64,000 nt of DNA from a virus: positions 21,178-85,177 of the IMG/VR virus record IMGVR_UViG_3300049215_000527; one strand, 5' to 3'. A program made the position numbers and the translations under genes. Positions 1-64,000 of the stretch are shown here, one piece after another (position 1 is the first letter of the stretch; every line of letters begins with the position of its first letter). The notes beneath the pieces were generated by a model. The model was not told where the DNA came from. It saw nothing but the letters and a program-made list of their open reading frames with translations, and made no database searches.

Positions 1-11
1 TTGGGCTCACG

Positions 12-3000
12 ATGGATGAGTTGGCCTTCACGGAGACCTCGAATCGTAGTGTAGGGGATAGCCAAGAGGCGGTGACGTATCGCAACGCCATCAAGCCCCG
101 CTCTGATTATCTGGCCCGCTATATCACCCGCATTGCCCATCGCTATGATGGCACGCCGCTGTTGTCCCATGCCCCGACCGTCTCCCGCCGTAATGCGCCA
201 ACCAAGAGCCGGGGCGAGTGGGATGCACGGTACAAATTGACCTGGGGGGGCATCGAGGAACCGGACGACTTCGCCACCAAGGCCCAAGCCGTGCAGGGCC
301 TCATGACCAGCGGCGTGCTGACACGATTGCAAGCCAAGCGCGTCCTGAAACTGCCCATTGACCAGGGTGAGCAGGACACGCCGCCCTTCACCGTCTTCAA
401 TGGTGGCATGAGTGCCGTCATTCCGCTGCAAGACATCGACGGCAGTCGCAAGGCCATTATGGCTCAACTCCAAGCGCAGTCGCAGTCGGCCCAAGTCGGC
501 GTGCAGACGGCACAGGCGGGCCTCAAGATCCAGCAGGACCAGGGCAAGATGCTGGACAACCAGGTGAGCCAGGCCGCCCAACAGCAGCAATCCCCCGATC
601 AGTCGGACCAGGGTGGCGACGAAGGTGAAGGCCAACCCCCACCCGATGACGGCAGCCAGGGGCCGGATAACGGCCCCACTGGCACGCCACCAACGCCACC
701 TGCTCCCAAAGGCAGCAAGGGCAAAGCCAGTGCCGCGCCATCGGCGGATACCTCTGGTGACGACGAAGGGGAGAACACCGACCAGGGTGATACGGGGGCA
801 GGCAATGATGCCGCCGCCGAAGCCGAGGTGGATGCGCTGATCGCCCAGGCCAAAGCGAAGGCAGCGGCTAAGGGCAAGAAGACGCAGCGGGCGCAGGCGG
901 TGGATGATGTCTATCTCCCCATGCCGCCGATTGCAGAAGATACCGCCTCAGAGTGGCGACGCTATCGTGAGTTTGCCCTCAATCGGGTGAAGCGCGGTCT
1001 TGCCATCACGCCCTTCACCAGCGATGTCCTGCCCACCCACCTACACACGTATGCCGCCGATGCGTTGCAACGCGCCACGACCCCCGATGCGGTGCGCGCC
1101 GTGTTCGCCGAGATTCGTGATGCGGAGACGCACCCCACGGATTGCCGCTGCATGGTGTGTGGGTGTGGTGAACCAGGGAACGATCACGGCATGCCCTACC
1201 CCGTCATCATTCCTGGCGATACGGAGAATGAGGGGTGCATGGTCGCGTTCTTCTTGCCCGCCTCGCTGTCACAGCAACTGGCGATTCCAGGTGGCATGCC
1301 TCAGCAAGACATGCACATCACTCTTGCCATGCTGGCGAAAGATATCACCGAGACACCAGTGAACAAGGCGCGTCTGTTGGCCGCTGTACAGCAATGGGCG
1401 ACGACGCAAACGCCGATCCAGGTCGATCTTGACCACCTGACGCGCTTCGATGGGGATACCGAGACCTATCCCGTGGTGGTACGCAGTTACACCCAAGCCT
1501 TGATGGATTTGCGGGCCGATTTGGTGGCGGCGCTAGACAATGCGGGCATTGCCATCGACACCACCTATCCCGATTACAAGCCGCATGCGACGCTGTGTTA
1601 TCTGCCGCAAGGTAGCCCGTTGCCTGCGGTACCTGAACCAAACGTGCATGGGAACTTGTCCCAGGTGTGGGTGGCGTATGGCGATGAACGCTACGCCTAT
1701 CCCTTGGGTGGCAACGACGACACCGCCAACATGGCAGAGACCCCCGTCAATGACGCGGTGGTGCAGGAACTGCGGGCCATGCGTACTGACGTGCTGGCGT
1801 TGCTGGGAAGCGAAGTCGTCCAGCCCCCTTTTCCTCTCGCCGTGCAACAGGCGGATGAGCAGCGTTGGGCGGAGCATGAGATTGTCCGTGGGGCGGGCGG
1901 CAAGATCATCGGCAACATCTATGATGGCGTCTTTCACCCCGTAAGTGGCATGCCTCATGCCGAGATCCGTGCTGCTCTGCCTCATGTCGATCCCACCTTC
2001 CACCGCGCCGTCGCCTCCTATCTCGGCAATCACCCGCAAAACATGGCAGAGCAGGCCAACTACTGGCAGGACAAACAACATCTCACGACACTCCTGCGTC
2101 AGGTTGATCCGCTAGAAAAGATGATCGACGCAGCTAAGCGTGAGGTTTCATTCCATACGTGGAATGCACAGGTCTCAGCACATGGTCAATCGCAACTTGA
2201 TGCTGCAAATAGGAATCTAGCAGAATTACTGAGTCTGCAAAAAGAGTTGGCGGAGGAAATCCACAACACACAAAGTCGCTTACAGGCTAGTCCGGTTGCG
2301 GCATCAATCCATCTTTTGCCGCCCACCGTCATCCATGAGCGTGCCGATACGCAACAGACCATCCAAGCCACCTTTGGGCGGGCGCTCTCTGATCAGGAAG
2401 TGGCGAGCCTCGTGGGGGCGCAGCACGGCGACCTCGTGACGGTCACGACCATTGGTGGTGGCTCGGCGCTGCAACTGCATCTTTATCAGCCGGATGGGTT
2501 ATACGAAGCGCAACGCACAGTGGAGCGTGACCCCACGACGGGGCAGATCGCCCTCGACAACAGCGCCTTTCAGGTGCGCGACACAGGGCAAGGCTTGGGG
2601 ACACGGGTGTTCATTGATCAGGTGCGTAGTGCCGCCGCTTTGGGTGTTGCCACCATCCTCACCGTCGGCGGCAAGGGTAACGTCACCACAGACCTGGGCG
2701 TCATGACCAACGCCAACGGCTATTACACCTGGCCGCGCTTGGGGTATACTGGATCATTGATGGCGGACTTCGCCGACAAAGCGTCCCAGGCATTGGGGTA
2801 TCGGGTGACCACCGTGATGGATTTGATGCAAACCCCAGAGGGCCGTGATTACTGGCGGGCCAACGGCTATCAGACCGACCTGTATTTTGATCTGCGACCC
2901 GATAGCCCGTCACGCCAGATCTTGGCTGCCTATGCCGCCGCCAAGGGCCTTGATACCACCGGAGTACAGCGCATGCAACAACCTGACGACCCACAAACGC

Positions 3001-3116
3001 CCCCATGGGTGGATCTCGATTGGACAGAGGCCGACGAAGCCGCCGCTGATGCGGCTTGGGCAAACGTCTTTCCCCCGAAAGATGCCTCTGCTGAAACCCC
3101 TGCCACCGAGGAATAA
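12..3116 (+). CDS. Portal protein C-terminal part fused to 2H phosphoesterase and GNAT domains (frame open to window edge, 5' partial)
   Basis: Portal-like C-terminus (LTWGGIEE...GVLTRLQAKRVLKLP) at the head of the morphogenesis arm; acidic linker; two HxT motifs (MHITL, PHATL); GNAT motif A (TGQGLGTRVF) and NGYYTWPRLGY. Confidence 0.7.
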   Translation: MDELAFTETSNRSVGDSQEAVTYRNAIKPRSDYLARYITRIAHRYDGTPLLSHAPTVSRRNAPTKSRGEWDARYKLTWGGIEEPDDFATKAQAVQGLMTSGVLTRLQAKRVLKLPIDQGEQDTPPFTVFNGGMSAVIPLQDIDGSRKAIMAQLQAQSQSAQVGVQTAQAGLKIQQDQGKMLDNQVSQAAQQQQSPDQSDQGGDEGEGQPPPDDGSQGPDNGPTGTPPTPPAPKGSKGKASAAPSADTSGDDEGENTDQGDTGAGNDAAAEAEVDALIAQAKAKAAAKGKKTQRAQAVDDVYLPMPPIAEDTASEWRRYREFALNRVKRGLAITPFTSDVLPTHLHTYAADALQRATTPDAVRAVFAEIRDAETHPTDCRCMVCGCGEPGNDHGMPYPVIIPGDTENEGCMVAFFLPASLSQQLAIPGGMPQQDMHITLAMLAKDITETPVNKARLLAAVQQWATTQTPIQVDLDHLTRFDGDTETYPVVVRSYTQALMDLRADLVAALDNAGIAIDTTYPDYKPHATLCYLPQGSPLPAVPEPNVHGNLSQVWVAYGDERYAYPLGGNDDTANMAETPVNDAVVQELRAMRTDVLALLGSEVVQPPFPLAVQQADEQRWAEHEIVRGAGGKIIGNIYDGVFHPVSGMPHAEIRAALPHVDPTFHRAVASYLGNHPQNMAEQANYWQDKQHLTTLLRQVDPLEKMIDAAKREVSFHTWNAQVSAHGQSQLDAANRNLAELLSLQKELAEEIHNTQSRLQASPVAASIHLLPPTVIHERADTQQTIQATFGRALSDQEVASLVGAQHGDLVTVTTIGGGSALQLHLYQPDGLYEAQRTVERDPTTGQIALDNSAFQVRDTGQGLGTRVFIDQVRSAAALGVATILTVGGKGNVTTDLGVMTNANGYYTWPRLGYTGSLMADFADKASQALGYRVTTVMDLMQTPEGRDYWRANGYQTDLYFDLRPDSPSRQILAAYAAAKGLDTTGVQRMQQPDDPQTPPWVDLDWTEADEAAADAAWANVFPPKDASAETPATEE

Positions 3117-3209
3117 CCCACTTACCCTCATACGTTACGCGCTGCGATGACTCCCCGTCATCGCATCCTCGCCCTGTTCCCTGAATCTGCCCCCTAGTGA
3201 GGTCCCGCC

Positions 3210-5183
3210 ATGCTCTCGCTCTCTGCCCTCCAAGCCTATATCGCCCAGATTCAGTGTGACTGTGACCGCGTGTGGATCGCCGAGCAACTGCGGGCGCTGC
3301 ACGATGAGTCCGATGATCCCACCTATCGCATGCAGTTGGCGGAGTTGCAGCGGTTCGCCTGTGCCAATCCGATCTTTGGCTACCATCACTATTTCGCAGG
3401 CTGTGCTGATGGCGGTGGCAACAAGGCGGTGGTGCGATCTGATGTCAGTAAGATGGCAGGGATGCAGCATGAGGTGGATCTGCATGAACTAGAAAAGTCT
3501 GATAGATCCGACCGTGAGGCTCTCGATCAAAAAGCGGATCTCGAATCTAAGGCGCTGGCAGCGGCCCAAAAGATGACGCCTGAAGAGCGGCAGGTACTTT
3601 CCGATCATCTGGATCGTATTCAGTCCCAAGTACAGCGCCTGAACGCCGATCTTATCCATGCGTTTGAGAAAAACCCTGAAGCCGATATGAATGACCCCCA
3701 TATTCGCAGCGTTGCCGAGCAACTGCGTACACGGCAAGCGGAAGCGCACATGCTATCCACGCATCTGAGTCGTGCGCAGAATGAAGAGAACGCTCGGCAA
3801 GGGCGTATCGCTGCTTTCGCCAAGTCGATGGCAAAGGATCATGAAGCAGGGCTCAAAAACGTGCAGGAAGCGAAAGCAAGGGATGCCGCAGCCGCAAAGG
3901 CCAAAGCCGATGCCGTGCAAGCGAAAGCCGCGAAAACCGCCGCCCTCGCCCAAGCACGTGCAGAACGCGAGCAACGCCGCCTTGAAGAGATTCAGATGCG
4001 TGAGAATGTGCGTCGCGCGAAGGCGCAGATTGAGATTCGCTACGCCCGTGAGGCTGTGAAGGCTGCTCGCAGCAAACTGGATGATGCGGTGGCGAAACAG
4101 CGCCCCGCCAAATCCATTGCCTCCGCCAAAGAGAAGTTGCGCCAAGCGCGTTTGCAGGTACAGATCCTAAACGCCAAGGAAAAGAACCGTCAATCGGTGC
4201 AGATGAAACTTGACCTAGCCGAGGCGGCCAATAAGCCCACCCGCAAAGCATCGTCCAAACGGGCAATGGTAGCAGACCTCATCCAGCGTACCATGATGCA
4301 GGCCAATATCCTCCGGTTTGGCTGCACGCCAGAGAACGTGATTCGAGGGTATAACGGCCATTTCGCAGGATGTGCGGGTGGCGGTTCCACGGGTAAGGCA
4401 GTCCATTCCCAAGTCATTCACACCCGTGGTGGGATGAAAGCGGAGATCGATCTGCGGATGCACGAACGCGATGCAAAAGCCTTTGTTGCCAAGAATGGTG
4501 CTGCCCAGTACAAGGCGGTGCATGATGATCTCGTGCAACAAGCGAAGGCGGGGGCGGCGCAACTGACGGCAGCTGACAAGACCATCTTGCAAGCCGACCT
4601 CAAAAGCGTGTTAGCTAAGGCGGCGGCGATTGAGCGCAATGGGCAAAGTGCCACGTATTTACGGGATGAGGCGCTGATGTTGCAGCGGCAGTTACAGCGG
4701 GCAGGGGTGACAAAAAGCGCAGGCAAGGCGACGGGGAAACAAAACGTTCCCAGTGCTCCGAAACCCGCCCATAAAACCAGTAACATCCATCCATCCTTTA
4801 CAGTGCCAAAATATGATTTTGATCCGCTGGCCCCGATCAATCCTCGTGCAGTGCATCTCATGTATGGCACGGATAAGTTTCGCCAAGCACTTGTCGAGGA
4901 AACGTTGGCGGGACTGAAAACGGCAGCCAGATCCTGGGCGAATGCCCATCCGGCAGATGGACAGCCCGCATCGTACTCAAAGAAATCGGATCTCGTGGAC
5001 TATTTGTTTGATCGGGTCACCAAACATGATGGCACGATTGCATCATCTGCCGATGTTGCCGCTGCGGTGGCAAAAGAGCCAGTGGTGGATGCGCCGCTTC
5101 CTCCTACTTCTCGTGCCATCCAAGCCACCCTCGTCGCCACCCGTCTCGCGCATCTACGCACCCAACTCGACCGCGTGAAGTGA
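3210..5183 (+). CDS. Modular head-associated protein (two repeated N-terminal units, coiled coil, one SAP/HEH-like repeat)
   Basis: 657 aa ORF between portal and MuF; duplicated R-F-x-C...FAGCAxGG unit; C-terminal helical repeat shared with 8356-11487. Confidence 0.7.
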   Translation: MLSLSALQAYIAQIQCDCDRVWIAEQLRALHDESDDPTYRMQLAELQRFACANPIFGYHHYFAGCADGGGNKAVVRSDVSKMAGMQHEVDLHELEKSDRSDREALDQKADLESKALAAAQKMTPEERQVLSDHLDRIQSQVQRLNADLIHAFEKNPEADMNDPHIRSVAEQLRTRQAEAHMLSTHLSRAQNEENARQGRIAAFAKSMAKDHEAGLKNVQEAKARDAAAAKAKADAVQAKAAKTAALAQARAEREQRRLEEIQMRENVRRAKAQIEIRYAREAVKAARSKLDDAVAKQRPAKSIASAKEKLRQARLQVQILNAKEKNRQSVQMKLDLAEAANKPTRKASSKRAMVADLIQRTMMQANILRFGCTPENVIRGYNGHFAGCAGGGSTGKAVHSQVIHTRGGMKAEIDLRMHERDAKAFVAKNGAAQYKAVHDDLVQQAKAGAAQLTAADKTILQADLKSVLAKAAAIERNGQSATYLRDEALMLQRQLQRAGVTKSAGKATGKQNVPSAPKPAHKTSNIHPSFTVPKYDFDPLAPINPRAVHLMYGTDKFRQALVEETLAGLKTAARSWANAHPADGQPASYSKKSDLVDYLFDRVTKHDGTIASSADVAAAVAKEPVVDAPLPPTSRAIQATLVATRLAHLRTQLDRVK

Positions 5184-5186
5184 CCT

Positions 5187-6662
5187 ATGCCTGATCGTAC
5201 CGCCGCCCTCATCGCCGCTGATGCCCGTATCCGCGCCACCATCATGCGTCTGGAAACCCGTCGCATGCCCAAAGGGCCAGCAGGGTTGCGGCTCGTCACA
5301 CCACAGCGAGAGCGGGTGACGGGGCAGATCGTGCGCGAGGTCGCCTGGCCGCGCTATCTCGTGTGGCACAGCTACATCATGAGTCAGGTGCCGACCTCAG
5401 CCAGCGTCACGGTGATGGCACATCGGTTGCATGGCCACCTCTTGTATCGTGCCGCGTTGTGGTGCCAAGCCCACGGACTGCCCCTGCCCACGAAGGATCA
5501 CACGACGCCACCCGCATGGGCGATGCAGCCCTACCAAACGCTGTCCATCACCCGCGCTGTGGATGACGGCGGCGACCCCGAAGCCTACTGGGATGACTAT
5601 GGTGATTGGCCCGATGCGCTGGAAGGATTGACCCCGCAAGAGATTGCCGCCTGGGGATTGGAAAGCAGCCAACAGGCCAGTGACAGCGCGACCTTTGATG
5701 CCTGGATTGCCAATGAAGTCATGACCGACCTGGGCGTCCTGCAAGTATTGTCCCAAATCTGGAATGGCAGTGCGGCACAATTGGCGATGGGGGAATCGTT
5801 GGGGGCGATGGGCATCACGGGCAGCTTTGATTTGGTTGATCCCACGATGATGTCCTTCCTGCAAAACCAAGCAGGGTTGCTCGTGGGCGGGCAGGCGAAC
5901 CGCTTAGCCAGTGCCGAGCGCAACCTCTTGCAACAGGCGCTGTTCGAGGGGCTAGGCGGCGCTGATGGCGGCGTGGGGCTGGCGATGCCAGGACTTGCCC
6001 GCATGCTGCAAGACGCGATGGCGGCGTATGGCGGGGCGCTGGCCGATATGAGTAGCGCACGGGCGATGATGATTGCCGTGACGGAGACGGCGCGGGCCGA
6101 GACTATCGGCCAGTTTGCCTCGATGCTCGCCACCGGAGCGCAGCAAAAGCAGTGGATTGCCACCGCCGGGGCATGCCAAATCTGCGCTGAAAATGAATCC
6201 GTCAGTCCCATCGGCATTATGGAAGAGTTTCCTAGTGGTGGCCTTGCCCCGCCAATTCACCCTCTGTGCCGATGCTCAATCGCCGCCTACGTCGATCCGA
6301 CCGCACCCTTTGACCCCAAACAATGGGCCAATGCGCCAGGGCAAGATGCCATCAATAGCTTCTTTAGTGACCCCGCCTGGGCCTTGTGGCCCCAGATCCC
6401 TGATGGCGTCGATATGTCGGCGCTACGTGCCACCCAACCCACGCCCAACCTTGCGGCGGAGTGGGCACGGGGCAGCGCACTGGCGACGCGCATTGGCGCC
6501 GTCGCCCAGCGATTCGAGGGGCAGGGTGACACCCTGGATGAACTGGCACACCACCTCACCCCTGCCCAGATGCGCCACGCTGCGAGCGAGATCCGGCAAG
6601 TCATCGTGCAGGATATCAGTGACTTTCGGGCTAGGAGTAATTATCTATTCTCAAACGATTGA
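5187..6662 (+). CDS. MuF / SPP1 gp7-like head morphogenesis protein
   Basis: ARAMMIAVTETARA, KQWIATAGACQIC, PPIHPLCRC motifs. Confidence 0.9.
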   Translation: MPDRTAALIAADARIRATIMRLETRRMPKGPAGLRLVTPQRERVTGQIVREVAWPRYLVWHSYIMSQVPTSASVTVMAHRLHGHLLYRAALWCQAHGLPLPTKDHTTPPAWAMQPYQTLSITRAVDDGGDPEAYWDDYGDWPDALEGLTPQEIAAWGLESSQQASDSATFDAWIANEVMTDLGVLQVLSQIWNGSAAQLAMGESLGAMGITGSFDLVDPTMMSFLQNQAGLLVGGQANRLASAERNLLQQALFEGLGGADGGVGLAMPGLARMLQDAMAAYGGALADMSSARAMMIAVTETARAETIGQFASMLATGAQQKQWIATAGACQICAENESVSPIGIMEEFPSGGLAPPIHPLCRCSIAAYVDPTAPFDPKQWANAPGQDAINSFFSDPAWALWPQIPDGVDMSALRATQPTPNLAAEWARGSALATRIGAVAQRFEGQGDTLDELAHHLTPAQMRHAASEIRQVIVQDISDFRARSNYLFSND

Positions 6663-6707
6663 GTTTTACACTATGATTGAAGTATCAAGAAGCAATGAGG
6701 TACTTCA

Positions 6708-6938
6708 ATGCCAGATGAAAAGCAACCCCAACTGCCCCCTCCCACAGGCTGGATGAGTGCCAAGGGAGCAGGGGAATTTTTAGGGCTAAGCCCTATTACA
6801 GTCCGTAACCTTGTTCGTAACAAGGTGCTTGACCCTGGCTACATTGGTACGAACCTTTATGTCAGTGAGGTAAGTGTTCGGCGCTACGCGAAAGAACGGA
6901 AACCCTCTCATCGCCCTAAGAGCAAAAGTATTAAGTAA
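6708..6938 (+). CDS. Excisionase/MerR-like HTH DNA-binding protein
   Basis: WMSAKGAGEFLGLSPITVRNLV...LYVSEVSVRRY pattern. Confidence 0.8.
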   Translation: MPDEKQPQLPPPTGWMSAKGAGEFLGLSPITVRNLVRNKVLDPGYIGTNLYVSEVSVRRYAKERKPSHRPKSKSIK

Positions 6939-6980
6939 AACTAGAGCGATTGTGTTCCACGTGGAACAGTGGGAGGGAAT

Positions 6981-7235
6981 ATGGATGCCTATGCACGATT
7001 TGCGATCATTCAGGCTGGTTTGCCCCATTGGATGCGCAGAGAAGAGGCCATCTCACTGCTGAAAACTTCTGGTTCCCAACTTTCGAGATGGTGCAAGGCT
7101 GGCGTAATTACAAGCCGAAAAGATTTGAGTGATTTTCGCATTGTCTGGTTGAAACGCAGTGACGTGGAGCAACTCATTGTGAAGCGAGAAAATTCCTCGG
7201 CCCAAAATTGCTCAGAGATCGGATTGCTAAAATGA
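6981..7235 (+). CDS. Second excisionase/MerR-like HTH protein
   Basis: WMRREEAISLLKTSGSQLSRWCKAGVI...WLKRSDVEQL; GGAGG RBS before ATG 6981. Confidence 0.75.
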   Translation: MDAYARFAIIQAGLPHWMRREEAISLLKTSGSQLSRWCKAGVITSRKDLSDFRIVWLKRSDVEQLIVKRENSSAQNCSEIGLLK

Positions 7236-7836
7236 CTCATTCCCGAAACGCATCTTTGTAATGTTCGGGTAAGGTCATGCACACCAACGATGTAGATCCG
7301 CAAAAATGCGAATCCTCAATCTGACTTTTCCTTGCTGCTGCAATTGGATGGCGCTGATTGCACTCACCCCCCTTGTTCAATGTGTGCCACCCTGCCACAA
7401 AAGCCGTCAAATGCCAAAACTCAACTCGCACGTTACACGGTTGCTTGCCAAGAATGGGAAAAATCCAGCACCTCAATTCCTCCAAAGCATGGTTTTAGGC
7501 CAGTTGAGGCGGTCTTTTGCCCGATTTTGGGAAGGATTGAGGTGCAAAAATTTGACGGCCTGTTTTCGGACACGTGGGACCCGATCCACTTACGAATGAT
7601 TGCCTGCCTGTTGAGTTGAGAAATCTGCCGTTAGCTATTTCGTAATGTCCGGCAAGTAGTTAATCAATCACTTGATTGGCTGGTGTGCGAGGTATGGGTG
7701 ATGGGACCGATGGCAGTGGTGACGGTGGCGGGTGACGGTGGTGGTGGCGAGTGACCGCCAGGTATGAGGTACGTGCGATGCTGACTCCCCAAGCGTTACA
7801 GGATTATTGTGGAATGACACGATAAAAATCTCATCT

Positions 7837-8104
7837 TCGCCAGGATTCCTGTCCCCAAAATGACATCAATCCAGGAGTACCCAGAGATGTGCTGCTTAAC
7901 TGCTTTGCCATGATTCGCGTCGAGATCATGTACCCCTTTGCGAATGCATGAATTGATGCCTCGCAACGCTTGCTGTCCCGACGCGAATCATGGCAAATGG
8001 GATAGTAATGATGGCATTCAGAATCGGGATCATTGCGCGGGACAAGAATCATGGCAACGACCAAACGTGGAACCCGCTTTTTACGTGCGCACGAATCCTG
8101 GCAA
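7837..8104. repeat. Array of five GAATC(A/C)TGGC(A/G)A motifs (two inverted, three direct), including a perfect 19-bp inverted repeat
   Basis: tttgccatgattcgcgtcg (7904-7922) is the exact reverse complement of 7979-7997; further copies at about 7837-7848, 8046-8057 and 8093-8104. Confidence 0.85.
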
Positions 8105-8134
8105 CGCGGACTTTTATCCTGTCAACCCACACTG

Positions 8135-8350
8135 ATGTCCCCCACCCCTGACTATCCCGCCGTGATTCGTGCCGCTGGCCCTGATGCCATGCATGCCTAT
8201 GACGCCCTCATCCAACGCCTCACCGCCGCCAATGGCGCGGCGGGGCCAGCGACGCTGTACCCTGAAGAGGTCGAACTGCTGGTGCATCAGGCGGGTGGCC
8301 CTATCCCACCAGACCTCTTGCAGCACCCCATCCCCCCTGATACGGAGTAA
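8135..8350 (+). CDS. Small hypothetical protein
   Basis: 71 aa ORF ending 5 nt before 8356; AGGPIPPDL resembles AGKPIPDDL in the next ORF. Confidence 0.5.
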   Translation: MSPTPDYPAVIRAAGPDAMHAYDALIQRLTAANGAAGPATLYPEEVELLVHQAGGPIPPDLLQHPIPPDTE

Positions 8351-8355
8351 CGCTG

Positions 8356-11300
8356 ATGGTTGCGCGCCCGACGCTAACTGAACTACGGGCGCGCCTCACC
8401 CGCATGCAAGAGGCCGTCGTTGCCCGTGACTATCATCCCGATCAACCTCGCACAGCAGATGGGCGGTTTGGCTCGACAGGTGGCAAACCTGTCGACCTCT
8501 TGCTCAATCCAGGCGACGACATGGGCAAGTACGCCAAGATCATTGCCAAGGCGGCAGGCAACGAAGAGATCGTTGGTCAGTGCTCCCATTGCTCGCGCAT
8601 GCTTTCTGGCCCGCTAGCAGGTAAACGCATCGGAGTTATCGTGCGCAAAAACGCCTGGACCACTGGCCTCAAGACGGGCTTCTCGCATGGGGTATGTCGG
8701 TCATGTCAGAAGGACTGGCTCATCGATGTCTATACCAAGAAAGGGTTGACACCTGAGCAGGCCACGGCACGGGCGACGCTCTTTCAGGCGGGCAAACCCA
8801 TCCCTGATGACCTGCGTACCGAGGCGGAAAAGGCCCAGCGTGCCATGACCCCCGATGAAGCATACGCCCTACTGCGTCAGGCCCAGGCGGCACGGTTACA
8901 GTTGGTGCGCACTCGCCTGGCGCTGCACATCCTGCGTGTGCGAATGGCCGATGAGACCCGCTATGAGGGTGGGTTGAATGGGCGCATCCCCTTGTTCGCA
9001 ATGGGTGCCGATGGTAAGATGCACTTCGCAGGCAGTACACCAGGGGCGGGCAAGGCCCCAATTCCGACATCGCCGGGCCATCTGCACATCCCTGGCGTGA
9101 CCCATGTCGCGCATACCGATGGCAAGGGCGGGGGGGTGAAAGCGAGTGGCAAGCATGGTGCAAAGACCCCATCCGTCGCCGATCTGCACCATGCGTCCCG
9201 CGCATGGCAAGCAGCGAACCCGCACACCCCAGAGACGCCACCTACGCCCGTCGATCAACTGGTGCTTGTCCAGCCCGTCGATATGCGGGAAATTGACCCG
9301 TATACCCATCCCGATGCCCACCGACTCGCCAGCATCTTCGGCGAGCATCAGGTGGGGGCGGCCATCAGCAACTTCACCGTTAGCACCTTGCAGCAGATGG
9401 CAAAATCCCTGGGCATCTCCACCACGGGCATGCGCAGCAACCATGATGCGTTGGTCTCGGTCATCACAGCGCATGTAACAAATGGCCACTACAGCGCCGA
9501 TTTCGGCACGCAGACGGCGACGGGCAAGACGGCGGGGACGAAAGCCCAAAGCGAAGAGGCGGGAAGGTTCCCAGCCGCACGGATAGAAGAATTGAAGAAC
9601 CGCGCCCTATATGGCGATAAAACGGCGCAAGAAGAGGTCATGAATCTCCTGCGCGATCATTTTCACGATCCTGAGTCCAAAAGTGTTGCCACGGACAGCG
9701 AAAAGGCGGCCCGTGCCGCCGATCTCATGCTGCAATATCGGGGTCGCTATGAGAGGGAGCAGTCCGGCTACCTTACGGATAACGGTAGACCGCTTTCCCG
9801 TGCGGCTGATCCCGCATTGTTCTGGCACGCGGCTGGTGGCGACCCGGAACTCATGGAACTCATGTTGAAGTCTGGCGTGGGAGGCATGATGCCGCATTAT
9901 CTGCGTCAGCATCCCGATATGCTAGGCATGGAACGATTTAACAATGGCCAGGTGAATCGCGACCCATCACCAAAGGAAATTGTGCAGGCGCTGCAACTGC
10001 AACATGACGGTAAAGTGACTTGGCGCGTTGGTTCGGATGGCGGCGCACCCCCCAACCCTGCTGATCCCCGTGCCGCCAACTACCTCGCCGACATGGCCCG
10101 CCTACGCGAGACCCATGCGGCGTATCTGGCTGATACCCCTGCCGTGGCCAAAGCACATGATGCGGCGACAAAAGCCGCACGTGGGGGGACGAAGGCAAAA
10201 GAGCCGACAGCCAACCAACAACTACGCATCAATCAGCACCAAGTCGTCGATCGACTGGTTCCTATTCAGACTGGGCTTCGGTTTAACGCCTTCAATCTGT
10301 TAGATGATGCGAGCCTCACGAGCGCCCATCGAACCTTTGGCTCTGATCAACTCAAAGACGCCATTTATGCGAATCCCACAGCAGACCTTCGCGCGAAAGC
10401 GCAAGAGATGGGTATTTATCGAGCAGGGATGACGCATGAAGATTTGGCCCGTACAATTGCTGCCGCCTGGATTGCCAAAGAGGGCCACATTGACGGCCCG
10501 CCCTCTCATTTGGATGAGATATTGGCTCAGACGAGCAAACCCGACGCCTATACGGGTGCGGATCTGGTGCCGATCTCGTCGGCGGTGGGTTACAACATCA
10601 ATGTGTATGGCCCGCCACAAGAGGATATCCTGCTCAAGATCTATGGCGCGGAACAACTGCCCAAGGCGCTCTCGCTGTTTAGTACACCCAAACTCAAAGA
10701 GGCGGTGGACAGGGCGATGACGAAGTATCCTGGCACCAAGCCCGCCAGCCGCACCAAACGCGAGGATCTCATTGCATATCTCGTACAGCAAGCGGTACAT
10801 CCGGGCGAACCGATGCCAGGTGCCAGTGCGGGTAAGGATCTTACTGGCCTCAAACCTTCTGGGGCGGCGACACTCGCCATTTTGGGGTCACAGTTACTTC
10901 AGTTGAAAGATCCTGGAGATCCAATCGAAGCGTGGCATCATTTTGGTGGCACGGCGGAGTCACTGCGTGCGGTCTTATATGAAGAACCCATTGGGTATTT
11001 ACGCGGTATGCTGATGCATCCCAATATGCCTCCTGGGCCATCCCCCCGTGGCAAATCGCGGCAAGTGTTGGCCGACAACATCGTCAAACGCCTCGATGCG
11101 CACTTCAATCCGCAGCCGCCCACCAGTGCGGGCAAGGGTCTTAGTGGCCTCAAACCCTCGGGGGTTGCGGCATCACCAGCCGACCCCTATCACACAATGA
11201 GTCCTCATGATCTGTTGCATGCGGTAGGCGAGGCTCAATTCCATGAGGCATTATCCCGTATGTCCACGGCAACCCTGCGGGAGATGGCAAAAACCTATGC

Positions 11301-11487
11301 CATCCCCACGGGCCGCGCCAAACGCGATATGGTGGATGCTATTGAGCAGTGGACGAAGGCGCATCCCGAAATGGCAGGCGTCTATCCCACAAAGGGTAGT
11401 ACCGCCATCAAGGATAGCGCGACACGCATGACCCTGCCCGATCTCGCCGCCAAACTCGCTCACCTGCGCGCCGCCGCCCGCATGTAA
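8356..11487 (+). CDS. Polyvalent head-associated protein with five SAP/HEH-like helical repeats and an N-terminal Cys/His Zn-binding element
   Basis: YHPDQPRTADGRFG motif; CSHC...HGVCRSC; five repeats of DP..x..G..QL..AL.....L...A...G......L; SAGKxLxGLKPSG duplicated. Confidence 0.75.
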   Translation: MVARPTLTELRARLTRMQEAVVARDYHPDQPRTADGRFGSTGGKPVDLLLNPGDDMGKYAKIIAKAAGNEEIVGQCSHCSRMLSGPLAGKRIGVIVRKNAWTTGLKTGFSHGVCRSCQKDWLIDVYTKKGLTPEQATARATLFQAGKPIPDDLRTEAEKAQRAMTPDEAYALLRQAQAARLQLVRTRLALHILRVRMADETRYEGGLNGRIPLFAMGADGKMHFAGSTPGAGKAPIPTSPGHLHIPGVTHVAHTDGKGGGVKASGKHGAKTPSVADLHHASRAWQAANPHTPETPPTPVDQLVLVQPVDMREIDPYTHPDAHRLASIFGEHQVGAAISNFTVSTLQQMAKSLGISTTGMRSNHDALVSVITAHVTNGHYSADFGTQTATGKTAGTKAQSEEAGRFPAARIEELKNRALYGDKTAQEEVMNLLRDHFHDPESKSVATDSEKAARAADLMLQYRGRYEREQSGYLTDNGRPLSRAADPALFWHAAGGDPELMELMLKSGVGGMMPHYLRQHPDMLGMERFNNGQVNRDPSPKEIVQALQLQHDGKVTWRVGSDGGAPPNPADPRAANYLADMARLRETHAAYLADTPAVAKAHDAATKAARGGTKAKEPTANQQLRINQHQVVDRLVPIQTGLRFNAFNLLDDASLTSAHRTFGSDQLKDAIYANPTADLRAKAQEMGIYRAGMTHEDLARTIAAAWIAKEGHIDGPPSHLDEILAQTSKPDAYTGADLVPISSAVGYNINVYGPPQEDILLKIYGAEQLPKALSLFSTPKLKEAVDRAMTKYPGTKPASRTKREDLIAYLVQQAVHPGEPMPGASAGKDLTGLKPSGAATLAILGSQLLQLKDPGDPIEAWHHFGGTAESLRAVLYEEPIGYLRGMLMHPNMPPGPSPRGKSRQVLADNIVKRLDAHFNPQPPTSAGKGLSGLKPSGVAASPADPYHTMSPHDLLHAVGEAQFHEALSRMSTATLREMAKTYAIPTGRAKRDMVDAIEQWTKAHPEMAGVYPTKGSTAIKDSATRMTLPDLAAKLAHLRAAARM

Positions 11488-11517
11488 CCCTCTCGCAATC
11501 ATCCCCCTATTTTACGC

Positions 11518-11541
11518 AAAGCCGCTCTACAGGCGGCTTTT
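11518..11541 (+). terminator. Intrinsic terminator
   Basis: aaagccgc-tctacag-gcggctttt stem-loop with T-tract. Confidence 0.75.
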
Positions 11542-11571
11542 CTGTTGCCCGCCAACAGGAGGACCGCCCGC

Positions 11572-14346
11572 ATGGCTGTGAAATATGCCAAAACCCAACG
11601 CGCCAAGAAGTTCCAATCCCCTGGCCACTACACGACCAAGGACCGCACCACCATCGATGCCGCCGATTTTGGCGACCCAGCGCACAAACTCTTCCCCATC
11701 GTTGTGGCGGCGGACGTGGCCGATGCGGCCCGCCTCATTGGCAAGGCCGCCGACCCCGACGCCGTGAAAGCACGGATCATCAAAATCGCCAAGAAAAAAG
11801 GTTTCCCGTTGCCCGCAAGTTGGGAAGAGGAGAGCGGCGCCCGCGCCCTTCTGCCCACCGAAACCCGCGCCGATGCCGCCAGCGTCACCACCCTCCCCTT
11901 TGCCCGTGTCACGCGCATTGATGAGCAGAACCGCCTCGTCACGCTACGGGCAACGTCGGAGGCAACGGACTCCTTCCGCACTGCCTTTGCCTATGAAGCC
12001 AGCAAAGATGCGTTTTCGCGGTGGGAGCAGGCCGCAGGCAACATTCGCGAGATGCACGCCCCCAAGGCGGTGGGCCGGGCGGTGCAGGTGGAGTACGACG
12101 ATGCGTCGCGCGCCATCGACGTGACCCTGCGGATCTCGAAAGGGGCCCAAGACACCTGGGAAAAGATTGTGGATGGCACGTTGCAAGGCGGCAGCATCGG
12201 CGCCTCGAATGTGGTCTGGCAAGTGAATCAGCAACGGGTTGCCAATGCCCCCGAAAAGATTGCCACGAAATACGACCTCGTGGAGCTCTCGCTCGTGGAC
12301 AATCCGAGCAACCCCGATTGCCGCGTCCTTGCCGTGCGTGCCGCTGGTGCCACCGATATTCTCGAAGCCCTGGACGACGCCCCCGCCCCCGCCGCGCACC
12401 CCAAAGGCATGGCCAACCCCGCGAATCTTCCCCCCACGATTGCCGCCGCCATGGCCGCCGCCTATGGCGACGCGCCCGACGAAACCCTATCATCGGCGCC
12501 ACGCGCCGCCACACCACAGGAGGCCCCTATGGGCATGAACGCCAAGAACCGGGCGCGAGAGGCGGCGCAACGTGCGGCGCAGGAACGCGCGCTGAAGATC
12601 CGTGCCGCCGGAGACGCGGCGGTGAAAGCCGCAAACCTTACCCAATACGCCCCAGGACGCGGCAGCTTTGATGTCTTTACCCAACAGGTCGCCGCCGTAC
12701 GCGGCACTGCCGAGGCCGAGGCGGCACGGGCCTTGCCGCCCGTCATGGGGCGCTTCGCCGCCCCCGACACCGCGCCTGCCGCCCCGACCGAGACGCGCTT
12801 CGACGACCCTGCTGGCATCATCCCCGCACCAGACACGGCGGCCAATCCCGCCAGCATGCCCGAAACACCGCTCGCGGTGTCGTTGGACGATCAGTCCTCG
12901 GCCAGTCACCCCTTGCCCCATGTCCATGCCCATGCCCACACCCATAGCGATGGCATGACGCATGCCCACCCGCACAGCCACAGCCACGAGGAACACGTCA
13001 TGCGGGCCGACATGCCGGACAACGCGCCGCATGCGGAGCACGCCCATGTCTATCGCGGCGGCGTGGCGTATGACGCCACCCTCTTGCAGCAGCCCGAACT
13101 GTTGCGCGGCACGCCGTGGCAAATCAACCCCATCGCCGCCGCCACCGCCGAGGCGGGTAACGTCCACGGCACGCAGTTGGTCGCCGCCAAGATGGCCAAA
13201 ACGGGCACGGCCATGATGCAGCCGCAAGGCGTGGGCCACCCGGTCATGTATAACAGTGAAGACGCCAACATGCTGGGCTTTGCCGTGCCCGTCGCCGCCG
13301 ATCCGGTGCAGGCCACCCCCACCGACAACGTGACGCTGGACCCCGCCATGTTCCACTCTGGCGGCCATAGGCCGCGTGTGGATAACGTCCATGTCAAGGA
13401 ACCCATGGCCGATCAGGATGGCGACCATGACGCGGCAGAGGACGAGACGGAGCGGACCGAAGGGGACAAGATCGTGGGCGGCGGGTTGCCTGCCTTCACC
13501 GTGCCCAATCGGGATGTGGAGGCGACGCCCCGCATGGCGGCAGCAGATGACGGTGGGTTGCCCGCCTTTGCCGATCTCGTCGAGGAACTGCGCACGGCCC
13601 TGGCCGAGCACCTCAACCTCGAACTGCGCTATGGCGCCCGGCTGTCCGGGGATAGCATGGACGCCGTGCATGGCATTCGCGATAGTGCCCTGGCCACGGC
13701 GCAGATGGCGACGGCGCACTGCGGCTGCGACGAGTGCCAGGCCCACCAACCTGTGATTCTGGCCCTCATGAACGGCGAACCGCCCGATATGGGGGACGAG
13801 GACGATGAGGACGAGGACGAGGACACGGGGGCAGGCGACGATGACGGCATGCGCCTGCAATTAGCCGAAACACAGCGGCAAACGGCGGAGGCACTGAACA
13901 TGGTCTTTGGCCAAGTGCAAACGCTGGCCACACGCCTCGCGACGCTGGAAACCCAAACGCCATACCTCGCCGCGCAGTTGAGCGATCTCACGCTGACCCT
14001 CGCTGATCAGCAGCGCATGCAATCCGCCACCGTGACCCGTGCGCAATCGGCGCAAGACGCCCAGACCCAGGCCCTGCAAACAGCCATTATCCAGCGAATG
14101 GAAGCGTTGGCTGCGGACGCCGCAGCGACGAAAGCACTCGTGGAGCAAGTGGCGGCGCAACCTGTGGCGGGCAATGCCCCGCTCGCCCCCTGGGCCGTGC
14201 CAGTGGACAAACGGATGGGCGGCTACTATGGCAACGCCCAACCCGAAAGCACGCCAGAACAAATCCGGGCCTGGATCGCCCAGCGCCCAATGGAAGACCA
14301 AATCGACCTTGCCGCCCAACTCGTGCGGCCCGCAACCCGCAAATAA
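11572..14346 (+). CDS. Prohead protease (HK97-like) fused to an N-terminal DUF6582-like domain and a C-terminal scaffold
   Basis: NIREMH...AVG, WEKIVDGTLQGGSIG, LVELSLVDNPSNPDC; AGGAGG RBS; His-rich, acidic and coiled-coil tail. Confidence 0.88.
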   Translation: MAVKYAKTQRAKKFQSPGHYTTKDRTTIDAADFGDPAHKLFPIVVAADVADAARLIGKAADPDAVKARIIKIAKKKGFPLPASWEEESGARALLPTETRADAASVTTLPFARVTRIDEQNRLVTLRATSEATDSFRTAFAYEASKDAFSRWEQAAGNIREMHAPKAVGRAVQVEYDDASRAIDVTLRISKGAQDTWEKIVDGTLQGGSIGASNVVWQVNQQRVANAPEKIATKYDLVELSLVDNPSNPDCRVLAVRAAGATDILEALDDAPAPAAHPKGMANPANLPPTIAAAMAAAYGDAPDETLSSAPRAATPQEAPMGMNAKNRAREAAQRAAQERALKIRAAGDAAVKAANLTQYAPGRGSFDVFTQQVAAVRGTAEAEAARALPPVMGRFAAPDTAPAAPTETRFDDPAGIIPAPDTAANPASMPETPLAVSLDDQSSASHPLPHVHAHAHTHSDGMTHAHPHSHSHEEHVMRADMPDNAPHAEHAHVYRGGVAYDATLLQQPELLRGTPWQINPIAAATAEAGNVHGTQLVAAKMAKTGTAMMQPQGVGHPVMYNSEDANMLGFAVPVAADPVQATPTDNVTLDPAMFHSGGHRPRVDNVHVKEPMADQDGDHDAAEDETERTEGDKIVGGGLPAFTVPNRDVEATPRMAAADDGGLPAFADLVEELRTALAEHLNLELRYGARLSGDSMDAVHGIRDSALATAQMATAHCGCDECQAHQPVILALMNGEPPDMGDEDDEDEDEDTGAGDDDGMRLQLAETQRQTAEALNMVFGQVQTLATRLATLETQTPYLAAQLSDLTLTLADQQRMQSATVTRAQSAQDAQTQALQTAIIQRMEALAADAAATKALVEQVAAQPVAGNAPLAPWAVPVDKRMGGYYGNAQPESTPEQIRAWIAQRPMEDQIDLAAQLVRPATRK

Positions 14347-14397
14347 CTTCACCCCTACTCCCCTCCCTTGAGGGGATACTTATAAGGAGACCCATTC

Positions 14398-15906
14398 GTG
14401 CAAATTTCCGAAGAGACGATCCGCCTCGTTGAGGAAGCGATCGCCACCCGTCAGATGATGCCCAATGTCACCCGTGGCATCACGATCAGTTCTAATGACA
14501 TTGGCTATGACCTTGAAGCCCCCGCCAAAGTCATCGTCCCAGTGCAGACGCCGCTCGTCAACATGCTGCCCCGCAAACCAGGGCCTGGCATCAACATCAC
14601 CAACTGGAAGGCCATCACCGCCTTCGACACCTCGCGCAGTTGGGGTACCCTATCCGGCAACAACGTCCCCACTGCCGTCACGTACAGCTTCGTCTCCCTC
14701 TCCAACAACTACCATACCATCGCCCTGTCGAACTCCGTAGACTTCGAGGCGCAGTGGTATGGGCGCAGTTTTGAAGGCGATGTCCGGGCGCGGCGCTTGG
14801 CCGAACTGCTGTACCAGGTCAAGATCACCGAAGAGCGGTGGCTCTTGCAAGCCTCAGCCAAGTTGATGGTGCCCCCGGCCCCGGTGCTCTCCACCACGAC
14901 CAGTGGCGGCGCGGCGCTGGACAGCACGACGTACTATGTCACGGTGACGGCAGTTAACGCCAACGGCGAAACGACGCAGAGCAGCGCCACCAGCATCACC
15001 ACAGGCAACTCTGGCTCCAATGTCAATACCCTCAAGGTCACGCTCTTCACGGTCCCGAATGCGACGTACTACAACGTCTATATTGGCACCAACAGTGCGG
15101 CGGCCCGCACCACGCAGTGGCTGCAATCCTCCATCTCCGGCAACAGCAACGCTCCGCAGCCCTCCGTCAACGTGGCCGTCTCGCTGAACGGCGGCGGCTC
15201 GACGGCCTGTGGCGAAGTCCAGGCCCCTACCGTTGGCCCCTTGTCCCTCACGGCGTCGGTTGCCTCCTCTGGCACGAACCCGCCCTCCACCAACGGCGCG
15301 AACACCTTCCAGGACTCGAACTCCAACACGACGATGTGGGATGGCCTCATCTCCCAAGGCCTCTTGAACGCGGGCACGGGCAATGGCTTGACGCTGGGGA
15401 CGCAGGTGGCACAACCCGCCGCCACCAATGGTGTGCTGGCCCTGTCCGACATCGACAACCTGTTGGTCTCAGCCTACAACCAGGCTGCCGCCGACCCCGA
15501 TGTCTTGATCATGAACAGCATCGTCCATCGCAAGCTCACCAACCTCGTGGCGCAGGCCAACCAGACGCGCTACGTCGTGGATTCGACGCAGGGTCAGGCC
15601 CAGGGCAACCTCACGGCGCAATACCGCGTCACGCATTACCTCAACGAAGCGACGGGCAAAGAGATCCCGATTGTCGTGGACCGCTACTGCCCCGCCGACA
15701 CCATCGTGGCGCTGCCGATGTCCATCCCCTATCCGGTGCCCGAAATCAGCAACGCCGTGGAGATCGAAGTGAACCAGGAATACTGGGGCATCGACTTCGC
15801 CATCACGAACAGTTCCTTCCAATTCGCGGATTACGTGAACGAGACCTTGAAGGTCTACTTCCTGGGCGGCTTGTGCGTTCTGCGCGGCATTACTCCCGCT
15901 GTCTAA
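14398..15906 (+). CDS. Major capsid protein with an inserted FN3/Ig-like domain
   Basis: Follows the protease; YDLEAPAKVIVPVQTPLVNMLPR start; insert PPAPVLSTT...TYYVTVTAVNANGET...ATYYNVYIG. Confidence 0.85.
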   Translation: MQISEETIRLVEEAIATRQMMPNVTRGITISSNDIGYDLEAPAKVIVPVQTPLVNMLPRKPGPGINITNWKAITAFDTSRSWGTLSGNNVPTAVTYSFVSLSNNYHTIALSNSVDFEAQWYGRSFEGDVRARRLAELLYQVKITEERWLLQASAKLMVPPAPVLSTTTSGGAALDSTTYYVTVTAVNANGETTQSSATSITTGNSGSNVNTLKVTLFTVPNATYYNVYIGTNSAAARTTQWLQSSISGNSNAPQPSVNVAVSLNGGGSTACGEVQAPTVGPLSLTASVASSGTNPPSTNGANTFQDSNSNTTMWDGLISQGLLNAGTGNGLTLGTQVAQPAATNGVLALSDIDNLLVSAYNQAAADPDVLIMNSIVHRKLTNLVAQANQTRYVVDSTQGQAQGNLTAQYRVTHYLNEATGKEIPIVVDRYCPADTIVALPMSIPYPVPEISNAVEIEVNQEYWGIDFAITNSSFQFADYVNETLKVYFLGGLCVLRGITPAV

Positions 15907-15925
15907 ATCCCCCCCCATTTCATTC

Positions 15926-15953
15926 ACGGGCGGTGGCGAAGGCCACCGCCCGT
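15926..15953 (+). terminator. Perfect 12-bp hairpin after the capsid gene
   Basis: acgggcggtggc-gaag-gccaccgcccgt. Confidence 0.55.
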
Positions 15954-15972
15954 TGCATAGGAGTACCCCCTC

Positions 15973-17157
15973 ATGGCAACAACTGCCAATACCCAAGGAC
16001 TCATTGACAGCAGCGCGCGCACGCTGCCTACCCTGCACTCGCCGGGCAATGCCCAAGAATCCGCCATCATGGCGGGCACGCAAATCATAGACAATGTGAC
16101 GGGCGAGCCATATGCGCCCCAGGTGACGCAGATCGGTGATCGCAGCACCCCGGCGCAGGCCGCTGCCGTTGACACCTTCGGCAACCTTTCCATGAAGTTG
16201 GGCGGTGTGGGCTATCCCGTCATTGTCCAGAAAGGCAACGCCGCCAGCACGGGCTCGGTGGCGTCGCTGGCCAAAGCCTTCACCACCGCCAACACCGCAG
16301 GCAATACCATCGTGGTCGTGGCAGGCTGCGGCAATGGCACCGCCATGACGGTGGCCGACACCCTGGGCAATACCTACGTCTCGGCGGTGGCGGCCCCCAA
16401 CAGCACGACGTTTGCGTCCCAGATCTTCTATGCCGCTGGCGTCCTCGCGGGGACGAACACCGTCACCGTCACCAACGCGGGTACCACGGCTTCGATGGCC
16501 ATGGAAATCTACGAAGTCTCCGGCCTTTTGGCCGTAGCGGCGGGGCAGCCCGACTACACGTCGCTGAGCACGGGCACCAGTGCCACCCCCAGCGCGCCCA
16601 ACCACGCGCCAAGCCTGCCCAATAGTATTGCCTTCATGGGCGTGGCCGTCGGTACGGCAGCCCAAGCCGTGAGTGCCACCGCCTCCAGCGGCTGGACCCT
16701 GGATTCGACGCAGAACACCACGACCCCGGCGGGTTTGTATACCTTTGGCGCGCTCTCGGCCTTCCTGGCCTCCACTGCGCCTATCACGCCCAAGGCGACC
16801 TTGGCGGGATCAGAGCCGTATGCTATCGCGGCGGCGGTCTTCCGGCCCGTGGCGCTGCCCATCACGGGTATCGTCACCCAGGACGGCTACAACTATACGC
16901 ACTTCAACACGGCGCAGACCAACACCATCGTCAAAACGGGTTCTGGCATCCTGCACGCCTTGATCCTCAATACGGCGGTCGCCAGCGCGACGTTCGAGTA
17001 TGACGATGCCATCACGCATACCAACGCGATGGGTATCTTCACCCTGCCTGGTACGTTGCTCGCCTCCAACGGCTACTACGAACTCGACGTGCGCTTCAAC
17101 ACGGGCTTGGCGATCACCTCAACGGGCACGGCGGACTGGACGGTCGTCTGGAAATAG
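15973..17157 (+). CDS. Probable head decoration/fiber protein (Thr/Ala-rich beta domains)
   Basis: Position after MCP; GGAG RBS; beta-rich composition. Confidence 0.55.
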   Translation: MATTANTQGLIDSSARTLPTLHSPGNAQESAIMAGTQIIDNVTGEPYAPQVTQIGDRSTPAQAAAVDTFGNLSMKLGGVGYPVIVQKGNAASTGSVASLAKAFTTANTAGNTIVVVAGCGNGTAMTVADTLGNTYVSAVAAPNSTTFASQIFYAAGVLAGTNTVTVTNAGTTASMAMEIYEVSGLLAVAAGQPDYTSLSTGTSATPSAPNHAPSLPNSIAFMGVAVGTAAQAVSATASSGWTLDSTQNTTTPAGLYTFGALSAFLASTAPITPKATLAGSEPYAIAAAVFRPVALPITGIVTQDGYNYTHFNTAQTNTIVKTGSGILHALILNTAVASATFEYDDAITHTNAMGIFTLPGTLLASNGYYELDVRFNTGLAITSTGTADWTVVWK

Positions 17158-17162
17158 TCCTT

Positions 17163-17241
17163 GCGGTGCGTGCGCCGTACCGCGCACGCACCGCGTCTAT
17201 CTCGCCCATACCCCAGACGGACCCCAACGGGTCCGTCTGGG
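17163..17241. repeat. Two tandem perfect 13-bp hairpins
   Basis: gcggtgcgtgcgc/gcgcacgcaccgc (17163-17194) and cccagacggaccc/gggtccgtctggg (17212-17241). Confidence 0.85.
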
Positions 17242-17257
17242 CAGTGGAGGTTGCCCC

Positions 17258-18241
17258 ATGACGGTCTTCGCGGTGTACATCGATCTTCCGACCTTCCTGA
17301 ACCAATCGGCAGTCAATCAGGAAACGAATAGCCTGGTGGGGATGAACACGACCCTGGTAGGGGGCAGTGGTGGCACGTATCCGGCAGGCAGCACCACGCT
17401 CGCGGTCGGCAGCACCACGGGCATCACCAACGCCTCACCGTCGGCCAATAACCCCGCCACGACGTGGATCTTGGATGGCCTCAATAGCGAGATCGTGAGC
17501 GTCACCGCCATCTCTGGCACGACGCTGACGCTCACGGCGGGGACGCTGGCGGCGCACACCAATGGGACCAGCATCAGTACGGCGGGCACGGCGGGATGTT
17601 TGGCCGATATGATTCACCAGGCATCGCGTGAGGTGGATAATATCTGCTGCCAAGGGCCAGAAGGGGTGACCGAGTATGATGGCACGCCGCTCTCGACTGA
17701 CCGCAGCCTCTATGCCATCAGCCGTGTTGAGACCTATGAAGCGCCCTATGGCTATGCCCAATTCAATGTCGATAATGCCCTCACGATCTATCCCTATCAC
17801 TTTCCCGCCCGCAGCGTCACCAGCATCACGGTGCAAGTGGGCGCCATGACGCCCGTCTCGATGGGGACGCAGTATCTCACTTTTTCCCAAGGCGGGCGGG
17901 TCGTGACCGTACCCTATGCCCAACTGACCTCGACGCCGCCCAATATTCAAAGCTATTTTGTCTATCCCTTTTCCCGCAATCAAGAAACCTTCCTGGTCAT
18001 GACCTATACGGGTGGCCCCATTGCCAGTGCCAGCCTCTCTGCTGTGCCCGGCGATATCCAACGCGCCACGATGCTGCTCGTAGCGGACACGATGGCGACC
18101 CGCAAGAACCCCTACGGTGCCGCCACGGCCCGCCTGGGCGATGAACAACACATGTTTGAACTGCGCGGCGACACGGCGGGCAAATCCCTCTTGTGGAAAG
18201 ACGCCGCCCACCGTCTGCAACCCTACACGCGAAAGGTTTAG
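17258..18241 (+). CDS. Head-tail adaptor (gp6/gp15-like) with an inserted beta domain
   Basis: LADMIHQASREVDNIC, MTYTGG...VPGDIQRATMLLVA; GGAGG RBS. Confidence 0.75.
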   Translation: MTVFAVYIDLPTFLNQSAVNQETNSLVGMNTTLVGGSGGTYPAGSTTLAVGSTTGITNASPSANNPATTWILDGLNSEIVSVTAISGTTLTLTAGTLAAHTNGTSISTAGTAGCLADMIHQASREVDNICCQGPEGVTEYDGTPLSTDRSLYAISRVETYEAPYGYAQFNVDNALTIYPYHFPARSVTSITVQVGAMTPVSMGTQYLTFSQGGRVVTVPYAQLTSTPPNIQSYFVYPFSRNQETFLVMTYTGGPIASASLSAVPGDIQRATMLLVADTMATRKNPYGAATARLGDEQHMFELRGDTAGKSLLWKDAAHRLQPYTRKV

Positions 18242-18244
18242 CCC

Positions 18245-18517
18245 ATGTCTGAAGCTGCCCCACCGCTGGCCCATCATGAACGCTTTCGCCGCGCCGCTGC
18301 GGCCCACCATCGGGGCTTGCCCTATGACGACGCCGAGATGCTGGCCGAAGTACGCCACGTCGAGGATGAGATCCTGCTCATGACGACCTTCAATGGCTAT
18401 GACGCCGTGCGCTCTGCCCGCGCGCAGTATCCCCAGTTCGTGGAAGATGTGCTGGCGTATCTGCATGTCAAGGCCGCCGCTGAGGCGGAGCGAGCGGCAC
18501 GCACTCCCAGGAAGTGA
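18245..18517 (+). CDS. Hypothetical neck-region protein
   Basis: Tightly coupled 90 aa ORF. Confidence 0.5.
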   Translation: MSEAAPPLAHHERFRRAAAAHHRGLPYDDAEMLAEVRHVEDEILLMTTFNGYDAVRSARAQYPQFVEDVLAYLHVKAAAEAERAARTPRK

Positions 18518-18520
18518 GCC

Positions 18521-18868
18521 ATGTGGACGACCACTGTCACCGTGCAACGGCCCGAAGGCACGACGCTTACTGATGCCACCAATCGCCCGGTGACGCATCT
18601 ACCCGTGAAGGTCGATGCCAGTAGCGGCACGTTGGCCGAAGCCATCGCCTCGGCGATGCTGCCACAGTATCACAGTGGCATCAAGTTCAAAATCTTGGTG
18701 GATTGGCAACCCAATGCGTTGCTGAAACAGGCCGATATCTTGATCGACGAAGCGCAGATCGACCCTGACACGGGCACCTATTACAAGTATCGCGTCATTG
18801 CGCGCCCCATGAATTTTGTGGGGTCTCACCAACAACTCGAAGTCGAGACCGTGGTCGGTACGGTGTAA
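18521..18868 (+). CDS. Head closure protein (putative)
   Basis: TTTVTVQRP start, D-I-L-I-D..YKYRVI; synteny. Confidence 0.6.
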   Translation: MWTTTVTVQRPEGTTLTDATNRPVTHLPVKVDASSGTLAEAIASAMLPQYHSGIKFKILVDWQPNALLKQADILIDEAQIDPDTGTYYKYRVIARPMNFVGSHQQLEVETVVGTV

Positions 18869-18870
18869 CG

Positions 18871-19095
18871 ATGTTTCAACTCGTCTCTACCTGCCCCACC
18901 TGTGGGGCACCCCTCTTTGCGGAAACCCCCACCGCCATCTCGACCTGGGATCTCTGGCCCCACGTCCCTGCCATCACCTATACCTGCATCTGTCGCCTGA
19001 GTGCGGAGCCACTGCCCACGGAAACACCCCTAGAGCCGTACTGCCGCCCCAAGCGGAAACCTTCTGCCTTCGGTGGCAGCAGTCTGCGAGATTAA
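18871..19095 (+). CDS. Small Zn-finger protein
   Basis: CPTCG...CICR. Confidence 0.45.
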   Translation: MFQLVSTCPTCGAPLFAETPTAISTWDLWPHVPAITYTCICRLSAEPLPTETPLEPYCRPKRKPSAFGGSSLRD

Positions 19096-19096
19096 C

Positions 19097-19645
19097 ATGA
19101 GTTACACCCCCACCACCTTCGCCGATCTCGCCGCGTGGCAACTCACGGTGCAAAACGAGGTACAGATCGGCGGGTCGAGTCCCTTTCCCCTCATGACGGC
19201 GAACGACGCCGCGCTGTATGGCGCGACCCTCACCTTCGGCACCGATGTCGCGATCTTTATCGGTGTTCCCAAAGACCTCAAGACGCTCTATCCCTATCAA
19301 TGCTGGCTCACCCCCTTGAGCGAAAACGTCTATCGCAAGACATTGGGCGGTTATGTCTTCGATGAGATTGAAGTGGCCATCGTCGTTGCGGGGAACTGGA
19401 CGACCAATGCGTATGCCGTCCAAAAACAGATCTACGCCATTCGTGATGTGTTTGAGACCGTCATCGCGAAACATGCCGAGCAGCCCAATGCCGCCGAAGT
19501 CGTCGGCGCGAAGTGGGGCGCATCGGGCAGTAGTGGCTCGCACGGTTTTTATATGTTGGAAGAGATCGGCTACGGCTGGTACTGCTGGCGCACCACGCGC
19601 TGGATGCGCCGCCAATGGATCGTGCAAGGCAACGTGCAACAATAA
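19097..19645 (+). CDS. Tail terminator-like protein (putative)
   Basis: Synteny before the tail tube; size and beta pattern. Confidence 0.55.
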   Translation: MSYTPTTFADLAAWQLTVQNEVQIGGSSPFPLMTANDAALYGATLTFGTDVAIFIGVPKDLKTLYPYQCWLTPLSENVYRKTLGGYVFDEIEVAIVVAGNWTTNAYAVQKQIYAIRDVFETVIAKHAEQPNAAEVVGAKWGASGSSGSHGFYMLEEIGYGWYCWRTTRWMRRQWIVQGNVQQ

Positions 19646-19727
19646 GACCAACCCCACCAATAACACCATCGGCCAGCCCCAAAAGGCTGGCCTCTGCCAT
19701 CCCACTTTACCCCCACGAGGTACCCGC

Positions 19728-20012
19728 ATGCCCAAAAAGCCTGATCCCGCACCCATTGTTTACCAGCCCGAAGATCCGCCCCCCGTCCCCGAACGTGTCC
19801 TGGTCGGCGGCACGGAAACGGGCCTGCCGCAGGGTCTGCACCTCAACGGCCAGTTCTACGCCACACGCCTCTCTGATGGCCGTCTGGTCGTGGAAGGGCT
19901 GCCCGACAGCCTCATGGCCCGCTATTATCCCGACCTCTTTCCTCCCGCCCTTCCCGTGGCGGCTGACCCTGTGGCGGATCTCCCGCCCCCACCAACGATA
20001 ACTGAGGTATAA
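19728..20012 (+). CDS. Small Pro-rich hypothetical protein
   Basis: GAGG RBS, ATG 19728, stop 3 nt before the tail tube gene. Confidence 0.5.
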   Translation: MPKKPDPAPIVYQPEDPPPVPERVLVGGTETGLPQGLHLNGQFYATRLSDGRLVVEGLPDSLMARYYPDLFPPALPVAADPVADLPPPPTITEV

Positions 20013-20015
20013 GCC

Positions 20016-21641
20016 ATGCCAAGTACACCTCGTGGGTATAATCTTTTCGTGCAGGAGAATACGAGCGGGCTGCAACAACTGCTCACCGCCACCGCCGTTT
20101 CTGCACTCCCTGTTGGCCTCACATCCAGCACGGCGCTGACCGCTGCCACCACGGGCATGCACCTGCTCATCCGCATCTACAACCACACCGCCACAGGCAC
20201 CATTACCGTGGCAGGCACGGCCCCGCTCACGGGTGGCGCGGTGAGTGAGACCACGCCCACCATTCCGGTTATGGAATCGCCTGGCACCTATTACGACTAT
20301 GTGACAACGAGCGTCTATGCCACCGTCACGGCCAGCACGGGCATCTCGGTGAGCGGCCTCACGGGGGGCAGTATCACCATCTATGGCATCCAGGCCGCCT
20401 CACGGGGTATGCCATTAGAGGTGAAATTGACCGACAAAAATAGCGTCTATGTCCCCGTGGCGCAACGCGGCGATTTCAGTCAGTCCCACGTGCGCGCCCT
20501 CAAGACGGCGGACAATCCTGAATGGGAGGCAACGGGTGCCCTGTGGCCGGATAGTGCCTCCCTTATCATCCCAGGGGCCTGGTCTACCTCGCCCACCTCG
20601 ACGCAGTTGCCCGGCAGCGCCATCAGTATCTTGGCCAGTACGGGCATCACCACAGGGTCAAATGCCAGCGCCGCCAACCAGCCCACGGCGCCCGGCATGA
20701 TCCTGAAATGCGTCATCTCCTCCTCGCCCACGACGGCGGCGACGGTGAGCGTCACAGGTACCAACCTCTATGGCGAGACCATCACCGAGGTGGTCGTGCC
20801 CAGCACCAAGAGCAACGGCACTTACTACTCGCAGAACTCCTTTGCCAGCATCGCTTCGAGCGGCATCGTGTATGGCAGCTTTGGCGCAGGCAACTTGGTG
20901 ATATCGGGTATCTTTGGCGCGACGCTTTCGGGCAACCTCGCCAACGCCCCCTACAGCACCTTTGCCATTGGCCAGTATGACGGCATCGGCAGTTACGTCG
21001 CGCCGTGGGCCACGGTGGAATCGTGGGAGATCACGGGTGGCATGGACAAGGAGTGTATGATCGCCCTCAAGGGTCCCTGTCAAGCCGTCCTGCCTGTGGG
21101 TGTGTATTCCACCACCACCAGCCAAATCCCCGCCCTGGTCAACCCCATCGACGAGCCCATCGTGGGCTGGCGTTCCCTCGTCTTCATCGACGCCATCAGT
21201 GGCACGGCGGGCACGACGCAGTTTTTGGACGTGATGGAGTGGAAAGTAGCGGGCGTCATGAAGACCAAGACGACGCACCGCTCAGCCTTCAATCCCCCTG
21301 CGACGTTCTGGTCGGCACTGGACTATGGTCGCCACGAACTCTCCTGCGAACTGAAAGTCTATATGGATGCTACGGCGTACCAGAACGAGTATGCCCTCGC
21401 ATTCAAACAGGGCAAGAAGCGCCTCGTGCAGATCCAGCTCTACGGCGGGCCGAACCTCTCGGCGGCCAACCAGCAGGGCTTGACGCTGACCTTCCCCTGC
21501 GAATGGGTGGAAGATCCCCAGCGCGTCTTCACCCTCAATCAGGAGTATGTCGAACTGACGCTCAAGGGTGATATCTACCGCGATGACGCCCTGGGCTATG
21601 ACTTCAACTACTCCTGGAACACGCGCTTCCCCACGTACTAG
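20016..21641 (+). CDS. Major tail tube protein with two duplicated beta-sandwich inserts
   Basis: Tube-like C-terminus (WEITGG...ELSCELKVY...LTLTFP...ELTLKG); internal repeats GM.L...T.TV.GT...G...E. Confidence 0.75.
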   Translation: MPSTPRGYNLFVQENTSGLQQLLTATAVSALPVGLTSSTALTAATTGMHLLIRIYNHTATGTITVAGTAPLTGGAVSETTPTIPVMESPGTYYDYVTTSVYATVTASTGISVSGLTGGSITIYGIQAASRGMPLEVKLTDKNSVYVPVAQRGDFSQSHVRALKTADNPEWEATGALWPDSASLIIPGAWSTSPTSTQLPGSAISILASTGITTGSNASAANQPTAPGMILKCVISSSPTTAATVSVTGTNLYGETITEVVVPSTKSNGTYYSQNSFASIASSGIVYGSFGAGNLVISGIFGATLSGNLANAPYSTFAIGQYDGIGSYVAPWATVESWEITGGMDKECMIALKGPCQAVLPVGVYSTTTSQIPALVNPIDEPIVGWRSLVFIDAISGTAGTTQFLDVMEWKVAGVMKTKTTHRSAFNPPATFWSALDYGRHELSCELKVYMDATAYQNEYALAFKQGKKRLVQIQLYGGPNLSAANQQGLTLTFPCEWVEDPQRVFTLNQEYVELTLKGDIYRDDALGYDFNYSWNTRFPTY

Positions 21642-21692
21642 GTTGGTTCATGCAATCCTGCCAAGTGTCATTACTTGGCAGGATATGGCTGG

Positions 21693-21977
21693 CTACGGAT
21701 GTGACGCCCATGCGTCGGTGTCCTGATATGTCTCTGTCAGGATCTCTTCCACATTCGCTTGCAGTGAGGGTGGCGATGTGCGAACCCAATTCGGTTGCCA
21801 CTCGTCCTGCTCATAACGTACTTCTGCATCAGGATATGCGCGCATAATGCGTTCCGTGGCGAGGTCGCAATAGGCAGTTACGAGGGTAGGGTCATCTGTC
21901 ACTTGCTGGGCAAGTTCCGTGTCGTCGCTCCCGACAAAGAGGCCGGGGTTTTGGTTAAAGGTGATTACCTGTCGCAT
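21693..21977 (-). CDS. Moron gene 3, acidic hypothetical protein
   Basis: Coupled to 21965-22492; antisense to the tail operon. Confidence 0.6.
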   Translation of the reverse strand: MRQVITFNQNPGLFVGSDDTELAQQVTDDPTLVTAYCDLATERIMRAYPDAEVRYEQDEWQPNWVRTSPPSLQANVEEILTETYQDTDAWASHP

Positions 21978-22492
21978 GGCTGCTCTCCATTCTTTGCCGT
22001 ATTGAGGAGGCGATAAATCGCATCACTCATGCTCTCGCGCGGTCCGCGCTGCGCATCGAGCCACGCGAAAAGATCCTCTGAGATCATGGCGGCGATGCGA
22101 TGAGAGCGTCCTTGCGATGGCCGTCCCATTACTGGGCGCGGTTCTGGTGTGGAGAGAATCATTTTCATGGCCAGCATGACTTCGTTTTGTTGATCGCGTG
22201 CCACCGCAATACTGCGCCCGAACTGATGATTCCACAGCCCGTCGACCAGCAATTCCACAAAAGCGGCAATGCGTTGGCGTTGCGGTTCGGTAGGATAACG
22301 TCCATCAAGTTGTGTTTGCAGCCAATCGGCACATTGGCCGCATATGCCCATTTGCAGATCATCATCCTCAGCACCATCGCTGACTAGACCTGCATCAATG
22401 GTTGAAAGCAATGCCTGATAGGCCGTGCGCATGAGGGCATATGGATCAATAGTCGAGATATCCCGTAAGGCGCGAGCGATGTCTTGATACAT
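21965..22492 (-). CDS. Moron gene 2 with a C-terminal ribbon-helix-helix DNA-binding domain
   Basis: MGRPSQGRSHRIAAMISEDLFAWLDAQRGPRESMSDAIYRLL. Confidence 0.7.
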   Translation of the reverse strand: MYQDIARALRDISTIDPYALMRTAYQALLSTIDAGLVSDGAEDDDLQMGICGQCADWLQTQLDGRYPTEPQRQRIAAFVELLVDGLWNHQFGRSIAVARDQQNEVMLAMKMILSTPEPRPVMGRPSQGRSHRIAAMISEDLFAWLDAQRGPRESMSDAIYRLLNTAKNGEQPCDR

Positions 22493-22797
22493 TAGTAGCG
22501 CTCCCATCCATCCAACGCCGCCATGCCATCACCGCCCGCCATATGCGGATCGTAAGCCGTGATATAGCGGGCATTATGCTCAATCGAAACGCCGTCCATA
22601 TCGGTCGCCCATGCACTGCTCGCAGCAACAGCAATGTAGATGTCGCGTTGTGCCTTGGGGGCGAATCCCGGCCCTTCCCAAGTATAGCCTGCTTCTTGCA
22701 AACGTGCTTGGAACGCTTCGCTCGTTACCCAGAGCATATCGCCGTTGCCCAGATACGCCTGGTATGCATCGACATAAATGTTGTAGTCTAGTTCCAT
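22492..22797 (-). CDS. Moron gene 1, hypothetical protein
   Basis: AAGGA RBS; first gene after the consensus promoter. Confidence 0.6.
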   Translation of the reverse strand: MELDYNIYVDAYQAYLGNGDMLWVTSEAFQARLQEAGYTWEGPGFAPKAQRDIYIAVAASSAWATDMDGVSIEHNARYITAYDPHMAGGDGMAALDGWERY

Positions 22798-22841
22798 TGC
22801 CGTGTCCTTCTTTCGTTTCGTTTGTCCCTATCGACATTCTT

Positions 22842-22870
22842 ATTATATACATTGCTGCAATGTATGTCAA
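22842..22870 (-). promoter_or_regulatory. Consensus sigma-70 promoter whose spacer is a palindromic operator
   Basis: Minus strand TTGACA-tacattgcagcaatgta(17)-TATAAT. Confidence 0.92.
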
Positions 22871-22944
22871 GCCCTTGGTACCCCAGTTTCACCAAGGTGA
22901 AGATTTCTTCACCTAACCCACCCACAGAAAGAGAGCACCATCCC

Positions 22945-23556
22945 ATGCCCGTCTCCCACGCTATCAGCACCCGCGAGACCATTGATCTCCACGCCCCCTG
23001 GTGGTCGCCAAAGCGCACCCAGGACGGCACGCTCACCACGCCAGAGGTTGGCCCCGATGATGAGGGCCGCTACGTTGAACGCTGCGTCATCTATGCCCAA
23101 CTGTTTCATATCGATGAGGAGTGGGCACAGGGCAAGTCGCTGGGCAAGTTCGATATGAAGAAGAAGGCGATGGACCCCATGCAGGCCGCCAAAGCGCCGC
23201 GTTTCCTGTTGCAACGCATGGTGCAAGAAATTACCGACCCCACAGGCCACCCCCTGCCCAAGACCGCCACGGGCGATCATGGCGAGGCGATCTACAGCGA
23301 GGCATTCTTCGCAGGGATGTTTTCGCAAGACACCACCTGGATCAGCGAACAGATCAACGCCCTCAAAGAGCCGCCCGTCCCCGTGATCGACGCCGATGTG
23401 GCGGTGGCCGAGAAACGCGAGGAACGGTACCTGCACCTCGTAGGGCAAGGGTATGGCGACGATCACCCCCTGGTGACACGCATCGGCGCGCGCGACGCGG
23501 AGGTGGTCGCTCAGGAACGGTTTCCTGGCGATGGTGCAAGCGATCTTTACGAGTGA
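22945..23556 (+). CDS. Tail assembly chaperone (putative, G-like)
   Basis: Between tail tube and tape measure; acidic. Confidence 0.55.
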   Translation: MPVSHAISTRETIDLHAPWWSPKRTQDGTLTTPEVGPDDEGRYVERCVIYAQLFHIDEEWAQGKSLGKFDMKKKAMDPMQAAKAPRFLLQRMVQEITDPTGHPLPKTATGDHGEAIYSEAFFAGMFSQDTTWISEQINALKEPPVPVIDADVAVAEKREERYLHLVGQGYGDDHPLVTRIGARDAEVVAQERFPGDGASDLYE

Positions 23557-23827
23557 GCCACTCTCCCGCGAGTTTCAGTTAGATGATGCGGAGATCGAGG
23601 CTGATCTGGATCTGTTCGTGAAGGAAGCCATCCTCGACTATCGGGTCTGCGAGAAGCGCGGCTACGCCTTCCTGCATGACCACCCGCCGACCGCAGCGTA
23701 TGTGTGGCGCACCGAAGCCATTCTGGCGGCGGAGGCAGCGGCCACGGCGCACATCGAGAACAAGCACGCCCAACGGCTCAAGGCCGAGTCTGATGCGCTC
23801 AAAAGCCAGATGCACACCCGCCGCTAA
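23531..23827 (+). CDS. Second tail assembly chaperone (putative, T-like)
   Basis: Overlaps the previous ORF in the +1 frame. Confidence 0.5.
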   Translation: MVQAIFTSEPLSREFQLDDAEIEADLDLFVKEAILDYRVCEKRGYAFLHDHPPTAAYVWRTEAILAAEAAATAHIENKHAQRLKAESDALKSQMHTRR

Positions 23828-23840
23828 AGGATACCTCGCC

Positions 23841-25592
23841 ATGACCGATCTTGCCACCCTACGCACCCGTCTCATGGCCATTCGTGCCGCCCTGCCAGAC
23901 TCGCCAGAGGTGGCGCTCTTGCGGGCGTACCTGCCCACGGCACCGGACCCCGCACGGGTGGCGCTGGCCATCGCGTATCTGCAAGAGGCGGCGGTGACAC
24001 GGTACGAGGGGCAAGAGATTGTGCGCGGCCCCAACGGGCGCATCGTGGGCAATATCGGTGTAGGTTTGGGTGCGGAGCGATCTGCACATGTCCTCATGAA
24101 TCGTTACGGCGACCATGTGGCAAAAGGGAAAGATCCGGAAACGTTTACCCACAAAGGACTACACGGCACAAAGGACGTTGATGCCCATTTGCAAGAACTC
24201 GGTCATAAGGCCGATGCCCATGCGGCGGCGTACACCTCACAGCAAGTGGATAAGTTGATGGCACTCCATGCCCAGGCGGAAGAGGCACTGATGCGTGGCC
24301 TGGCACTGGGGTTTGCGACCAAAGCTGAGGCTGCCAAGGCGGCACGGGAGCAAGATGTCCTCAAAGCACACCTGCACCGTGTGGCAAGCCGATCCCCCGC
24401 CCAACGCGACCGCATCAATCAGTATCTCAACGGTCGCCGCGCGGCACGGGATCAGATTGCGCGAGACATCGACCGTGCCAAGTTGCAACAGATGGCGGCG
24501 AAACTGCGCGAACACCAGCAAGCCGCAGTCGAGGTGACGCGCTACGCGGGACAGGTAGCGATTCATGGCGCAGGTGGCCGTATCATCACCAATGTGAGCG
24601 CAGGTGGTGGCAAAACACCAACGGGCGGCGGGGCGAAATCTGCCAGAGTCCCCTCGGCCAGCAAGCCCCCCAAGGCCAGTGGCGCGAAGGCGGGTAAGGC
24701 CACCAGCGCCAAAGCGTCCTCACAGGAAGTCAAACAGATCCCCATCGCCGCCATCCACACGGGCCTCAACCCGCGCGAGTTCTTCGACCCCGCCAAGATC
24801 GCCGAACTGGCACAGAGCATCAAAGGGCATGGCCTGTTGCAACCCATCAGTGTGCGGCCCCACGAGGGCGGGTATCAAGTCATTGCGGGTGAGCGGCGCC
24901 TGCGCGCGCTGCAAGCCTTGGGCATGACGCATGCCCCCGTCATTGTCCATCAGGTGGATGATCAGACGGCGCATGAGTTGGCGTTGATTGAGAACATTAA
25001 CCGCGAGGATATGCGGCCCGGCGAGACAGCCCGCGCCTATCAGAACTTGCTCAATAGCGGCATGACGATCAAGGCCCTGGCCGAACGCACGGGCAAATCC
25101 ACCGATGCCATCCAGGCCCACCTCGACCTCTTGACGCTGCCCATCCACCTGCAAGCGTTGGTGGATAAGGGCAAGCTGTCAATGGGGGTCATCCGTGGCT
25201 TGGCCCGCCTCAGTCCTAAAGGGCAGGAGGCGGCGGCAGAGCGCATCTTGCGCGATGACCTGGGCGTGAAGAGCGCCAATCGCCTCATCAAGACCATCAG
25301 CGAACGCGAATCCCAGACCAGTCTCTTTAGCGAGGTGCAGCCCGTGAGTCAAGCCGCCCATGACGCCCAAGCCGCATACCAAGACACCATGACCCGCCTC
25401 ACCGAGATGCTGTCTGGCATGGATGACGCCCACGTAACGTTGGCCGCCCAAGCGACTGACACCCCGTTACGGGAATCCGAGCGGTTGGGGCTGATGATCA
25501 AGCAACTGCAACGCATGCAGGGGGCAATGGAGACGGAGCATTACCGCCGCGCCGAACGCTCGGCACGGGCCACGCTGGTGCGGATCAGATGA
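23841..25592 (+). CDS. ParB/Spo0J-domain protein with an N-terminal cargo-type extension
   Basis: LNPREFFD...LAQSIKGHGLLQPISVR...IAGERRLRAL...ALIENINREDM plus HTH; two TR|Y..G linkers upstream. Confidence 0.9.
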   Translation: MTDLATLRTRLMAIRAALPDSPEVALLRAYLPTAPDPARVALAIAYLQEAAVTRYEGQEIVRGPNGRIVGNIGVGLGAERSAHVLMNRYGDHVAKGKDPETFTHKGLHGTKDVDAHLQELGHKADAHAAAYTSQQVDKLMALHAQAEEALMRGLALGFATKAEAAKAAREQDVLKAHLHRVASRSPAQRDRINQYLNGRRAARDQIARDIDRAKLQQMAAKLREHQQAAVEVTRYAGQVAIHGAGGRIITNVSAGGGKTPTGGGAKSARVPSASKPPKASGAKAGKATSAKASSQEVKQIPIAAIHTGLNPREFFDPAKIAELAQSIKGHGLLQPISVRPHEGGYQVIAGERRLRALQALGMTHAPVIVHQVDDQTAHELALIENINREDMRPGETARAYQNLLNSGMTIKALAERTGKSTDAIQAHLDLLTLPIHLQALVDKGKLSMGVIRGLARLSPKGQEAAAERILRDDLGVKSANRLIKTISERESQTSLFSEVQPVSQAAHDAQAAYQDTMTRLTEMLSGMDDAHVTLAAQATDTPLRESERLGLMIKQLQRMQGAMETEHYRRAERSARATLVRIR

Positions 25593-25607
25593 GGGAGGGA
25601 TAAGGAT

Positions 25608-26072
25608 ATGCTCGGTGGCGCATATGAAATGACCTTTGACGCGGCGTCCATTCGCCGCATTGCCGCGCTGGTCTATGCCCAACCTGTCTTCGAGATGTAT
25701 TATCGCTCGGCGATGCGGGCATCCGTCAATCGGGTCAATGCCTTGGCGCAGAAGAATGCCCCAGTGGGGGACTACCCCAATGAAAAGAATCACACCGGAG
25801 GCAATCTACGGCGGGGCATTCGCGGGTTTGTGGACACCCCCTATCGGGGCCGAGTTGGTGTATTGGCGAGTGTCCCGTATGGCGCCCGGCGCGAGTTCGG
25901 CTTCGATGGCAAGACGGATAGCATGGGGCGGTACTACCCAATGGACCCCAAAGACGCGGATAAACGCAGCCACATGATGTATGTTCATCGGGCGCTAGAA
26001 GCGTCCCTGCCCTACATTGCCAGTGCATTCAAGGCATCCACCTCACTCGCTATCCGGAAGATCGTCATGTGA
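25608..26072 (+). CDS. HK97 gp10-like tail completion protein
   Basis: AQKNAPVG...GNLRRGI...VPYGARREFG...YVHRAL. Confidence 0.8.
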   Translation: MLGGAYEMTFDAASIRRIAALVYAQPVFEMYYRSAMRASVNRVNALAQKNAPVGDYPNEKNHTGGNLRRGIRGFVDTPYRGRVGVLASVPYGARREFGFDGKTDSMGRYYPMDPKDADKRSHMMYVHRALEASLPYIASAFKASTSLAIRKIVM

Positions 26073-27005
26073 GAAGAGGGTGCCTTGCGTGGGTGGGGTG
26101 AAAGCGGATGATGTCGTTTGTTGCTCTCGTTGCAACCTCCGCGCTTCCCTTGCCTTAGCAAGGCCCGCAATGCCTTGAGCGCGAAATTGCTCTCTTTCTT
26201 CAGGGGTCATGCGTTCCAAGCGGTGTTTTGCGCCAACACTTCGAGATTGACTCTTGATCCCCCGCTGGCTCTGGGCAACCTTGGCGATAATCGCTTGACG
26301 TTCTTCTTCGGTTCTCTTTGCCCACATCTTTTTAAGAGATTCCGTTTGTTTCTGGCGCGTTTCCTTTGAGACTTTTACTCCCCTTCTCTTCTCGTAACGT
26401 TCCTGTTCCTTCTCGGTTAAAGGTCTCTCGTGCCGACGGGCGTTGCCATCAATTTGCGCTTGCGTTAATCCTCTTGCTTTCATCCGTGCATATCCTGCTT
26501 GTTGTGCAGGTGTTAATGGCGCGCCTTTACGGCGTTCACGTGAGGCTCGTTCTGCTTCCGTCGGCGCACGTTCTTTACGCATGTCGTAGGCTTTACGCAT
26601 ATTCTCGGTCACCCGCCCACGCCTCTTACGCGCCGCATCTCTATTGGCTTGCAATGCCTCAGGGGTGAATTGAATGCCGAGGGTACTCTGCGCAATTGGG
26701 GCCATATTGTAGCCGTGATTGCCCGTTTCTTCCTGTTGTTTCTGAAACCAGTAATTCTCCCGTTCAAACAATTGCGAAGGTTCCACTTCCTCAATGATTT
26801 CAAAACGGAAGGATTCCTCACCGTACTTGTTCCAGGCTCTTTGGAGTGCAATGGAATGGTGCGTGCCTGCACGTAAGAGATGGTAATGGTGATTTCTGCG
26901 TAGCCGAACGTTGACAGCACTTCCCACGTAATATTTGCCACTAGGAACACAGTAAATGCGGTAAATGCCGCTCACGCTGGGGATGTCTGAGTATGGCAAT
27001 GGCAT
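26043..27005 (-). CDS. Free-standing GIY-YIG homing endonuclease with NUMOD3-like repeats
   Basis: SGIYRIY...YYVGSAVN...R...H...LQRAWNKYGEESFRFEIIE...ERENYW; basic C-terminal repeats. Confidence 0.93.
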   Translation of the reverse strand: MPLPYSDIPSVSGIYRIYCVPSGKYYVGSAVNVRLRRNHHYHLLRAGTHHSIALQRAWNKYGEESFRFEIIEEVEPSQLFERENYWFQKQQEETGNHGYNMAPIAQSTLGIQFTPEALQANRDAARKRRGRVTENMRKAYDMRKERAPTEAERASRERRKGAPLTPAQQAGYARMKARGLTQAQIDGNARRHERPLTEKEQERYEKRRGVKVSKETRQKQTESLKKMWAKRTEEERQAIIAKVAQSQRGIKSQSRSVGAKHRLERMTPEEREQFRAQGIAGLAKAREARRLQREQQTTSSAFTPPTQGTLFSHDDLPDSE

Positions 27006-27151
27006 GGACTTCTAGCTCCTACCAACTAGCTCCTACACACATGCACCGCCAGAGGGAGTAGGAATTCCCCTTTTCAGCGCGGTTCATGAGGCCACACTTA
27101 GACGGCAATCTTACTATACCATTCTTTTGCGAACGGGCAAAAACGGATCTG

Positions 27152-27183
27152 AACGAGGCGGTACTATCTAGTACCGCCTCGTT
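27152..27183. terminator. Perfect 14-bp hairpin between the endonuclease and tape measure genes
   Basis: aacgaggcggtact-atct-agtaccgcctcgtt. Confidence 0.6.
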
Positions 27184-27237
27184 GTTACAGGAGAGGAGCA
27201 AGCTACGGATAATTCACTCGTGCTTACAGTATTTATC

Positions 27238-30234
27238 ATGGCGCAAAACATGTTGGGCAACACCCTGGCCAAGATTGGGATCGATGCCCAGGCAGCCATG
27301 TCTGGCTCGATGGGGGTGGCGGGATTAGCCACCGCCGCCGTGGTGGGCCTGGGTGCTGGGGTAGCAGCGGTGGGTGTGGCCAGTATCAAGGCCGCCTCCA
27401 CCTTCCAAACCCAGATGGCCCGCATCAGTGGCCTCACGGGGTCATCGACGGAGCAGGTCAAATACTACCAACAACAGATCCTCGCCCTCTCGCCCACCTG
27501 GGACATGTCAGCAACCGATGCCGCTAAGGCCCTTTACTTCATCATTAGCGCGGGCTTCAGTGGTTCCAAAGCCATTGATGTGCTGAACTATTCCGCGAAA
27601 AGTGCCACCGCGTCCTTGGCCGATCAGGCCACGGTGGCGGACGCGCTCACGAGTATGCTCAACGCTTACAAAGACTCGAACATTTCCGCTGCGGAAGCCG
27701 CCAATGATCTAACCAAGATCGAGATCTACGGTAAGGCGCAACTGGGGTCATTCGCCTCATCGCTCGGCTTCACGATGGTGACTGCCCATGCTGCGGGGAT
27801 CAGCATTTCCGAGGCGTCCGCTGCCGTAGCGGATCTGAGCCAGGTGTCGGGCAACCACGGTATTCGGCGTAGACATGCATGCGCCTTTGGGGAGCAATCC
27901 CCATCGAAGAACTGTTCTGAATTCGGCGAAACCCCCAACTATGCCGCCGCATAAGTGGGCAACGCCGAGCGAACCGCCTCAGTGTTGAGTGCGGGCGTGT
28001 AGAGACTAAGTGAACGGCTCCCTACAGTGTCGTAGGGATGGAGCCATAGTCCGACCTGCATGGGAACATGCAGAGGCCAGCAGAAATGCCTGGTCCCGCC
28101 TTCGGGTGAGTAACAATGTTTGATGCAAAACGAGTTCGACAACCTCGCGCGATCCCTCCTGGATATCAACGCCATCGCCAAAAGGGCTAAGGCGCAGGGC
28201 CTGAACTTCGACGCCAATTCCTTTGCGACGATGACGTTTATCCAGAAGTTACAGTACCTGCAACATATCTCAGGAGCACTATCCAGCAACATCAACGACG
28301 AAACCTACTCCATGATGAAGAGCACCGACGCCACCCAGAACCAGTTGGCGGTGACGGCGCAGTTGGATCTCCACCTAGATAAGGCCAATTCGTCTTTCAT
28401 GAAACTCACCGGGGGCGCGGCGGCCTTCATCCCCGCTGCCATTTTGCTTTCCGGTAAAGCCTCAGAGTACAACATGATCCTGGGGCAGATGCATAACCAG
28501 ACCGATCTGGTCACGGCAGCCTTCCTCAACATGCGTGGCACCTTGGCACAATCGTTAAAGATGCTGGAAATTCGTTTCCAGAACATCTTGATTGTGTTGG
28601 GCTTACAACTCATCCCCGTCGTCACCAACGTGGCCAAGAGCTTCCTCGGGGCTGTGGATGGGGTCATGGCCTTTGTACAAAGCGCCAATGGCCTCGAAAT
28701 TATCAAGCAGGGCCTCATCGGTCTGGCCATTCTGCTCACGGGGGTCGTCGTTCCCGCCATTGTGAGCGCCGTCATGGCGGCGGCGCCGTTCACGCTCACC
28801 CTCATCGCCGTGGCAACGGTCTGCATTTTCCTAGGCAAAGCCGTCGAGGCCGTCGTCGCGCACTTTGGCGGGATGGATAACATCCTGCGCATGGTGCATC
28901 CCGTCATTGCTGCCATCGGGCAGGCCTTAGGCATGCTGGGGCGGGACTTGCATAAATCGCTTGCCAATCCCGCCATGCAGCAGGGCCTACAACAACTCAA
29001 GCAGGCCTTTATTGAACTCCTGCCGACCTTCAAGGCATCGGCGATCTTTGCGGGCATCATCCTGGTCGTTGCCCTCAAGCTCTTCGTCGTCGCCCTGGAC
29101 GTGGTGATCAAGATCATCCCTATCGCTGTGCGAATCATCGGCACCATCGCACTCGTCCTGGCGACGGTAGCCGCCGCCTTCACCCAGTTTGTGACGCACA
29201 TCCCGCAACTCTGGTCGCAGATGTGGTCTACCATCGGGCGGGCCATCGGCAACTTCTTCTCTGGCCTGGGTACGATGGTGCATAATGGTCTCGGCAAAGT
29301 CGGGGAGTTTTTCGGCGCGGCCTTCGCGGCGCTGGGGCGGGTGATCGATGATTTCGCCACCCTCACCCCGCAAAAGATCGAGACCGCCATTGGCTATGCC
29401 ATCGGCTTCCTGATTGCCCTGCCTATTCGGGGCGTGGAGTTGGTGGTGGGCTTTACCCTGGCGGCCATGCGCGCCATCGACCGCTTCGTCGTGTCGTTGC
29501 CTGCCCGTATCGCTGGCATGGCGACCGTGGCCGTCCTGGCCATCGGACGGTTCAAGACGGCGGCCATTCAAACGTTCGTGACATTTGTCACGAATGCCAT
29601 CACGACCATTCAACGGCTCATCACCGAGGCCCCCGGCGTGCTGTTGCAGATGGCCATCGCCATGATTACCCGGCTCAAGCAACTGGTCGTTGATGGGGCG
29701 AAGCAGACGTATGACTTGGGCGTTGCCATCATCAATGAACTCAAGAAACTGCCAGGACAAGCCCTTGCGGTCATCAAGGATTTCATCCAAGGGATCATCA
29801 ACGGCATCAAGAATGGCGCGGGCGCAGTGTGGGATGCCATCAAGAACATGGCGGGTGGCATGATCAACGGCTTCAAGAATGCCCTGGGCATTCACTCGCC
29901 CTCCACCATCATGTTCGCGATGGGCACCAACCTCAGTCAAGGCCTCATCAACGGCTTCAAGAGCCTCGATGTGGCGGGAGCATGGCTGGCACACACGGCG
30001 GGCCTCACCAATCCGCTCGTCGCACCGGGTCTTGCCACCAGTGGCATCAGTTCGGCGGCGTTGGCGGGGGCAGGGGGGGGTGGCACGGTGGCTCCCGTCT
30101 ACAACGTCACCATCCATGCCCTGGATGGCAAAGATGCCGCCAATCAATTTGAGAAGATGATCATCCGACACGAGCAAACCACCTATCGTCGCAGCCGCCG
30201 CCCCGGTGGCTACAGTGGCGTGAACGCAGGATAG
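27238..30234 (+). CDS. Tape measure protein, two exons (27238-27870 and 28123-30234), about 914 aa spliced
   Basis: TP901-type TMP core (FQTQMARISGLTG...AAKALYFIISAG), hydrophobic repeats, KNALGIHSPS; exons join in frame as GNHGIRR|MQNEFD. Confidence 0.9.
27871..28122 (+). ncRNA. Self-splicing group I intron (252 nt, no ORF)
   Basis: P1 ggcgU.Gcgcc wobble; IGS tgcat pairs with 3' exon atgca (P10); P2 with GCAA loop; P3 ctgttc/gaacgg; P4 ttcggcg/cgccgag; P7 gacta/tagtc; P8; P9 ctgcatg-ggaa-catgcag; terminal G; in-frame stop inside. Confidence 0.93.
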
Positions 30235-30238
30235 AACG

Positions 30239-33200
30239 ATGACGAACGCAACCACCCTTCAGTTGGGTTTTTGGCAGCAATCCACCGATCAGTTTGTGGC
30301 ACACCCGAATAGTCCCACCGGAGCCATCCTCAACCTCAATGATGGTGTGACCTACACCCTCATGGATAAATCCGGGGGCAAGGGGGAAGGCTTTGACTGG
30401 GGGACATTGAAGCGCGAGGTACTGTCCACGGGCAACCCACGCACGGTGGGCGAGGTCATCACCGTCGCCAACTACCGCGAGAACCGCGAACTGAAACTCC
30501 ACCTCTATCTGGGACCAGCGGCAGCCTTTGTCACGCTGGACACGGCGCTGCACAACCTCGTGCAACTCTGTCGGGGCATCACCAAAGAGTATCCAGGGGC
30601 GTTACAGTTTCAGTATGTGGGCATGGCCACCCCCATCTACTTTGATGTCCTGGAAGCGCACGTCGATGACCACTACCAGGAGTTGATGTGGTGGCAGGGC
30701 GTGGATGACACGATTGAGGTGACGTTCACCGTCAAGCCCTTTGCCCGTGGCGCCCGCCAATGGTTGCAAAACCTCGTCAACAATCCCGGCGCGGAGACCC
30801 CCTCTGGGCCAGGGGTGAGCGTGTTTACGGACACGCTCACCAACACCAATGCCTACCAGGCCACGGCGTACCTCAATGCCGTCGAGACGGATACCCCGTT
30901 GCGGCTCTACACGCTGGGGGACAACGCAGGGCAAACCACCGTCGTGGATTTAGGCAGTCAACTGCAAAATGGCACGGTGACGGGCGGCGTCACGCTGGGA
31001 CAATCCGGCGATCAGTTGAACTACACGGCGGCCTTGCTCAATGGCACCACAGGCTATATCACGATGCCCAGCCCTGGCACATTGCCCACGGGCAACGCTG
31101 CATGGAGCCTGGAGGCCCTGGTCAATATCGCCAGTAACCCATCCAGCACGGCCACGGTGGTGGGCATCGGCACGAGTACATCCAGCAAGAGCGTCGGGCA
31201 GATCCTCATCACCTCCTCTGGCGTCCCGCAGGCGGATGTCAACGGCAGTACCGTCTCCGGCACGGCGCTCTCGACGGCCACGTGGCATCATCTGGTGGCA
31301 ACGTATGACGGCACAACCTTGAAACTCTACGTCGATGGCAGTAGCGTCGGCACCCCCACCACACCAGGGACGCTCTCCCTCACGGGGGCCTATGCTACCA
31401 TTGGGGTGCGACCCGCTGCCTCGACAGGGGCCTTCTTGCCCGGCACGGTGCAGATGGTGGCGGTGTATAACGCCGCACTCACCTCGACAAGGGTCACAGC
31501 ACACTATACGCCACTTTCCTACTCTTACAGCACGCAGGACAAGCTGACCTACCTCGATGTCGTGCTGGCCGATGCACCTGTACGCTACTATCGCATGGAT
31601 GAGGCCAGTGGCACGACCTTGCATGACGCGATGGGCAGTGGCAACAATGCCACGACGCATGCCAGCCCCACGCTGGGGGCGACGGGCCTGCTCACGGGCG
31701 ACAGTGATACGGCGGTGACGTTTGCGAGTGCCAGTAGTCAATATGCGAGCATGCCCACGACGGGCTTGCCCAGTGGCGCGATGACGGGTGGCGCAACGCT
31801 GGAATGCCTCATCAAATATGTTTCGCAGCCTGCGTCGGGCGATAACGTGATGGTGCATTTTGGCACCCCTGGCAGTGCGGGCGAGGATTTCAATATTGCC
31901 ATCGACGGCACGACGAAGAAGCCGTGGGTATCGATTTGGGGCACGAACTCCCTGGGCAGTGGTGCCCTCAGTAATGCGACGACCTATCACGTCGTTGGCA
32001 CCTACGATGGCGCGCAGATGCGCCTGTATGTCAATGGCTCGCTGGTGGCGGGTCCCACGACGGTCTCGGCCAATATCGTGCTGGCCACCGCCTCCATTGC
32101 CTATGGCGACACCGCAAGCACGTATACCTCGGCCACCATGGATGAGGTGGCCATTTACAACTATGCGCTGTCCAGTGCTCGCGTGACGGCGCACTATACC
32201 GCCGCCACCAATGCGCCATCGACCACCACTAACACCCTCTCGCTGCCTGCTGGGGCGCAAGTAACCTTCGGCAGTCCGGCCTGGACGGGCATCAATCAAT
32301 GGCAGGTGCGGTTCCGCTGGACGGCATCCCTTACGGCCAACTTTTACATCCACTACCTCAATCCCAGTAACTATCTCTTGGTGCAGGCGCAAAGTAGTAG
32401 TTTGAACCTTATCAACGTCGTGGCTGGGGCTAGTACCACCATCGCCACCAATGGTTCAGTCTTTTACGTTCCTGGTATGCAGTATTGGGTGCAGATCACG
32501 CAGTTTCCCTTTCTCCCTCAGGTGCAAGCTGGCCCCTATGCGTTGGGGGTGACCTCAGGCTCGTATGTCCAGGCAACGCTGCTCGCGGATAGCGCGGGCG
32601 CGCCGGGCAATAGTATCCTGACCATTGGTCCCGCCGCCAGCACCGATACGGGATCGGCTTACACGGGTTCTGGGGTGACCTCCTCGCTCGTGGGGCGTTG
32701 CCAGATTGGCGCCGTCGGCGCGGCGCTGGGGCTCGGCGGCAACTTCAGCAACATCAATCAGGTGCAGTTGTTTGGTCCGGGTGGGTGGGGGTACAGCAAT
32801 ATCAGCGCGCCGACAGGTCCCAGTAGCGGGGCGTGGGAGACGTATGCCAGCGCCTACAATGCGGGCAACACCTATGGCGGCGGTCCCGTCGTCTCGTATG
32901 GCGCGGGGCGCATCGACTGCGCCCCAGCGGGCACGGTAAATGCCCAGTGGCTCTCTGGCACGGCCGGCAGTAGCACGGCGATGATCCTGACAGGCATCGC
33001 CGCCACGCAAAACCTACCCGTTGGGAGCCAGGCGATTGGCCAAGTCTTTGGCGTGAGTGCCTGGGTCAAAGCGCCGCTCATCGGTGCCAGCGCTACCGTG
33101 ACGCTGAGCGTCATCGAGTACAACAGCAGCGGCGCGGTGACGACGAGTGGTAGCGTCGCCACCCACACCGGACCCCTGAGTAGCTATACCCAACTTAGTG

Positions 33201-34315
33201 GCACCTACACCGTCGCCAATAGCAGCACGACCTATCTCTTGGTGGCCATTACGCTGGCGGACAGCAATGCCGGGGCCTCGGCCAACGCCACGCTGTGGTG
33301 GGATAATGTGCTGGCATGGAATCAAACCGTGACGGGCGCGACGACGATGCCCTGGTGCGATCTGCGCGGCACGTTGGCCCCTGGCACGCTCGTCCTCTCT
33401 GGCCTCTTGGGTGACACCCCCGCCCCCGCCATGCTCAGCCTTGGCGTCAACATCGGCACCACCGCCTGGCCCACGGGGCGCAACGCCAACATCTTCGTGG
33501 GACGGCGCGCCAAATTCAGCAAGTATGCTTTTCTCGTCGCCAACTATGCGTATAGCATCAATGCGTCCCTGTTGACGCCCACCTTGAGCAGCACCAACTA
33601 TGGTGGCTGGTACCTCTCCTCGGCGGCCTCGTCGACGAGTCAAATCCTGACCTTTCCCAGCATGGCCTTCGACACCATGGGGCACAATATCCTCGATGGC
33701 CAGTACCACGCCTTTGGTCGCATCCAGGTGACGGGGGCCGCCACGGCCAGCGCGGTGGGCGCCAATGCCAGCATCATCTACTCAGGTGCCCTCTCCGCCG
33801 CGCCCTATAGCTATCCCAACCAGTATCCCTTTAGTGCGAATAGCACGTGGTACCAGGCCGATTTGGGCCTCTACTCCACCAACGTGAGTCTGCCCAGCAC
33901 GCTGGCCAATCAGAGCAACTACATCCAGCCCTTCATCGGCTGCGACACCAGCAGCAAAACATTCATTGCCAACGTCATGGCCCTCATCCCCGTCGATGCC
34001 GAGTTTTTCGCCCTCTACCTCGCCAACCCCTCGCTGGCCTACACGGGGGGCTGGGTCCACAGTTACCTCGATGGCATCAATCGTAGCGCCACCTTTACGG
34101 TGGACACAGCGGCGGGGGCCAACCCCGCCAACGCCATCGCCAGCGTCTTTAGTAATGCCTCAGTGACGAGCCTGGGCTATTCGCAGCCCATCGTTGATCC
34201 GACCTTGGCGGGGGGCATCAATCAATTTGGCCTAGTGGCCCAAGATTCGACGGGCAATATCTTGCCCTACACGGTCGAGGTGATCTACTCGCCGCTGTAT
34301 GATTTTAGTAGCTAA
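30239..34315 (+). CDS. Distal tail (Dit)-like protein with two LamG/concanavalin domains and a CBM-like domain; probable receptor-binding protein
   Basis: Follows TMP; two repeats with WHHLVATYDGTTLKLYVDG and YHVVGTYDGAQMRLYVNG. Confidence 0.8.
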   Translation: MTNATTLQLGFWQQSTDQFVAHPNSPTGAILNLNDGVTYTLMDKSGGKGEGFDWGTLKREVLSTGNPRTVGEVITVANYRENRELKLHLYLGPAAAFVTLDTALHNLVQLCRGITKEYPGALQFQYVGMATPIYFDVLEAHVDDHYQELMWWQGVDDTIEVTFTVKPFARGARQWLQNLVNNPGAETPSGPGVSVFTDTLTNTNAYQATAYLNAVETDTPLRLYTLGDNAGQTTVVDLGSQLQNGTVTGGVTLGQSGDQLNYTAALLNGTTGYITMPSPGTLPTGNAAWSLEALVNIASNPSSTATVVGIGTSTSSKSVGQILITSSGVPQADVNGSTVSGTALSTATWHHLVATYDGTTLKLYVDGSSVGTPTTPGTLSLTGAYATIGVRPAASTGAFLPGTVQMVAVYNAALTSTRVTAHYTPLSYSYSTQDKLTYLDVVLADAPVRYYRMDEASGTTLHDAMGSGNNATTHASPTLGATGLLTGDSDTAVTFASASSQYASMPTTGLPSGAMTGGATLECLIKYVSQPASGDNVMVHFGTPGSAGEDFNIAIDGTTKKPWVSIWGTNSLGSGALSNATTYHVVGTYDGAQMRLYVNGSLVAGPTTVSANIVLATASIAYGDTASTYTSATMDEVAIYNYALSSARVTAHYTAATNAPSTTTNTLSLPAGAQVTFGSPAWTGINQWQVRFRWTASLTANFYIHYLNPSNYLLVQAQSSSLNLINVVAGASTTIATNGSVFYVPGMQYWVQITQFPFLPQVQAGPYALGVTSGSYVQATLLADSAGAPGNSILTIGPAASTDTGSAYTGSGVTSSLVGRCQIGAVGAALGLGGNFSNINQVQLFGPGGWGYSNISAPTGPSSGAWETYASAYNAGNTYGGGPVVSYGAGRIDCAPAGTVNAQWLSGTAGSSTAMILTGIAATQNLPVGSQAIGQVFGVSAWVKAPLIGASATVTLSVIEYNSSGAVTTSGSVATHTGPLSSYTQLSGTYTVANSSTTYLLVAITLADSNAGASANATLWWDNVLAWNQTVTGATTMPWCDLRGTLAPGTLVLSGLLGDTPAPAMLSLGVNIGTTAWPTGRNANIFVGRRAKFSKYAFLVANYAYSINASLLTPTLSSTNYGGWYLSSAASSTSQILTFPSMAFDTMGHNILDGQYHAFGRIQVTGAATASAVGANASIIYSGALSAAPYSYPNQYPFSANSTWYQADLGLYSTNVSLPSTLANQSNYIQPFIGCDTSSKTFIANVMALIPVDAEFFALYLANPSLAYTGGWVHSYLDGINRSATFTVDTAAGANPANAIASVFSNASVTSLGYSQPIVDPTLAGGINQFGLVAQDSTGNILPYTVEVIYSPLYDFSS

Positions 34316-34326
34316 CAGGTGGCCCC

Positions 34327-35829
34327 ATGCCTACGCCCGTGCCCATCAGTGCCTATTTCTATAACCTCGCGCAGACGTTACCCGTCACGGATTACGGCGC
34401 GCAACTGGAAAATCTGAAGCTCACGACCATCGCCCCTGGGGGCTTTGGCGACTTCACCTGCGATCTCTACGTGCCCAGTACCCAGATCCCCAACCAGAAC
34501 TTTGCCAGCTTCAACAATGTGGCCTTGAACTGCGCGGGGACGTGGATCTTCTTGGGTCGCCTCGATGAGCCAGGGGTGGATCTCGATAAAACGTATGGCC
34601 CCGTCCTGCATTTGTCGGCGCTAGGGGCCAGTGATGTCCTCAAGGATGATCCCCAAGACACCGCCTATACCAGTCAGACATGGCTACAAATCATCACCGA
34701 TCAACTCTCTGGCCCCACCGGAGCCAGTCACCCCCGCTCCAACTACCTCCCCCTCTCGACGGATACCAGTCTCATTTTGCCCGACAATCCGGCCAGCACC
34801 TATAGCCCCGAATTTAACGCACTCACCATTGAGGATATCTTGAATCAGGGCTGCAACGACCTGGGCGATTACACCTGGGCGGTGTGGAATCATCTGCAAC
34901 AAATTGATGCCCAAGGCTTTCCCAAGTGGCAGTTACAGGTCCATGCCCGCAACTTTGGCCTGACCACACCCTCCATCAATTACCGTGTGACGCAAGAGCA
35001 GATCATTGATTTTGACATTCGTCCCGCCGTCGAGTACAGCTTCAATAGTATCTATCTCGTCTATCGTGACCCCACAACGCAGAACCCCGGCGCGGTGCAG
35101 GTGCAGGATAGCCGCCTCAATAGCAACCGCAGCCAGGGTACGGCACCCTTCCCCTTTCGCCTCATGCGCAAGGACGTGTCGGATGCACTCCTCACGGCCA
35201 CGCAGGCCACGACCCTGGCGAATGCGTTGCTCAATCAATACAAGAATGGCTCCTACAAAATCACGATGACGCTGGGTGCCATTAGTGATAACAACGGCAG
35301 CCCTATCCCACTCGCTACCGTGCGGGCGGATAACAACGTCTTTGTCGATCTCTTGACGCCGCTGGGGCCTACCCTACCCACGGGCATCACCAAAGATGCG
35401 GGCCTGTTCTACATCACCGAGACCGAATACACCGAGACCAAGGGCGAGACGCCGCAGTTGGTGCTGACCTGCGACACCTTCTATGATTCCAGCGCCTTTC
35501 AGTTGGCTCGCATCCAACGGCCTGTGAAGCAAACCTTAGGGGCCAAGACGAAGGGGTCACTGTTGCAACCCGGCATTGCCGAGACGGGGCAGGTGGGGAC
35601 CAGTTGGGGCGGCAATGCGCTGAGCACTGACACGTACGAAGAAGGGGTCAACTTTAAGAGTACGCTCAATTCTGCTCCTGCCAGTATTACGCTCACGGCC
35701 ACCTCCACCAGTAATGCCAATACGCCTACCGCCGCCAACATTCAAACGACGGGCTTCGAGTTCAAGGTGACGCCTACGGCTAATGGCGCGGGGCGTTGGT
35801 ATGGCAGTTACAAAGGGGTAGGGACCTGA
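34327..35829 (+). CDS. Baseplate hub/Tal-like tail protein
   Basis: Follows Dit; PGGFGDFTCDL...IFLGRLDE pattern. Confidence 0.65.
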   Translation: MPTPVPISAYFYNLAQTLPVTDYGAQLENLKLTTIAPGGFGDFTCDLYVPSTQIPNQNFASFNNVALNCAGTWIFLGRLDEPGVDLDKTYGPVLHLSALGASDVLKDDPQDTAYTSQTWLQIITDQLSGPTGASHPRSNYLPLSTDTSLILPDNPASTYSPEFNALTIEDILNQGCNDLGDYTWAVWNHLQQIDAQGFPKWQLQVHARNFGLTTPSINYRVTQEQIIDFDIRPAVEYSFNSIYLVYRDPTTQNPGAVQVQDSRLNSNRSQGTAPFPFRLMRKDVSDALLTATQATTLANALLNQYKNGSYKITMTLGAISDNNGSPIPLATVRADNNVFVDLLTPLGPTLPTGITKDAGLFYITETEYTETKGETPQLVLTCDTFYDSSAFQLARIQRPVKQTLGAKTKGSLLQPGIAETGQVGTSWGGNALSTDTYEEGVNFKSTLNSAPASITLTATSTSNANTPTAANIQTTGFEFKVTPTANGAGRWYGSYKGVGT

Positions 35830-36275
35830 TGCTGACGCATGTAGATCATCTCAATCACACCTTCGACTTCCGCTGCGAACACTGCTATGAGCACTCCATC
35901 CAACTCCCCATACACCCTGATGCCGGGCATACCACCGTGCGGACTGAGGATGTCTTCATCACCTGCCCCGCCTGCAAAGCAAGGTGGGCAAGCCAAACGC
36001 CCTGCCCCCAGTGCCTGCATCAACCCACAAAAATCCACCCCCCCGCGATTGAGTTGATGCTCTTTGATTACCTCACGGCAATCGACACGGGCGATGCCGA
36101 GGAGCCGGAGAGCCTCGTGGGGACCATCCTGGAAGGAAACAATATCGTGGTGCTCGATGACCGCACGGGGCGGCGCCATCCCCAGCGCCAGCACCTCTGT
36201 CGTCTTATCCTCTCCCTGCAAGCCCATCCCCACATCGTGGCGGCCCGCGCCGCCGCCCGCGAGGTGACGCCGTGA
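35829..36275 (+). CDS. Cys-rich hypothetical protein
   Basis: Three CxxC pairs; overlapping start/stop coupling. Confidence 0.55.
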   Translation: MLTHVDHLNHTFDFRCEHCYEHSIQLPIHPDAGHTTVRTEDVFITCPACKARWASQTPCPQCLHQPTKIHPPAIELMLFDYLTAIDTGDAEEPESLVGTILEGNNIVVLDDRTGRRHPQRQHLCRLILSLQAHPHIVAARAAAREVTP

Positions 36276-36628
36276 CCGCAACGCCCAAACAACGCGCCAC
36301 TCATAGCAGATGGCCCCGCTGGGCGCAACACCCCATCCTGCTTATTCTGCTCGGTGTGCTGGGTGCCAGCGCCGATACCCTCACCACCTGGGTAGCCATC
36401 GCCCATCAGGCGGAGGAGGCCAATCCCCTCATTGCTTGGCTCATCGGCCAGGGCGCTTGGTGGGCCATCATCCTCATCAAGGGGGGCGAGATCACCCTCC
36501 TGGCGGGCTTCGTCCTGGCGCTGCGCCGTTGGCAGATTCGATCCGTCTGGGCGGATGGTTCGCTGTGGCTGGCGCTGGGCGTGCTCTGGTTTCCCGTCGT
36601 CTGGAATCTCCTGCAACTCGCCCGTTAG
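36272..36628 (+). CDS. DUF5658-like membrane protein
   Basis: ADTLTTWVAI...EEANPLIAWLI; three TM segments. Confidence 0.65.
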   Translation: MTATPKQRATHSRWPRWAQHPILLILLGVLGASADTLTTWVAIAHQAEEANPLIAWLIGQGAWWAIILIKGGEITLLAGFVLALRRWQIRSVWADGSLWLALGVLWFPVVWNLLQLAR

Positions 36629-36665
36629 CCCGCCTCATTATTTTTCACATTATCAGGAGCTTGCC

Positions 36666-37235
36666 ATGCCCAAGAAAGCCCGTACCACGCCCGATCACCG
36701 CACGGTGGAACACGTCCACGAGACACATGAAGCATCCGCCACGATTGAGATGTCGCCGCCACATTCTCCGCGAGTAGAAACAGCGGCATTTCGCAAATCC
36801 CGCAAGTTCCTGCTCGAAGTGAAGAGGCAGGGCTGCGCTATCTGTGGTGTGACCATCGACACGCTTAGCGACCCCGCCAAGAATATCTTTGGGGCAAAAA
36901 CACTCGAAGCCCACCACACCCCCATCGAATTTAGCACACAGGATGCGTGTGATCCGATGAAGGTGCATCTGGACTACCCCGAAGTCATTGACCGTGAGAC
37001 GCTGGCAGCCTTCGTGGATAGCCCACGCAATCTCGTGATCCTCTGCGACCAGCATCACCGCTCAGTAGATCGCGGGATTCACCATGTGTTGGTGCCGGAT
37101 TTCTGGGTACAAAAATACCTTCTTGATGGGTACCAACTTACGGCCACCGCCGCTGACGCCGCCGCCGTCGAAGCACATGATGAGCAGATCGAGCAATCCG
37201 CTGGGCTGGAAGTGGCAGAGGACAAAGCAGCATGA
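36666..37235 (+). CDS. HNH-fold protein
   Basis: CAICG...LEAHH...NLVILCDQHH...GIHH; AGGAG RBS. Confidence 0.7.
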   Translation: MPKKARTTPDHRTVEHVHETHEASATIEMSPPHSPRVETAAFRKSRKFLLEVKRQGCAICGVTIDTLSDPAKNIFGAKTLEAHHTPIEFSTQDACDPMKVHLDYPEVIDRETLAAFVDSPRNLVILCDQHHRSVDRGIHHVLVPDFWVQKYLLDGYQLTATAADAAAVEAHDEQIEQSAGLEVAEDKAA

Positions 37236-37369
37236 CCCTGGACGATCTCATTGCCCGCCTTGCCCCCACGCCCCTGGCGGCGTGCCTCTTCTGCCTCACT
37301 GGCTACATCGCCCTTGTCTTGAGCGTGCTGCTCCTGGTGGCCGCCATCTCCCATATCTGAGGTCTCCCC

Positions 37370-37681
37370 ATGCCCCCATCGGACGACAAGCCCATGACCT
37401 TTGCCGCCACCCATGAGCGCATGATCGGTGAAATTGACGCCAAACTCAATGCCACCGCGCAGCAACTGTCGATGTTGACGGAGCAGGTCAGTAAGATCTC
37501 GACCAATTTTGAGATCCTGCAATATCGCGTCAACGATCTCACCGAGCGGATGCGTGGCACTGAGGGACGCGAGCGTGACCAACAGAAGACCACCAATAAC
37601 AATAGCCAGGTACTCATTCGCGATATCGTCTACTGGGTCGTCGCCGCCGGAGCCATTCTGGTGGCGATCCTCAAGCCGTGA
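37370..37681 (+). CDS. Coiled-coil protein with a C-terminal TM (XhlA/holin-like)
   Basis: Heptad pattern, then YWVVAAGAILVAIL. Confidence 0.55.
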   Translation: MPPSDDKPMTFAATHERMIGEIDAKLNATAQQLSMLTEQVSKISTNFEILQYRVNDLTERMRGTEGRERDQQKTTNNNSQVLIRDIVYWVVAAGAILVAILKP

Positions 37682-37741
37682 TGTGAGATCGGACTTATCT
37701 TTTCCTTCATCCCCATCTTGCCCATCGCCAAGGAGACCCCC

Positions 37742-38389
37742 ATGTCCCAAGCACCGAACGTGCTCTATCAGCACGTTCCGCACCCACATACCCCGCGTAA
37801 CCCCAACCAAACCCATCTTGCCGAGCAACAGGCGCAAGGGTTCAACACCCGCCTCGCCGTGTGGCTCACACTGCATGTTGGGTCGATGCCCTGCGCGTAC
37901 CTTTTCGCCGCCATTGGCGTCGGCAGTCTCGTGGGCGTGCTCACGGGCAACGCCTTACTCGCTGTCCTGTGTGGCTCGCTGTCCAGCTACTTCCTGCAAC
38001 TGGTCCTCTTGCCCATATTGTCGGTCGGGCAGGGCGTCCTTGGGCGCAAGCAGGAACTACAAGCCGATGAACTCACGGCGACGGCGAGCCACACTTTCCA
38101 CGATCTGGGCCAAGTGGGCCAGCACCTCGACGCCCAAGATACCGTCGTCGTCGCCACCCATGCGAAGACGAGCGCCCTGGTCGATGCTGTGGCGGCATTA
38201 CAAGAGAGCCACGCCGCCCTGCACGCCAAGGTCGATGCCCTGGCAACACCCCCTGTGGCCCCAGCATCGTCGCCAGATGCCACGCCACCCAAGCGCACAC
38301 GCAAAGCCCTTACCCCCACGCCTGTACCCGCAGAGAGCGTCACAACGCCACCCGCAGCAGAGCTAGCCCCCACGGAGGTGGTCGCATGA
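37742..38389 (+). CDS. DUF1003-like membrane protein
   Basis: FNTRLAVWLTLHVGSM...LQLVLLPILSVGQ...KQELQAD. Confidence 0.7.
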   Translation: MSQAPNVLYQHVPHPHTPRNPNQTHLAEQQAQGFNTRLAVWLTLHVGSMPCAYLFAAIGVGSLVGVLTGNALLAVLCGSLSSYFLQLVLLPILSVGQGVLGRKQELQADELTATASHTFHDLGQVGQHLDAQDTVVVATHAKTSALVDAVAALQESHAALHAKVDALATPPVAPASSPDATPPKRTRKALTPTPVPAESVTTPPAAELAPTEVVA

Positions 38390-38871
38390 GTGATGTCAAG
38401 GAGCACGAGGCGTTCATGTGGGATGTCCTGGACCACAAACGCCTCGTCGCCAAATATGTGCAACGGGTTGCCAATGCCCTGTTTGGTCGTGCGGTGATCC
38501 ACGACTATTCCAAGTTTGGCCCTGATGAATTTGCTATGTATGCGCAGGCACTCCCACGCTTTCAACAAGCGGAGTACGGCACAGAAGCATACAGGGTCGT
38601 CGTGGAAAGCGTCAAGCCTGCCATCCAGCATCACGTCACCACGAACCGCCACCATCCTGAATATTTCGCCGACGGCATCAATGGGATGAATCTCATTGAC
38701 CTCCTGGAAATGACCTGTGATTGGCTGGCGGCATCGCAGCGCGTTCCCGGCAACAGGTTACGCCTGGACCTTCAGCAAACGCGGTTCGGGATCGATCCGC
38801 AACTCCTGCGCATTATCTCAAACACCGTAGAGTATCTGGAAGCACCGCACGATGAGGAGTCATCACTATGA
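38386..38871 (+). CDS. DUF5662 family HD-like protein
   Basis: HDYSKF...HHVTTNRHHPEYF..GINGMNLIDLLEMTCDW. Confidence 0.8.
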   Translation: MSDVKEHEAFMWDVLDHKRLVAKYVQRVANALFGRAVIHDYSKFGPDEFAMYAQALPRFQQAEYGTEAYRVVVESVKPAIQHHVTTNRHHPEYFADGINGMNLIDLLEMTCDWLAASQRVPGNRLRLDLQQTRFGIDPQLLRIISNTVEYLEAPHDEESSL

Positions 38872-39554
38872 GTGACTTCGGTCTCGCTCACGGGATGAGC
38901 GAATTCATCAACGGCCTCAACGGTGACTGTATTGAGACCGCAATGGCGGCGGCGATAGCGGCGGCACATGGCGAGTCGATGACCCCCGCCGAACTGGCCG
39001 ACATCGTGAAGTCGATGCAGGCCGAGCATCTGGCCGCCACCAACGGGGCCACGACCATCAATGCCTGTGCCACCTGGCTCAAGGAGCATGGCGAGCATGT
39101 CCTGGTGGCGGTGGGCTACGCCGAACCCTTTCACGGTGACTGGCATGCGTTGCTCTTGGAGCATGCCGGGGTGCATCCCATCGTCCTCAACGTCGCCAAC
39201 GCCCAAGCTCTACACGATGCGCAAACCAATGCTTGGGATGAGCACGGCGTGAAGTATCACGGCATCGCGGTGTTGGATAAGGGGCAGGACGGCTATTCCT
39301 GTGTCGATGGCGATAACCCGCAGGCCAACCAACGCTTCCAGGTTTACACCTATCAGACCCTCATCGCCGCCAAGCCGTGTGGCATGGTCGTCATCGACGT
39401 GCTGCATCCCGCTCCGGTCCCTGCCCCCAAACCGGAACCAAAGCCCACCCCTGCACCATCTGCCCCCACGCCATCAGATGAAGTCACGGCGCTCAAAGCG
39501 CGGGTGGCCGCCTACGAACAAAAGATCGCCGCTGCCGTTGCGGCCCTGAAATAA
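38868..39554 (+). CDS. Putative endolysin, papain-like (C39-like) peptidase
   Basis: GDCIETAMA (Cys), YHGIAVL (His), DGDNP; Pro linker and coiled-coil tail; directly before the holin. Confidence 0.55.
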   Translation: MSDFGLAHGMSEFINGLNGDCIETAMAAAIAAAHGESMTPAELADIVKSMQAEHLAATNGATTINACATWLKEHGEHVLVAVGYAEPFHGDWHALLLEHAGVHPIVLNVANAQALHDAQTNAWDEHGVKYHGIAVLDKGQDGYSCVDGDNPQANQRFQVYTYQTLIAAKPCGMVVIDVLHPAPVPAPKPEPKPTPAPSAPTPSDEVTALKARVAAYEQKIAAAVAALK

Positions 39555-39571
39555 CAAAGGAGCATCATCCC

Positions 39572-39841
39572 ATGCCTACCCTCAATCAGCAGATCGTCAA
39601 ATCCGATATCGCGATGGGCCTTACATTCCTAGCGGGCCTGTTGTCGTTCTTTGGCCTGCATCTCAACCAGGATCTGGCGCTGGCCGTGCTGAATGATATC
39701 GTGTCGTTCCTGTTTATGGTCGTCCCCGCTGCACTCTTCGTGGTGCGCGAGATTGCGCATGCCAAGCTGCGCTCACTGGTGACGCATGCCCCCGTGCCTG
39801 CCCCCACTGCGACGCCGACGCAGGCCGAATCCAAGATCTGA
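39572..39841 (+). CDS. Holin
   Basis: 89 aa, two TM helices, last gene of the lysis cassette. Confidence 0.65.
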   Translation: MPTLNQQIVKSDIAMGLTFLAGLLSFFGLHLNQDLALAVLNDIVSFLFMVVPAALFVVREIAHAKLRSLVTHAPVPAPTATPTQAESKI

Positions 39842-39860
39842 TCTTGCCCAGCAACACAAC

Positions 39861-39892
39861 GCCCCCGCCCATCACTGGGCGGGGGCTATTTT
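39861..39892. terminator. Terminator between the convergent late and sigma arms
   Basis: gcccccgccca-tcac-tgggcgggggc followed by tatttt. Confidence 0.8.
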
Positions 39893-39910
39893 GCGTCTGT
39901 AGGAGGAAAA

Positions 39911-40672
39911 CTAGGAGGCGACTTCGCGCAATTTGCGGGCAACGACAGGCTTACGTAACTTGGTGAGTGCCCCCGTTTCTATCTGGCGTATCCGTTCACG
40001 GGTCACGCCGATGGCTTCCGCCACTTGTGCCAAACTCCACCCCTCGCCCTGGCAGCGGGGGTCTAGCCCATAGCGAAGGCGGAGCACTTCGCGCTCACGT
40101 GGGGAAAGGATGCGTAGCGCCTGCTGAATGGCCTTTGCGCGCTCAGAGGCGATGGGTACCGCCTCAAGGGCAACTTCTGGTGCGGCGATGACATCCGCCA
40201 GGGTACGCTCGTCATCTTCACTCAGGGCACGATCCAGGGAGATGGGTTGGGCAGGGATGGCGTCCAGCGCAAAGGAAGGATCTTCTCCTTTGCGGGCCTT
40301 GCGCGCCTGCTCAGTGAGATAGACCGGAATATGAATGGCGTTGCCTTTATTGAGTCGGGCCCGACTCACGGCCTGTCGTATCCACCACGTGGCATAGGTC
40401 GAAAAGCGATAACCCAGTGCCGGATCGAATTTCACTGCCGCCTGCATCAAGCCGATGTTGCCCTCTTGGATGAGGTCATCGAGGGTCAGATCACCTTGGC
40501 CCAGGTAGCCCCGTGCGACGCTCACTACAAGGCGTAGGTTGGCTTCAACAAGGCGATTGCGGGCCGCAAGGTCGCCTTGTTGGGAGAGTGCGCCGAGCCG
40601 CCGCTCTTCGTCCACAGAGAGCAGAGACCAGGCGCGAATCTGGGTCTGATACGCCATCCCTTCCGTGTCCAT
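39911..40672 (-). CDS. Sigma-70 family factor (RpoD/RpoS-like regions 1.2-4)
   Basis: EANLRLVVSVARGY, DLIQEGNIGLM.A..KFD...GYRFSTYATWWIRQA, LSPREREVLRLRYG, GVTRERIRQIE. Confidence 0.95.
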   Translation of the reverse strand: MDTEGMAYQTQIRAWSLLSVDEERRLGALSQQGDLAARNRLVEANLRLVVSVARGYLGQGDLTLDDLIQEGNIGLMQAAVKFDPALGYRFSTYATWWIRQAVSRARLNKGNAIHIPVYLTEQARKARKGEDPSFALDAIPAQPISLDRALSEDDERTLADVIAAPEVALEAVPIASERAKAIQQALRILSPREREVLRLRYGLDPRCQGEGWSLAQVAEAIGVTRERIRQIETGALTKLRKPVVARKLREVAS

Positions 40673-40680
40673 CACTGCTC

Positions 40681-41319
40681 CTAGTCCAGGGAACCCAATC
40701 CGCCAGCGAGCAGATCGACCATCCACAACCAATCCATCCGCCGCGGATCAATCTCTTCCGGGTGTTCGGTCACAAAGCGCCGAATGGCCGTGTGGGTAAA
40801 GATCCACATGTCCCCCGCTGTCCGTTCGCTCTGACGACGCGATCCCTTGAGCCATCCTTGTTCCACCATTTTGATGATTTTACGATGATCAAGGCCCAGC
40901 GCGATTTCCAGGCCCCGCATGGTGTAGCCTTCATTGGTCTTGTTGACGCCCATCCGTTTGGCCCGCACGCGGATGGCGGTCTTGGTACGCCCCAGGTGCT
41001 GAGCGATGGCGTCTAGACTCATCGTGGGGAGATGACGTTCGAGATAGGCATCATCGGCATCACTCCAAGCGGGCATGCGCTTCATCGGACGACATAAACC
41101 CAACCATGACGCCCATCGAATGACTTTCCAGCGCGGCACCCCGAGGATCTGTTGCAGGCGGTCGATGGTTGCGGTGCGTCCGTCATACATTTCCAGTAAG
41201 ATTCGCCGCGCCCGTTCATCAGCCACCCACTTTTGCTTACAGCCCCCAGCGTGCGCCCCTACCCGTGGAGCACCGACTTCGGTCATAAGGGGCTGTTTGC
41301 CTTGCCGCCGTTCTGACAT
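40681..41319 (-). CDS. Multi-HTH DNA-binding protein
   Basis: WSDADDAYL...LDAIAQHLGRTKTAIRVRAKRMG plus further HTH-like segments. Confidence 0.7.
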   Translation of the reverse strand: MSERRQGKQPLMTEVGAPRVGAHAGGCKQKWVADERARRILLEMYDGRTATIDRLQQILGVPRWKVIRWASWLGLCRPMKRMPAWSDADDAYLERHLPTMSLDAIAQHLGRTKTAIRVRAKRMGVNKTNEGYTMRGLEIALGLDHRKIIKMVEQGWLKGSRRQSERTAGDMWIFTHTAIRRFVTEHPEEIDPRRMDWLWMVDLLAGGLGSLD

Positions 41320-41324
41320 CGTCG

Positions 41325-41666
41325 TTACCCCCGCAATCCCAACAATCGCTCGATCTCCTCCGTCACCTTTTCAATGTCAGCGAGCGATACAGGGTCGCGG
41401 ATGACGTGCAGGGCGCTTTGCAGAGCCGCACGGGTACGGCCATCGAGACCCCCTTGGGTAGGGAACGTCTCTTGCAATTGCTTGAGGCATGCCTTGCACC
41501 CCGACCAGATGATCTCGGTGCCACCGCCTTGTGTCGTTGCCTTCCACTCGAAGTAATCCACTTCGGCGACCTGATGCCCGCCTAATTGATGGACACAGGT
41601 GCGCTTCTGGATGGGGGCGGACAAAGCATTGATGATGGCCTTGTAGGGATTGCTCATCGGTCTCAC
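41325..41666 (-). CDS. Hypothetical protein (Cys-containing)
   Basis: Coupled within the operon. Confidence 0.45.
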   Translation of the reverse strand: MRPMSNPYKAIINALSAPIQKRTCVHQLGGHQVAEVDYFEWKATTQGGGTEIIWSGCKACLKQLQETFPTQGGLDGRTRAALQSALHVIRDPVSLADIEKVTEEIERLLGLRG

Positions 41667-41728
41667 CTCTTGTGTGTGTGGTTGGTGATCATTTCAGTTT
41701 ACCACGATTGCGGTGCGGGTGGCCCAGA

Positions 41729-42022
41729 TTATCCATTGCCCACCTCTAAGCGCTCTAGGAGGTCACTGGCCTCTGATGCGAGGTCATGCACCGCATTGGC
41801 AGCGCGGGAATGGACCATGCGTGATGCAAGGTTATCAGGCATCGTGAGGATACCTTTGGTGGCGGCCATCATGAGACCAATCTCCGTCACCATCTGCGCC
41901 CGCATGTCCGATGCTTTGGCCGTATCGGCCTCAGCAAGGCGGTCTAATAGGTCGCTGACGGCCTCCAATGCCGCCGCCGTATCGTGCAGGATATCCACCG
42001 TGGTGGTGGCACCATCACCCAT
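41729..42022 (-). CDS. Helical hypothetical protein
   Basis: 97 aa, coupled to neighbours. Confidence 0.45.
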   Translation of the reverse strand: MGDGATTTVDILHDTAAALEAVSDLLDRLAEADTAKASDMRAQMVTEIGLMMAATKGILTMPDNLASRMVHSRAANAVHDLASEASDLLERLEVGNG

Positions 42023-42024
42023 GA

Positions 42025-42234
42025 TTATTGGCCTCCTTTCGGTGCCAATTCCATGCGGACATAGCCCGCGAGATCGCCGTGTTCGCCCGTTGAAACATAG
42101 ACGCTTGACACGCCATACCTAGTGGTAATGCCGCCACCGCGCCAGACATTTGGACGGCCATCATCATAGTACCAAGCGCAGATGATGATGATCTCTTTGG
42201 TCTCAGGATGTTGCCAGAATTCGACTTCGTTCAT
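42025..42234 (-). CDS. Hypothetical protein
   Basis: GGAGG RBS; 69 aa. Confidence 0.45.
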   Translation of the reverse strand: MNEVEFWQHPETKEIIIICAWYYDDGRPNVWRGGGITTRYGVSSVYVSTGEHGDLAGYVRMELAPKGGQ

Positions 42235-42239
42235 GGTGG

Positions 42240-42443
42240 TTATTGCCCTCCTTTCGGCGCTGGTTGCGCGGGCAATAAGCCCGGCATGTTGGCATCATGC
42301 AACAGCTCTTCTCGCACGATAATGACATCGGGCGGCGCCTCAATCCCGATTTTTACGCGGCCAAATTCCATGTCCAAGATGATGACCTTTATCACGCCAT
42401 TCAGCACGATAGCCTCGCCTGGTTTCCTACGCAAAACTAACAT
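42240..42443 (-). CDS. csrA: Carbon storage regulator CsrA homolog
   Basis: MLVLRRKPGEAIVLNGVIKVIIL...RVKIGIEAPPDVIIVREEL. Confidence 0.93.
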   Translation of the reverse strand: MLVLRRKPGEAIVLNGVIKVIILDMEFGRVKIGIEAPPDVIIVREELLHDANMPGLLPAQPAPKGGQ

Positions 42444-42468
42444 GGTTGGCTCCTTCTCGTTTAGTGAA

Positions 42469-42576
42469 TCAGTGAATCTGTGCCTTGACATACAGCGTCA
42501 CTAGGGCCATGAAAACGATCAGGCCCCCGGTGACGAGGGCGTACAGACGATGTTCGCGGCGTAATTCGCGCATCAT
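42469..42576 (-). CDS. 35 aa single-TM peptide
   Basis: AAGGAGG RBS; MMRELRREHRLYALVTGGLIVFMALVTLYVKAQIH. Confidence 0.6.
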   Translation of the reverse strand: MMRELRREHRLYALVTGGLIVFMALVTLYVKAQIH

Positions 42577-42583
42577 GGCCTCC

Positions 42584-42709
42584 TTAACCGTGGCGCATCA
42601 CGATGAAAATGCCCACAGCGATGACGGCGATGACCATTACCACGAAGGCACAGCCGAATATTTGCAGGTCCTCGAAGGCGATGAAGGTTGGCGGTTCCTC
42701 TTCTTCCAT
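42584..42709 (-). CDS. 41 aa single-TM peptide
   Basis: AAGGAG RBS; MEEEEPPTFIAFEDLQIFGCAFVVMVIAVIAVGIFIVMRHG. Confidence 0.6.
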   Translation of the reverse strand: MEEEEPPTFIAFEDLQIFGCAFVVMVIAVIAVGIFIVMRHG

Positions 42710-42718
42710 GCTTGCTCC

Positions 42719-42799
42719 TTAATTGAGAAATACCCACAGGACAATGACAGCGGCGGCGGCGAAGATGAGGATGGTTAGGATGATGGTGATGAGCCTCAT
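42719..42799 (-). CDS. 26 aa hydrophobic peptide
   Basis: AAGGA RBS; MRLITIILTILIFAAAAVIVLWVFLN. Confidence 0.55.
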   Translation of the reverse strand: MRLITIILTILIFAAAAVIVLWVFLN

Positions 42800-42884
42800 G
42801 GGCGGTCCTTTCGGGCAAAAGTGCGGCCAATCCTACGTTCAAGCCATATGTGAATCATTCACACATGACAAATAGTATTACAAG

Positions 42885-43955
42885 TCAGGAGCCGCCTGAT
42901 CTCGTATTGATGAGCTTGATCATGGTGGCGAGTTGCTTGGCAAAATCATCGGCGGTGTCTTCCCCGAGGTGTGTCGTGAACGTTTCGCGTTTGCTTTCGA
43001 GCAGTTGCAAGGCCACCCCGAGGTGCGTCTTGAATTTGTCCAGATAATCTACTGCCTTTGCGTCACCTTTGCCCGCCCTCGGCTTATCACTGGGCAACTG
43101 CAACACCTGCGTTGCCTCGCGTTTGGCCTCCATGATGTACCGTTCGCTTTCCACAGTATTCATGGGTTGCTCAATGAGATGGGTGAGCGTGCGCTGGAGG
43201 ACGCTGGGATAGTTCCCGAGCGCCTCACAGAGTTTGATGGCCGTGGAAACCGCAATCTGCCCTTGCCGCCAGGCCAGATCAGCCTCTTGGCTGCGCTCGG
43301 CGATGCTTTCGAGTTTCGAGATATATTCCCGACTCATCCCCAGGAGGCGCGCGATGCCCTCCTGGGTGTCTGGCATGCTCTCTGGTGACTCCTCATAGAT
43401 GGCGCGCACTTGCCGCCAGATTTCGGCCTTGCTCGGGGGGCTTTCCTGGATGCGCAGGTGCAACCCCCAATTGCGGATCAGATAATTGGGGATATCGGGA
43501 TAGACCAGGGCGGGGATCTTCGCCCACTTGAGGTGGCGTGCTGCCACCCACGGCTGCAACTTCCACAACAGTAAGAGCTTTTGGCGTGGATTCTGGGGAT
43601 TCGCCCGTTCCACCAGGATGAGAGGCGCGACGAGGGTGGTGCGGGCGATCTGGTTTTCATCCTTCACCTGACGCTGCTGGTACGAGAACAGCAGATTGTC
43701 CAGGGCCTCACCAGGCGCCACCATGACCGGATCATCGGTGCCAAAACAATAGAGATCGGGGTCATGCCAGATGAGGTTGGTCGGCACACCGTCGCCCCAA
43801 TCCAGTAATTCACCGTACTTGCCCATGCCCACCGGAGTGGAGGCTTCATCCCAACTGGTGACGAGCCGTGAGACTTGGGCGGCATTGTCGGTGAGCTTGG
43901 GCAAACGCGCTAACAGCGTTTGCCCCTCACGAACCGCTAAACGTTGATCAGTCAT
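42885..43955 (-). CDS. ParB-like partition protein (degenerate CTPase motif)
   Basis: Overlaps parA; LVAPLILVE...WVAARHLKWAKIPALVY; NWGLHLRIQESPPSKAE; HTH TQEGIARLLGMSREYISKL; no GxxR. Confidence 0.75.
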   Translation of the reverse strand: MTDQRLAVREGQTLLARLPKLTDNAAQVSRLVTSWDEASTPVGMGKYGELLDWGDGVPTNLIWHDPDLYCFGTDDPVMVAPGEALDNLLFSYQQRQVKDENQIARTTLVAPLILVERANPQNPRQKLLLLWKLQPWVAARHLKWAKIPALVYPDIPNYLIRNWGLHLRIQESPPSKAEIWRQVRAIYEESPESMPDTQEGIARLLGMSREYISKLESIAERSQEADLAWRQGQIAVSTAIKLCEALGNYPSVLQRTLTHLIEQPMNTVESERYIMEAKREATQVLQLPSDKPRAGKGDAKAVDYLDKFKTHLGVALQLLESKRETFTTHLGEDTADDFAKQLATMIKLINTRSGGS

Positions 43956-44970
43956 GGAACACCGCCTGGGCCAACTGTTTGGCCAATTGGTAGCACCCTT
44001 GCATGGTGGCGCAAAGGGGGGAATATTCCATCGGCAAGATGCCCTGTTCTGAGGCGCGCTCCATATCCCGATGATAGGGCACACGGATATCATTGAGCCG
44101 CAGGTTCGCACCAGCCAACTGGGGACGGGCCACATTACTGAGCCAGGATTCCATTGTTGGCTCTTCGGGATCGGGCGGTACATCCCGGTAGCGATTGAGG
44201 ATGGGATCGTGGATACGGGGAAAGCCCGTACCAAGATCGTCTTGGATTTGTCGGATATCCTCTACGCTATTGAGCAATCCGGCCAGGGCGGGCTTTTGCG
44301 CCCCAAAGGGCAGGATGACGTTGCTCGCCGCCGTGGCACCTAAACGGGCAGGGAGATCCCGCGCACCAGGGCAGTCAATGACAAAGGCGTCAATGCGCTC
44401 CCCCGTCTTTTGTAGATGCGCCTCTGCCACGATGGGCAACGCACGGGCCAGGGCGCCATCTACGTCATAACTGGGCGAGCGCAGTTTATTCTCTACTAAC
44501 TGGTTCGTGATGCCATCCAGCGTCCCCGCATTGGGGACGAGGTACATCTTGCCAATGCGGTGTTCATCAATGCCATAGGCGGCGATGGTGCGATCAATGA
44601 TCGTGGCGTCATTGATGCGCGACGCCTTCAAACGCGGCACCTTATTGAGGCGGATGATGCCCTCCCACACATCGTAGGTCATGAAATCGGTTAAGCCCAT
44701 TTCAGGCCGCAGATATAGGCGATCAATAGCATACAGGGCGGGCTGGCGGCGCACACGGGCAATCAACTCTTGCTGCGGCTTCGTAACTTGAAAGCCACTG
44801 AGCCAGTTGGTGATGCCCGGCAAGGCGTCCTGGTCGATGATGACCACGTTCTTGTTCATCAGGGTAAAGAACCACGAGATGAGCAAGGCGATCACCGTCT
44901 TACCCTCGCCGCCCTTGGAGAGCATTACGGCCAGGGCAGGCGGATAGCGACTATCTAAGACGTAACCCAC
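43948..44970 (-). CDS. parA: ParA family ATPase
   Basis: Deviant Walker A SKGGEGKT, VVIIDQD, FVIDCPG, IPF...KPAL.GL. Confidence 0.9.
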   Translation of the reverse strand: MGYVLDSRYPPALAVMLSKGGEGKTVIALLISWFFTLMNKNVVIIDQDALPGITNWLSGFQVTKPQQELIARVRRQPALYAIDRLYLRPEMGLTDFMTYDVWEGIIRLNKVPRLKASRINDATIIDRTIAAYGIDEHRIGKMYLVPNAGTLDGITNQLVENKLRSPSYDVDGALARALPIVAEAHLQKTGERIDAFVIDCPGARDLPARLGATAASNVILPFGAQKPALAGLLNSVEDIRQIQDDLGTGFPRIHDPILNRYRDVPPDPEEPTMESWLSNVARPQLAGANLRLNDIRVPYHRDMERASEQGILPMEYSPLCATMQGCYQLAKQLAQAVFHD

Positions 44971-44972
44971 GG

Positions 44973-45854
44973 CTAGTTCTCCTCCACTGAGAGATGCGCG
45001 GCGGCGGCATGACCATTCATGGATGGTGGGAAAAGTGGAGGGAGCGGAGGATCTAACACGGGGTACAAGTGGCTTTCAGCGGGATCAAGATCGTCGTGAA
45101 TCACCCGAGGGACACCACCCTGTGCGGGTAACTGCGGCGGATCAGCATCCACAATACGGGGGGGATTATCGTCCGTCACAGCCGCCCGCATGGCGTCAAG
45201 TTTCGCTTGTTGCTCCGTCGTCAAGGTTGCCGCCGCACGGTAAATCGCAATCTTGCGGTCAAGCGGGGCGGTGGGATCATTGGCGGCCTCGGCGATATCA
45301 CGCAAGAGACCTACGCCGGAATACAGTTCGGTGAGATAGGCGATATCACTGGTGGTGACGGTGTTGCGCCGCGCCATGCTGAGATAGATCGAGAGGGCGG
45401 GGACGGCCAGCGCGCGGGCGATGATGAGAATCCAGGCAATGGCGGTCTGCGGCTTTTCGTAGAGCACCAGCATGTAACTGTAGGTGCCCGCTTCAAGGAG
45501 GGCAACGAACAGCATGAGGGCCACATGGCCACCGAGACTGCGCAAAGTTTGCCCACGTTGCAGCCCGATGCGGATCTGGCTCGATGCTAAGAGCATGCCG
45601 CTATCCATTGCCAGAACCAGCAGCAAGGTAATAATGATGCTCGTGTCTTGTGGCACACTGCCTTGCCCGGAAAGCACAATGAGCAGAACCACGGAAGCGA
45701 GACTGATAAGCGACGCCACACTCGTGGCAATCACTAAGAGCAGGGCGAAGACGTGGGCCAGTGTGACCATGCCCTTGTTCGCCCGTTCGATGGCGTCGAT
45801 GGCGCGCGTCACCTGTTCCTGGGGTGTTTGCGTTCGACGGTTCCAAAATGACAT
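44973..45854 (-). CDS. Four-TM membrane protein with a Pro-rich tail
   Basis: Four hydrophobic segments; GGAG-like RBS before ATG 45854. Confidence 0.65.
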   Translation of the reverse strand: MSFWNRRTQTPQEQVTRAIDAIERANKGMVTLAHVFALLLVIATSVASLISLASVVLLIVLSGQGSVPQDTSIIITLLLVLAMDSGMLLASSQIRIGLQRGQTLRSLGGHVALMLFVALLEAGTYSYMLVLYEKPQTAIAWILIIARALAVPALSIYLSMARRNTVTTSDIAYLTELYSGVGLLRDIAEAANDPTAPLDRKIAIYRAAATLTTEQQAKLDAMRAAVTDDNPPRIVDADPPQLPAQGGVPRVIHDDLDPAESHLYPVLDPPLPPLFPPSMNGHAAAAHLSVEEN

Positions 45855-45979
45855 ACTACCTAGGACCTCTTTCGTATGATGGGTTGTGTGGGTGATGGGT
45901 GGATCGCGGTGGATGGTCCCATCACCCCTCTTTGTGTCGCGCCTCAGTGCCTCGTGGGCGGCATTGCCCGAATACTCCG

Positions 45980-46393
45980 CTAGTGGTGGGTGCCCTGCAA
46001 GGTGGCAGGGTCGATGTCGAACATGGCGCAATGGTTCACAAGGTCCAGCATGCGTCGCCGGGCATACGCGGGATATCTAGTGGCATCGGGCGCATATTCC
46101 GGGTGATGGGCAATCCAGATCGTGAAGGCGCGTTCGGCGAATGGCCGAGCAAGGTTCACCTGCCACAATTCGGGTGCGACCTCCGTGGCGCTGGCGATGT
46201 GCCAGACCTTCGCTAGGGGTGGCAGGACAATCCGGGTGTCGATGTCGAAGATATTCCAGTGACCTGTGCCAGGGCCACTCTCATAGGCGTATACCTCCTC
46301 ACCTGCCTCCGCACGGGCCAGATAAGCGGCGCGGTCCTCGATGGTGATGACCGATGCAGGGATGGCACGGATACTTTGGACGTTATCTGTCAT
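45980..46393 (-). CDS. Hypothetical protein
   Basis: GGAGG RBS; 4-nt overlap with the upstream gene. Confidence 0.5.
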   Translation of the reverse strand: MTDNVQSIRAIPASVITIEDRAAYLARAEAGEEVYAYESGPGTGHWNIFDIDTRIVLPPLAKVWHIASATEVAPELWQVNLARPFAERAFTIWIAHHPEYAPDATRYPAYARRRMLDLVNHCAMFDIDPATLQGTHH

Positions 46394-46821
46394 GCCGCCA
46401 CCTCCCGAAAGAAGGTGAGCTTTTGGGCATTGCCTACGGTGCGCTCGCGCTGCCGTTGCTCATCGCCCAGTGTCACTTCCGTATAGGTCAGGCGATCTCT
46501 TTGCGGAATAATCGTGGCCACCTTGGCAAACGCAAAGCCCCCGGTCTGGCTGGCAACGATATCGCCAGGAACTAAGAGGTTGGCGGGTTGCTGCTCGAAG
46601 CAGAGGTATTGCGCACCATCCGGGCAGTCAGGCCGCAACACCCACACGGTGTGGTCGTTGTCGAGGATGTGCGCCTCGTACAGAAACGTCAGGGCGGTGG
46701 CTGATCCCCCCACGGTGACGGTGCGCACATCGGTGAAATCCTGCCCCTGGGCAAACAACTGCGTCAGGATGTCGTGCGCCCGCACATCCTGGGCGCATAC
46801 TCGTTTCAGTGCGTAGCGCAT
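46390..46821 (-). CDS. Hypothetical beta-rich protein
   Basis: MRYALKR start coupled to the upstream stop. Confidence 0.5.
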   Translation of the reverse strand: MRYALKRVCAQDVRAHDILTQLFAQGQDFTDVRTVTVGGSATALTFLYEAHILDNDHTVWVLRPDCPDGAQYLCFEQQPANLLVPGDIVASQTGGFAFAKVATIIPQRDRLTYTEVTLGDEQRQRERTVGNAQKLTFFREVAA

Positions 46822-47021
46822 CACTTGCCCCCTTTCGGTGGGGTGAGAGCGGTAATCGGCGCATCGAGCACGCCCGGCGACACGCCCTGTTGGAGGGCGA
46901 ATGTGCGCAGATAGGCTTGCTGCTCCGCCACCGTCTTGAGTTTGGCCCCGAAGGCGGGGTCGATCTGCGTGCGGATGCCTTGCCCGAAGCAGACCAGCAG
47001 GAATTCGGCAAGGGTAATCAT
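46821..47021 (-). CDS. Small hypothetical protein
   Basis: GGAGG RBS; coupled. Confidence 0.45.
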   Translation of the reverse strand: MITLAEFLLVCFGQGIRTQIDPAFGAKLKTVAEQQAYLRTFALQQGVSPGVLDAPITALTPPKGGK

Positions 47022-47669
47022 GCGGCCTCCTGTGTCTGCGTCGCGGTGCAGACGAGCGCCTCAAGGGCGGGGAGCGTCAGCGCCAAGAGGGCGGGGGTGA
47101 GTCCCACTTGGGCTGCCAGTTGCCGCGCGACCGTTGCTTCGTCTTCGCCCGCTGCGAGGGACGCCCCACGCATCAGAAAGAGCACGAGCAACTGCTCAAC
47201 CGTCTGATTCATGCCACCACCTCCATCGGGCGAAACACGGCTTCCATCCGCAAGAGATCCTGCGTACAGCGACACAAGAGATCGTCCGACACGCCATCGG
47301 GGGTCATAGTCACAAACTCAGCCCCCGTGGCGGTGCTGGAAATAGCGAAGAGATAGATGGGCGGGTCCTGTGGCGAGATGGCATACAGCGTCCAGTCCGC
47401 CGCGTCGGCCACAAGATTGTAGTAGGCGTGGCGACCATATTCGGTGATATCCTGTGGCTCATGGCCACTGATGGCCCGCAGGGAGGCCATGATGCGGCAG
47501 GCGGTGGCACACAGGCCATCACGCACGCTCTGGCTGGGTTGGAGTATACTGGTCGGTAACATGGGATCTTCCTTTCTTGTAGTAACAAGATTCCAGGTTG
47601 GTGGGTTGCGCTGTTCGTAGCAGCACAACCCCTATTTATGTTCATGGCCAGACGGCCAGAATCGCTAGG

Positions 47670-48014
47670 TTAGGCTTCGACGCCGAGAACGGTATTGATG
47701 ATCTTTTGGCCCGCAGCGCACCACACGCCATCACGGCATAGTTTGCAATCACGGAAGTGCTGGGCATCACGGTCGGACAGACCGCCGATGACAATGGGGG
47801 CGGTCGCCCGCCAAGATTGACCCGCATAACGAAAGGCCCAGGTCATGGAGTTGGGATGATAGAGTGCCGTGACCGTGATGCCCTCAGCAAGAGCCAGCAA
47901 AGCGCGTGCAGTGCGCGGCATAATCAGCCCCTCAAAGGTCGTTGCCCCTGGCCGTGTCCGATAACTGCTTTCCGGGGCGACGAAGGTATCCGGTGTGATG
48001 TGGATGATGGGCAT
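47670..48014 (-). CDS. Hypothetical protein with a Cys motif
   Basis: CKLCRDG.WC; GGAGG RBS. Confidence 0.5.
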   Translation of the reverse strand: MPIIHITPDTFVAPESSYRTRPGATTFEGLIMPRTARALLALAEGITVTALYHPNSMTWAFRYAGQSWRATAPIVIGGLSDRDAQHFRDCKLCRDGVWCAAGQKIINTVLGVEA

Positions 48015-48252
48015 GCGTTACCCCTCCTCCCCTTCGCGCAATCGGGCCATGTGGGCCTCGCCGACCCACGAGGAAAACAGTTTGGCAAGGGTGTCGATTT
48101 CATCAGGTCGCAAGCGCACAGGTGGGAAGGTCCCCGCCTCCGCAGGATTAGGATGGGTATAGGTCAGCACATACCAGCCGAGCTTGCCCGTTTCAGGGGC
48201 TACGCGGAATGGCCCCACCTCGATTGCCATCGTCATCATCTTCGTCTGCTCC

Positions 48253-49095
48253 TCATGCCACTTGCGGCCATGCGTGATATTGTTGCCCGTCGAGCAGGTC
48301 GCCGCCGGACTTGGATGTGACACCACCCCATTGCTTAAAGAAAAAGGGTATATCGGCGGCGGCGCATTGGTCACGGATATCCCGCGCCCACTCAGGGTGC
48401 ATCGGGCGATGCTTGGGACCAGATTCACCGCCGACGATAATCCAGTGCAGCGGATATATAGGGATCTTTGCCGAGGGTGACCAAGGAATCTGGCCCCAAG
48501 CGTCGCCACGGCGTGCTTCTTCTGGTTTATAGATAGGTAGCCAAGGCGACAAGTCCACTGGCCCCAATAGTGGCTCACAGGACAAAAACCGCACCTTGGC
48601 CGGAATGTCCAACAACTGTGGGATGCGGATATCCGCCCAGTGCTGATTTTCCACTGACGTGCCAATCCACACATTGGCGGGAAACCCAGCCAGCCAGGGT
48701 AGCGGTACCATATGCAGCACCTGCTCTGGGCGCTTCGTCAACAAAAGCCACGTGAGTGCCGTCGTTTCCTCAATGAGGGGCCAGAGCTTTTCGCGCTCAC
48801 GGGCAACGATGGGATGATCCTCAAAGACATCGGCCATTGAGGCGCAAAAGACCTTGGCAGGTTTTCCGGCCCCTTGTGCATGGCGATGCCAGCGTAGGGG
48901 TTGCTGCCAGTAGGAGGCGCTCAAGATCCGCCGATGGCCTTTGCCCTGCTTTGGCCCTTTACCCCACACATCAAAGCCATAGCGTGCGGATAGGTCCGCG
49001 GCATAGCAGTGGGCGCATCCGGGCGATACCCGCTCGCAACCCCAAACAATGTTGAATGTATGGTCCGTCCAGCTTATGCCAGTAGTTTCACCCAT
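48253..49095 (-). CDS. DUF5131 (phage Gp37/Gp68) family protein
   Basis: TGISWTDHTFN...GC..VSPGCAHCYA; VFCASMADVFE; LLLTKRP; FLSCEPLLG; WIIVGGESG; FFFKQWGG. Confidence 0.93.
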   Translation of the reverse strand: MGETTGISWTDHTFNIVWGCERVSPGCAHCYAADLSARYGFDVWGKGPKQGKGHRRILSASYWQQPLRWHRHAQGAGKPAKVFCASMADVFEDHPIVAREREKLWPLIEETTALTWLLLTKRPEQVLHMVPLPWLAGFPANVWIGTSVENQHWADIRIPQLLDIPAKVRFLSCEPLLGPVDLSPWLPIYKPEEARRGDAWGQIPWSPSAKIPIYPLHWIIVGGESGPKHRPMHPEWARDIRDQCAAADIPFFFKQWGGVTSKSGGDLLDGQQYHAWPQVA

Positions 49096-49343
49096 CGTCT
49101 TCGTCTTCTCCATAGCGGTCATAAATGTCGGTGACGCGATAGCCCGTTGCCGTGTGCGCCACCGTCACACTGGTTTCATCTTCGTCAGGATGCTGAAAGG
49201 TCAGGCACCAGCGTTTCCGGTGGTATTTCACGTCTAGCGATGATTGGATGTTGATGAGGACGGCAATCATCGCCTGATCGCCGATGGCCGCACGCGCCAA
49301 ATCAATCACCTCAAGCGGGGCATCACTCTGTTGCATCATCGGC

Positions 49344-49811
49344 TTACTCCGCAACGATGGTGTCAGGAACGCCCGCCGCCACGTTGGGCTTGCGCCCGCG
49401 TCGCTTGCGGGGCGGTGGCGTGGCGTCGGCATCCGCTGGCAACGTCATCACCGGAAAGATCGGGCCGACACCCCCGACCGCCAGGCGATCCTTGAGGGCG
49501 TTGGCATACACCGCGTTGGTCTTGTTCACCGCCTCCTCGATGGGATAATTGTGGTACAGCATCAGCCGAAAGAAGGCGTCGGCTTCGAGACCTGCTTGCA
49601 GGCGAGCATATTCGGCGGGGGCAAGCCCTAATTCCTGGCGCAACTGCTGGACCTTATCCTGGCTGAGCTTGGCCACTTGGCACACGTCATCGGCGGCCTG
49701 TTGTAGACGGGCGATCTGCTCAGGGTGCACGCCCAAGCTGCGGCCCATTGCCACGAGGCTGGTGCCATGATCGGCCAGGATGGCGCATACTTCGGATGCG
49801 AAAACTCCCAT
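49344..49811 (-). CDS. Hypothetical HTH-like protein
   Basis: GVFASEVCAILADHG...GVHPEQIARLQQ. Confidence 0.55.
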   Translation of the reverse strand: MGVFASEVCAILADHGTSLVAMGRSLGVHPEQIARLQQAADDVCQVAKLSQDKVQQLRQELGLAPAEYARLQAGLEADAFFRLMLYHNYPIEEAVNKTNAVYANALKDRLAVGGVGPIFPVMTLPADADATPPPRKRRGRKPNVAAGVPDTIVAE

Positions 49812-49813
49812 GT

Positions 49814-50368
49814 CTAGTCCTCCTTTGGTGGGGTGAGTAACAGTGTCGGCTGTGCGATGCGCCGAGTTGTGGCAGAGATCTGTGTCAGTTGGTCCACCGT
49901 CAATAGTTGGGTGGGTTTATGGCTGGTGTAGCGCCACACCGGGCAGGGGTCGATGTACCAGCGCATGGCGGCATAGCCCCACCAGATGTAGGGTCGCATG
50001 GTGCAGAGCGTGGCGTAAATACCTTCCCATCCCACCATGCCGAGCGGCGCGGTGTCTTCCAGCCACAGGGGTACGGCGGGATCGTGGAAGTAGAACTGGG
50101 CCGGGGTGGGGTGACGATTGCCACAGAGGATGGCCGGGCAACTCGCCTCGGCACTAAACAGCCGGAAGACGCGGCGCACATCGGCGCTGGCCCGCACGAG
50201 AGCGGTGCGCAGGTCATAGGTCCGAGCAGGCGTGGCATCTTTATTCCACTGCCAATAGGCACCATGGCGCACTGGGGGCAACAGATCCTCGGCCACGGGC
50301 GTGGTGGTCATCTGACCAATACGACTAATGGGGCTGGATTTCGCGCCGTGAAAACTCTCACTCATCAC
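49814..50368 (-). CDS. Trp-rich hypothetical protein
   Basis: Coupled ORF of 184 aa. Confidence 0.45.
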   Translation of the reverse strand: MMSESFHGAKSSPISRIGQMTTTPVAEDLLPPVRHGAYWQWNKDATPARTYDLRTALVRASADVRRVFRLFSAEASCPAILCGNRHPTPAQFYFHDPAVPLWLEDTAPLGMVGWEGIYATLCTMRPYIWWGYAAMRWYIDPCPVWRYTSHKPTQLLTVDQLTQISATTRRIAQPTLLLTPPKED

Positions 50369-50600
50369 GCGGCCCCCTTGGGCATCCTGGGTGCCTTGGG
50401 GGTGCTGCCCCCTTTCTTGCCGATGCGCGAATAATACTCTGGCCCAATGCGGTGTAATACCCCATCCCGTGCCGCTCCTTCACCGCCGCCCCACCTTTCC
50501 GCCCGATTTCCACAAAGTGCTCGTGAGAGCACTTCGTGCGGTTGGCCTGGCTCCCGCGTTTGCCCGCAGCGGCCAGTTCGTCGTGTTTGTCCATTGGCAT
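50365..50600 (-). pseudogene. Frameshifted KGG-repeat (GsiB/Em-like) stress protein
   Basis: EIGRKGGAAVKERHG in one frame, GPEYYSRIGKKGG in another; the second frame's stop is coupled to the next start. Confidence 0.65.
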
Positions 50601-50606
50601 CTCCTT

Positions 50607-51068
50607 TCAGGAATGGCCGTGCAGATAAAGCACGGTGATACTGTCCCACGGCATCAGGAATTGTTGGCAATAGATGCTGGTGAAGAGCCAGAGGAAAAGG
50701 ATCACACAGAGGGACAGGGTGATAACGAGAGCATGAAAGCGGTCAAAGCGATATTGCAATGCGTTATATTGTTTCGAGAAGATCTCATTCCTCTGGTTCA
50801 GGCAGCCTTGCAACCGTTCGGCGCGCAGGTGTTCGGCCTCGTAGGCCCCGTGCCAGCGTTTGGCCACATACGCGGCCTGTTGCGCGGTGAAGGCGGTCGC
50901 CGCCACCACTTGCCGCAGGTGATGGGCGACGGGTTCCGTATCGGGTTGCCAGGCCTGGGCCTTGTCGGATGGCAGAAAGCAATCACCATTGCAATAAGCA
51001 CAGAAGGCAATGGCATCACCATCCTGACGCCACCCCGCCCCTTTGCAGGCGGGGCATTCTACCGTCAT
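50607..51068 (-). CDS. DnaJ-type Zn-finger protein with a C-terminal TM
   Basis: CPACKGAG...CAYCNGDC. Confidence 0.6.
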   Translation of the reverse strand: MTVECPACKGAGWRQDGDAIAFCAYCNGDCFLPSDKAQAWQPDTEPVAHHLRQVVAATAFTAQQAAYVAKRWHGAYEAEHLRAERLQGCLNQRNEIFSKQYNALQYRFDRFHALVITLSLCVILFLWLFTSIYCQQFLMPWDSITVLYLHGHS

Positions 51069-52003
51069 GACTGCACCTCGGCAATCATCGTGGCCCCTGG
51101 TTCCTCCTGCGTCCAGGGTGCCAGTGCCACAGCGAAGTCGCGCATCGCCTGGTAACGCCGGGCGGGGTCAGGGTAAAAGGCCCCGTGCAGCACCATCGCC
51201 AGTTCCTTGGGAACGGCGGGCTGATACCGGTTCACGAGATCGGGCATCTTGTGGATGTGGGCATAACCCACCTCGTTGACGGAGCCAATGAAAGGGGGCC
51301 GTCCAGCGAGCAGGGCATAGATGAGGCAACCCAAGGCATAGACATCGGAGCGGGCGTCGCCGTCCTGGCCCTGGATCTGTTCGGGGGCCATGTATTCCGG
51401 TGTTCCCACTGCGCTGCCCGCCGAGGTCAAACGGCTATCGGCCTGCATGATGCGGGCGATGCCAAAATCGGCCAGCTTGACGTGGGTCACGTCCTCGGCG
51501 TCCACGAGCACGTTCTCTGGTTTCAAATCGCGATGTAGGACGCCGCGCTCGTGGGCATGCTGCAAGGCATTACACAGTTGCAGCGCAATCGCCATCGCCG
51601 CTGGGATATCGTACTCTGGCGGGTGCTGGCTGCTCGGCGGGTGAATATGCTCGGCCAGGGTGCCACCCAGCATCAGTTCCATCGCAAACCACAGGAAGGG
51701 TCCCTCGCGGCCCGCGTCAAAGAGTTTGACGATGTTGGGGTGATCGAGGGCGATGAGGATATTGCGTTCTTGGGTGAAGCGACCCGGACTGGCTAAAGGC
51801 GTCGCCCGTTGGGTGTCGAGCACCTTGAGGGCCACCTCCTGGCCCGTGTCCAGATCCGTGGCTTGAAAGATGGAGGCTTGCCCCCCATCGCGCAGACTGC
51901 GGCCTAGGCAATAACGTTGCCCCCAAATGGAGCCGATGGTCACCAGCAGGCGCGTCGGCGCGCCAGGTTGAAAGGTTGGGGTGTCCCAGGAATCGTTCCC
52001 CAT
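51065..52003 (-). CDS. Hanks-type Ser/Thr protein kinase (catalytic domain only)
   Basis: VALKVL, HRDLKPENVLV, VKLADFGIA, GTPEYMAPEQ, SDVYALG. Confidence 0.96.
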   Translation of the reverse strand: MGNDSWDTPTFQPGAPTRLLVTIGSIWGQRYCLGRSLRDGGQASIFQATDLDTGQEVALKVLDTQRATPLASPGRFTQERNILIALDHPNIVKLFDAGREGPFLWFAMELMLGGTLAEHIHPPSSQHPPEYDIPAAMAIALQLCNALQHAHERGVLHRDLKPENVLVDAEDVTHVKLADFGIARIMQADSRLTSAGSAVGTPEYMAPEQIQGQDGDARSDVYALGCLIYALLAGRPPFIGSVNEVGYAHIHKMPDLVNRYQPAVPKELAMVLHGAFYPDPARRYQAMRDFAVALAPWTQEEPGATMIAEVQS

Positions 52004-52051
52004 GTCATTCCCCCTCGCGACAAATACAGCTTACTTGCTGTTTGAGGGTAC

Positions 52052-52282
52052 AAGAAAGGCCGTGCTCGTGGAGCACGGCCAATGGAGTAGCAAGCACCCG
52101 ATGTGCTATACTACGATTACGGCTGGCTCCACACGCTCGTAACGTGTGGAAAGAGTCTAGCAGTGAGAGGAGGCTGGTACCCAACTCTCACTGTGCCTGT
52201 GTGGTGGGGCGCTAGCAGCGCGTCCCTGCGGACAGCATCGCACGCGATACTTCTAGTATACGGCTGAGCACTGATTTGTCAA
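52052..52282 (-). ncRNA. Candidate sRNA/leader RNA B with its own promoter and terminator
   Basis: TTGACA(52282-52277)-16-TATACT; hairpins 52161-52193 and 52129-52149; terminator ggccgtgctc/gagcacggcc plus U-tract. Confidence 0.5.
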
Positions 52283-52339
52283 GGATGATTTGTGAGCGAA
52301 TAGTGTGCAACCCCTGAACAAACCCTCAACCGCAGCGAA

Positions 52340-52594
52340 ACAAAAGCCACCCGCCACGCCGTGCACGGATGCGCAACGGGTAGCGAACGGTCGGCAAGGC
52401 ATCCAACCATTTCAATCAAACATGAGCCTCATCTGAGGCGAACAGCATAGCCATATGCTATGCTAGCCATAGGTGTGCCGCGCGGGCCTTGTCCGTTGGG
52501 CGTGCCGAGTGGGCGTTGGAGTCACTACCTCCGGCGTCCACGTCTCCCGTATATGGCTCATGAGCAAGATAGCCCAAATGCGCTACCCTGTCAA
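52340..52594 (-). ncRNA. Candidate sRNA A with its own promoter and terminator
   Basis: TTGACA(52594-52589)-17-TATCTT; terminal stem gctacccg/cgggtggc plus UUUU, with G.U pairs valid on the minus strand. Confidence 0.5.
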
Positions 52595-52637
52595 ATGGGT
52601 TGTAAGAAAAGATTAAGACTTGTTTGATTGTTCCGGT

Positions 52638-52880
52638 TCATTTTCCATTATCAATGATTGACTCTGGAATGTCCGAGTTTGGTGCCTCTTCATCAATCAG
52701 ATCTCTGACCTTAACACCAAGTGCCGCTGCCAACGCTTCGAGTGTTTGAAGCGTTGCGTTATATTCAGGGTTATTGAAGATGCGCAGAATAACATTGTAA
52801 GCCACGTTCGACCTTTTAAATAGTTCGGTGGCATCGATGTTCTGTGCTTCTGCAATTTCCTTGACTCGCAATCGAGCCAT
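52638..52880 (-). CDS. XRE-family HTH regulator
   Basis: MARLRVKEIAE...NVAYNVILRIFNNP...TLQTLEALAAALGVKVRDLI. Confidence 0.9.
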   Translation of the reverse strand: MARLRVKEIAEAQNIDATELFKRSNVAYNVILRIFNNPEYNATLQTLEALAAALGVKVRDLIDEEAPNSDIPESIIDNGK

Positions 52881-52907
52881 GTTTTTAATCCCCTCGGTCA
52901 TGTTGAT

Positions 52908-52991
52908 ATGATACCGTACATTGTCGCCATTGTCAAGGGTACCGTTTAAGACGGTCTACATCTTGACGCATGCCTTAAAAGGTGTTATAAC
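52908..52991. promoter_or_regulatory. Back-to-back sigma-70 promoters with a central palindrome
   Basis: Minus: TTGACA(52936-52931)-17-TATCAT; plus: TTGACG(52963)-17-TATAAC; accgt-ttaag-acggt at 52941-52955. Confidence 0.75.
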
Positions 52992-53043
52992 TTTCACAGG
53001 CGACACTGTAAGGTGATTCCATCGCACCGGAACAACTGAAAAG

Positions 53044-53469
53044 CTACGGTTTCTGAGTTAGAATCCACTGTTCGATGTCCAGTTTCAGGCGGTCATATGA
53101 CACCAGAACCTGATCGACGTACCGGATGAACGCTTGAAACGGTTGCAGATCCACCGTTTCCTTGTGGCGCATGTTTTCGCGGTGTTTAGCCCGCATAGTT
53201 TTGTAATCCCCACGCCGCATGAAGAAGGAGAGTCCCAACGCATCCGCTTTCATCTGGCGATCAAAGCGCCCCTGGGCGCGCACGGTCTTCATGTGGCTAC
53301 GCACATCCTGCAAGAGCAGTTTCAGTTCTTTCTTGGCAAGGTTGACAGCGGCGATGGCATGACGTGCCTCAGTCACCGTTGTGTAGTGCAGAGCATTCAC
53401 CCGCAGCATGATCGTGTTACGGCGTTGTTCGTAGGGCTCTAGGGGGTCATGCGCTGGCTGGCGAAACAT
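53044..53469 (-). CDS. Helical hypothetical protein
   Basis: GGAGG RBS before ATG 53469. Confidence 0.55.
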   Translation of the reverse strand: MFRQPAHDPLEPYEQRRNTIMLRVNALHYTTVTEARHAIAAVNLAKKELKLLLQDVRSHMKTVRAQGRFDRQMKADALGLSFFMRRGDYKTMRAKHRENMRHKETVDLQPFQAFIRYVDQVLVSYDRLKLDIEQWILTQKP

Positions 53470-53552
53470 ACCTAGTCCTCCTGTTAAGTTGACGTCTGCG
53501 ATGTGACAGCATACACTAAACCTCAAGGATAACTTGTGGTGTGGTGGTGTGT

Positions 53553-53765
53553 ATGGCGCGAAAAAAGGGCGTGTGGCGATTAGTGACGATCGCTGAAGCG
53601 GCACGCGAATATGACATGGCTTATGACCGCATGCGCAATCTGATCCGGCGGTCACAGATTCCGGCGTACCCCTCTCCCACGGGCAATCGTCGTTCCAAGG
53701 TGGTATATCGAGCAACCGATATCAAATTACTCATGATCCCGGCCTCATTGCCGCGTGCATCATGA
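53553..53765 (+). CDS. Small excisionase-like HTH protein
   Basis: LVTIAEAAREYDMAYDRMRNLIRR. Confidence 0.55.
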   Translation: MARKKGVWRLVTIAEAAREYDMAYDRMRNLIRRSQIPAYPSPTGNRRSKVVYRATDIKLLMIPASLPRAS

Positions 53766-54347
53766 CATGGCCAGCATTTCGGTGGTTTTCCGACGGTAGC
53801 GCGGCAGGTCATCATTGCGATGCTGCCACCACTCATACACCGCATCCGCATAAAAGCGGGCGCGGGTCAGCGGATCAACATTGAGGACCAGCGCCATTTC
53901 CGCGCGCTCTTTGTAGGTGGATTCCCAGGTGAGGCGTTGCCAATCCCGATTGTGCTGCGCGAAACGCAGGGTATCCAGGATGTACTGTTTCACCTGCGCG
54001 TCTCTACCGTTTGCGGCTTCGCGCTTTTCGACCATATCCAGCAGGGCCTGCACATCCGGCAATCCTTCAACCCGTAGTACATCCTCTAGCGATACCTCCA
54101 ATTCACGGGCAATGATCAAGCAATGCCAGAGCAACGCCTGAATCTTGCCGTTGAGAATTTGCCCCAACGTGGTTTCGTTGATGTGCATCTCTGCTAAGCC
54201 GAGATGCGCTTGGGCGACCCAGGTTTCCCCGTCATGGTGTGCTGCCCAGTTCGCTTTGGCTTTGGCGAAGAACTGCTTGGCTTTGGTGGCATCAAACCCA
54301 CTTTCCATTGCAGCCATCTCCGCCGTCCGCTTGCGTGTTACCGCCAT
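53760..54347 (-). CDS. CI-like XRE repressor
   Basis: LAEMHINETTLGQILNGK...IARELEVSLEDVL; divergent from the cro-like gene. Confidence 0.7.
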   Translation of the reverse strand: MAVTRKRTAEMAAMESGFDATKAKQFFAKAKANWAAHHDGETWVAQAHLGLAEMHINETTLGQILNGKIQALLWHCLIIARELEVSLEDVLRVEGLPDVQALLDMVEKREAANGRDAQVKQYILDTLRFAQHNRDWQRLTWESTYKERAEMALVLNVDPLTRARFYADAVYEWWQHRNDDLPRYRRKTTEMLAMS

Positions 54348-54526
54348 AATCCCGCTCCATTACCTCTATTGTGTCACAGCAGATCTAGTCTACTAAAACA
54401 GTATAACACTGCCAAATAATTCTTGTCCAGAAAAGATAGGCTTTATCCCAGGATATTCCTAGTCCCGTGCAAAATTCTTATTCAGATTCTTTTCGTAGGA
54501 CAGGAGATCTGTCTAGGAATAGCATG

Positions 54527-54561
54527 TCTACCTTGACAAGGTAGATCATCCGTGGTATAGT
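54527..54561 (+). promoter_or_regulatory. Early promoter with an operator overlapping the -35
   Basis: TTGACA(54533)-17-TATAGT; palindrome tctaccttg-a-caaggtaga at 54527-54545. Confidence 0.85.
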
Positions 54562-54588
54562 CGAAATACGATAAGAAAGGAGAGCGCA

Positions 54589-54840
54589 ATGCGAACGACC
54601 AAGCCTGTCGTCAACGACCCGCTGGTGATTCAACCAGAAGATTTACGCGCCTGGCGCATGAGCGTAGGTGCCTCACAAACCGATGTGGCGAAGCTGGCAA
54701 AATCCTCGCAAGACCGCATTTCTCTTATTGAGACGCGGGTTGCTGGCACCATTCGTACCTACATTGCTGTCAACCGTGCCCTGCGCACGCTGGAATCACA
54801 ACGGCAGCAACGTGCGGCACAACTGGCGCATGCCGCCTAA
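54589..54840 (+). CDS. Cro-like HTH protein
   Basis: LRAWRMSVGASQTDVAKLAKSSQDRISLIETR; AAGGAG RBS. Confidence 0.85.
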   Translation: MRTTKPVVNDPLVIQPEDLRAWRMSVGASQTDVAKLAKSSQDRISLIETRVAGTIRTYIAVNRALRTLESQRQQRAAQLAHAA

Positions 54841-54895
54841 GAAAATGCCACCTGACGCGGTAAACGTCGGTGGCCAGAACCAAGGGAGTTACGAC

Positions 54896-55354
54896 ATGGT
54901 TCATTCCCATCCTACCACACGGCGCTTGAAGAGTGCAACCAAGCAGAACCTTTCGGCCCTTCCCCCCTCTTCCTCTGCCAGCGACGGGACGCCCCCTGCC
55001 CCGTCGCGCGGTGGGGGTCTCACCTACCCTGCTAAGACGCACGTCGATGACGTGTGCCAGGGGCGCATCATTACCGTCGAGAGCGAGTGGACGGGTACCC
55101 ATTGGGTGCATCGCATCCCTGGCCATGACAAGTGCGTCAATCACTGGTGCTGGTGTCGGGGTACCCATCATGCCGCCGAACTGAGCCTGCACGAGTGGGT
55201 CTGGTACATCCGGCATTACTATCTCATCCTGGGGGCCAGCGGCGATGATTATGCCTTCGGGCTCCGCAAGTTGGCCGAGATGGGCCTGACCCGTGAGACG
55301 GCGCGGCAGGTGCTCGACCCGCCCACAAATGCGACGGAAAGGCGGGCGGCGTGA
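54896..55354 (+). CDS. Hypothetical protein (Cys/His-rich)
   Basis: GGGAG RBS; coupled to the AAA gene. Confidence 0.5.
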   Translation: MVHSHPTTRRLKSATKQNLSALPPSSSASDGTPPAPSRGGGLTYPAKTHVDDVCQGRIITVESEWTGTHWVHRIPGHDKCVNHWCWCRGTHHAAELSLHEWVWYIRHYYLILGASGDDYAFGLRKLAEMGLTRETARQVLDPPTNATERRAA

Positions 55355-56415
55355 TGACACTGCAAATCAAGAAAGCCGTTAAGACACGGGTCAAGATCCG
55401 CATTGCGCTGGCTGGCCCCGCCGGATCGGGTAAGACGCTCACCTCGCTGCGTTTTGCCAAGGTGTTAGCCGAGGGCGGCAAGATTCTGGTCATTGATACA
55501 GAGCATGGCCGCGCAAGTGTTTATGCTAGTCGCTTTGATTTCGATGTGGTCGAACTCGACAAGTTTTCACCACTCATTTACGTGGAAGCGTTAGAACTTG
55601 CGGAACAAGAAAACTATAGCGTCGTTGTCATCGACAGTTTGACGCACGCATGGACAGGCGAGGGCGGCGTGCTTGAGATTGTGGACAAAGCCACGGCACG
55701 CGCCAAAAGCAACAACTCATTTACGAGCGGATGGTCCGTTGGTACGCCGCTGCACAACCAACTCATCAACAAAATCATGGCTGCCCCCTTCCATGTGATT
55801 GCTACGATGCGTGCCAAAACAGAGTATGTCATGGAGTCAACGGGGGGCAAATCTACCCCGCGCAAAACGGGCATGGCGGCAATCCAGCGGGACAACATGG
55901 ATTATGAATTCAACTTCTATGCCACGATGGATCGGGAGCATACCCTGAGCATTGAAAAGTCCGACCCCGAATGCTTTGAAGTAGGCGATCAGATTGGCTT
56001 GCCGGATGAGCGCGTGGCGGCAAAAATGTTGACTTGGCTCAATGATGGCGCAGAACCAACACCACGCGCAAAACAAGAAGATCCCCCTGCCCTCGCCACC
56101 GATGCGCAGTTAGTCGCCTTGCGTGACCTTGCGGCAAAGCTGGGACCAAATAGGCACATCATTCCTGCTGACCTCACTTTTCAGCGGGCCAACGAACTGG
56201 GCAAAGCATGGAAAGAGGAACTGACAAGACCCTCGCCGCAAACTGTCATGAATGTGGAGCCATTTGCCACGGATCGCCAAATCAGCAGCATCCACAAACT
56301 CTGCGCAGCACTTAGCCGCCCTGAACCGGATGTGGCAATGATGACTTTTGCCACCGCCCGTGAATTGATAACGCAACTCACCCAAGCTTATTCCGAATCG
56401 AGGCAGGCATCATGA
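55351..56415 (+). CDS. Sak4-like (AAA_24) recombination ATPase
   Basis: ALAGPAGSGKT, VIDTE, VVVIDSLTHAW, HVIATMRAK, YEFNF; two C-terminal ATDxQ repeats. Confidence 0.85.
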   Translation: MMTLQIKKAVKTRVKIRIALAGPAGSGKTLTSLRFAKVLAEGGKILVIDTEHGRASVYASRFDFDVVELDKFSPLIYVEALELAEQENYSVVVIDSLTHAWTGEGGVLEIVDKATARAKSNNSFTSGWSVGTPLHNQLINKIMAAPFHVIATMRAKTEYVMESTGGKSTPRKTGMAAIQRDNMDYEFNFYATMDREHTLSIEKSDPECFEVGDQIGLPDERVAAKMLTWLNDGAEPTPRAKQEDPPALATDAQLVALRDLAAKLGPNRHIIPADLTFQRANELGKAWKEELTRPSPQTVMNVEPFATDRQISSIHKLCAALSRPEPDVAMMTFATARELITQLTQAYSESRQAS

Positions 56416-56847
56416 CCACGATCCTCACCTATCTCATCATTCCCATCGCCTTTATCGCGGGCCTGGGCCTCGCCATTCGGTGGCAATCCCGCCGCCCGCG
56501 CCCTGAGGCCACCGACCCGAAAGAGCGGGCGCACGATGCGGTCATCGCGGCGCAATTCGCCCGCAAACGGCCATCACGCAAGGGGGATGTGCGATGACCC
56601 CCACACGTCGCAAACATTGGCAGCGCCGCCGTGCCGTGCGCACGATTGCCGCCGACCTCTATGCGCGGCAACGCCATATCACCGATGCCCGCACCCGCCT
56701 TGAGGTGATCACGGAACTCGTCATGGATGCCCGCCACGAATATCTCTGTGCCCGCGAATATGGCACATACATGGAAACGCAGGAATTGCAGCGCGTGTTT
56801 CTTTGGCTAGTGGATAAACGCGATAGGGCGAAAAAGGCGGTGGCGCG

Positions 56848-57207
56848 ATGACGACTACCCTACTGGGCTTTCCCCTTCCCAACCGCTGGCGATACTTGCG
56901 CCGCTTTGGGCCATCGGGCGCGGCGTATACCGACACCAAAACGGGCATGACCATTATCGAAACGATCAGCGATGTCTCTGATAGCGATCAGGACTGGCAT
57001 CACCTGAGCATGGCGCATGAAGACCATGTGCCAACCTATGACGAAATGAAGCTCTGCAAAGCGGTGTTCATTGGCGATGCGCACACGTCGATGCAGTTCT
57101 TTCCTGCCAAGAGTCGGCACGTCAACATCCACGAATACTGCCTGCATCTCTGGACACCAATGGACCACGATATCACACCAGATTTTGGCCAGGAGGGGAC
57201 GATATGA
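56848..57207 (+). CDS. DUF7694-like phage protein
   Basis: WHHLSMAH...PTYDEM...FIGD...QFFP...VNIHEYCLHLW. Confidence 0.75.
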   Translation: MTTTLLGFPLPNRWRYLRRFGPSGAAYTDTKTGMTIIETISDVSDSDQDWHHLSMAHEDHVPTYDEMKLCKAVFIGDAHTSMQFFPAKSRHVNIHEYCLHLWTPMDHDITPDFGQEGTI

Positions 57208-57320
57208 ACACGCAGGATTTCGCTATCATCGCCCTGGCGCTGTGCACCGTCATCGCCACCACACGGCCCGCCTGGCGGCATTGTGACGTGCCATGTGTGC
57301 TAGGAATGGAGGCATAGCCG

Positions 57321-57695
57321 ATGATCAACAAAGTTTCACGCCCCATGCCCGATCTGCCGGAGTGGCGCTTCCGTGACTGGCTGCGGATGCAATCCCCCGT
57401 CACCTGCGTGGGCTATGCGTTACATGGTGAATCATGCCCCCTCGCCAACTGGCTCAGCGAGGAGGTGCTCGAAGGTGTGACCGAGATCTTCGTCACCGAG
57501 GATCAGATCGACGTGCGGCATGGCGAGGATGACTTCTACACGACCTATCGCCCCCATGCCTGGATGCAAACCTTCATCGAGCGCGTGGATGATATCGGTA
57601 AGGAGCGCGACGACAGCGAGCGCGACATCACGGCGGGCATGGCGCTGGAACTCCTCGCCGATATCCACGTGTGGGAACTGGCGGTGGCGGCATGA
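57321..57695 (+). CDS. Hypothetical phage protein
   Basis: SCPLANWL; acidic; coupled. Confidence 0.5.
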   Translation: MINKVSRPMPDLPEWRFRDWLRMQSPVTCVGYALHGESCPLANWLSEEVLEGVTEIFVTEDQIDVRHGEDDFYTTYRPHAWMQTFIERVDDIGKERDDSERDITAGMALELLADIHVWELAVAA

Positions 57696-58020
57696 ATGAC
57701 GACCTCTTGGCGCAACGCATCCTGGCGGTCCTCGACGACGAAGATGCACTCGATCATCTGTACGACGCCACGGTGCAAGAGGGCGACCTCACGGATAGCC
57801 TGCGGTTCCAGGAACTGGTGATTGCCCTACGGCAGCGGCAAGGGGAGCGGCAGAATGCCTGACGACGAATTGGGGGCATGGCGGATCATCCTGCTCATTG
57901 CCAACGCCGTGATGGCGCTGTGTGGCATGGTGGCCTGCATCCTGGCGGCGATTCTCCGCCGCCGCCCCATTCGTCGGGAGTGGCAAGACCCTCGGTAGAC
58001 CTTGGTGAGGCGGTGGGTGG

Positions 58021-58362
58021 ATGGAAACGGTCAGTCTGGCGACGTGGCAACGACAGGCGGCATGGCTCGAAGTTTATTGCAAACAGCACCCGTGTGAGGC
58101 ATGGGGCTGGGAACGGCTCGGTTTCATCCTGCGGCGGTGCGGACGGCCACAGGCGGCGGTGCGGGCCTATCGCAAGGCCATTGACCTGGATGCCACCGCC
58201 TACACCTGGGTGATGCTGGGGCTGGCCCACCACGAGGCAGGCCACCTACACGCCGCGCACATGGCGTTTATCACGGCAGCGGCGATGGACCAGGATGAGC
58301 AAGACTGGCTCATTAGACTCGGTTATCTCGAAGCGATTTTGACGGGAAAGGAAGCAGCATAA
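58021..58362 (+). CDS. TPR-repeat protein
   Basis: AWGWERLGFILRRCGRPQAAVRAYRKAIDLD...TWVMLGLAHHEAG. Confidence 0.8.
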   Translation: METVSLATWQRQAAWLEVYCKQHPCEAWGWERLGFILRRCGRPQAAVRAYRKAIDLDATAYTWVMLGLAHHEAGHLHAAHMAFITAAAMDQDEQDWLIRLGYLEAILTGKEAA

Positions 58363-58604
58363 TGATTCACCCGAACCTCATGACGATAGATGACCCGCGT
58401 CGCCTGGCAGGGCTGACCCTCAAGGCGATCCTGGCCCAACTGGACATGACACCCTATGCCTTTGCTGACCGGGCGGGATTGAAACGCGACACGGTGGTGC
58501 TAGTGGCGGCGGGCCGTGCCACCCCACGAGACGCCACCAAAGCAAAGATCGCCGCTGCCCTGGGCATGGCGGTCAAGGATATCGTGTGGGAGGTGGTCCC
58601 ATGA
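58362..58604 (+). CDS. XRE HTH protein
   Basis: LKAILAQLDMTPYAFADRAGL...KIAAALGMAVKDI. Confidence 0.8.
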   Translation: MIHPNLMTIDDPRRLAGLTLKAILAQLDMTPYAFADRAGLKRDTVVLVAAGRATPRDATKAKIAAALGMAVKDIVWEVVP

Positions 58605-59320
58605 TCCTACAACAGCTACGGCACTGGTTGGCCCGCTGGCAACGGACGCTACCCACCACACCGCCCCCTGTGACCTTGCCGGGTAATCTCCCTGTCATGC
58701 CCTATCAGGCGAGTGTGTACGACTATCTGGCGGCAGACACCCAACTGGCCCTGACACCGCCGCCGCCCCCACCGCCTTACAACATCTTGTGGGAAGCGGA
58801 GGCCATTGCGGCGGCGGAATGGCGGCGCATCACTGGCAAGGGTGACGCCAAGAGCCAGATTGCCACCTGCCCGGTAGCACGCCCGGTCCTGGCCACCCAG
58901 GCCCAAGCCTGCCTCGACCAGTTATCCGAAAGCGTGCTGCTCACCAAAGATAAACTCCCGCTCCTGCCAGCCTGGCGGGATGAGCTCGATTATCTCGGTC
59001 ATCAGTGCCTGCGTCGCCACATCAATGATGCCCAGTTCGCCATGACGCTGCCAGAGCAAACCCGCCTGACCTGGGCCATTGACCACGGCTTTATCCGTCT
59101 GAGCATCCACGTCTTCTATCCCCCGTCGTGGGGCCATGAGGATGCATGGGTGATGCAGGTCGTTGCCCCCTTGGCCGAGATTGTAGTGCACACGATGGAC
59201 CTGCCCCTCTATTGCCTGGATGACCTCGAATTCGTGCGCCCTATCCCCGCTTATTCGGACGATGAGGCGATGTGGTCTTTCACCCTCTGGGAAGAGGACG
59301 TTTCGGCGGAGGTGGCCTGA
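58601..59320 (+). CDS. Hypothetical protein
   Basis: GGAGG RBS; ATGA coupling. Confidence 0.5.
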   Translation: MILQQLRHWLARWQRTLPTTPPPVTLPGNLPVMPYQASVYDYLAADTQLALTPPPPPPPYNILWEAEAIAAAEWRRITGKGDAKSQIATCPVARPVLATQAQACLDQLSESVLLTKDKLPLLPAWRDELDYLGHQCLRRHINDAQFAMTLPEQTRLTWAIDHGFIRLSIHVFYPPSWGHEDAWVMQVVAPLAEIVVHTMDLPLYCLDDLEFVRPIPAYSDDEAMWSFTLWEEDVSAEVA

Positions 59321-59698
59321 TGCGCAAGACCCACATTGTCATCCTCGGTCTCATGGGTGCCACCTTGCTCAACCTGATGCCCTACATCACGGTGCAATGG
59401 TTTGAGTTTCTGACTTCCGCCGCGCTATTCGCCTGGGCGTGTCTCACCTGTGCCTCTTGGAAGGAGGGCCAGTAATGCTGCTCTTTCGCAACGCCATCGT
59501 GCAGTACACGCATATTAGTTGCAATTTTGATAACCAATATGTTCAGGTCGCCTATGACGGCGCGCGCAACGAGTATGTGGTGACACGCGATAAAAGGGTC
59601 GCGAAGCGCCTGCGCGATCTGCCGAGCCTACAAGTGTGGATGGAGCAGGTGATGCCCGGCATCACCCACACCGCTTGCTGGCGTGGGGAGGTGCAACG

Positions 59699-60163
59699 AT
59701 GACGGCACATGCAACCCTGCGGGCGGTGGATAGCAACATCATTCATGTGGCATGGCCCAGCCGTGCCCCCGATGTGCGCGTGTTCGTGGCGGGTGTGCCC
59801 GTGAGTGAAAATCACAATCGGGCGCTGGCGGGGCAAGTAACGGCACGCGGTGGGCGGCGGCAATATCAGACCGCCGCAACCCAGGCCTGGCGCGGCGCGG
59901 TCATGGTGGCCGTGCGCAACCACCTCACCCAACGACACATCACGCTTACCCCGCCATTGGCCGTGGTCTGCATTTTTGTGAACACCACGGGCGATCCCCC
60001 AAACTATCTCAAAACTACGCTGGATGCCATCCAAGACGCGACTCATATCAACGACAAAACGTATCGGCCACTCATGGTCGATGGGCAACGCCATAAAGGC
60101 CACCCCAAAGGGGTCCTCATTGAACTGTGGTCTGCGCCTGGACCCAATGGAGACGCGGCATGA
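59699..60163 (+). CDS. RusA-like Holliday junction resolvase
   Basis: GVPVSEN...PLAVVCIF...GDPPNYLKTTLDAIQ...INDK. Confidence 0.7.
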   Translation: MTAHATLRAVDSNIIHVAWPSRAPDVRVFVAGVPVSENHNRALAGQVTARGGRRQYQTAATQAWRGAVMVAVRNHLTQRHITLTPPLAVVCIFVNTTGDPPNYLKTTLDAIQDATHINDKTYRPLMVDGQRHKGHPKGVLIELWSAPGPNGDAA

Positions 60164-60525
60164 AGAAGATCGCCTCCCTCGATCCCCTCGACGCCCTGCG
60201 CGCCTTTCGTGCCGCCTACGACGGGGTGACGGCCTTGGGCACCGAGTATGGCGATTACAACGACTTCGACCTGCAACTGAGCCTGAAGCCAGAGCACAGC
60301 GATTTCTACCGTGAGATGACCGGGCGGCACATCCTGGTCATCACGGTGAACCACGACGATCAGACGATCTTTGCCGAGATCGACGCCACCTGCATCGCCA
60401 TGTGGCTCGGCTTCTGGCGTGAGACGGCATGGGTGCATGAGTTGGCGATAGGCAAGGCGGCGATCCACCGCTACACGACCATAGGGAAGATGAGGATTGA
60501 TGATGAACGACGAGACGACGCCTGA
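60160..60525 (+). CDS. Hypothetical protein
   Basis: Coupled ORF. Confidence 0.45.
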   Translation: MKKIASLDPLDALRAFRAAYDGVTALGTEYGDYNDFDLQLSLKPEHSDFYREMTGRHILVITVNHDDQTIFAEIDATCIAMWLGFWRETAWVHELAIGKAAIHRYTTIGKMRIDDERRDDA

Positions 60526-61291
60526 TAGTCCGGCGAGCACGGTGGTGACGGTGCTGCCAGCACCATTGACGGAAGCACCGACGGCAGACGATCCGGGGCA
60601 GACAGGGGAAGTGCCCGTGACGGCGGGGCCTGTTCCACCGCCGTACCTCACGCCGGGCTGGGACGATGCCAAAAAGGCGCACCTCAAAGAGGGCGATGGT
60701 CATCGCTGGTGGCGTAAGACGCCGTGGGGCCGCGAGATGCCTCTTGAGGCATTCCAAAGCTACAACGACAGTTACCTCGGCTACCTCACCCGCCAGCAGT
60801 TGCAGCGGAATTTCTATCGAGACCGCACCACCTTTCGGGTGGCCATGCTGATTGTGCTCATCGCCCCGTTCCTCTTCACCTTCGGCGGCTATCAATTGGG
60901 GCGGCGCTACGTCGCGCAAGATCCCTCCACCATTGGCTATCTCTATACATCGGGCGGGGTGGCCATCTACATTGAATTGTTCCCGAAAGGCGCCCACGGC
61001 GTGCAGGGGACGTGGTTTCAAACGGATAGCACAGGCGCGGCAGGCCAGGATGAATACGCCATCACGGGCACGGTGCTGGACGGCGTAACACTGCAAATCC
61101 AGTACACCGACAACCAACAAGTCACTCATCAATACGTCTTCGAGCTGCAATCGCCCTGGCCGGGGGACGGTCTGGCCGATGGGTCGGGCATCCTGGATAG
61201 TGACAGTGGCCCGATCACCTTCCAGCCCGCCACCTATGCCGATTGGTTTTCCGCTCGGTGCAGCATCAGTGGCTGCAACACCACGCCATAA
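60497..61291 (+). CDS. Membrane-anchored protein with an extracellular beta domain
   Basis: One TM (VAMLIVLIAPFLFTFGG); SGG.AIY.E.. domain; terminal Cys pair. Confidence 0.65.
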   Translation: MMMNDETTPDSPASTVVTVLPAPLTEAPTADDPGQTGEVPVTAGPVPPPYLTPGWDDAKKAHLKEGDGHRWWRKTPWGREMPLEAFQSYNDSYLGYLTRQQLQRNFYRDRTTFRVAMLIVLIAPFLFTFGGYQLGRRYVAQDPSTIGYLYTSGGVAIYIELFPKGAHGVQGTWFQTDSTGAAGQDEYAITGTVLDGVTLQIQYTDNQQVTHQYVFELQSPWPGDGLADGSGILDSDSGPITFQPATYADWFSARCSISGCNTTP

Positions 61292-61531
61292 GGAGTACGG
61301 CCATGCCCTTCTTTTTGCAAGTCATGCGCGATAAAGAGACGAGCAGTTGGGGAGTCTTTTTGCGCAAAGATACGGGGCAGGACTCTATTCACTTTCCGAC
61401 ACATTGCTTGTCCTTGTACGCCACACGCGCGCGGGCATGGAAAGAGGCAGAGCAGTTAGGCGAGTTCATGGATTGCGACGTGTACAACGGAAGGCAAATC
61501 AAGATCAGGAATACGAGAACGGAGCACGGCC

Positions 61532-62083
61532 ATGAAACAGTATAAAGATCTGCTCGTGTTCACGGCGGTATGTATTCTCGCCATGGCAGGGATCGTCTAT
61601 TTCACCACCCAACTGCCCCCTGCAACCATAACGGTGAACGTGGCAATTCCCACGAGCCAGACGGTGTGGCAGCACGATACGACGGGGCAGGCATCCTATA
61701 TGGCCGTAAGCGGCGATACCATCTTCTATTTGACTTGGGAGGCAGACGTGGCAGGGAACATCACCGCCAACACGCTAACAGGGATACCACAGGGGGCAAG
61801 TTTCTTTAGCACGAGTAACCCAAAGACTTGTCAAACGAGCAGCGGCGCACTCACTGGGGGCAATATCGGTGATGACCTGATCCTCCTACAATTCGTTGAT
61901 CCTCACGAATTACCCGTGCAATTCTCTGGCATCTATCATCCAGGAGATCCCACGTTCACCGTCACGCAAAGTCCAGTGAGTGACACCGCATTCGCATCGA
62001 CGCTGACATTCCATGAAGCGACCTATCTTGACTTCCAAACCGCCACGAATGGGGCTAATTACAATCAGCAATGCGGAGGATAA
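61532..62083 (+). CDS. Membrane-anchored paralog of 60497-61291
   Basis: N-terminal TM; SGDTIFYLTW...TLTFHEATYLDF resembles SGGVAIYIEL...PITFQPATYADW. Confidence 0.65.
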   Translation: MKQYKDLLVFTAVCILAMAGIVYFTTQLPPATITVNVAIPTSQTVWQHDTTGQASYMAVSGDTIFYLTWEADVAGNITANTLTGIPQGASFFSTSNPKTCQTSSGALTGGNIGDDLILLQFVDPHELPVQFSGIYHPGDPTFTVTQSPVSDTAFASTLTFHEATYLDFQTATNGANYNQQCGG

Positions 62084-62360
62084 CGATGCTGACCCGTTGT
62101 ACCTGCCCCTGTGGGCATACGCACCTCGTGGTCGCCGACCCTGACGAGCAGGAGCAACGCACCATGCGCGGTCTCGCCTATGCCATCCTCGCCGTGTTGG
62201 TGGTGAGTCTAGTGGTCATGGGAACCATCGGCATCTGGTTCGGGAGCGGGGCCTATCACACGATTCTCGCGCACTAGACTGATAGCTGAGTAAAAGAAAG
62301 TTGATGAAATCATCATGGTAGAAAAACGGGCAACCGCCCTTGACGTAGGGAAGTGACGCT

Positions 62361-62534
62361 ATGAAACGTGGCCCATCCGTGCCATCATGGCAGCAGGGCA
62401 ATCGCGTCGCCAAAAACAGGAAGGCCGCCGAGGGATCGCAACGCATTCCTGATGAGGCCCTGATGCGCCTGGGCAAACTCTTTTGGCAGATTGCCAGCGA
62501 AAAAGCCGAACGGGAGGTCCGTCGTGCCGCGTAA
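62361..62534 (+). CDS. Small basic protein overlapping the integrase start (candidate RDF)
   Basis: 57 aa MKRGPSVPSW...LMRLGKLFWQIASEKAEREVRRAA; read manually. Confidence 0.45.
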   Translation: MKRGPSVPSWQQGNRVAKNRKAAEGSQRIPDEALMRLGKLFWQIASEKAEREVRRAA

Positions 62535-64000
62535 ACCACAAGCCCTTTTCCCGCCAGGGACACCGCCCAAGCCGTGCATGTACACGCGCGTCAGCAAGGC
62601 CGAACAAGCGCAAGGGTACAGCTTGGATGAGCAACGGCGCGATAACCGCGCCTATGCCCTGCGCATGTTCGGCTGTGACGTGCCGGAAAGTGCGGCATTT
62701 CGGGATGAGGGCATCAGTGGCACATTGGACGAACTGGAAGACCGCCCCGGCTTTCGCGCGATGGCTGAGGCCTGTTACGCGGGCCAGTATACCCATATCA
62801 TCATCCATAAGACGGACCGCTGGGCGCGCAACACCGCGCTTTCCACGACGGTGGCTCGCAAACTGAATCAGTTGGGCATCCCCATCATCAGCGTGATGGA
62901 GGGCATCGACACGTCCACTCCCGCTGGTATGCAGATGTTCCAAAATTCCAGCATCTTTGCGGAGTATTTCAGCACGCTCTTATCCATCAATGTGAAGATG
63001 GGCAAACGGGGGGAATTGCGGCGAGGCATCAACATCGGCGTGGAACTGTGGGGCGCGATACGCGGCCCGGAAAAGGTCAGCATTGCCGATACCCGCCCAC
63101 TCACCATCACCGCCCGTGATGGCACGACCCAACAGACGACGCGCCATGATGGGGCCATATGGATGTTTACGCTCTGCGCTGATGGGCAGACGCCACGGGC
63201 GATTGCCGATGCGCTGAATGCCGCTGGCTATCGCCATGATAACCGCGCGGGCAAGCCGCTGCTGTTTGCGCGTGCCACGGTGCGCCGCATGCTCTTGAGC
63301 CGCTTCTACATTGGCGAGATCCAGCATCAGGGGGCGTGGCATCCGGGTGCACATGGGGAAATTATCCCCCGCGCGCTGTGGGACCGCGCCCAAGCGGCGC
63401 TCGCCCGCCATCGGGCCAATCCCCAAACACAACCAGCACAGGCCACGCAACACGCGCTCGGCGGCGGCATGCTGCACTGCCTGGCGTGCTATGAGCAAGG
63501 ACTTGAGGCGCATTGGCATTCCAAGATTAGCACGCGGTTTGCGAGCGGCACACGCTACATGTGTGCCAACCGCGATCAGCGCCGCCTGTGCACGCAGTCG
63601 AGTATCCGCAAGGACCATCTGGACAATCAGGTGCGTGGCATCTTAGCGGCCTATACCTTGAATGAGGCTGAGGTGACGCGGCTACTGGCCTTGCAACCAG
63701 CCCAGCCCGATGCGCCCACCATTGTGGATGTGGCCGCGCAGGTGAAGCGCCTTGAGCAACGGTTAGAACGCGAACGGCTCTTGTACCGCGAAGGCGACCA
63801 AACCTTGGCAGAGTATCGCGCCCAAAAACAAAAGATCGCGGCGCAGATCGCCGAACTACGGGTGGCTGAGCCACAGCCCGCCATTGATCATCTGGCGCAA
63901 GTGGCGACGTATGCCGCGTCTTGGGTGCAAGCCTGGGATGATGCGAGTTCCGCGCAACGCCGGGCGCTGGTGCGCGAATTGTTCGTGGCATTGTGGGTGA
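62524..64000 (+). CDS. Large serine recombinase (integrase), 3' partial
   Basis: GGAGG RBS plus GTG; YTRVS nucleophile, DEGISG, DRWAR, recombinase domain, LHCLAC...YMC Zn ribbon, coiled coil; no stop before the window end, so absent from the ORF track. Confidence 0.95.
   Translation, partial: MPRKPQALFPPGTPPKPCMYTRVSKAEQAQGYSLDEQRRDNRAYALRMFGCDVPESAAFRDEGISGTLDELEDRPGFRAMAEACYAGQYTHIIIHKTDRWARNTALSTTVARKLNQLGIPIISVMEGIDTSTPAGMQMFQNSSIFAEYFSTLLSINVKMGKRGELRRGINIGVELWGAIRGPEKVSIADTRPLTITARDGTTQQTTRHDGAIWMFTLCADGQTPRAIADALNAAGYRHDNRAGKPLLFARATVRRMLLSRFYIGEIQHQGAWHPGAHGEIIPRALWDRAQAALARHRANPQTQPAQATQHALGGGMLHCLACYEQGLEAHWHSKISTRFASGTRYMCANRDQRRLCTQSSIRKDHLDNQVRGILAAYTLNEAEVTRLLALQPAQPDAPTIVDVAAQVKRLEQRLERERLLYREGDQTLAEYRAQKQKIAAQIAELRVAEPQPAIDHLAQVATYAASWVQAWDDASSAQRRALVRELFVALWV

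Follow-up and report, generated by a model that had tools for sequence, protein, structure and literature searches.

Seven linkers in phage head-associated genes as a putative diverged form of a widespread cargo tag

Four genes in a 64,000-nucleotide stretch of viral DNA (hereafter the window, part of an 85-kb genome) carry seven related linkers that may well be a lineage-specific, strongly diverged local form of a peptide tag which is very widespread among phages and apparently undescribed in the literature and databases we searched. In each unit an amphipathic helix leads to an aromatic residue and a short beta-hairpin (h-h-R-G-x-x-G-[KRH]-[IF]), after which comes a flexible Gly-rich tail; the unit borders an effector module on the module's N-terminal side. 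On the sequence and structure-prediction evidence below, the best reading of the tag is that of a modular address or retention tag for head cargo, to which we assign a probability of about one in two. On this view, a conserved part of the assembling head would bind the hairpin as its docking epitope, the candidate partners being the scaffold/protease core, MuF or the portal, and the inner capsid surface. Modules would in this way be brought into the procapsid and retained there, to leave later along with the DNA. The features on which this reading draws are listed in Table 1.

Table 1. Tag units, cargo genes, and neighboring head genes, in window coordinates unless stated otherwise
Feature	Position	Strand	Remarks
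Portal fusion gene, 3' part	1..3116	+	full ORF 1413 aa, start 1125 nt before window
Portal tag unit	1824..1943 (core 1857-1919)	+	helix, then R-W-A-E-H-E-I-V-R-G-A-G-G-K-I-I-G-N-I hairpin
g3210	3210..5183	+	stand-alone, cargo-type; two tag units, coiled-coil-like segments
g3210 tag unit 1	3312..3431 (core 3345-3404)	+	most degenerate copy; flanked by Cys pair
g3210 tag unit 2	4275..4394 (core 4308-4373)	+	V-I-R-G-Y-N-G-H-F-A-G-C; weak link to canonical tag
g3210 C-terminal Leu/Arg helix (LAHLR)	5130..5180	+	
MuF-like minor head protein	5187..6662	+	phrog_115, Phage_Mu_F
g8356	8356..11487	+	N-terminal helix and tag, CxxC...CxxC, second tag, SAP/Rho_N-like repeats
g8356 N-terminal Leu/Arg helix and tag unit 1	8371..8505 (core 8419-8472)	+	Q-P-R-T-A-D-G-R-F-G-S-T-G-G-K
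g8356 tag unit 2	8920..9039 (core 8953-9036)	+	split, degenerate
g8356 C-terminal Leu/Arg helix (LAHLR)	11443..11484	+	
Prohead protease (S78-like) and long scaffold-like region	11545..14346	+	tagless; E-L-R-Y-G-A-R-L-S-G-D island 13618-13653
Major capsid protein, SU10-type	14398..15906	+	N-terminal helix, then N-V-T-R-G at 14461-14481
g23676, ParB-type cargo	23841..25592	+	ParB_N and HTH_ParB; among tail genes; likely true start 23841
g23676 N-terminal Leu/Arg helix	23841..23894	+	
g23676 tag unit 1	23961..24080 (core 23994-24056)	+	
g23676 tag unit 2	24501..24620 (core 24534-24596)	+	directly before Gly/Ala/Lys-rich spacer and ParB domain
Eighth tag copy	genome 16150-16836		outside window, upstream of terminase genes; canonical W-D-E-x-x-HPRG-x-x-GKF
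G001 ortholog of g3210	34087-35754 (in G001)		carries R-V-I-R-G-Y-H-G-R-F-V-G-C (compare g3210 tag unit 2)
G001 ortholog of g8356	38191-40074 (in G001)		

A reading of the genome placed all seven linkers (7/7) in frame where the sequence-only reading had located them. A strict motif regex applied to six frames matched these genes only, plus one out-of-frame match, and the HMM of the seven copies that had been proposed as a check, when run against the whole 85-kb genome, retrieved a sole additional match, the eighth and canonical copy. When copies were left out of the HMM one at a time, the portal copy and the two g23676 copies recovered one another with E of about 1e-6, and the g3210 pair was not recovered. 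With hhalign, the diverged window copies aligned to the canonical tag profile in the same register (P about 2e-6), as did the g8356-type copies to the canonical family profile (P 2.6e-6, same register); the g3210-type copies gave a marginal result against the canonical and other copies (P 0.024, register correct). The earlier claim that one motif is common to all four genes thus stands for the portal, g23676, and g8356 copies, with the g3210 pair as its weak link. The two g3210 tags do form a clear pair, and the ortholog of g3210 in a related phage, G001, has the same form.

Compared residue by residue with the canonical tag, the window copies keep some of its features and have lost another. 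The aromatic at position -5, counted back from the H-P-R triplet, is W in the portal copy, together with E at -3, and Y in the g23676 copies; the G-[KR]-[FW] element, three residues past the Arg, appears as G-K-I, G-R-I, G-H-F, or G-R-F, followed by Gly-rich tails; and the tags are placed N-terminally or between globular modules of head-associated proteins. The canonical H-P-R, in contrast, is replaced in all seven by I-V-R, A-I-H, V-I-R, P-I-F, or Q-P-R and is found only in the out-of-window copy, and an HMM of the canonical tag detected none of the seven. Because the triplet is missing, we name them a diverged variant and not canonical members. We also considered the motif as a zinc finger and as a P-loop and rejected both, as there is no ligand set and no Walker pattern.

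The canonical tag itself, [WF]-[DN]-[EP]-x-x-H-P-R-[GD]-x-x-G-[KR]-[FW] plus a Gly/Ser-rich tail, with E, D, A, K, or S at position -6, is present in at least 120 viral contigs, nearly always within long ORFs. At positions left unconstrained by the search pattern, these viral matches have W/F at -5 in 83% and E/P at -3 in 87%. A scan of a bacterial genome collection for the HPRGxxGRF codon pattern, which is uninformative on host range, gave 121 matches, nearly all of them out-of-frame noise from GC-rich DNA, and 5 of the 121 had an aromatic at -5; the contrast shows that the viral matches are not due to chance. A profile search identified 1,420 representative proteins with the tag at E<=1e-3 and up to 17 copies per protein, the highest number occurring in giant multi-ART proteins. 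The carriers are portal, MuF, ART, NUDIX, 2H, GNAT, Zeta-toxin, and prohead-protease fusions, and the tag recurs only in such head-associated, cargo-type proteins. It is N-terminal or interdomain, with 43% of tags falling in the first 80 residues, and in portal and MuF fusions it comes after the anchor domain. These counts contradict the idea that the signal is peculiar to this phage; they agree with the accompanying claim that the motif, and not gene position, marks the modules, as the tag heads effector modules of head-associated proteins at any gene position.

Searches for an earlier description or a named carrier of the tag were negative. No Pfam family describes it, no solved chain contains it, and no description was found by full-text searches with motif strings or in the main texts of PMC5512222, PMC9503650, PMC5576092, and PMC12226406. 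Searching by tblastn with a 40-residue tag window gave no match, and searching with whole tag-bearing proteins gave matches confined to MuF or NUDIX/ART domains, so that these supply no named cultured tag carrier.

The portal fusion shows the arrangement most fully, its order being portal domain, acidic/Ala-rich spacer, 2H phosphoesterase, tag unit, and C-terminal module. In the full ORF, Pfam assigns Phage_portal to residues 186-409 and 2_5_RNA_ligase2 to residues 806-916, in agreement with the proposal of a 2H effector. A GNAT domain, which had also been proposed, has no match in Pfam or the PDB and is left with a weak language-model lead. The AF2 prediction for the portal unit consists of a helix at 3-14 and strands at 19-22, 28-33, and 36-39 (pLDDT 77; the AF2 models are of 40-residue fragments and of moderate confidence), and so, for this unit, bears out the claim that each linker is preceded by an amphipathic Leu/Arg helix. 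In G001, a relative that shares synteny and about 35% protein identity, the tags are kept at orthologous places. Against G001, no other 28-aa window of the 1,413-residue protein is as well conserved as the portal tag, at 86% versus 35% overall. By this comparison the portal tag is conserved far above its surroundings and is under strong purifying selection, and its conservation points to a function at the peptide level.

This conservation also bears on whether the unit is a passive joint, that is, a conserved interdomain spacer or a recombination seam for module shuffling between phages with no signalling role, in the manner of the demarcation motifs of polymorphic toxins. Modules are indeed shuffled between cargo genes, with the SAP-like repeats of g8356 matching the G001 ortholog of g3210; the tag module of g3210 is duplicated; and highly variable domains follow the tag, all as a joint would have it. 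Nevertheless, a mere joint would not be expected to stand out within the portal protein, and the nucleotide identity among window tags is only 56-62%, with third-codon-position identity at background. With so little identity the tags are not recombination substrates here, and the absence of any excess at the DNA level indicates that selection acts on the peptide. We consider a passive joint quite improbable. Gene conversion among the tag copies was rejected on the same nucleotide comparison.

The ParB effector that had been predicted is present, with ParB_N and HTH_ParB found in g23676 (a database gene call of 583 aa) behind two tags, and the predicted DNA-binding repeats are likewise found in g8356 as SAP/Rho_N-like repeats. 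Together with the portal and 2H domains in one ORF, all within a structural operon, these place the genes among those encoding polyvalent proteins. A Pfam search returned no domain for g3210, and the MuF-like protein has no tag by HMM. The LAHLR helix that was said to end two cargo genes does end both g3210 and g8356, and terminal Leu/Arg helices occur in the cargo proteins only, in both the window phage and G001, as judged by a regex written after the sequences had been seen. Such a terminal helix may add affinity to the docking of stand-alone cargo in this lineage. In G001, the place of g8356 tag unit 2 is taken by a near-canonical G-H-P-L-R-D-G-R-G-R-W. Further relatives were not retrieved: a search for related loci with the capsid protein found none, tblastn of g3210 against cultured phages gave no match, and the N-terminal region of g23676 matched only itself among 5.8 billion proteins.

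The sequence-only reading had further proposed that the prohead protease cuts after Arg, and had pointed out bare xTR/xLR sites in the head proteins. Taken as the chief function of the unit, such cleavage would make the tag polyprotein punctuation: the prohead protease or another protease would cut at or beside each tag, here after the Arg preceding the aromatic, and so separate each module from its portal or MuF anchor, its leader helix, and the other modules. The tags do lie exactly at module borders and behind the anchor domain in portal and MuF fusions, and their multiple internal copies (up to 17 per protein) suit punctuation at least as well as docking. In this lineage, the last residue of the helix is Arg in 10 of 11 units; of the bare sites, V-T-R at the capsid N-terminus and R-Y-G in the scaffold island (E-x-R-Y-G-x-R-[LI]-S-G-D) are kept in G001, the former at the same place. 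T4 offers a precedent in a targeting propeptide that is cut off by the prohead protease (PMC9026906). However, the bare TR sites as a class are at chance level, with observed and expected counts nearly equal in every protein (6 versus 6.5 in the portal, 4 versus 4.5 in g8356), and Arg before the aromatic is a feature of this lineage only, absent from the canonical tag. A conserved hairpin of 15 residues also does not resemble the known sites of prohead proteases, where the motif spans 3 residues, as in L/I-x-E.

Moreover, a prohead protease is detectable in 4 of the 13 complete tag-bearing phages, and none of six prohead-protease families was found in the other 9, in a search of limited sensitivity. 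For the S77 family, searches of the tag-bearing genomes gave no match, and the control genomes were likewise without one. Since 9 of the 13 genomes have no detectable prohead protease, a protease site is unlikely as the general function of the tag, and the presence of a protease in only 4 favors docking over cleavage as the general role. We therefore regard punctuation as the chief purpose of the unit as rather unlikely and a cut after Arg as the general role of the tag as unlikely, while proteolytic release is possible in this phage, where, speculatively and not family-wide, the S78-like protease may free modules by cutting at the conserved Arg that separates the helix from the hairpin. MuF was rejected as an obligate partner on similar grounds, having been detected in only 9 of the 13 complete tag-bearing genomes.

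The hairpin might instead serve during or after ejection: by binding to DNA, to the tail channel, or to some conserved factor of the host, it would pilot modules out of the head or aid their action or refolding in the cell, with no part in loading. Its invariant R, K/R, and W/F residues, basic or aromatic, and the flexible tails would be well suited to contacts with nucleic acid or a channel. The tag is also found alongside widely differing portal families, whether or not MuF or a protease is present, which implies that its partner is nearly universal. On the other hand, acidic residues, as found at -4 and -3, are atypical of DNA binding, a search of known binding motifs and structures returned no match, and the strongly N-terminal, leader-like placement resembles that of loading signals. 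We judge such an ejection role unlikely and continue to prefer the head-cargo address.

Among known systems, the targeting tail at the C-terminus of the HK97 gp4 protease is reportedly a short terminal segment that steers a protein into the procapsid interior, and the Dar system of phage P1 is said to use short terminal segments in the same way. Both are single, terminal signals of one phage, neither widespread nor repeated, unlike the tag. The demarcation motifs of polymorphic toxins (CdiA VENN, Rhs DPxGL) are likewise short motifs bordering highly variable effector domains, but their sequences are unlike the tag, and the one in Rhs is where the protein cleaves itself within a folded shell. 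MuF polymorphic toxins are a subset of the tag carriers, and the paper describing them does not mention the tag (PMC5576092).

The polyvalent proteins are multi-domain effectors encoded among head genes and often fused to the portal or MuF (Iyer, Burroughs, Anand, de Souza, Aravind 2017, PMC5512222; PMC9503650), with 2H, ParB, DNA-binding repeats, ART, NUDIX, and GNAT as effectors and with packaging and injection predicted (PMC5512222). The portal-2H fusion of the window, which comes from an uncultured phage (an IMG/VR record), and its neighbors fit this description. The main texts of the two papers contain no such tag and no common leader or linker, and no peptidase for the metallopeptidase autoprocessing that they propose was found here. 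A closer mechanistic parallel is the CTS of T4 IPI-III and Alt, a short reusable N-terminal peptide that brings unrelated proteins into the prohead core, is cut off by the prohead protease, and is portable to foreign proteins (PMC9026906), i.e., the very mechanism of the sequence-only reading. The CTS, however, measures about 10 residues, occurs in T4-like phages alone and only at the N-terminus, and is processed at L/I-x-E by the S77 protease gp21. The tag has no sequence similarity to it and is also internal, repeated, and found in phages without a detectable protease; in the window phage the units sit both at the N-terminus and internally, have no L/I-x-E logic, and accompany an S78-like protease.

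A more tentative and less probable extension of the head-cargo reading is that the tag, canonical and diverged forms together, is a near-universal portable label of tailed phages that docks any module at a conserved site in the head interior, such that 20-40 residues would be enough for capsid loading and delivery to bacteria. If so, the window would show drift to the loss of H-P-R with the aromatic and hairpin geometry kept, and would suggest that this lineage has added to the label a further signal, the terminal Leu/Arg helix, together with a protease step. T4 and a few single cases are the only ones for which the selection, loading, and release of injected enzymes by phages are understood in detail. 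A tag on effector modules in thousands of phage proteins would, if the reading is true, provide a general, testable answer to how cargo is loaded; tag searches would reveal injected anti-defence effectors in unannotated phage genomes, and the tag could offer a handle for putting chosen proteins into phage particles in laboratory strains. The window phage and G001 form a natural related pair with canonical and diverged copies side by side, and the residues that survive the extreme divergence in the window are the aromatic, R-G, G-[KR]-[IF], and the Gly-rich tail.

The linker shared by the portal fusion and the cargo-type genes g3210, g8356 and g23676 (ParB-type) belongs, as a diverged form, to a very widespread tag found ahead of the effector modules of head-built or head-loaded phage proteins. 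The region belongs to a tailed phage's head module, and the window itself spans bases 21178-85177 of an 85,269-bp IMG/VR viral record. All seven peptides picked out by the sequence-only reading are in place and in frame, and its observation of a shared linker holds to a larger extent than it supposed; the aligned copies have more in common than it listed. Each begins with a helical stretch of roughly 10 residues (h-Q-x-A-x-h-x-R), followed by an aromatic residue, 4 or 5 further positions, the segment h-h-R-G-x-x-G-[KRH]-[IF]-x-G-[NCS] and lastly a tail rich in Gly.

Across all six frames, a strict regular expression for the linker core matched the linker genes only, plus one site out of frame, and an HMM of the seven copies run on the whole genome found a single additional match, an eighth copy. 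Relatedness among the seven is uneven: in a leave-out HMM test the portal and g23676 copies recovered each other (E about 1e-6), and those of g3210 and g8356 were not recovered. When a core HMM was built from the strongest copies alone, the best non-training matches were the eighth copy, unit 2 of g8356 and the positional analogue of g23676 in a relative, G001, each weak alone (E 0.17-1.5). The window's strongest copies share 56-62% nucleotide identity in pairwise comparison with third-position identity at background, so the linker is conserved at the peptide level and does not owe its conservation to gene conversion.

The eighth copy, upstream of the terminase genes, reads W-D-E-N-Q-H-P-R-G-A-N-G-K-F-I-G-G-D-G, which is fully canonical, and it provided the lead to the widespread tag family. 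A codon pattern for H-P-R-G-x-x-G-K-F retrieved at least 120 stretches from a viral contig collection; nearly all of those listed are in frame in long ORFs (up to 2172 aa), and among these listed matches positions left free by the pattern are conserved, with W/F at -5 in 83%, E/P at -3 in 87%, D/G at +5, followed by K/G and a run rich in Gly and Ser. A control scan of bacterial genomes with the Arg-codon pattern yielded almost only junk frames, with an aromatic residue at -5 in 5 of 121 matches. In a search of 1.84 billion proteins, a profile built from 90 tag windows matched 1,420 representative ones (E<=1e-3). The majority are multi-copy, with as many as 17 matched stretches in one 7334-aa protein and 16 in one 5313-aa protein, where each ADP-ribosyltransferase domain is preceded at a distance of 30-45 residues by a W-D-E-x-K-H-P-R-G-E-H-G-[KR]-[WF] unit. 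The proteins that carry the tag are classic polyvalent proteins associated with heads, whose domains include ADP-ribosyltransferases, three portal families, NUDIX, MuF, 2H, GNAT, PBECR1, Zeta toxin, topoisomerase IB, Acb1 and prohead proteases, and the tag sits near the N-terminus or between recognised domains (43% within the first 80 residues; median relative position 0.17 of ORF length). MuF, detected in 9 of 13 complete genomes with canonical tags, is enriched in tag-bearing genomes and is not an obligate partner. No Pfam family covers the canonical tag or the linker, no chain among solved structures contains the tag, a full-text motif search turned up no mention of it, and papers on polyvalent proteins, NAD-ADPr and MuF toxins are likewise silent on it in their main texts.

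The canonical HMM detects none of the seven window copies, which are therefore a diverged variant without the H-P-R triplet. Two hydrophobic residues replace H-P, and the two forms share identical spacing, the aromatic residue at -5 and the following R-G-x-x-G-[KR]-[IF]. A window-type profile from which canonical copies were excluded aligned to the canonical profile in the same register (P 2e-6, probability 89%); the g8356-type profile alone gave P 2.6e-6, and the g3210-type profile reached no better than P 0.024, with the register unchanged.

G001 is a complete 102-kb viral genome syntenic across the head module, with identities of 34% for the portal, 44% for MuF, 35-40% for the capsid and 50-60% for tail genes. 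It retains the canonical copy upstream of the terminase, in an ortholog of the ORF with the eighth copy at the same place (39% identity), and its portal copy is almost identical to the window's; this tag is the most conserved 28-residue stretch of the portal fusion (86% versus 35% overall, 99.6th percentile). A single g3210-type copy is present, flanked by a Cys pair as in g3210, and the two g8356 tag positions read A-A-D-G-K-F-A-S-G-S-G-K and the near-canonical G-H-P-L-R-D-G-R-G-R-W. The place of the ParB gene is taken by an unrelated protein of 553 aa, which still opens with a helix and E-V-T-T-G-A-G-G-K-W-I-A-N. The Cys pair (C ... G-C) that flanks the g3210 hairpins and that of the G001 ortholog, absent from every other tag copy, may staple the hairpin through a disulfide or a metal.

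Since the AlphaFold2 models are of 40-residue fragments, secondary structure alone was used from them. For the window-type alignment the predicted elements are a helix (residues 3-14) and then a hairpin meander of three strands, with a mean pLDDT of 77, and 88 over the R-G-x-G-G-K turn, and the canonical alignment gave a tight bridged loop between Arg and Phe (mean pLDDT 70). Stand-alone cargo proteins of both phages carry, in their first 20 residues, an amphipathic Leu/Arg helix that follows the pattern L-[AT]-x-L-R-x-R-L, and several canonical-tag ORFs of other phages have an N-terminal helix ahead of the tag. The LAHLR helix proposed to be shared at C-termini was recovered, with a similar helix ending g3210, g8356 and the G001 analogue. 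A terminal-helix regular expression matches these termini and no other protein, and its 4 observed versus 0.16 expected matches are only indicative because it was composed after the sequences were seen.

Most likely, at a probability of about 0.5, the tag is a docking or retention epitope for procapsid loading, through which tag-bearing proteins would meet a binding partner and be packaged. The sequence-only reading had the prohead protease cut after Arg. An Arg does stand at the helix end in 10 of the 11 units of this lineage, and similar-looking islands are conserved in both phages (E-x-R-Y-G-x-R-[LI]-S-G-D in the scaffold and V-T-R at the capsid N-terminus), which makes cleavage after that Arg a fair local hypothesis. 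As the function of the tag, proteolytic punctuation is nevertheless doubtful: the corresponding position of the canonical tag is not basic, known prohead proteases cut at 3-residue sites (PMC9026906), which a conserved 15-residue hairpin does not resemble, and only 4 of 13 complete canonical-tag genomes gave a match to one or more of six prohead-protease Pfam families (S78, S78_2, Mu-like, ClpP, S49 and S77), by a search of limited sensitivity that scored the window's own protease at E 6e-6 and that of G001 at 1.7e-4 and had no S77 match anywhere, control genomes included. Also against cleavage, TR dipeptides stand at no more than the expected frequency in any head protein. A role during or after ejection is unlikely, and a passive seam is more improbable still. 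The analysis thus establishes how the tag is built, how it is conserved and distributed, and that it goes with head proteins, while packaging, a binding partner, cleavage and ejection are inferred.

Features of the head module and its surroundings (window positions unless marked)
Feature	Position	Length	Description
ORF with eighth tag copy	genome 16150-16836, 5.0-4.3 kb before window start	228 aa	just upstream of terminase genes; N-terminal Leu/Arg helix, canonical tag, about 130 residues without family match
Terminase genes	just upstream of window		first in head-module order
Portal fusion	first 375 residues before window	1413 aa	Phage_portal, 2H phosphoesterase, C-terminal module
Portal C-terminal module	2200-3116
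Q-x-x-G-x-G-like signature	2580-2612		in portal C-terminal module
g3210	follows portal fusion	657 aa	no Pfam domain
g3210 hairpins	3351-3404, 4320-4373
MuF-like protein	follows g3210	491 aa
Stretch from MuF to g8356	6663-8355	1.7 kb	G+C 0.53 versus about 0.60; small ORFs only
g8356	follows MuF-like protein	1043 aa	SAP/Rho_N-like repeats
g8356 Cys/His segment	8580-8730	residues about 75-125	C-x-H-C ... C-x-x-C
Protease/scaffold fusion	follows g8356		S78-like protease fused to long scaffold-like region
Scaffold His-rich run and C-G-C-x-x-C-Q	12931-12996, 13717-13740
Capsid protein	follows protease/scaffold fusion		SU10-type
g23676	12 kb further along, amid tail genes		ParB-type protein
Opening of long g23676 ORF	23676-23840	55 codons	Arg/Pro-rich junk-like peptide

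Neither Pfam (E<=1) nor a PDB sequence search bore out the GNAT domain proposed for the portal C-terminal module; language-model matches of the module to GNAT clusters are weak (0.90 and 0.80). Translation of g23676 probably starts at 23841, as the 583-aa length of the database gene call indicates, and the placement of the leader helix gives the same start. Directly behind the first tag of g8356, the Cys/His segment, conserved in G001 and without a Pfam match, looks like a small zinc ribbon. The scaffold's His-rich run (H-x-H repeats around S-D-G) and C-G-C-x-x-C-Q, both kept in G001 although overall identity is just 27%, may bind metal. The G001 MuF gene (L126:13690-15903) is longer than the window's, at 738 aa, because of an insertion matching Intein_splicing (E 1.5e-5, below the Pfam cut-off), which the window's MuF lacks.

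Follow-up and report, generated by a model that had tools for sequence, protein, structure and literature searches.

To our knowledge, few cases are known in which a free-standing endonuclease works with an ORF-less intron, and such cases underlie the main model of the origin of mobile introns. In collaborative homing, the known cases are defined by cleavage at the intron insertion site, and comprise F-CphI and the psbA intron of cyanophage S-PM2, a free-standing HNH enzyme and the DNA polymerase intron of T3/T7-like phages, and a T5orf172 gene beside the terminase intron of ICP1 (PMC3984707, PMC10448857). A documented case of trans homing, in which a free-standing enzyme mobilises an intron nearby, is that of T4 mobE and the nrdB intron with its defunct I-TevIII (PMC2790892). 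The T4 seg genes, which encode free-standing GIY-YIG enzymes, spread by intronless homing; cleavage by the free-standing endonucleases of T4 takes place hundreds to thousands of base pairs away from their genes, and I-TevI, segB and mobE are controlled by structures that hide the ribosome-binding site (PMC2988022). Among RNA motifs, int-alpA (Rfam RF02996), typed as an sRNA in Rfam, precedes integrase or alpA genes.

The locus analysed here lies in a stretch of 64,000 nucleotides of viral DNA (the window; positions 21,178 to 85,177 of the 85-kb IMG/VR record IMGVR_UViG_3300049215_000527), and has the following features.

25608-26072, plus strand: gp10-like tail/connector gene (Pfam HK97-gp10_like, weak match)
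26043-27005, minus strand: free-standing GIY-YIG homing endonuclease gene, 320 aa (ORF and Pfam GIY-YIG)
26061-26075, minus strand: QGTLF motif in the disordered C-terminal tail of the endonuclease (alignment of homologues)
26106-26696, minus strand: basic all-helical region, residues 104-300, the presumed DNA-binding part (AlphaFold model, alignment)
26697-26972, minus strand: catalytic domain, residues 12-103 (residue-by-residue alignment to I-TevI)
27003-27108, minus strand: structured, int-alpA-like 5′ leader RNA of three helices, its 3′ end formed by two Shine-Dalgarno-like boxes and the AUG (covariance models)
27012-27035, minus strand: two taggagctag boxes, box 2 (27012-27021) containing the Shine-Dalgarno sequence and box 1 (27026-27035) being its copy
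27113-27140, minus strand: promoter-like site TTGCCC, 16 nt, TG-n-TATAGT (sequence pattern)
27152-27183, no strand assigned: 14-bp hairpin, with the endonuclease promoter on one side and the ribosome-binding site of the tape measure gene on the other
27238-27870, plus strand: tape measure exon 1, 211 codons, ending ...GIRR with U as last base (PhageMin_Tail profile positions 1-128 of 201, E 1.4e-17; tape measure PHROGs)
27529-27537, plus strand: site B, uninterrupted in the window, codons A-L-Y of KALYFIISAG (comparison with relatives)
27871-28122, plus strand: ORF-less group I intron, 252 nt, at site A (RF00028)
28123-30234, plus strand: tape measure exon 2, 703 codons (tape measure PHROGs)

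The first-pass annotation had described an antisense GIY-YIG endonuclease beside an ORF-less intron, and both elements hold up. Specifically, Pfam GIY-YIG (PF01541) matches residues 13-92 of the endonuclease with an E of 1e-9, while the intron scores 55.9 bits against RF00028, above the gathering score of 50, and contains no ORF. The 30-bp tail-to-tail overlap of the endonuclease gene with the gp10-like gene (26043-26072), the duplicated taggagctag of the leader and the 14-bp hairpin (perfect arms at 27152-27165 and 27170-27183, loop of 4 nt) are likewise present as described, and the distance from the endonuclease start to the intron, put at about 870 bp, is 865 bp from the ATG at 27005 to the insertion point between 27870 and 27871. 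The gp10-like neighbour exists as an ORF, but its HK97-gp10 match is weak (E 0.009) and below the Pfam cut-off. A single GIY-YIG gene and a single group I intron are present in the 85-kb record, and a search for HNH and HNH_3 domains across it found none. Assuming uniform placement, we calculate a chance of about 2-3% that two single features would lie no more than about 1 kb apart in a record of 85 kb.

We compared the window with seven related loci (L004-L010), several of them on short contigs; the eight loci are mutually related. In all five bearers (window, L004, L007, L008, L009) the endonuclease gene lies immediately upstream of the tape measure gene, and it is absent from that place in L005, L006 and L010, a presence/absence polymorphism at one locus. 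The other flank varies, being the gp10-like gene in the window, a 553-aa ORF in L008 and a chaperone-like ORF in L004; gp10-like homologues in L005 and L008 are 49-50% identical and stand elsewhere in the gene order. L004 resembles the window in having the endonuclease and an intron at site A, while L007 and L009 have the endonuclease and a homologous intron at site B, with site A uninterrupted in L007. The complete 102-kb relative (G170, locus L008) has one GIY-YIG gene, in the same place, and a search for group I introns found none anywhere in it. Locus L005 has an intron at site A, and neither endonuclease nor leader was found in its 17 kb. An intron in the tape measure N-terminal domain thus accompanies the endonuclease in four of the five bearers, an association (4/1 versus 1/2) that is not significant by our own one-sided Fisher calculation (p ~0.29) and that is drawn from related loci. 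Co-occurrence in relatives had been put forward as a check on a partnership, and it comes out as independence: G170, L005, L007 and L009 break the pairing. The endonuclease and the intron are therefore near each other but not an obligate pair, and this pattern leaves proximity as the sole basis for the proposed target, ...cggcgt/atgcaa....

With a DNA divergence of 25% or more in every relative, neither a recent filled/empty pair nor a tract of co-conversion can be made out. A DNA search of the phage collection with positions 25000-30300 gave no match, and no relatives came from scanning viral contigs with the endonuclease or exon 1 as single-protein queries. Metagenome and genome scans used a narrower alignment (A3), the first one (A2) being too diverse; among 169 genomes of the class of a Ktedonobacteria MAG, only that MAG matched the tape measure domain.

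The window gene is predicted to encode an intact I-TevI-type GIY-YIG endonuclease. In particular, the protein aligns with the I-TevI catalytic domain (1LN0/1MK0, E 2e-12), its AlphaFold model (pLDDT 83.8) matches 1LN0 in Foldseek with a target TM-score of 0.87, and it keeps the I-TevI-type residues GIY, YVG, R36, H40, H49, E83 and N100. Residues Y15, Y26, G28, R36, H40, E83 and N100 are invariant in 32 homologues. The region that follows is basic, with helices modelled at residues 115-300, and about nine NUMOD3-like repeats can be counted by eye in residues 104-300; a Pfam search of the window enzyme found no NUMOD3, and PF07460 is present in most homologues. The C-terminal tail has a pLDDT below 50, and its QGTLF motif is common only to the window enzyme and the tape-measure-linked enzymes of L004 and L008 (0 of 84 other homologues). 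The window enzyme could be weakened, because a C-terminal module of about 30-60 residues, aligned in the L004, L008 and L009 enzymes, is missing from it. Its closest homologue is 34% identical. Enzymes at the tape measure locus may differ in target, since they are only 29-44% identical to each other. The catalytic domain of the window enzyme is 50% identical to those in unrelated contigs and 29-33% identical to those of same-locus relatives. For these comparisons pairwise identities replaced a tree of 82 catalytic domains, which is too poorly resolved to speak for or against a single origin of the tape-measure-linked enzymes.

The intron has the hallmarks of a real group I intron and is predicted to splice itself, with ligation restoring the tape measure protein. 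It has a U-G pair in P1 at the 5′ splice site and a terminal G, and the exon junction GIRR/MQNEF, with exon 2 beginning MQNEFDNLARS, matches uninterrupted tape measure proteins. Among five homologous introns, 37 of 65 consensus pairs show compensatory change and the U-G pair is invariant. The homologous intron of L007 and L009 lies inside the Leu codon of site B, 340 bp upstream of site A. In four of the five endonuclease-bearing loci an intron interrupts one or other of the two motifs that are best conserved in the tape measure N-terminal domain. Introns at both sites share a short 5′ exon context, GCGT/GCCT, which pairs with the internal guide. Introns of the same family interrupt the major head genes of L093 and L094, where no nearby endonuclease or leader was found.

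The leader of the endonuclease gene resembles the int-alpA RNA. RF02996 scores 27.3 bits on the window leader, under its gathering score of 35.8, and gives sub-threshold matches of 27-35.5 bits in five of seven leaders, the highest being L007 (35.5 bits); none of the seven reaches 35.8. All seven are matched by two covariance models of our own (R1 and R2), which started from a pair of sequences, were later rebuilt, and took the place of a poorly aligning MAFFT and RNAalifold procedure. The alignment, itself fitted to the model, has 94% of its cells paired, compared with 37-61% in slid controls, and 12 of 18 pairs are compensatory. The loop of helix P3 in the window leader, UCCUAC, is perfectly complementary to GUAGGA of both boxes, and loop/box complementarity over 6-7 nt is found in seven of seven leaders, in five different sequence variants. 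The three-helix fold covaries, and its loop is predicted to be antisense to the ribosome-binding site and to the nearby copy. With int-alpA these leaders share the three-helix layout, the GAAAAG joiner and a loop that contains CCU and is complementary to an AGG box further downstream; unlike int-alpA, they precede endonuclease genes, and have a second box and a hairpin presenting the ribosome-binding site.

Promoter-like sites of the kind found upstream of the leader occur in the region at chance level, but all five tape-measure-linked loci keep the extended −10 block AAGAATG(n)TATACT. A hairpin occupies the equivalent position in each of the five bearers, with a different sequence in each. 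The leader and GIY-YIG gene also occur together in the unrelated contigs L025 and L030, where they lie between head genes in antisense orientation; this speaks for a portable cassette. This cassette is like the T4 seg genes (PMC2988022) in its I-TevI-like catalytic domain, its insertion between essential genes, its presence/absence polymorphism among relatives and its putative translational control by RNA structure. Compared with the seg genes, it is antisense to the surrounding operon, its leader has three helices rather than a single hairpin, and its enzyme has a long, putative NUMOD3-like helix array and no zinc finger.

On balance we favour, with modest confidence, a self-contained endonuclease cassette whose enzyme cuts within the beginning of the tape measure gene or close to it, with the intron co-converted rather than serving as an obligate partner. 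The cassette would have inserted in antisense orientation immediately before the tape measure gene, where the hairpin would insulate it from the tape measure side and its own sigma-70-like promoter, with an extended −10, would drive its expression. The leader RNA of about 100 nt, one hairpin loop of which is antisense to the ribosome-binding site and its copy, may hold translation of the nuclease low or timed. The product, an I-TevI-type GIY-YIG nuclease with a long helical, presumably DNA-binding region, would in a mixed infection cleave the DNA of relatives that lack the endonuclease, within or close to the 5′ part of the tape measure gene, and double-strand-break repair would then copy the cassette into the cut genome along with the DNA on its flanks. 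Since 865 bp is within co-conversion distance, the ORF-less intron of 252 nt could hitch-hike by trans homing. The cleavage site is not readable from the sequence, and we infer the position of the cut; a cut elsewhere nearby, with co-conversion of the intron, would fit the distribution at least as well as a cut at the junction. A CNNNG cleavage motif upstream of the junction was considered and dropped as uninformative. Trans homing in T4 offers a likeness, in that a neighbouring free-standing enzyme can carry an intron along by co-conversion without having to cut at its insertion site, which fits the loose association found here. However, mobE is an HNH nicking enzyme and the nrdB intron retains a decayed endonuclease ORF, whereas the present case, known from sequence, has a GIY-YIG enzyme and introns with no trace of an ORF.

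The first-pass annotation had instead suggested strict collaborative homing, in which the enzyme would cut the uninterrupted junction, the intron would protect its own genome and the two would spread together. The recurrence of the pairing stood up, the obligate link did not, and we consider this reading unlikely. It draws on the proximity of the record's sole GIY-YIG gene and sole group I intron, on the repetition of the window arrangement in L004, on the intron in a most conserved N-terminal motif at four of five bearers, and on the phage precedents cited above (PMC3984707, PMC10448857). Those precedents, however, are defined by cleavage, while the window locus is known from its sequence alone, and the present case differs from them in its GIY-YIG enzyme and its tape measure host gene. 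Moreover, its relatives include endonuclease without intron, intron without endonuclease, and intron at a second site. Specifically, site A is uninterrupted in the endonuclease-bearing L007 and in the complete, intron-less L008/G170, intron A persists in L005 without the endonuclease, the intron family occupies head genes without such an enzyme, and the association across the eight related loci falls short of significance.

A variant that we regard as quite improbable takes the tape measure N-terminal domain as a battleground, in which different GIY-YIG cassettes replace each other at a single fixed position upstream, each matched to one of the two conserved target motifs, and one family of ORF-less introns is recruited at both as an immunity device. 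If true, this would amount to a form of collaborative homing in which the endonucleases turn over and the intron has a choice of two sites.

It is about equally improbable that the enzyme and intron are unrelated neighbours, the enzyme having a target outside the tape measure gene, for example the upstream gene or its own intergenic site, and the intron having spread alone, by reverse splicing or through an endonuclease since lost. Their closeness would then reflect the settling of both in conserved late genes. The GCGT/GCCT context at sites A and B is what reverse splicing would require, the intron family is present in other structural genes, and the greater similarity of the catalytic domain to unrelated contigs than to locus relatives suggests turnover. 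Against this reading, the cassette stays at the tape measure start while its other flank varies, which suggests that the target lies towards the tape measure gene, and the adjacency of two single-copy features would seldom arise by chance.

We think it very unlikely that the endonuclease no longer homes, either decaying after fixation or kept for excluding competing phages or for DNA processing: the missing C-terminal module, the lack of a close homologue and the QGTLF motif, which hints at contact with a host protein, fit such an enzyme, but all catalytic residues are intact in an open reading frame, the elaborate expression control is conserved, and presence/absence polymorphism is the behaviour of a mobile element.

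With an endonuclease and an intron that are neighbours but no obligate pair, the locus is a good, though ordinary, example of mobile-element biology that is already known. Its leader seems to be undescribed beyond the orphan Rfam entry int-alpA, to which tape-measure-linked examples are added here, and it is of a type predicted to mask the ribosome-binding site and to accompany phage endonuclease genes. Furthermore, the endonuclease with intron A, with intron B and with no intron, and the intron alone, form a natural series within one phage group, and this series could separate the rival pathways of collaborative homing, trans homing and independent spread.

The 85,269-bp IMG/VR virus record that contains the window (completeness estimate 83%) has one GIY-YIG gene and one group I intron, and no HNH or HNH_3 domain was found across it. 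The first-pass annotation described a free-standing antisense endonuclease gene starting about 870 bp from an ORF-less intron, and both elements hold up, the distance being 865 bp from the ATG. Likewise present are the 30-bp tail-to-tail overlap of the endonuclease gene with a gp10-like ORF (a weak Pfam match), the 14-bp hairpin, and the two copies of taggagctag in the leader, the structured RNA 5′ of the endonuclease AUG.

Features of the window
23676-25592, plus strand: ParB-like gene, 638 aa
25608-26072: weakly gp10-like gene
26043-27005, minus strand: GIY-YIG endonuclease ORF, 320 aa
27152-27183: 14-bp hairpin, with the endonuclease promoter on one side and the ribosome-binding site of the tape measure gene on the other
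27238-27870: tape measure exon 1, ending in U
27871-28122: group I intron, 252 nt, without ORF, ending in G
28123 onwards: tape measure exon 2

Residues 13-92 of the endonuclease match Pfam GIY-YIG (E 1e-9), PHROGs annotates the protein as a homing endonuclease, and the I-TevI catalytic domain structures 1LN0 and 1MK0 align with it (E 2e-12). Specifically, the I-TevI catalytic positions are occupied by GIY, YVG, R36, H40, H49, E83 and N100, and residues Y15, Y26, G28, R36, H40, E83 and N100 are invariant in 32 homologues. In the AlphaFold model (pLDDT 83.8), the N-terminal domain is confident and superimposes on 1LN0 with a target TM-score of 0.87 and an rmsd of 2.2 Å; next come predicted helices (residues 115-300), then a disordered tail. 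About nine NUMOD3-like repeats can be counted by eye in the helices; Pfam calls no NUMOD3 in this protein, and the domain is present in most homologues. The tail carries the motif Q-G/A-T/M-L-F (26061-26075, minus strand), common only to the tape-measure-linked enzymes of the window and of two fetched loci, L004 and L008, and found in 0 of 84 other homologues; it is reminiscent of QL[SD]LF, the sliding-clamp-binding motif of bacteria.

The intron matches RF00028 at 27861-28073 with 55.9 bits against a gathering score of 50, and in its P1 the last U of exon 1 pairs with G (GGCGU with GCGCC). The ligated exons (...HGIRR/MQNEFDNLARS...) match uninterrupted tape measure proteins recovered when 1.8 billion representative proteins were searched; P0088, one of these database proteins, reads GIRRMANDLDFLMRAL. 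Of the 201 positions of the PhageMin_Tail profile, exon 1 accounts for 1-128, so the intron splits a conserved tape measure domain. P0179, a 97-aa exon-1 fragment from a JGI contig of 9725 nt, reads through at its end into the site-A intron; its first 15 residues, right before query residue 138, have no relation to the tape measure protein and may mark a third interruption of the gene.

The intergenic region is homologous across all five tape-measure-linked loci and comprises, in the endonuclease direction, the hairpin, a conserved extended −10 block (AAGAATGnTATACT), and an RNA, about 105 nt long, that extends to the AUG. The hairpin recurs at the equivalent place in L004, L007, L008 and L009 with a sequence that differs per locus, in some flanked on one or both sides by T-runs; it could serve as an insulator between the two transcription units or as an RNA processing site. 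A covariance model of the leader, seeded with two leaders, rebuilt, and searched over 570 kb, returned seven leaders, each directly before a GIY-YIG gene; two come from other phages, whose cassette is inserted antisense, with the major head gene on one side and the connector genes on the other. Five of the seven match Rfam int-alpA below threshold (27.3 to 35.5 bits; gathering score, 35.8). In the leader alignment, which was fitted to the covariance model and is thus biased in favour of structure, paired cells make up 94%, against 37-61% when the alignment is slid by one to three columns, and 12 of the 18 pairs vary on both sides. In all seven leaders the third-helix loop is complementary without mismatch, over 6-7 nt, to each of two boxes downstream; in the window these are the taggagctag copies. 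The Shine-Dalgarno sequence is in box 2, 8-11 nt ahead of the AUG, and box 1 duplicates box 2 14 nt upstream of it. Loop and boxes come in five variants (UCCUAC/GUAGGA, CCCUA/UAGGG, CACCUUA/UAAGGUG, CCCUUA/UAAGGG and CCCUUG/CAAGGG), and no loop fits the boxes of another leader better than its own. The second-helix loop (27083-27091, minus strand) keeps C-N-UCAUGAA also in L009 and L030, in leaders otherwise diverged. The leader most likely restrains or times nuclease translation, as do the ribosome-binding-site-masking hairpins of I-TevI, segB and mobE, which are simpler than the window leader (PMC2988022).

Seven further loci, found by scanning with aligned exon 1 homologues, were read by tblastn, Rfam and ORF lists. 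Besides site A, the window's insertion point, they reveal a site B, 340 bp upstream, within the Leu codon of KA-L-YFIISAG (window equivalent, between 27532 and 27533).

Endonuclease and intron in the window and seven relatives
Window: 85-kb virus record; endonuclease upstream of tape measure gene; intron at site A
L004: 7-kb contig, exon 1 77% identical; antisense 363-aa endonuclease and leader; intron at site A
L005: 17 kb examined; no endonuclease or leader; intron at site A
L007: 1.5 kb; leader and first 28 endonuclease codons at contig edge; intron at site B (L007:597-842), none at site A
L009: 1.8 kb; endonuclease; intron at site B (L009:1361-1618), contig ending before site A
L008 (= L003; genome record G170): complete 102-kb genome with terminal repeats; 319-aa endonuclease in the same place; no group I intron anywhere
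L006: no endonuclease upstream; no intron
L010: Ktedonobacteria MAG contig; no endonuclease upstream; no intron

Endonuclease and intron occur together in four of these eight loci, the endonuclease alone in one, the intron alone in one, and neither in two, a non-significant lean (one-sided Fisher p about 0.29) among mutually related loci, several of them short contigs. Co-occurrence in related phages, to which the first-pass annotation looked, thus fails in both directions (L008 and L005), and L007 and L009 carry their introns at another site. In collaborative homing, the cut is made at the intron site and the neighbouring intron is carried along (PMC3984707, PMC10448857). That endonuclease and intron vary independently among relatives speaks against an obligate partnership, and so against the strict form proposed for the window, with the enzyme cutting at the intron-less junction; that target is improbable, though the enzymes have diverged enough that their specificities may differ. 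All relatives diverge by at least 25% in DNA, so conversion tracts are not visible.

The three site-A and two site-B introns, the latter likewise group I and without ORF, align at 51-74% identity; their consensus fold has 65 pairs, 37 with compensatory change, and the splice-site U-G pair is invariant. On sequence and predicted fold, they are one family. At site B the Leu codon is TTG in intron-bearing alleles, supplying the U that the splice site needs, and CTN in intron-less alleles. A single blastn alignment of the window with L004 (71% identity) extends unbroken from exon 1 across the intron into the start of exon 2, so the intron is about as old as the divergence of the two phages. Furthermore, an intron-core pattern found two members in unrelated viral contigs, both interrupting major head protein genes (L093, about 4016-4235, minus strand; L094, about 3037-3254, plus strand). 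Neither a GIY-YIG gene nor a leader was found near these two, and the family thus exists in several late genes by itself.

In the window, L004, L008 and L009, the endonuclease gene adjoins the tape measure gene on its upstream side, in antisense orientation. Its other flank varies, being gp10-like in the window, a 553-aa ORF in L008 (L008:7132-8793, plus strand; no family match) and a chaperone-like ORF in L004. Between the chaperone-like gene and the endonuclease, L008 has that 553-aa ORF and the window has the ParB-like gene. The gp10-like gene is early in the tail module of L005 and L008 (L005:5641-6093; L008:2793-3251), ahead of the genes of 541/546 aa and 244 aa; in the window it is relocated, following the ParB-like gene and just before the endonuclease. 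The four enzymes align over their full length, with catalytic residues and repeat motifs in common, at 29-44% pairwise identity, versus 55-77% for the neighbouring tape measure exon. The window catalytic domain is closer to those of unrelated contigs (L025, L030 and L012; 50% identity) than to those of its own relatives (29-33%), which suggests endonuclease turnover at this site, a question that a tree of 82 catalytic domains is too weakly supported to settle.

The endonuclease is thus a portable cassette that stays attached to the tape measure gene at its start, and such constancy points to a target on the tape measure side. Free-standing endonucleases of T4 cut hundreds to thousands of bp from their own genes and spread through break repair (PMC2988022), and in trans homing a cut merely nearby still carries a neighbouring intron along (PMC2790892). 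We lean modestly towards such a looser arrangement, in which the endonuclease would cut nearby and the intron would hitch-hike.
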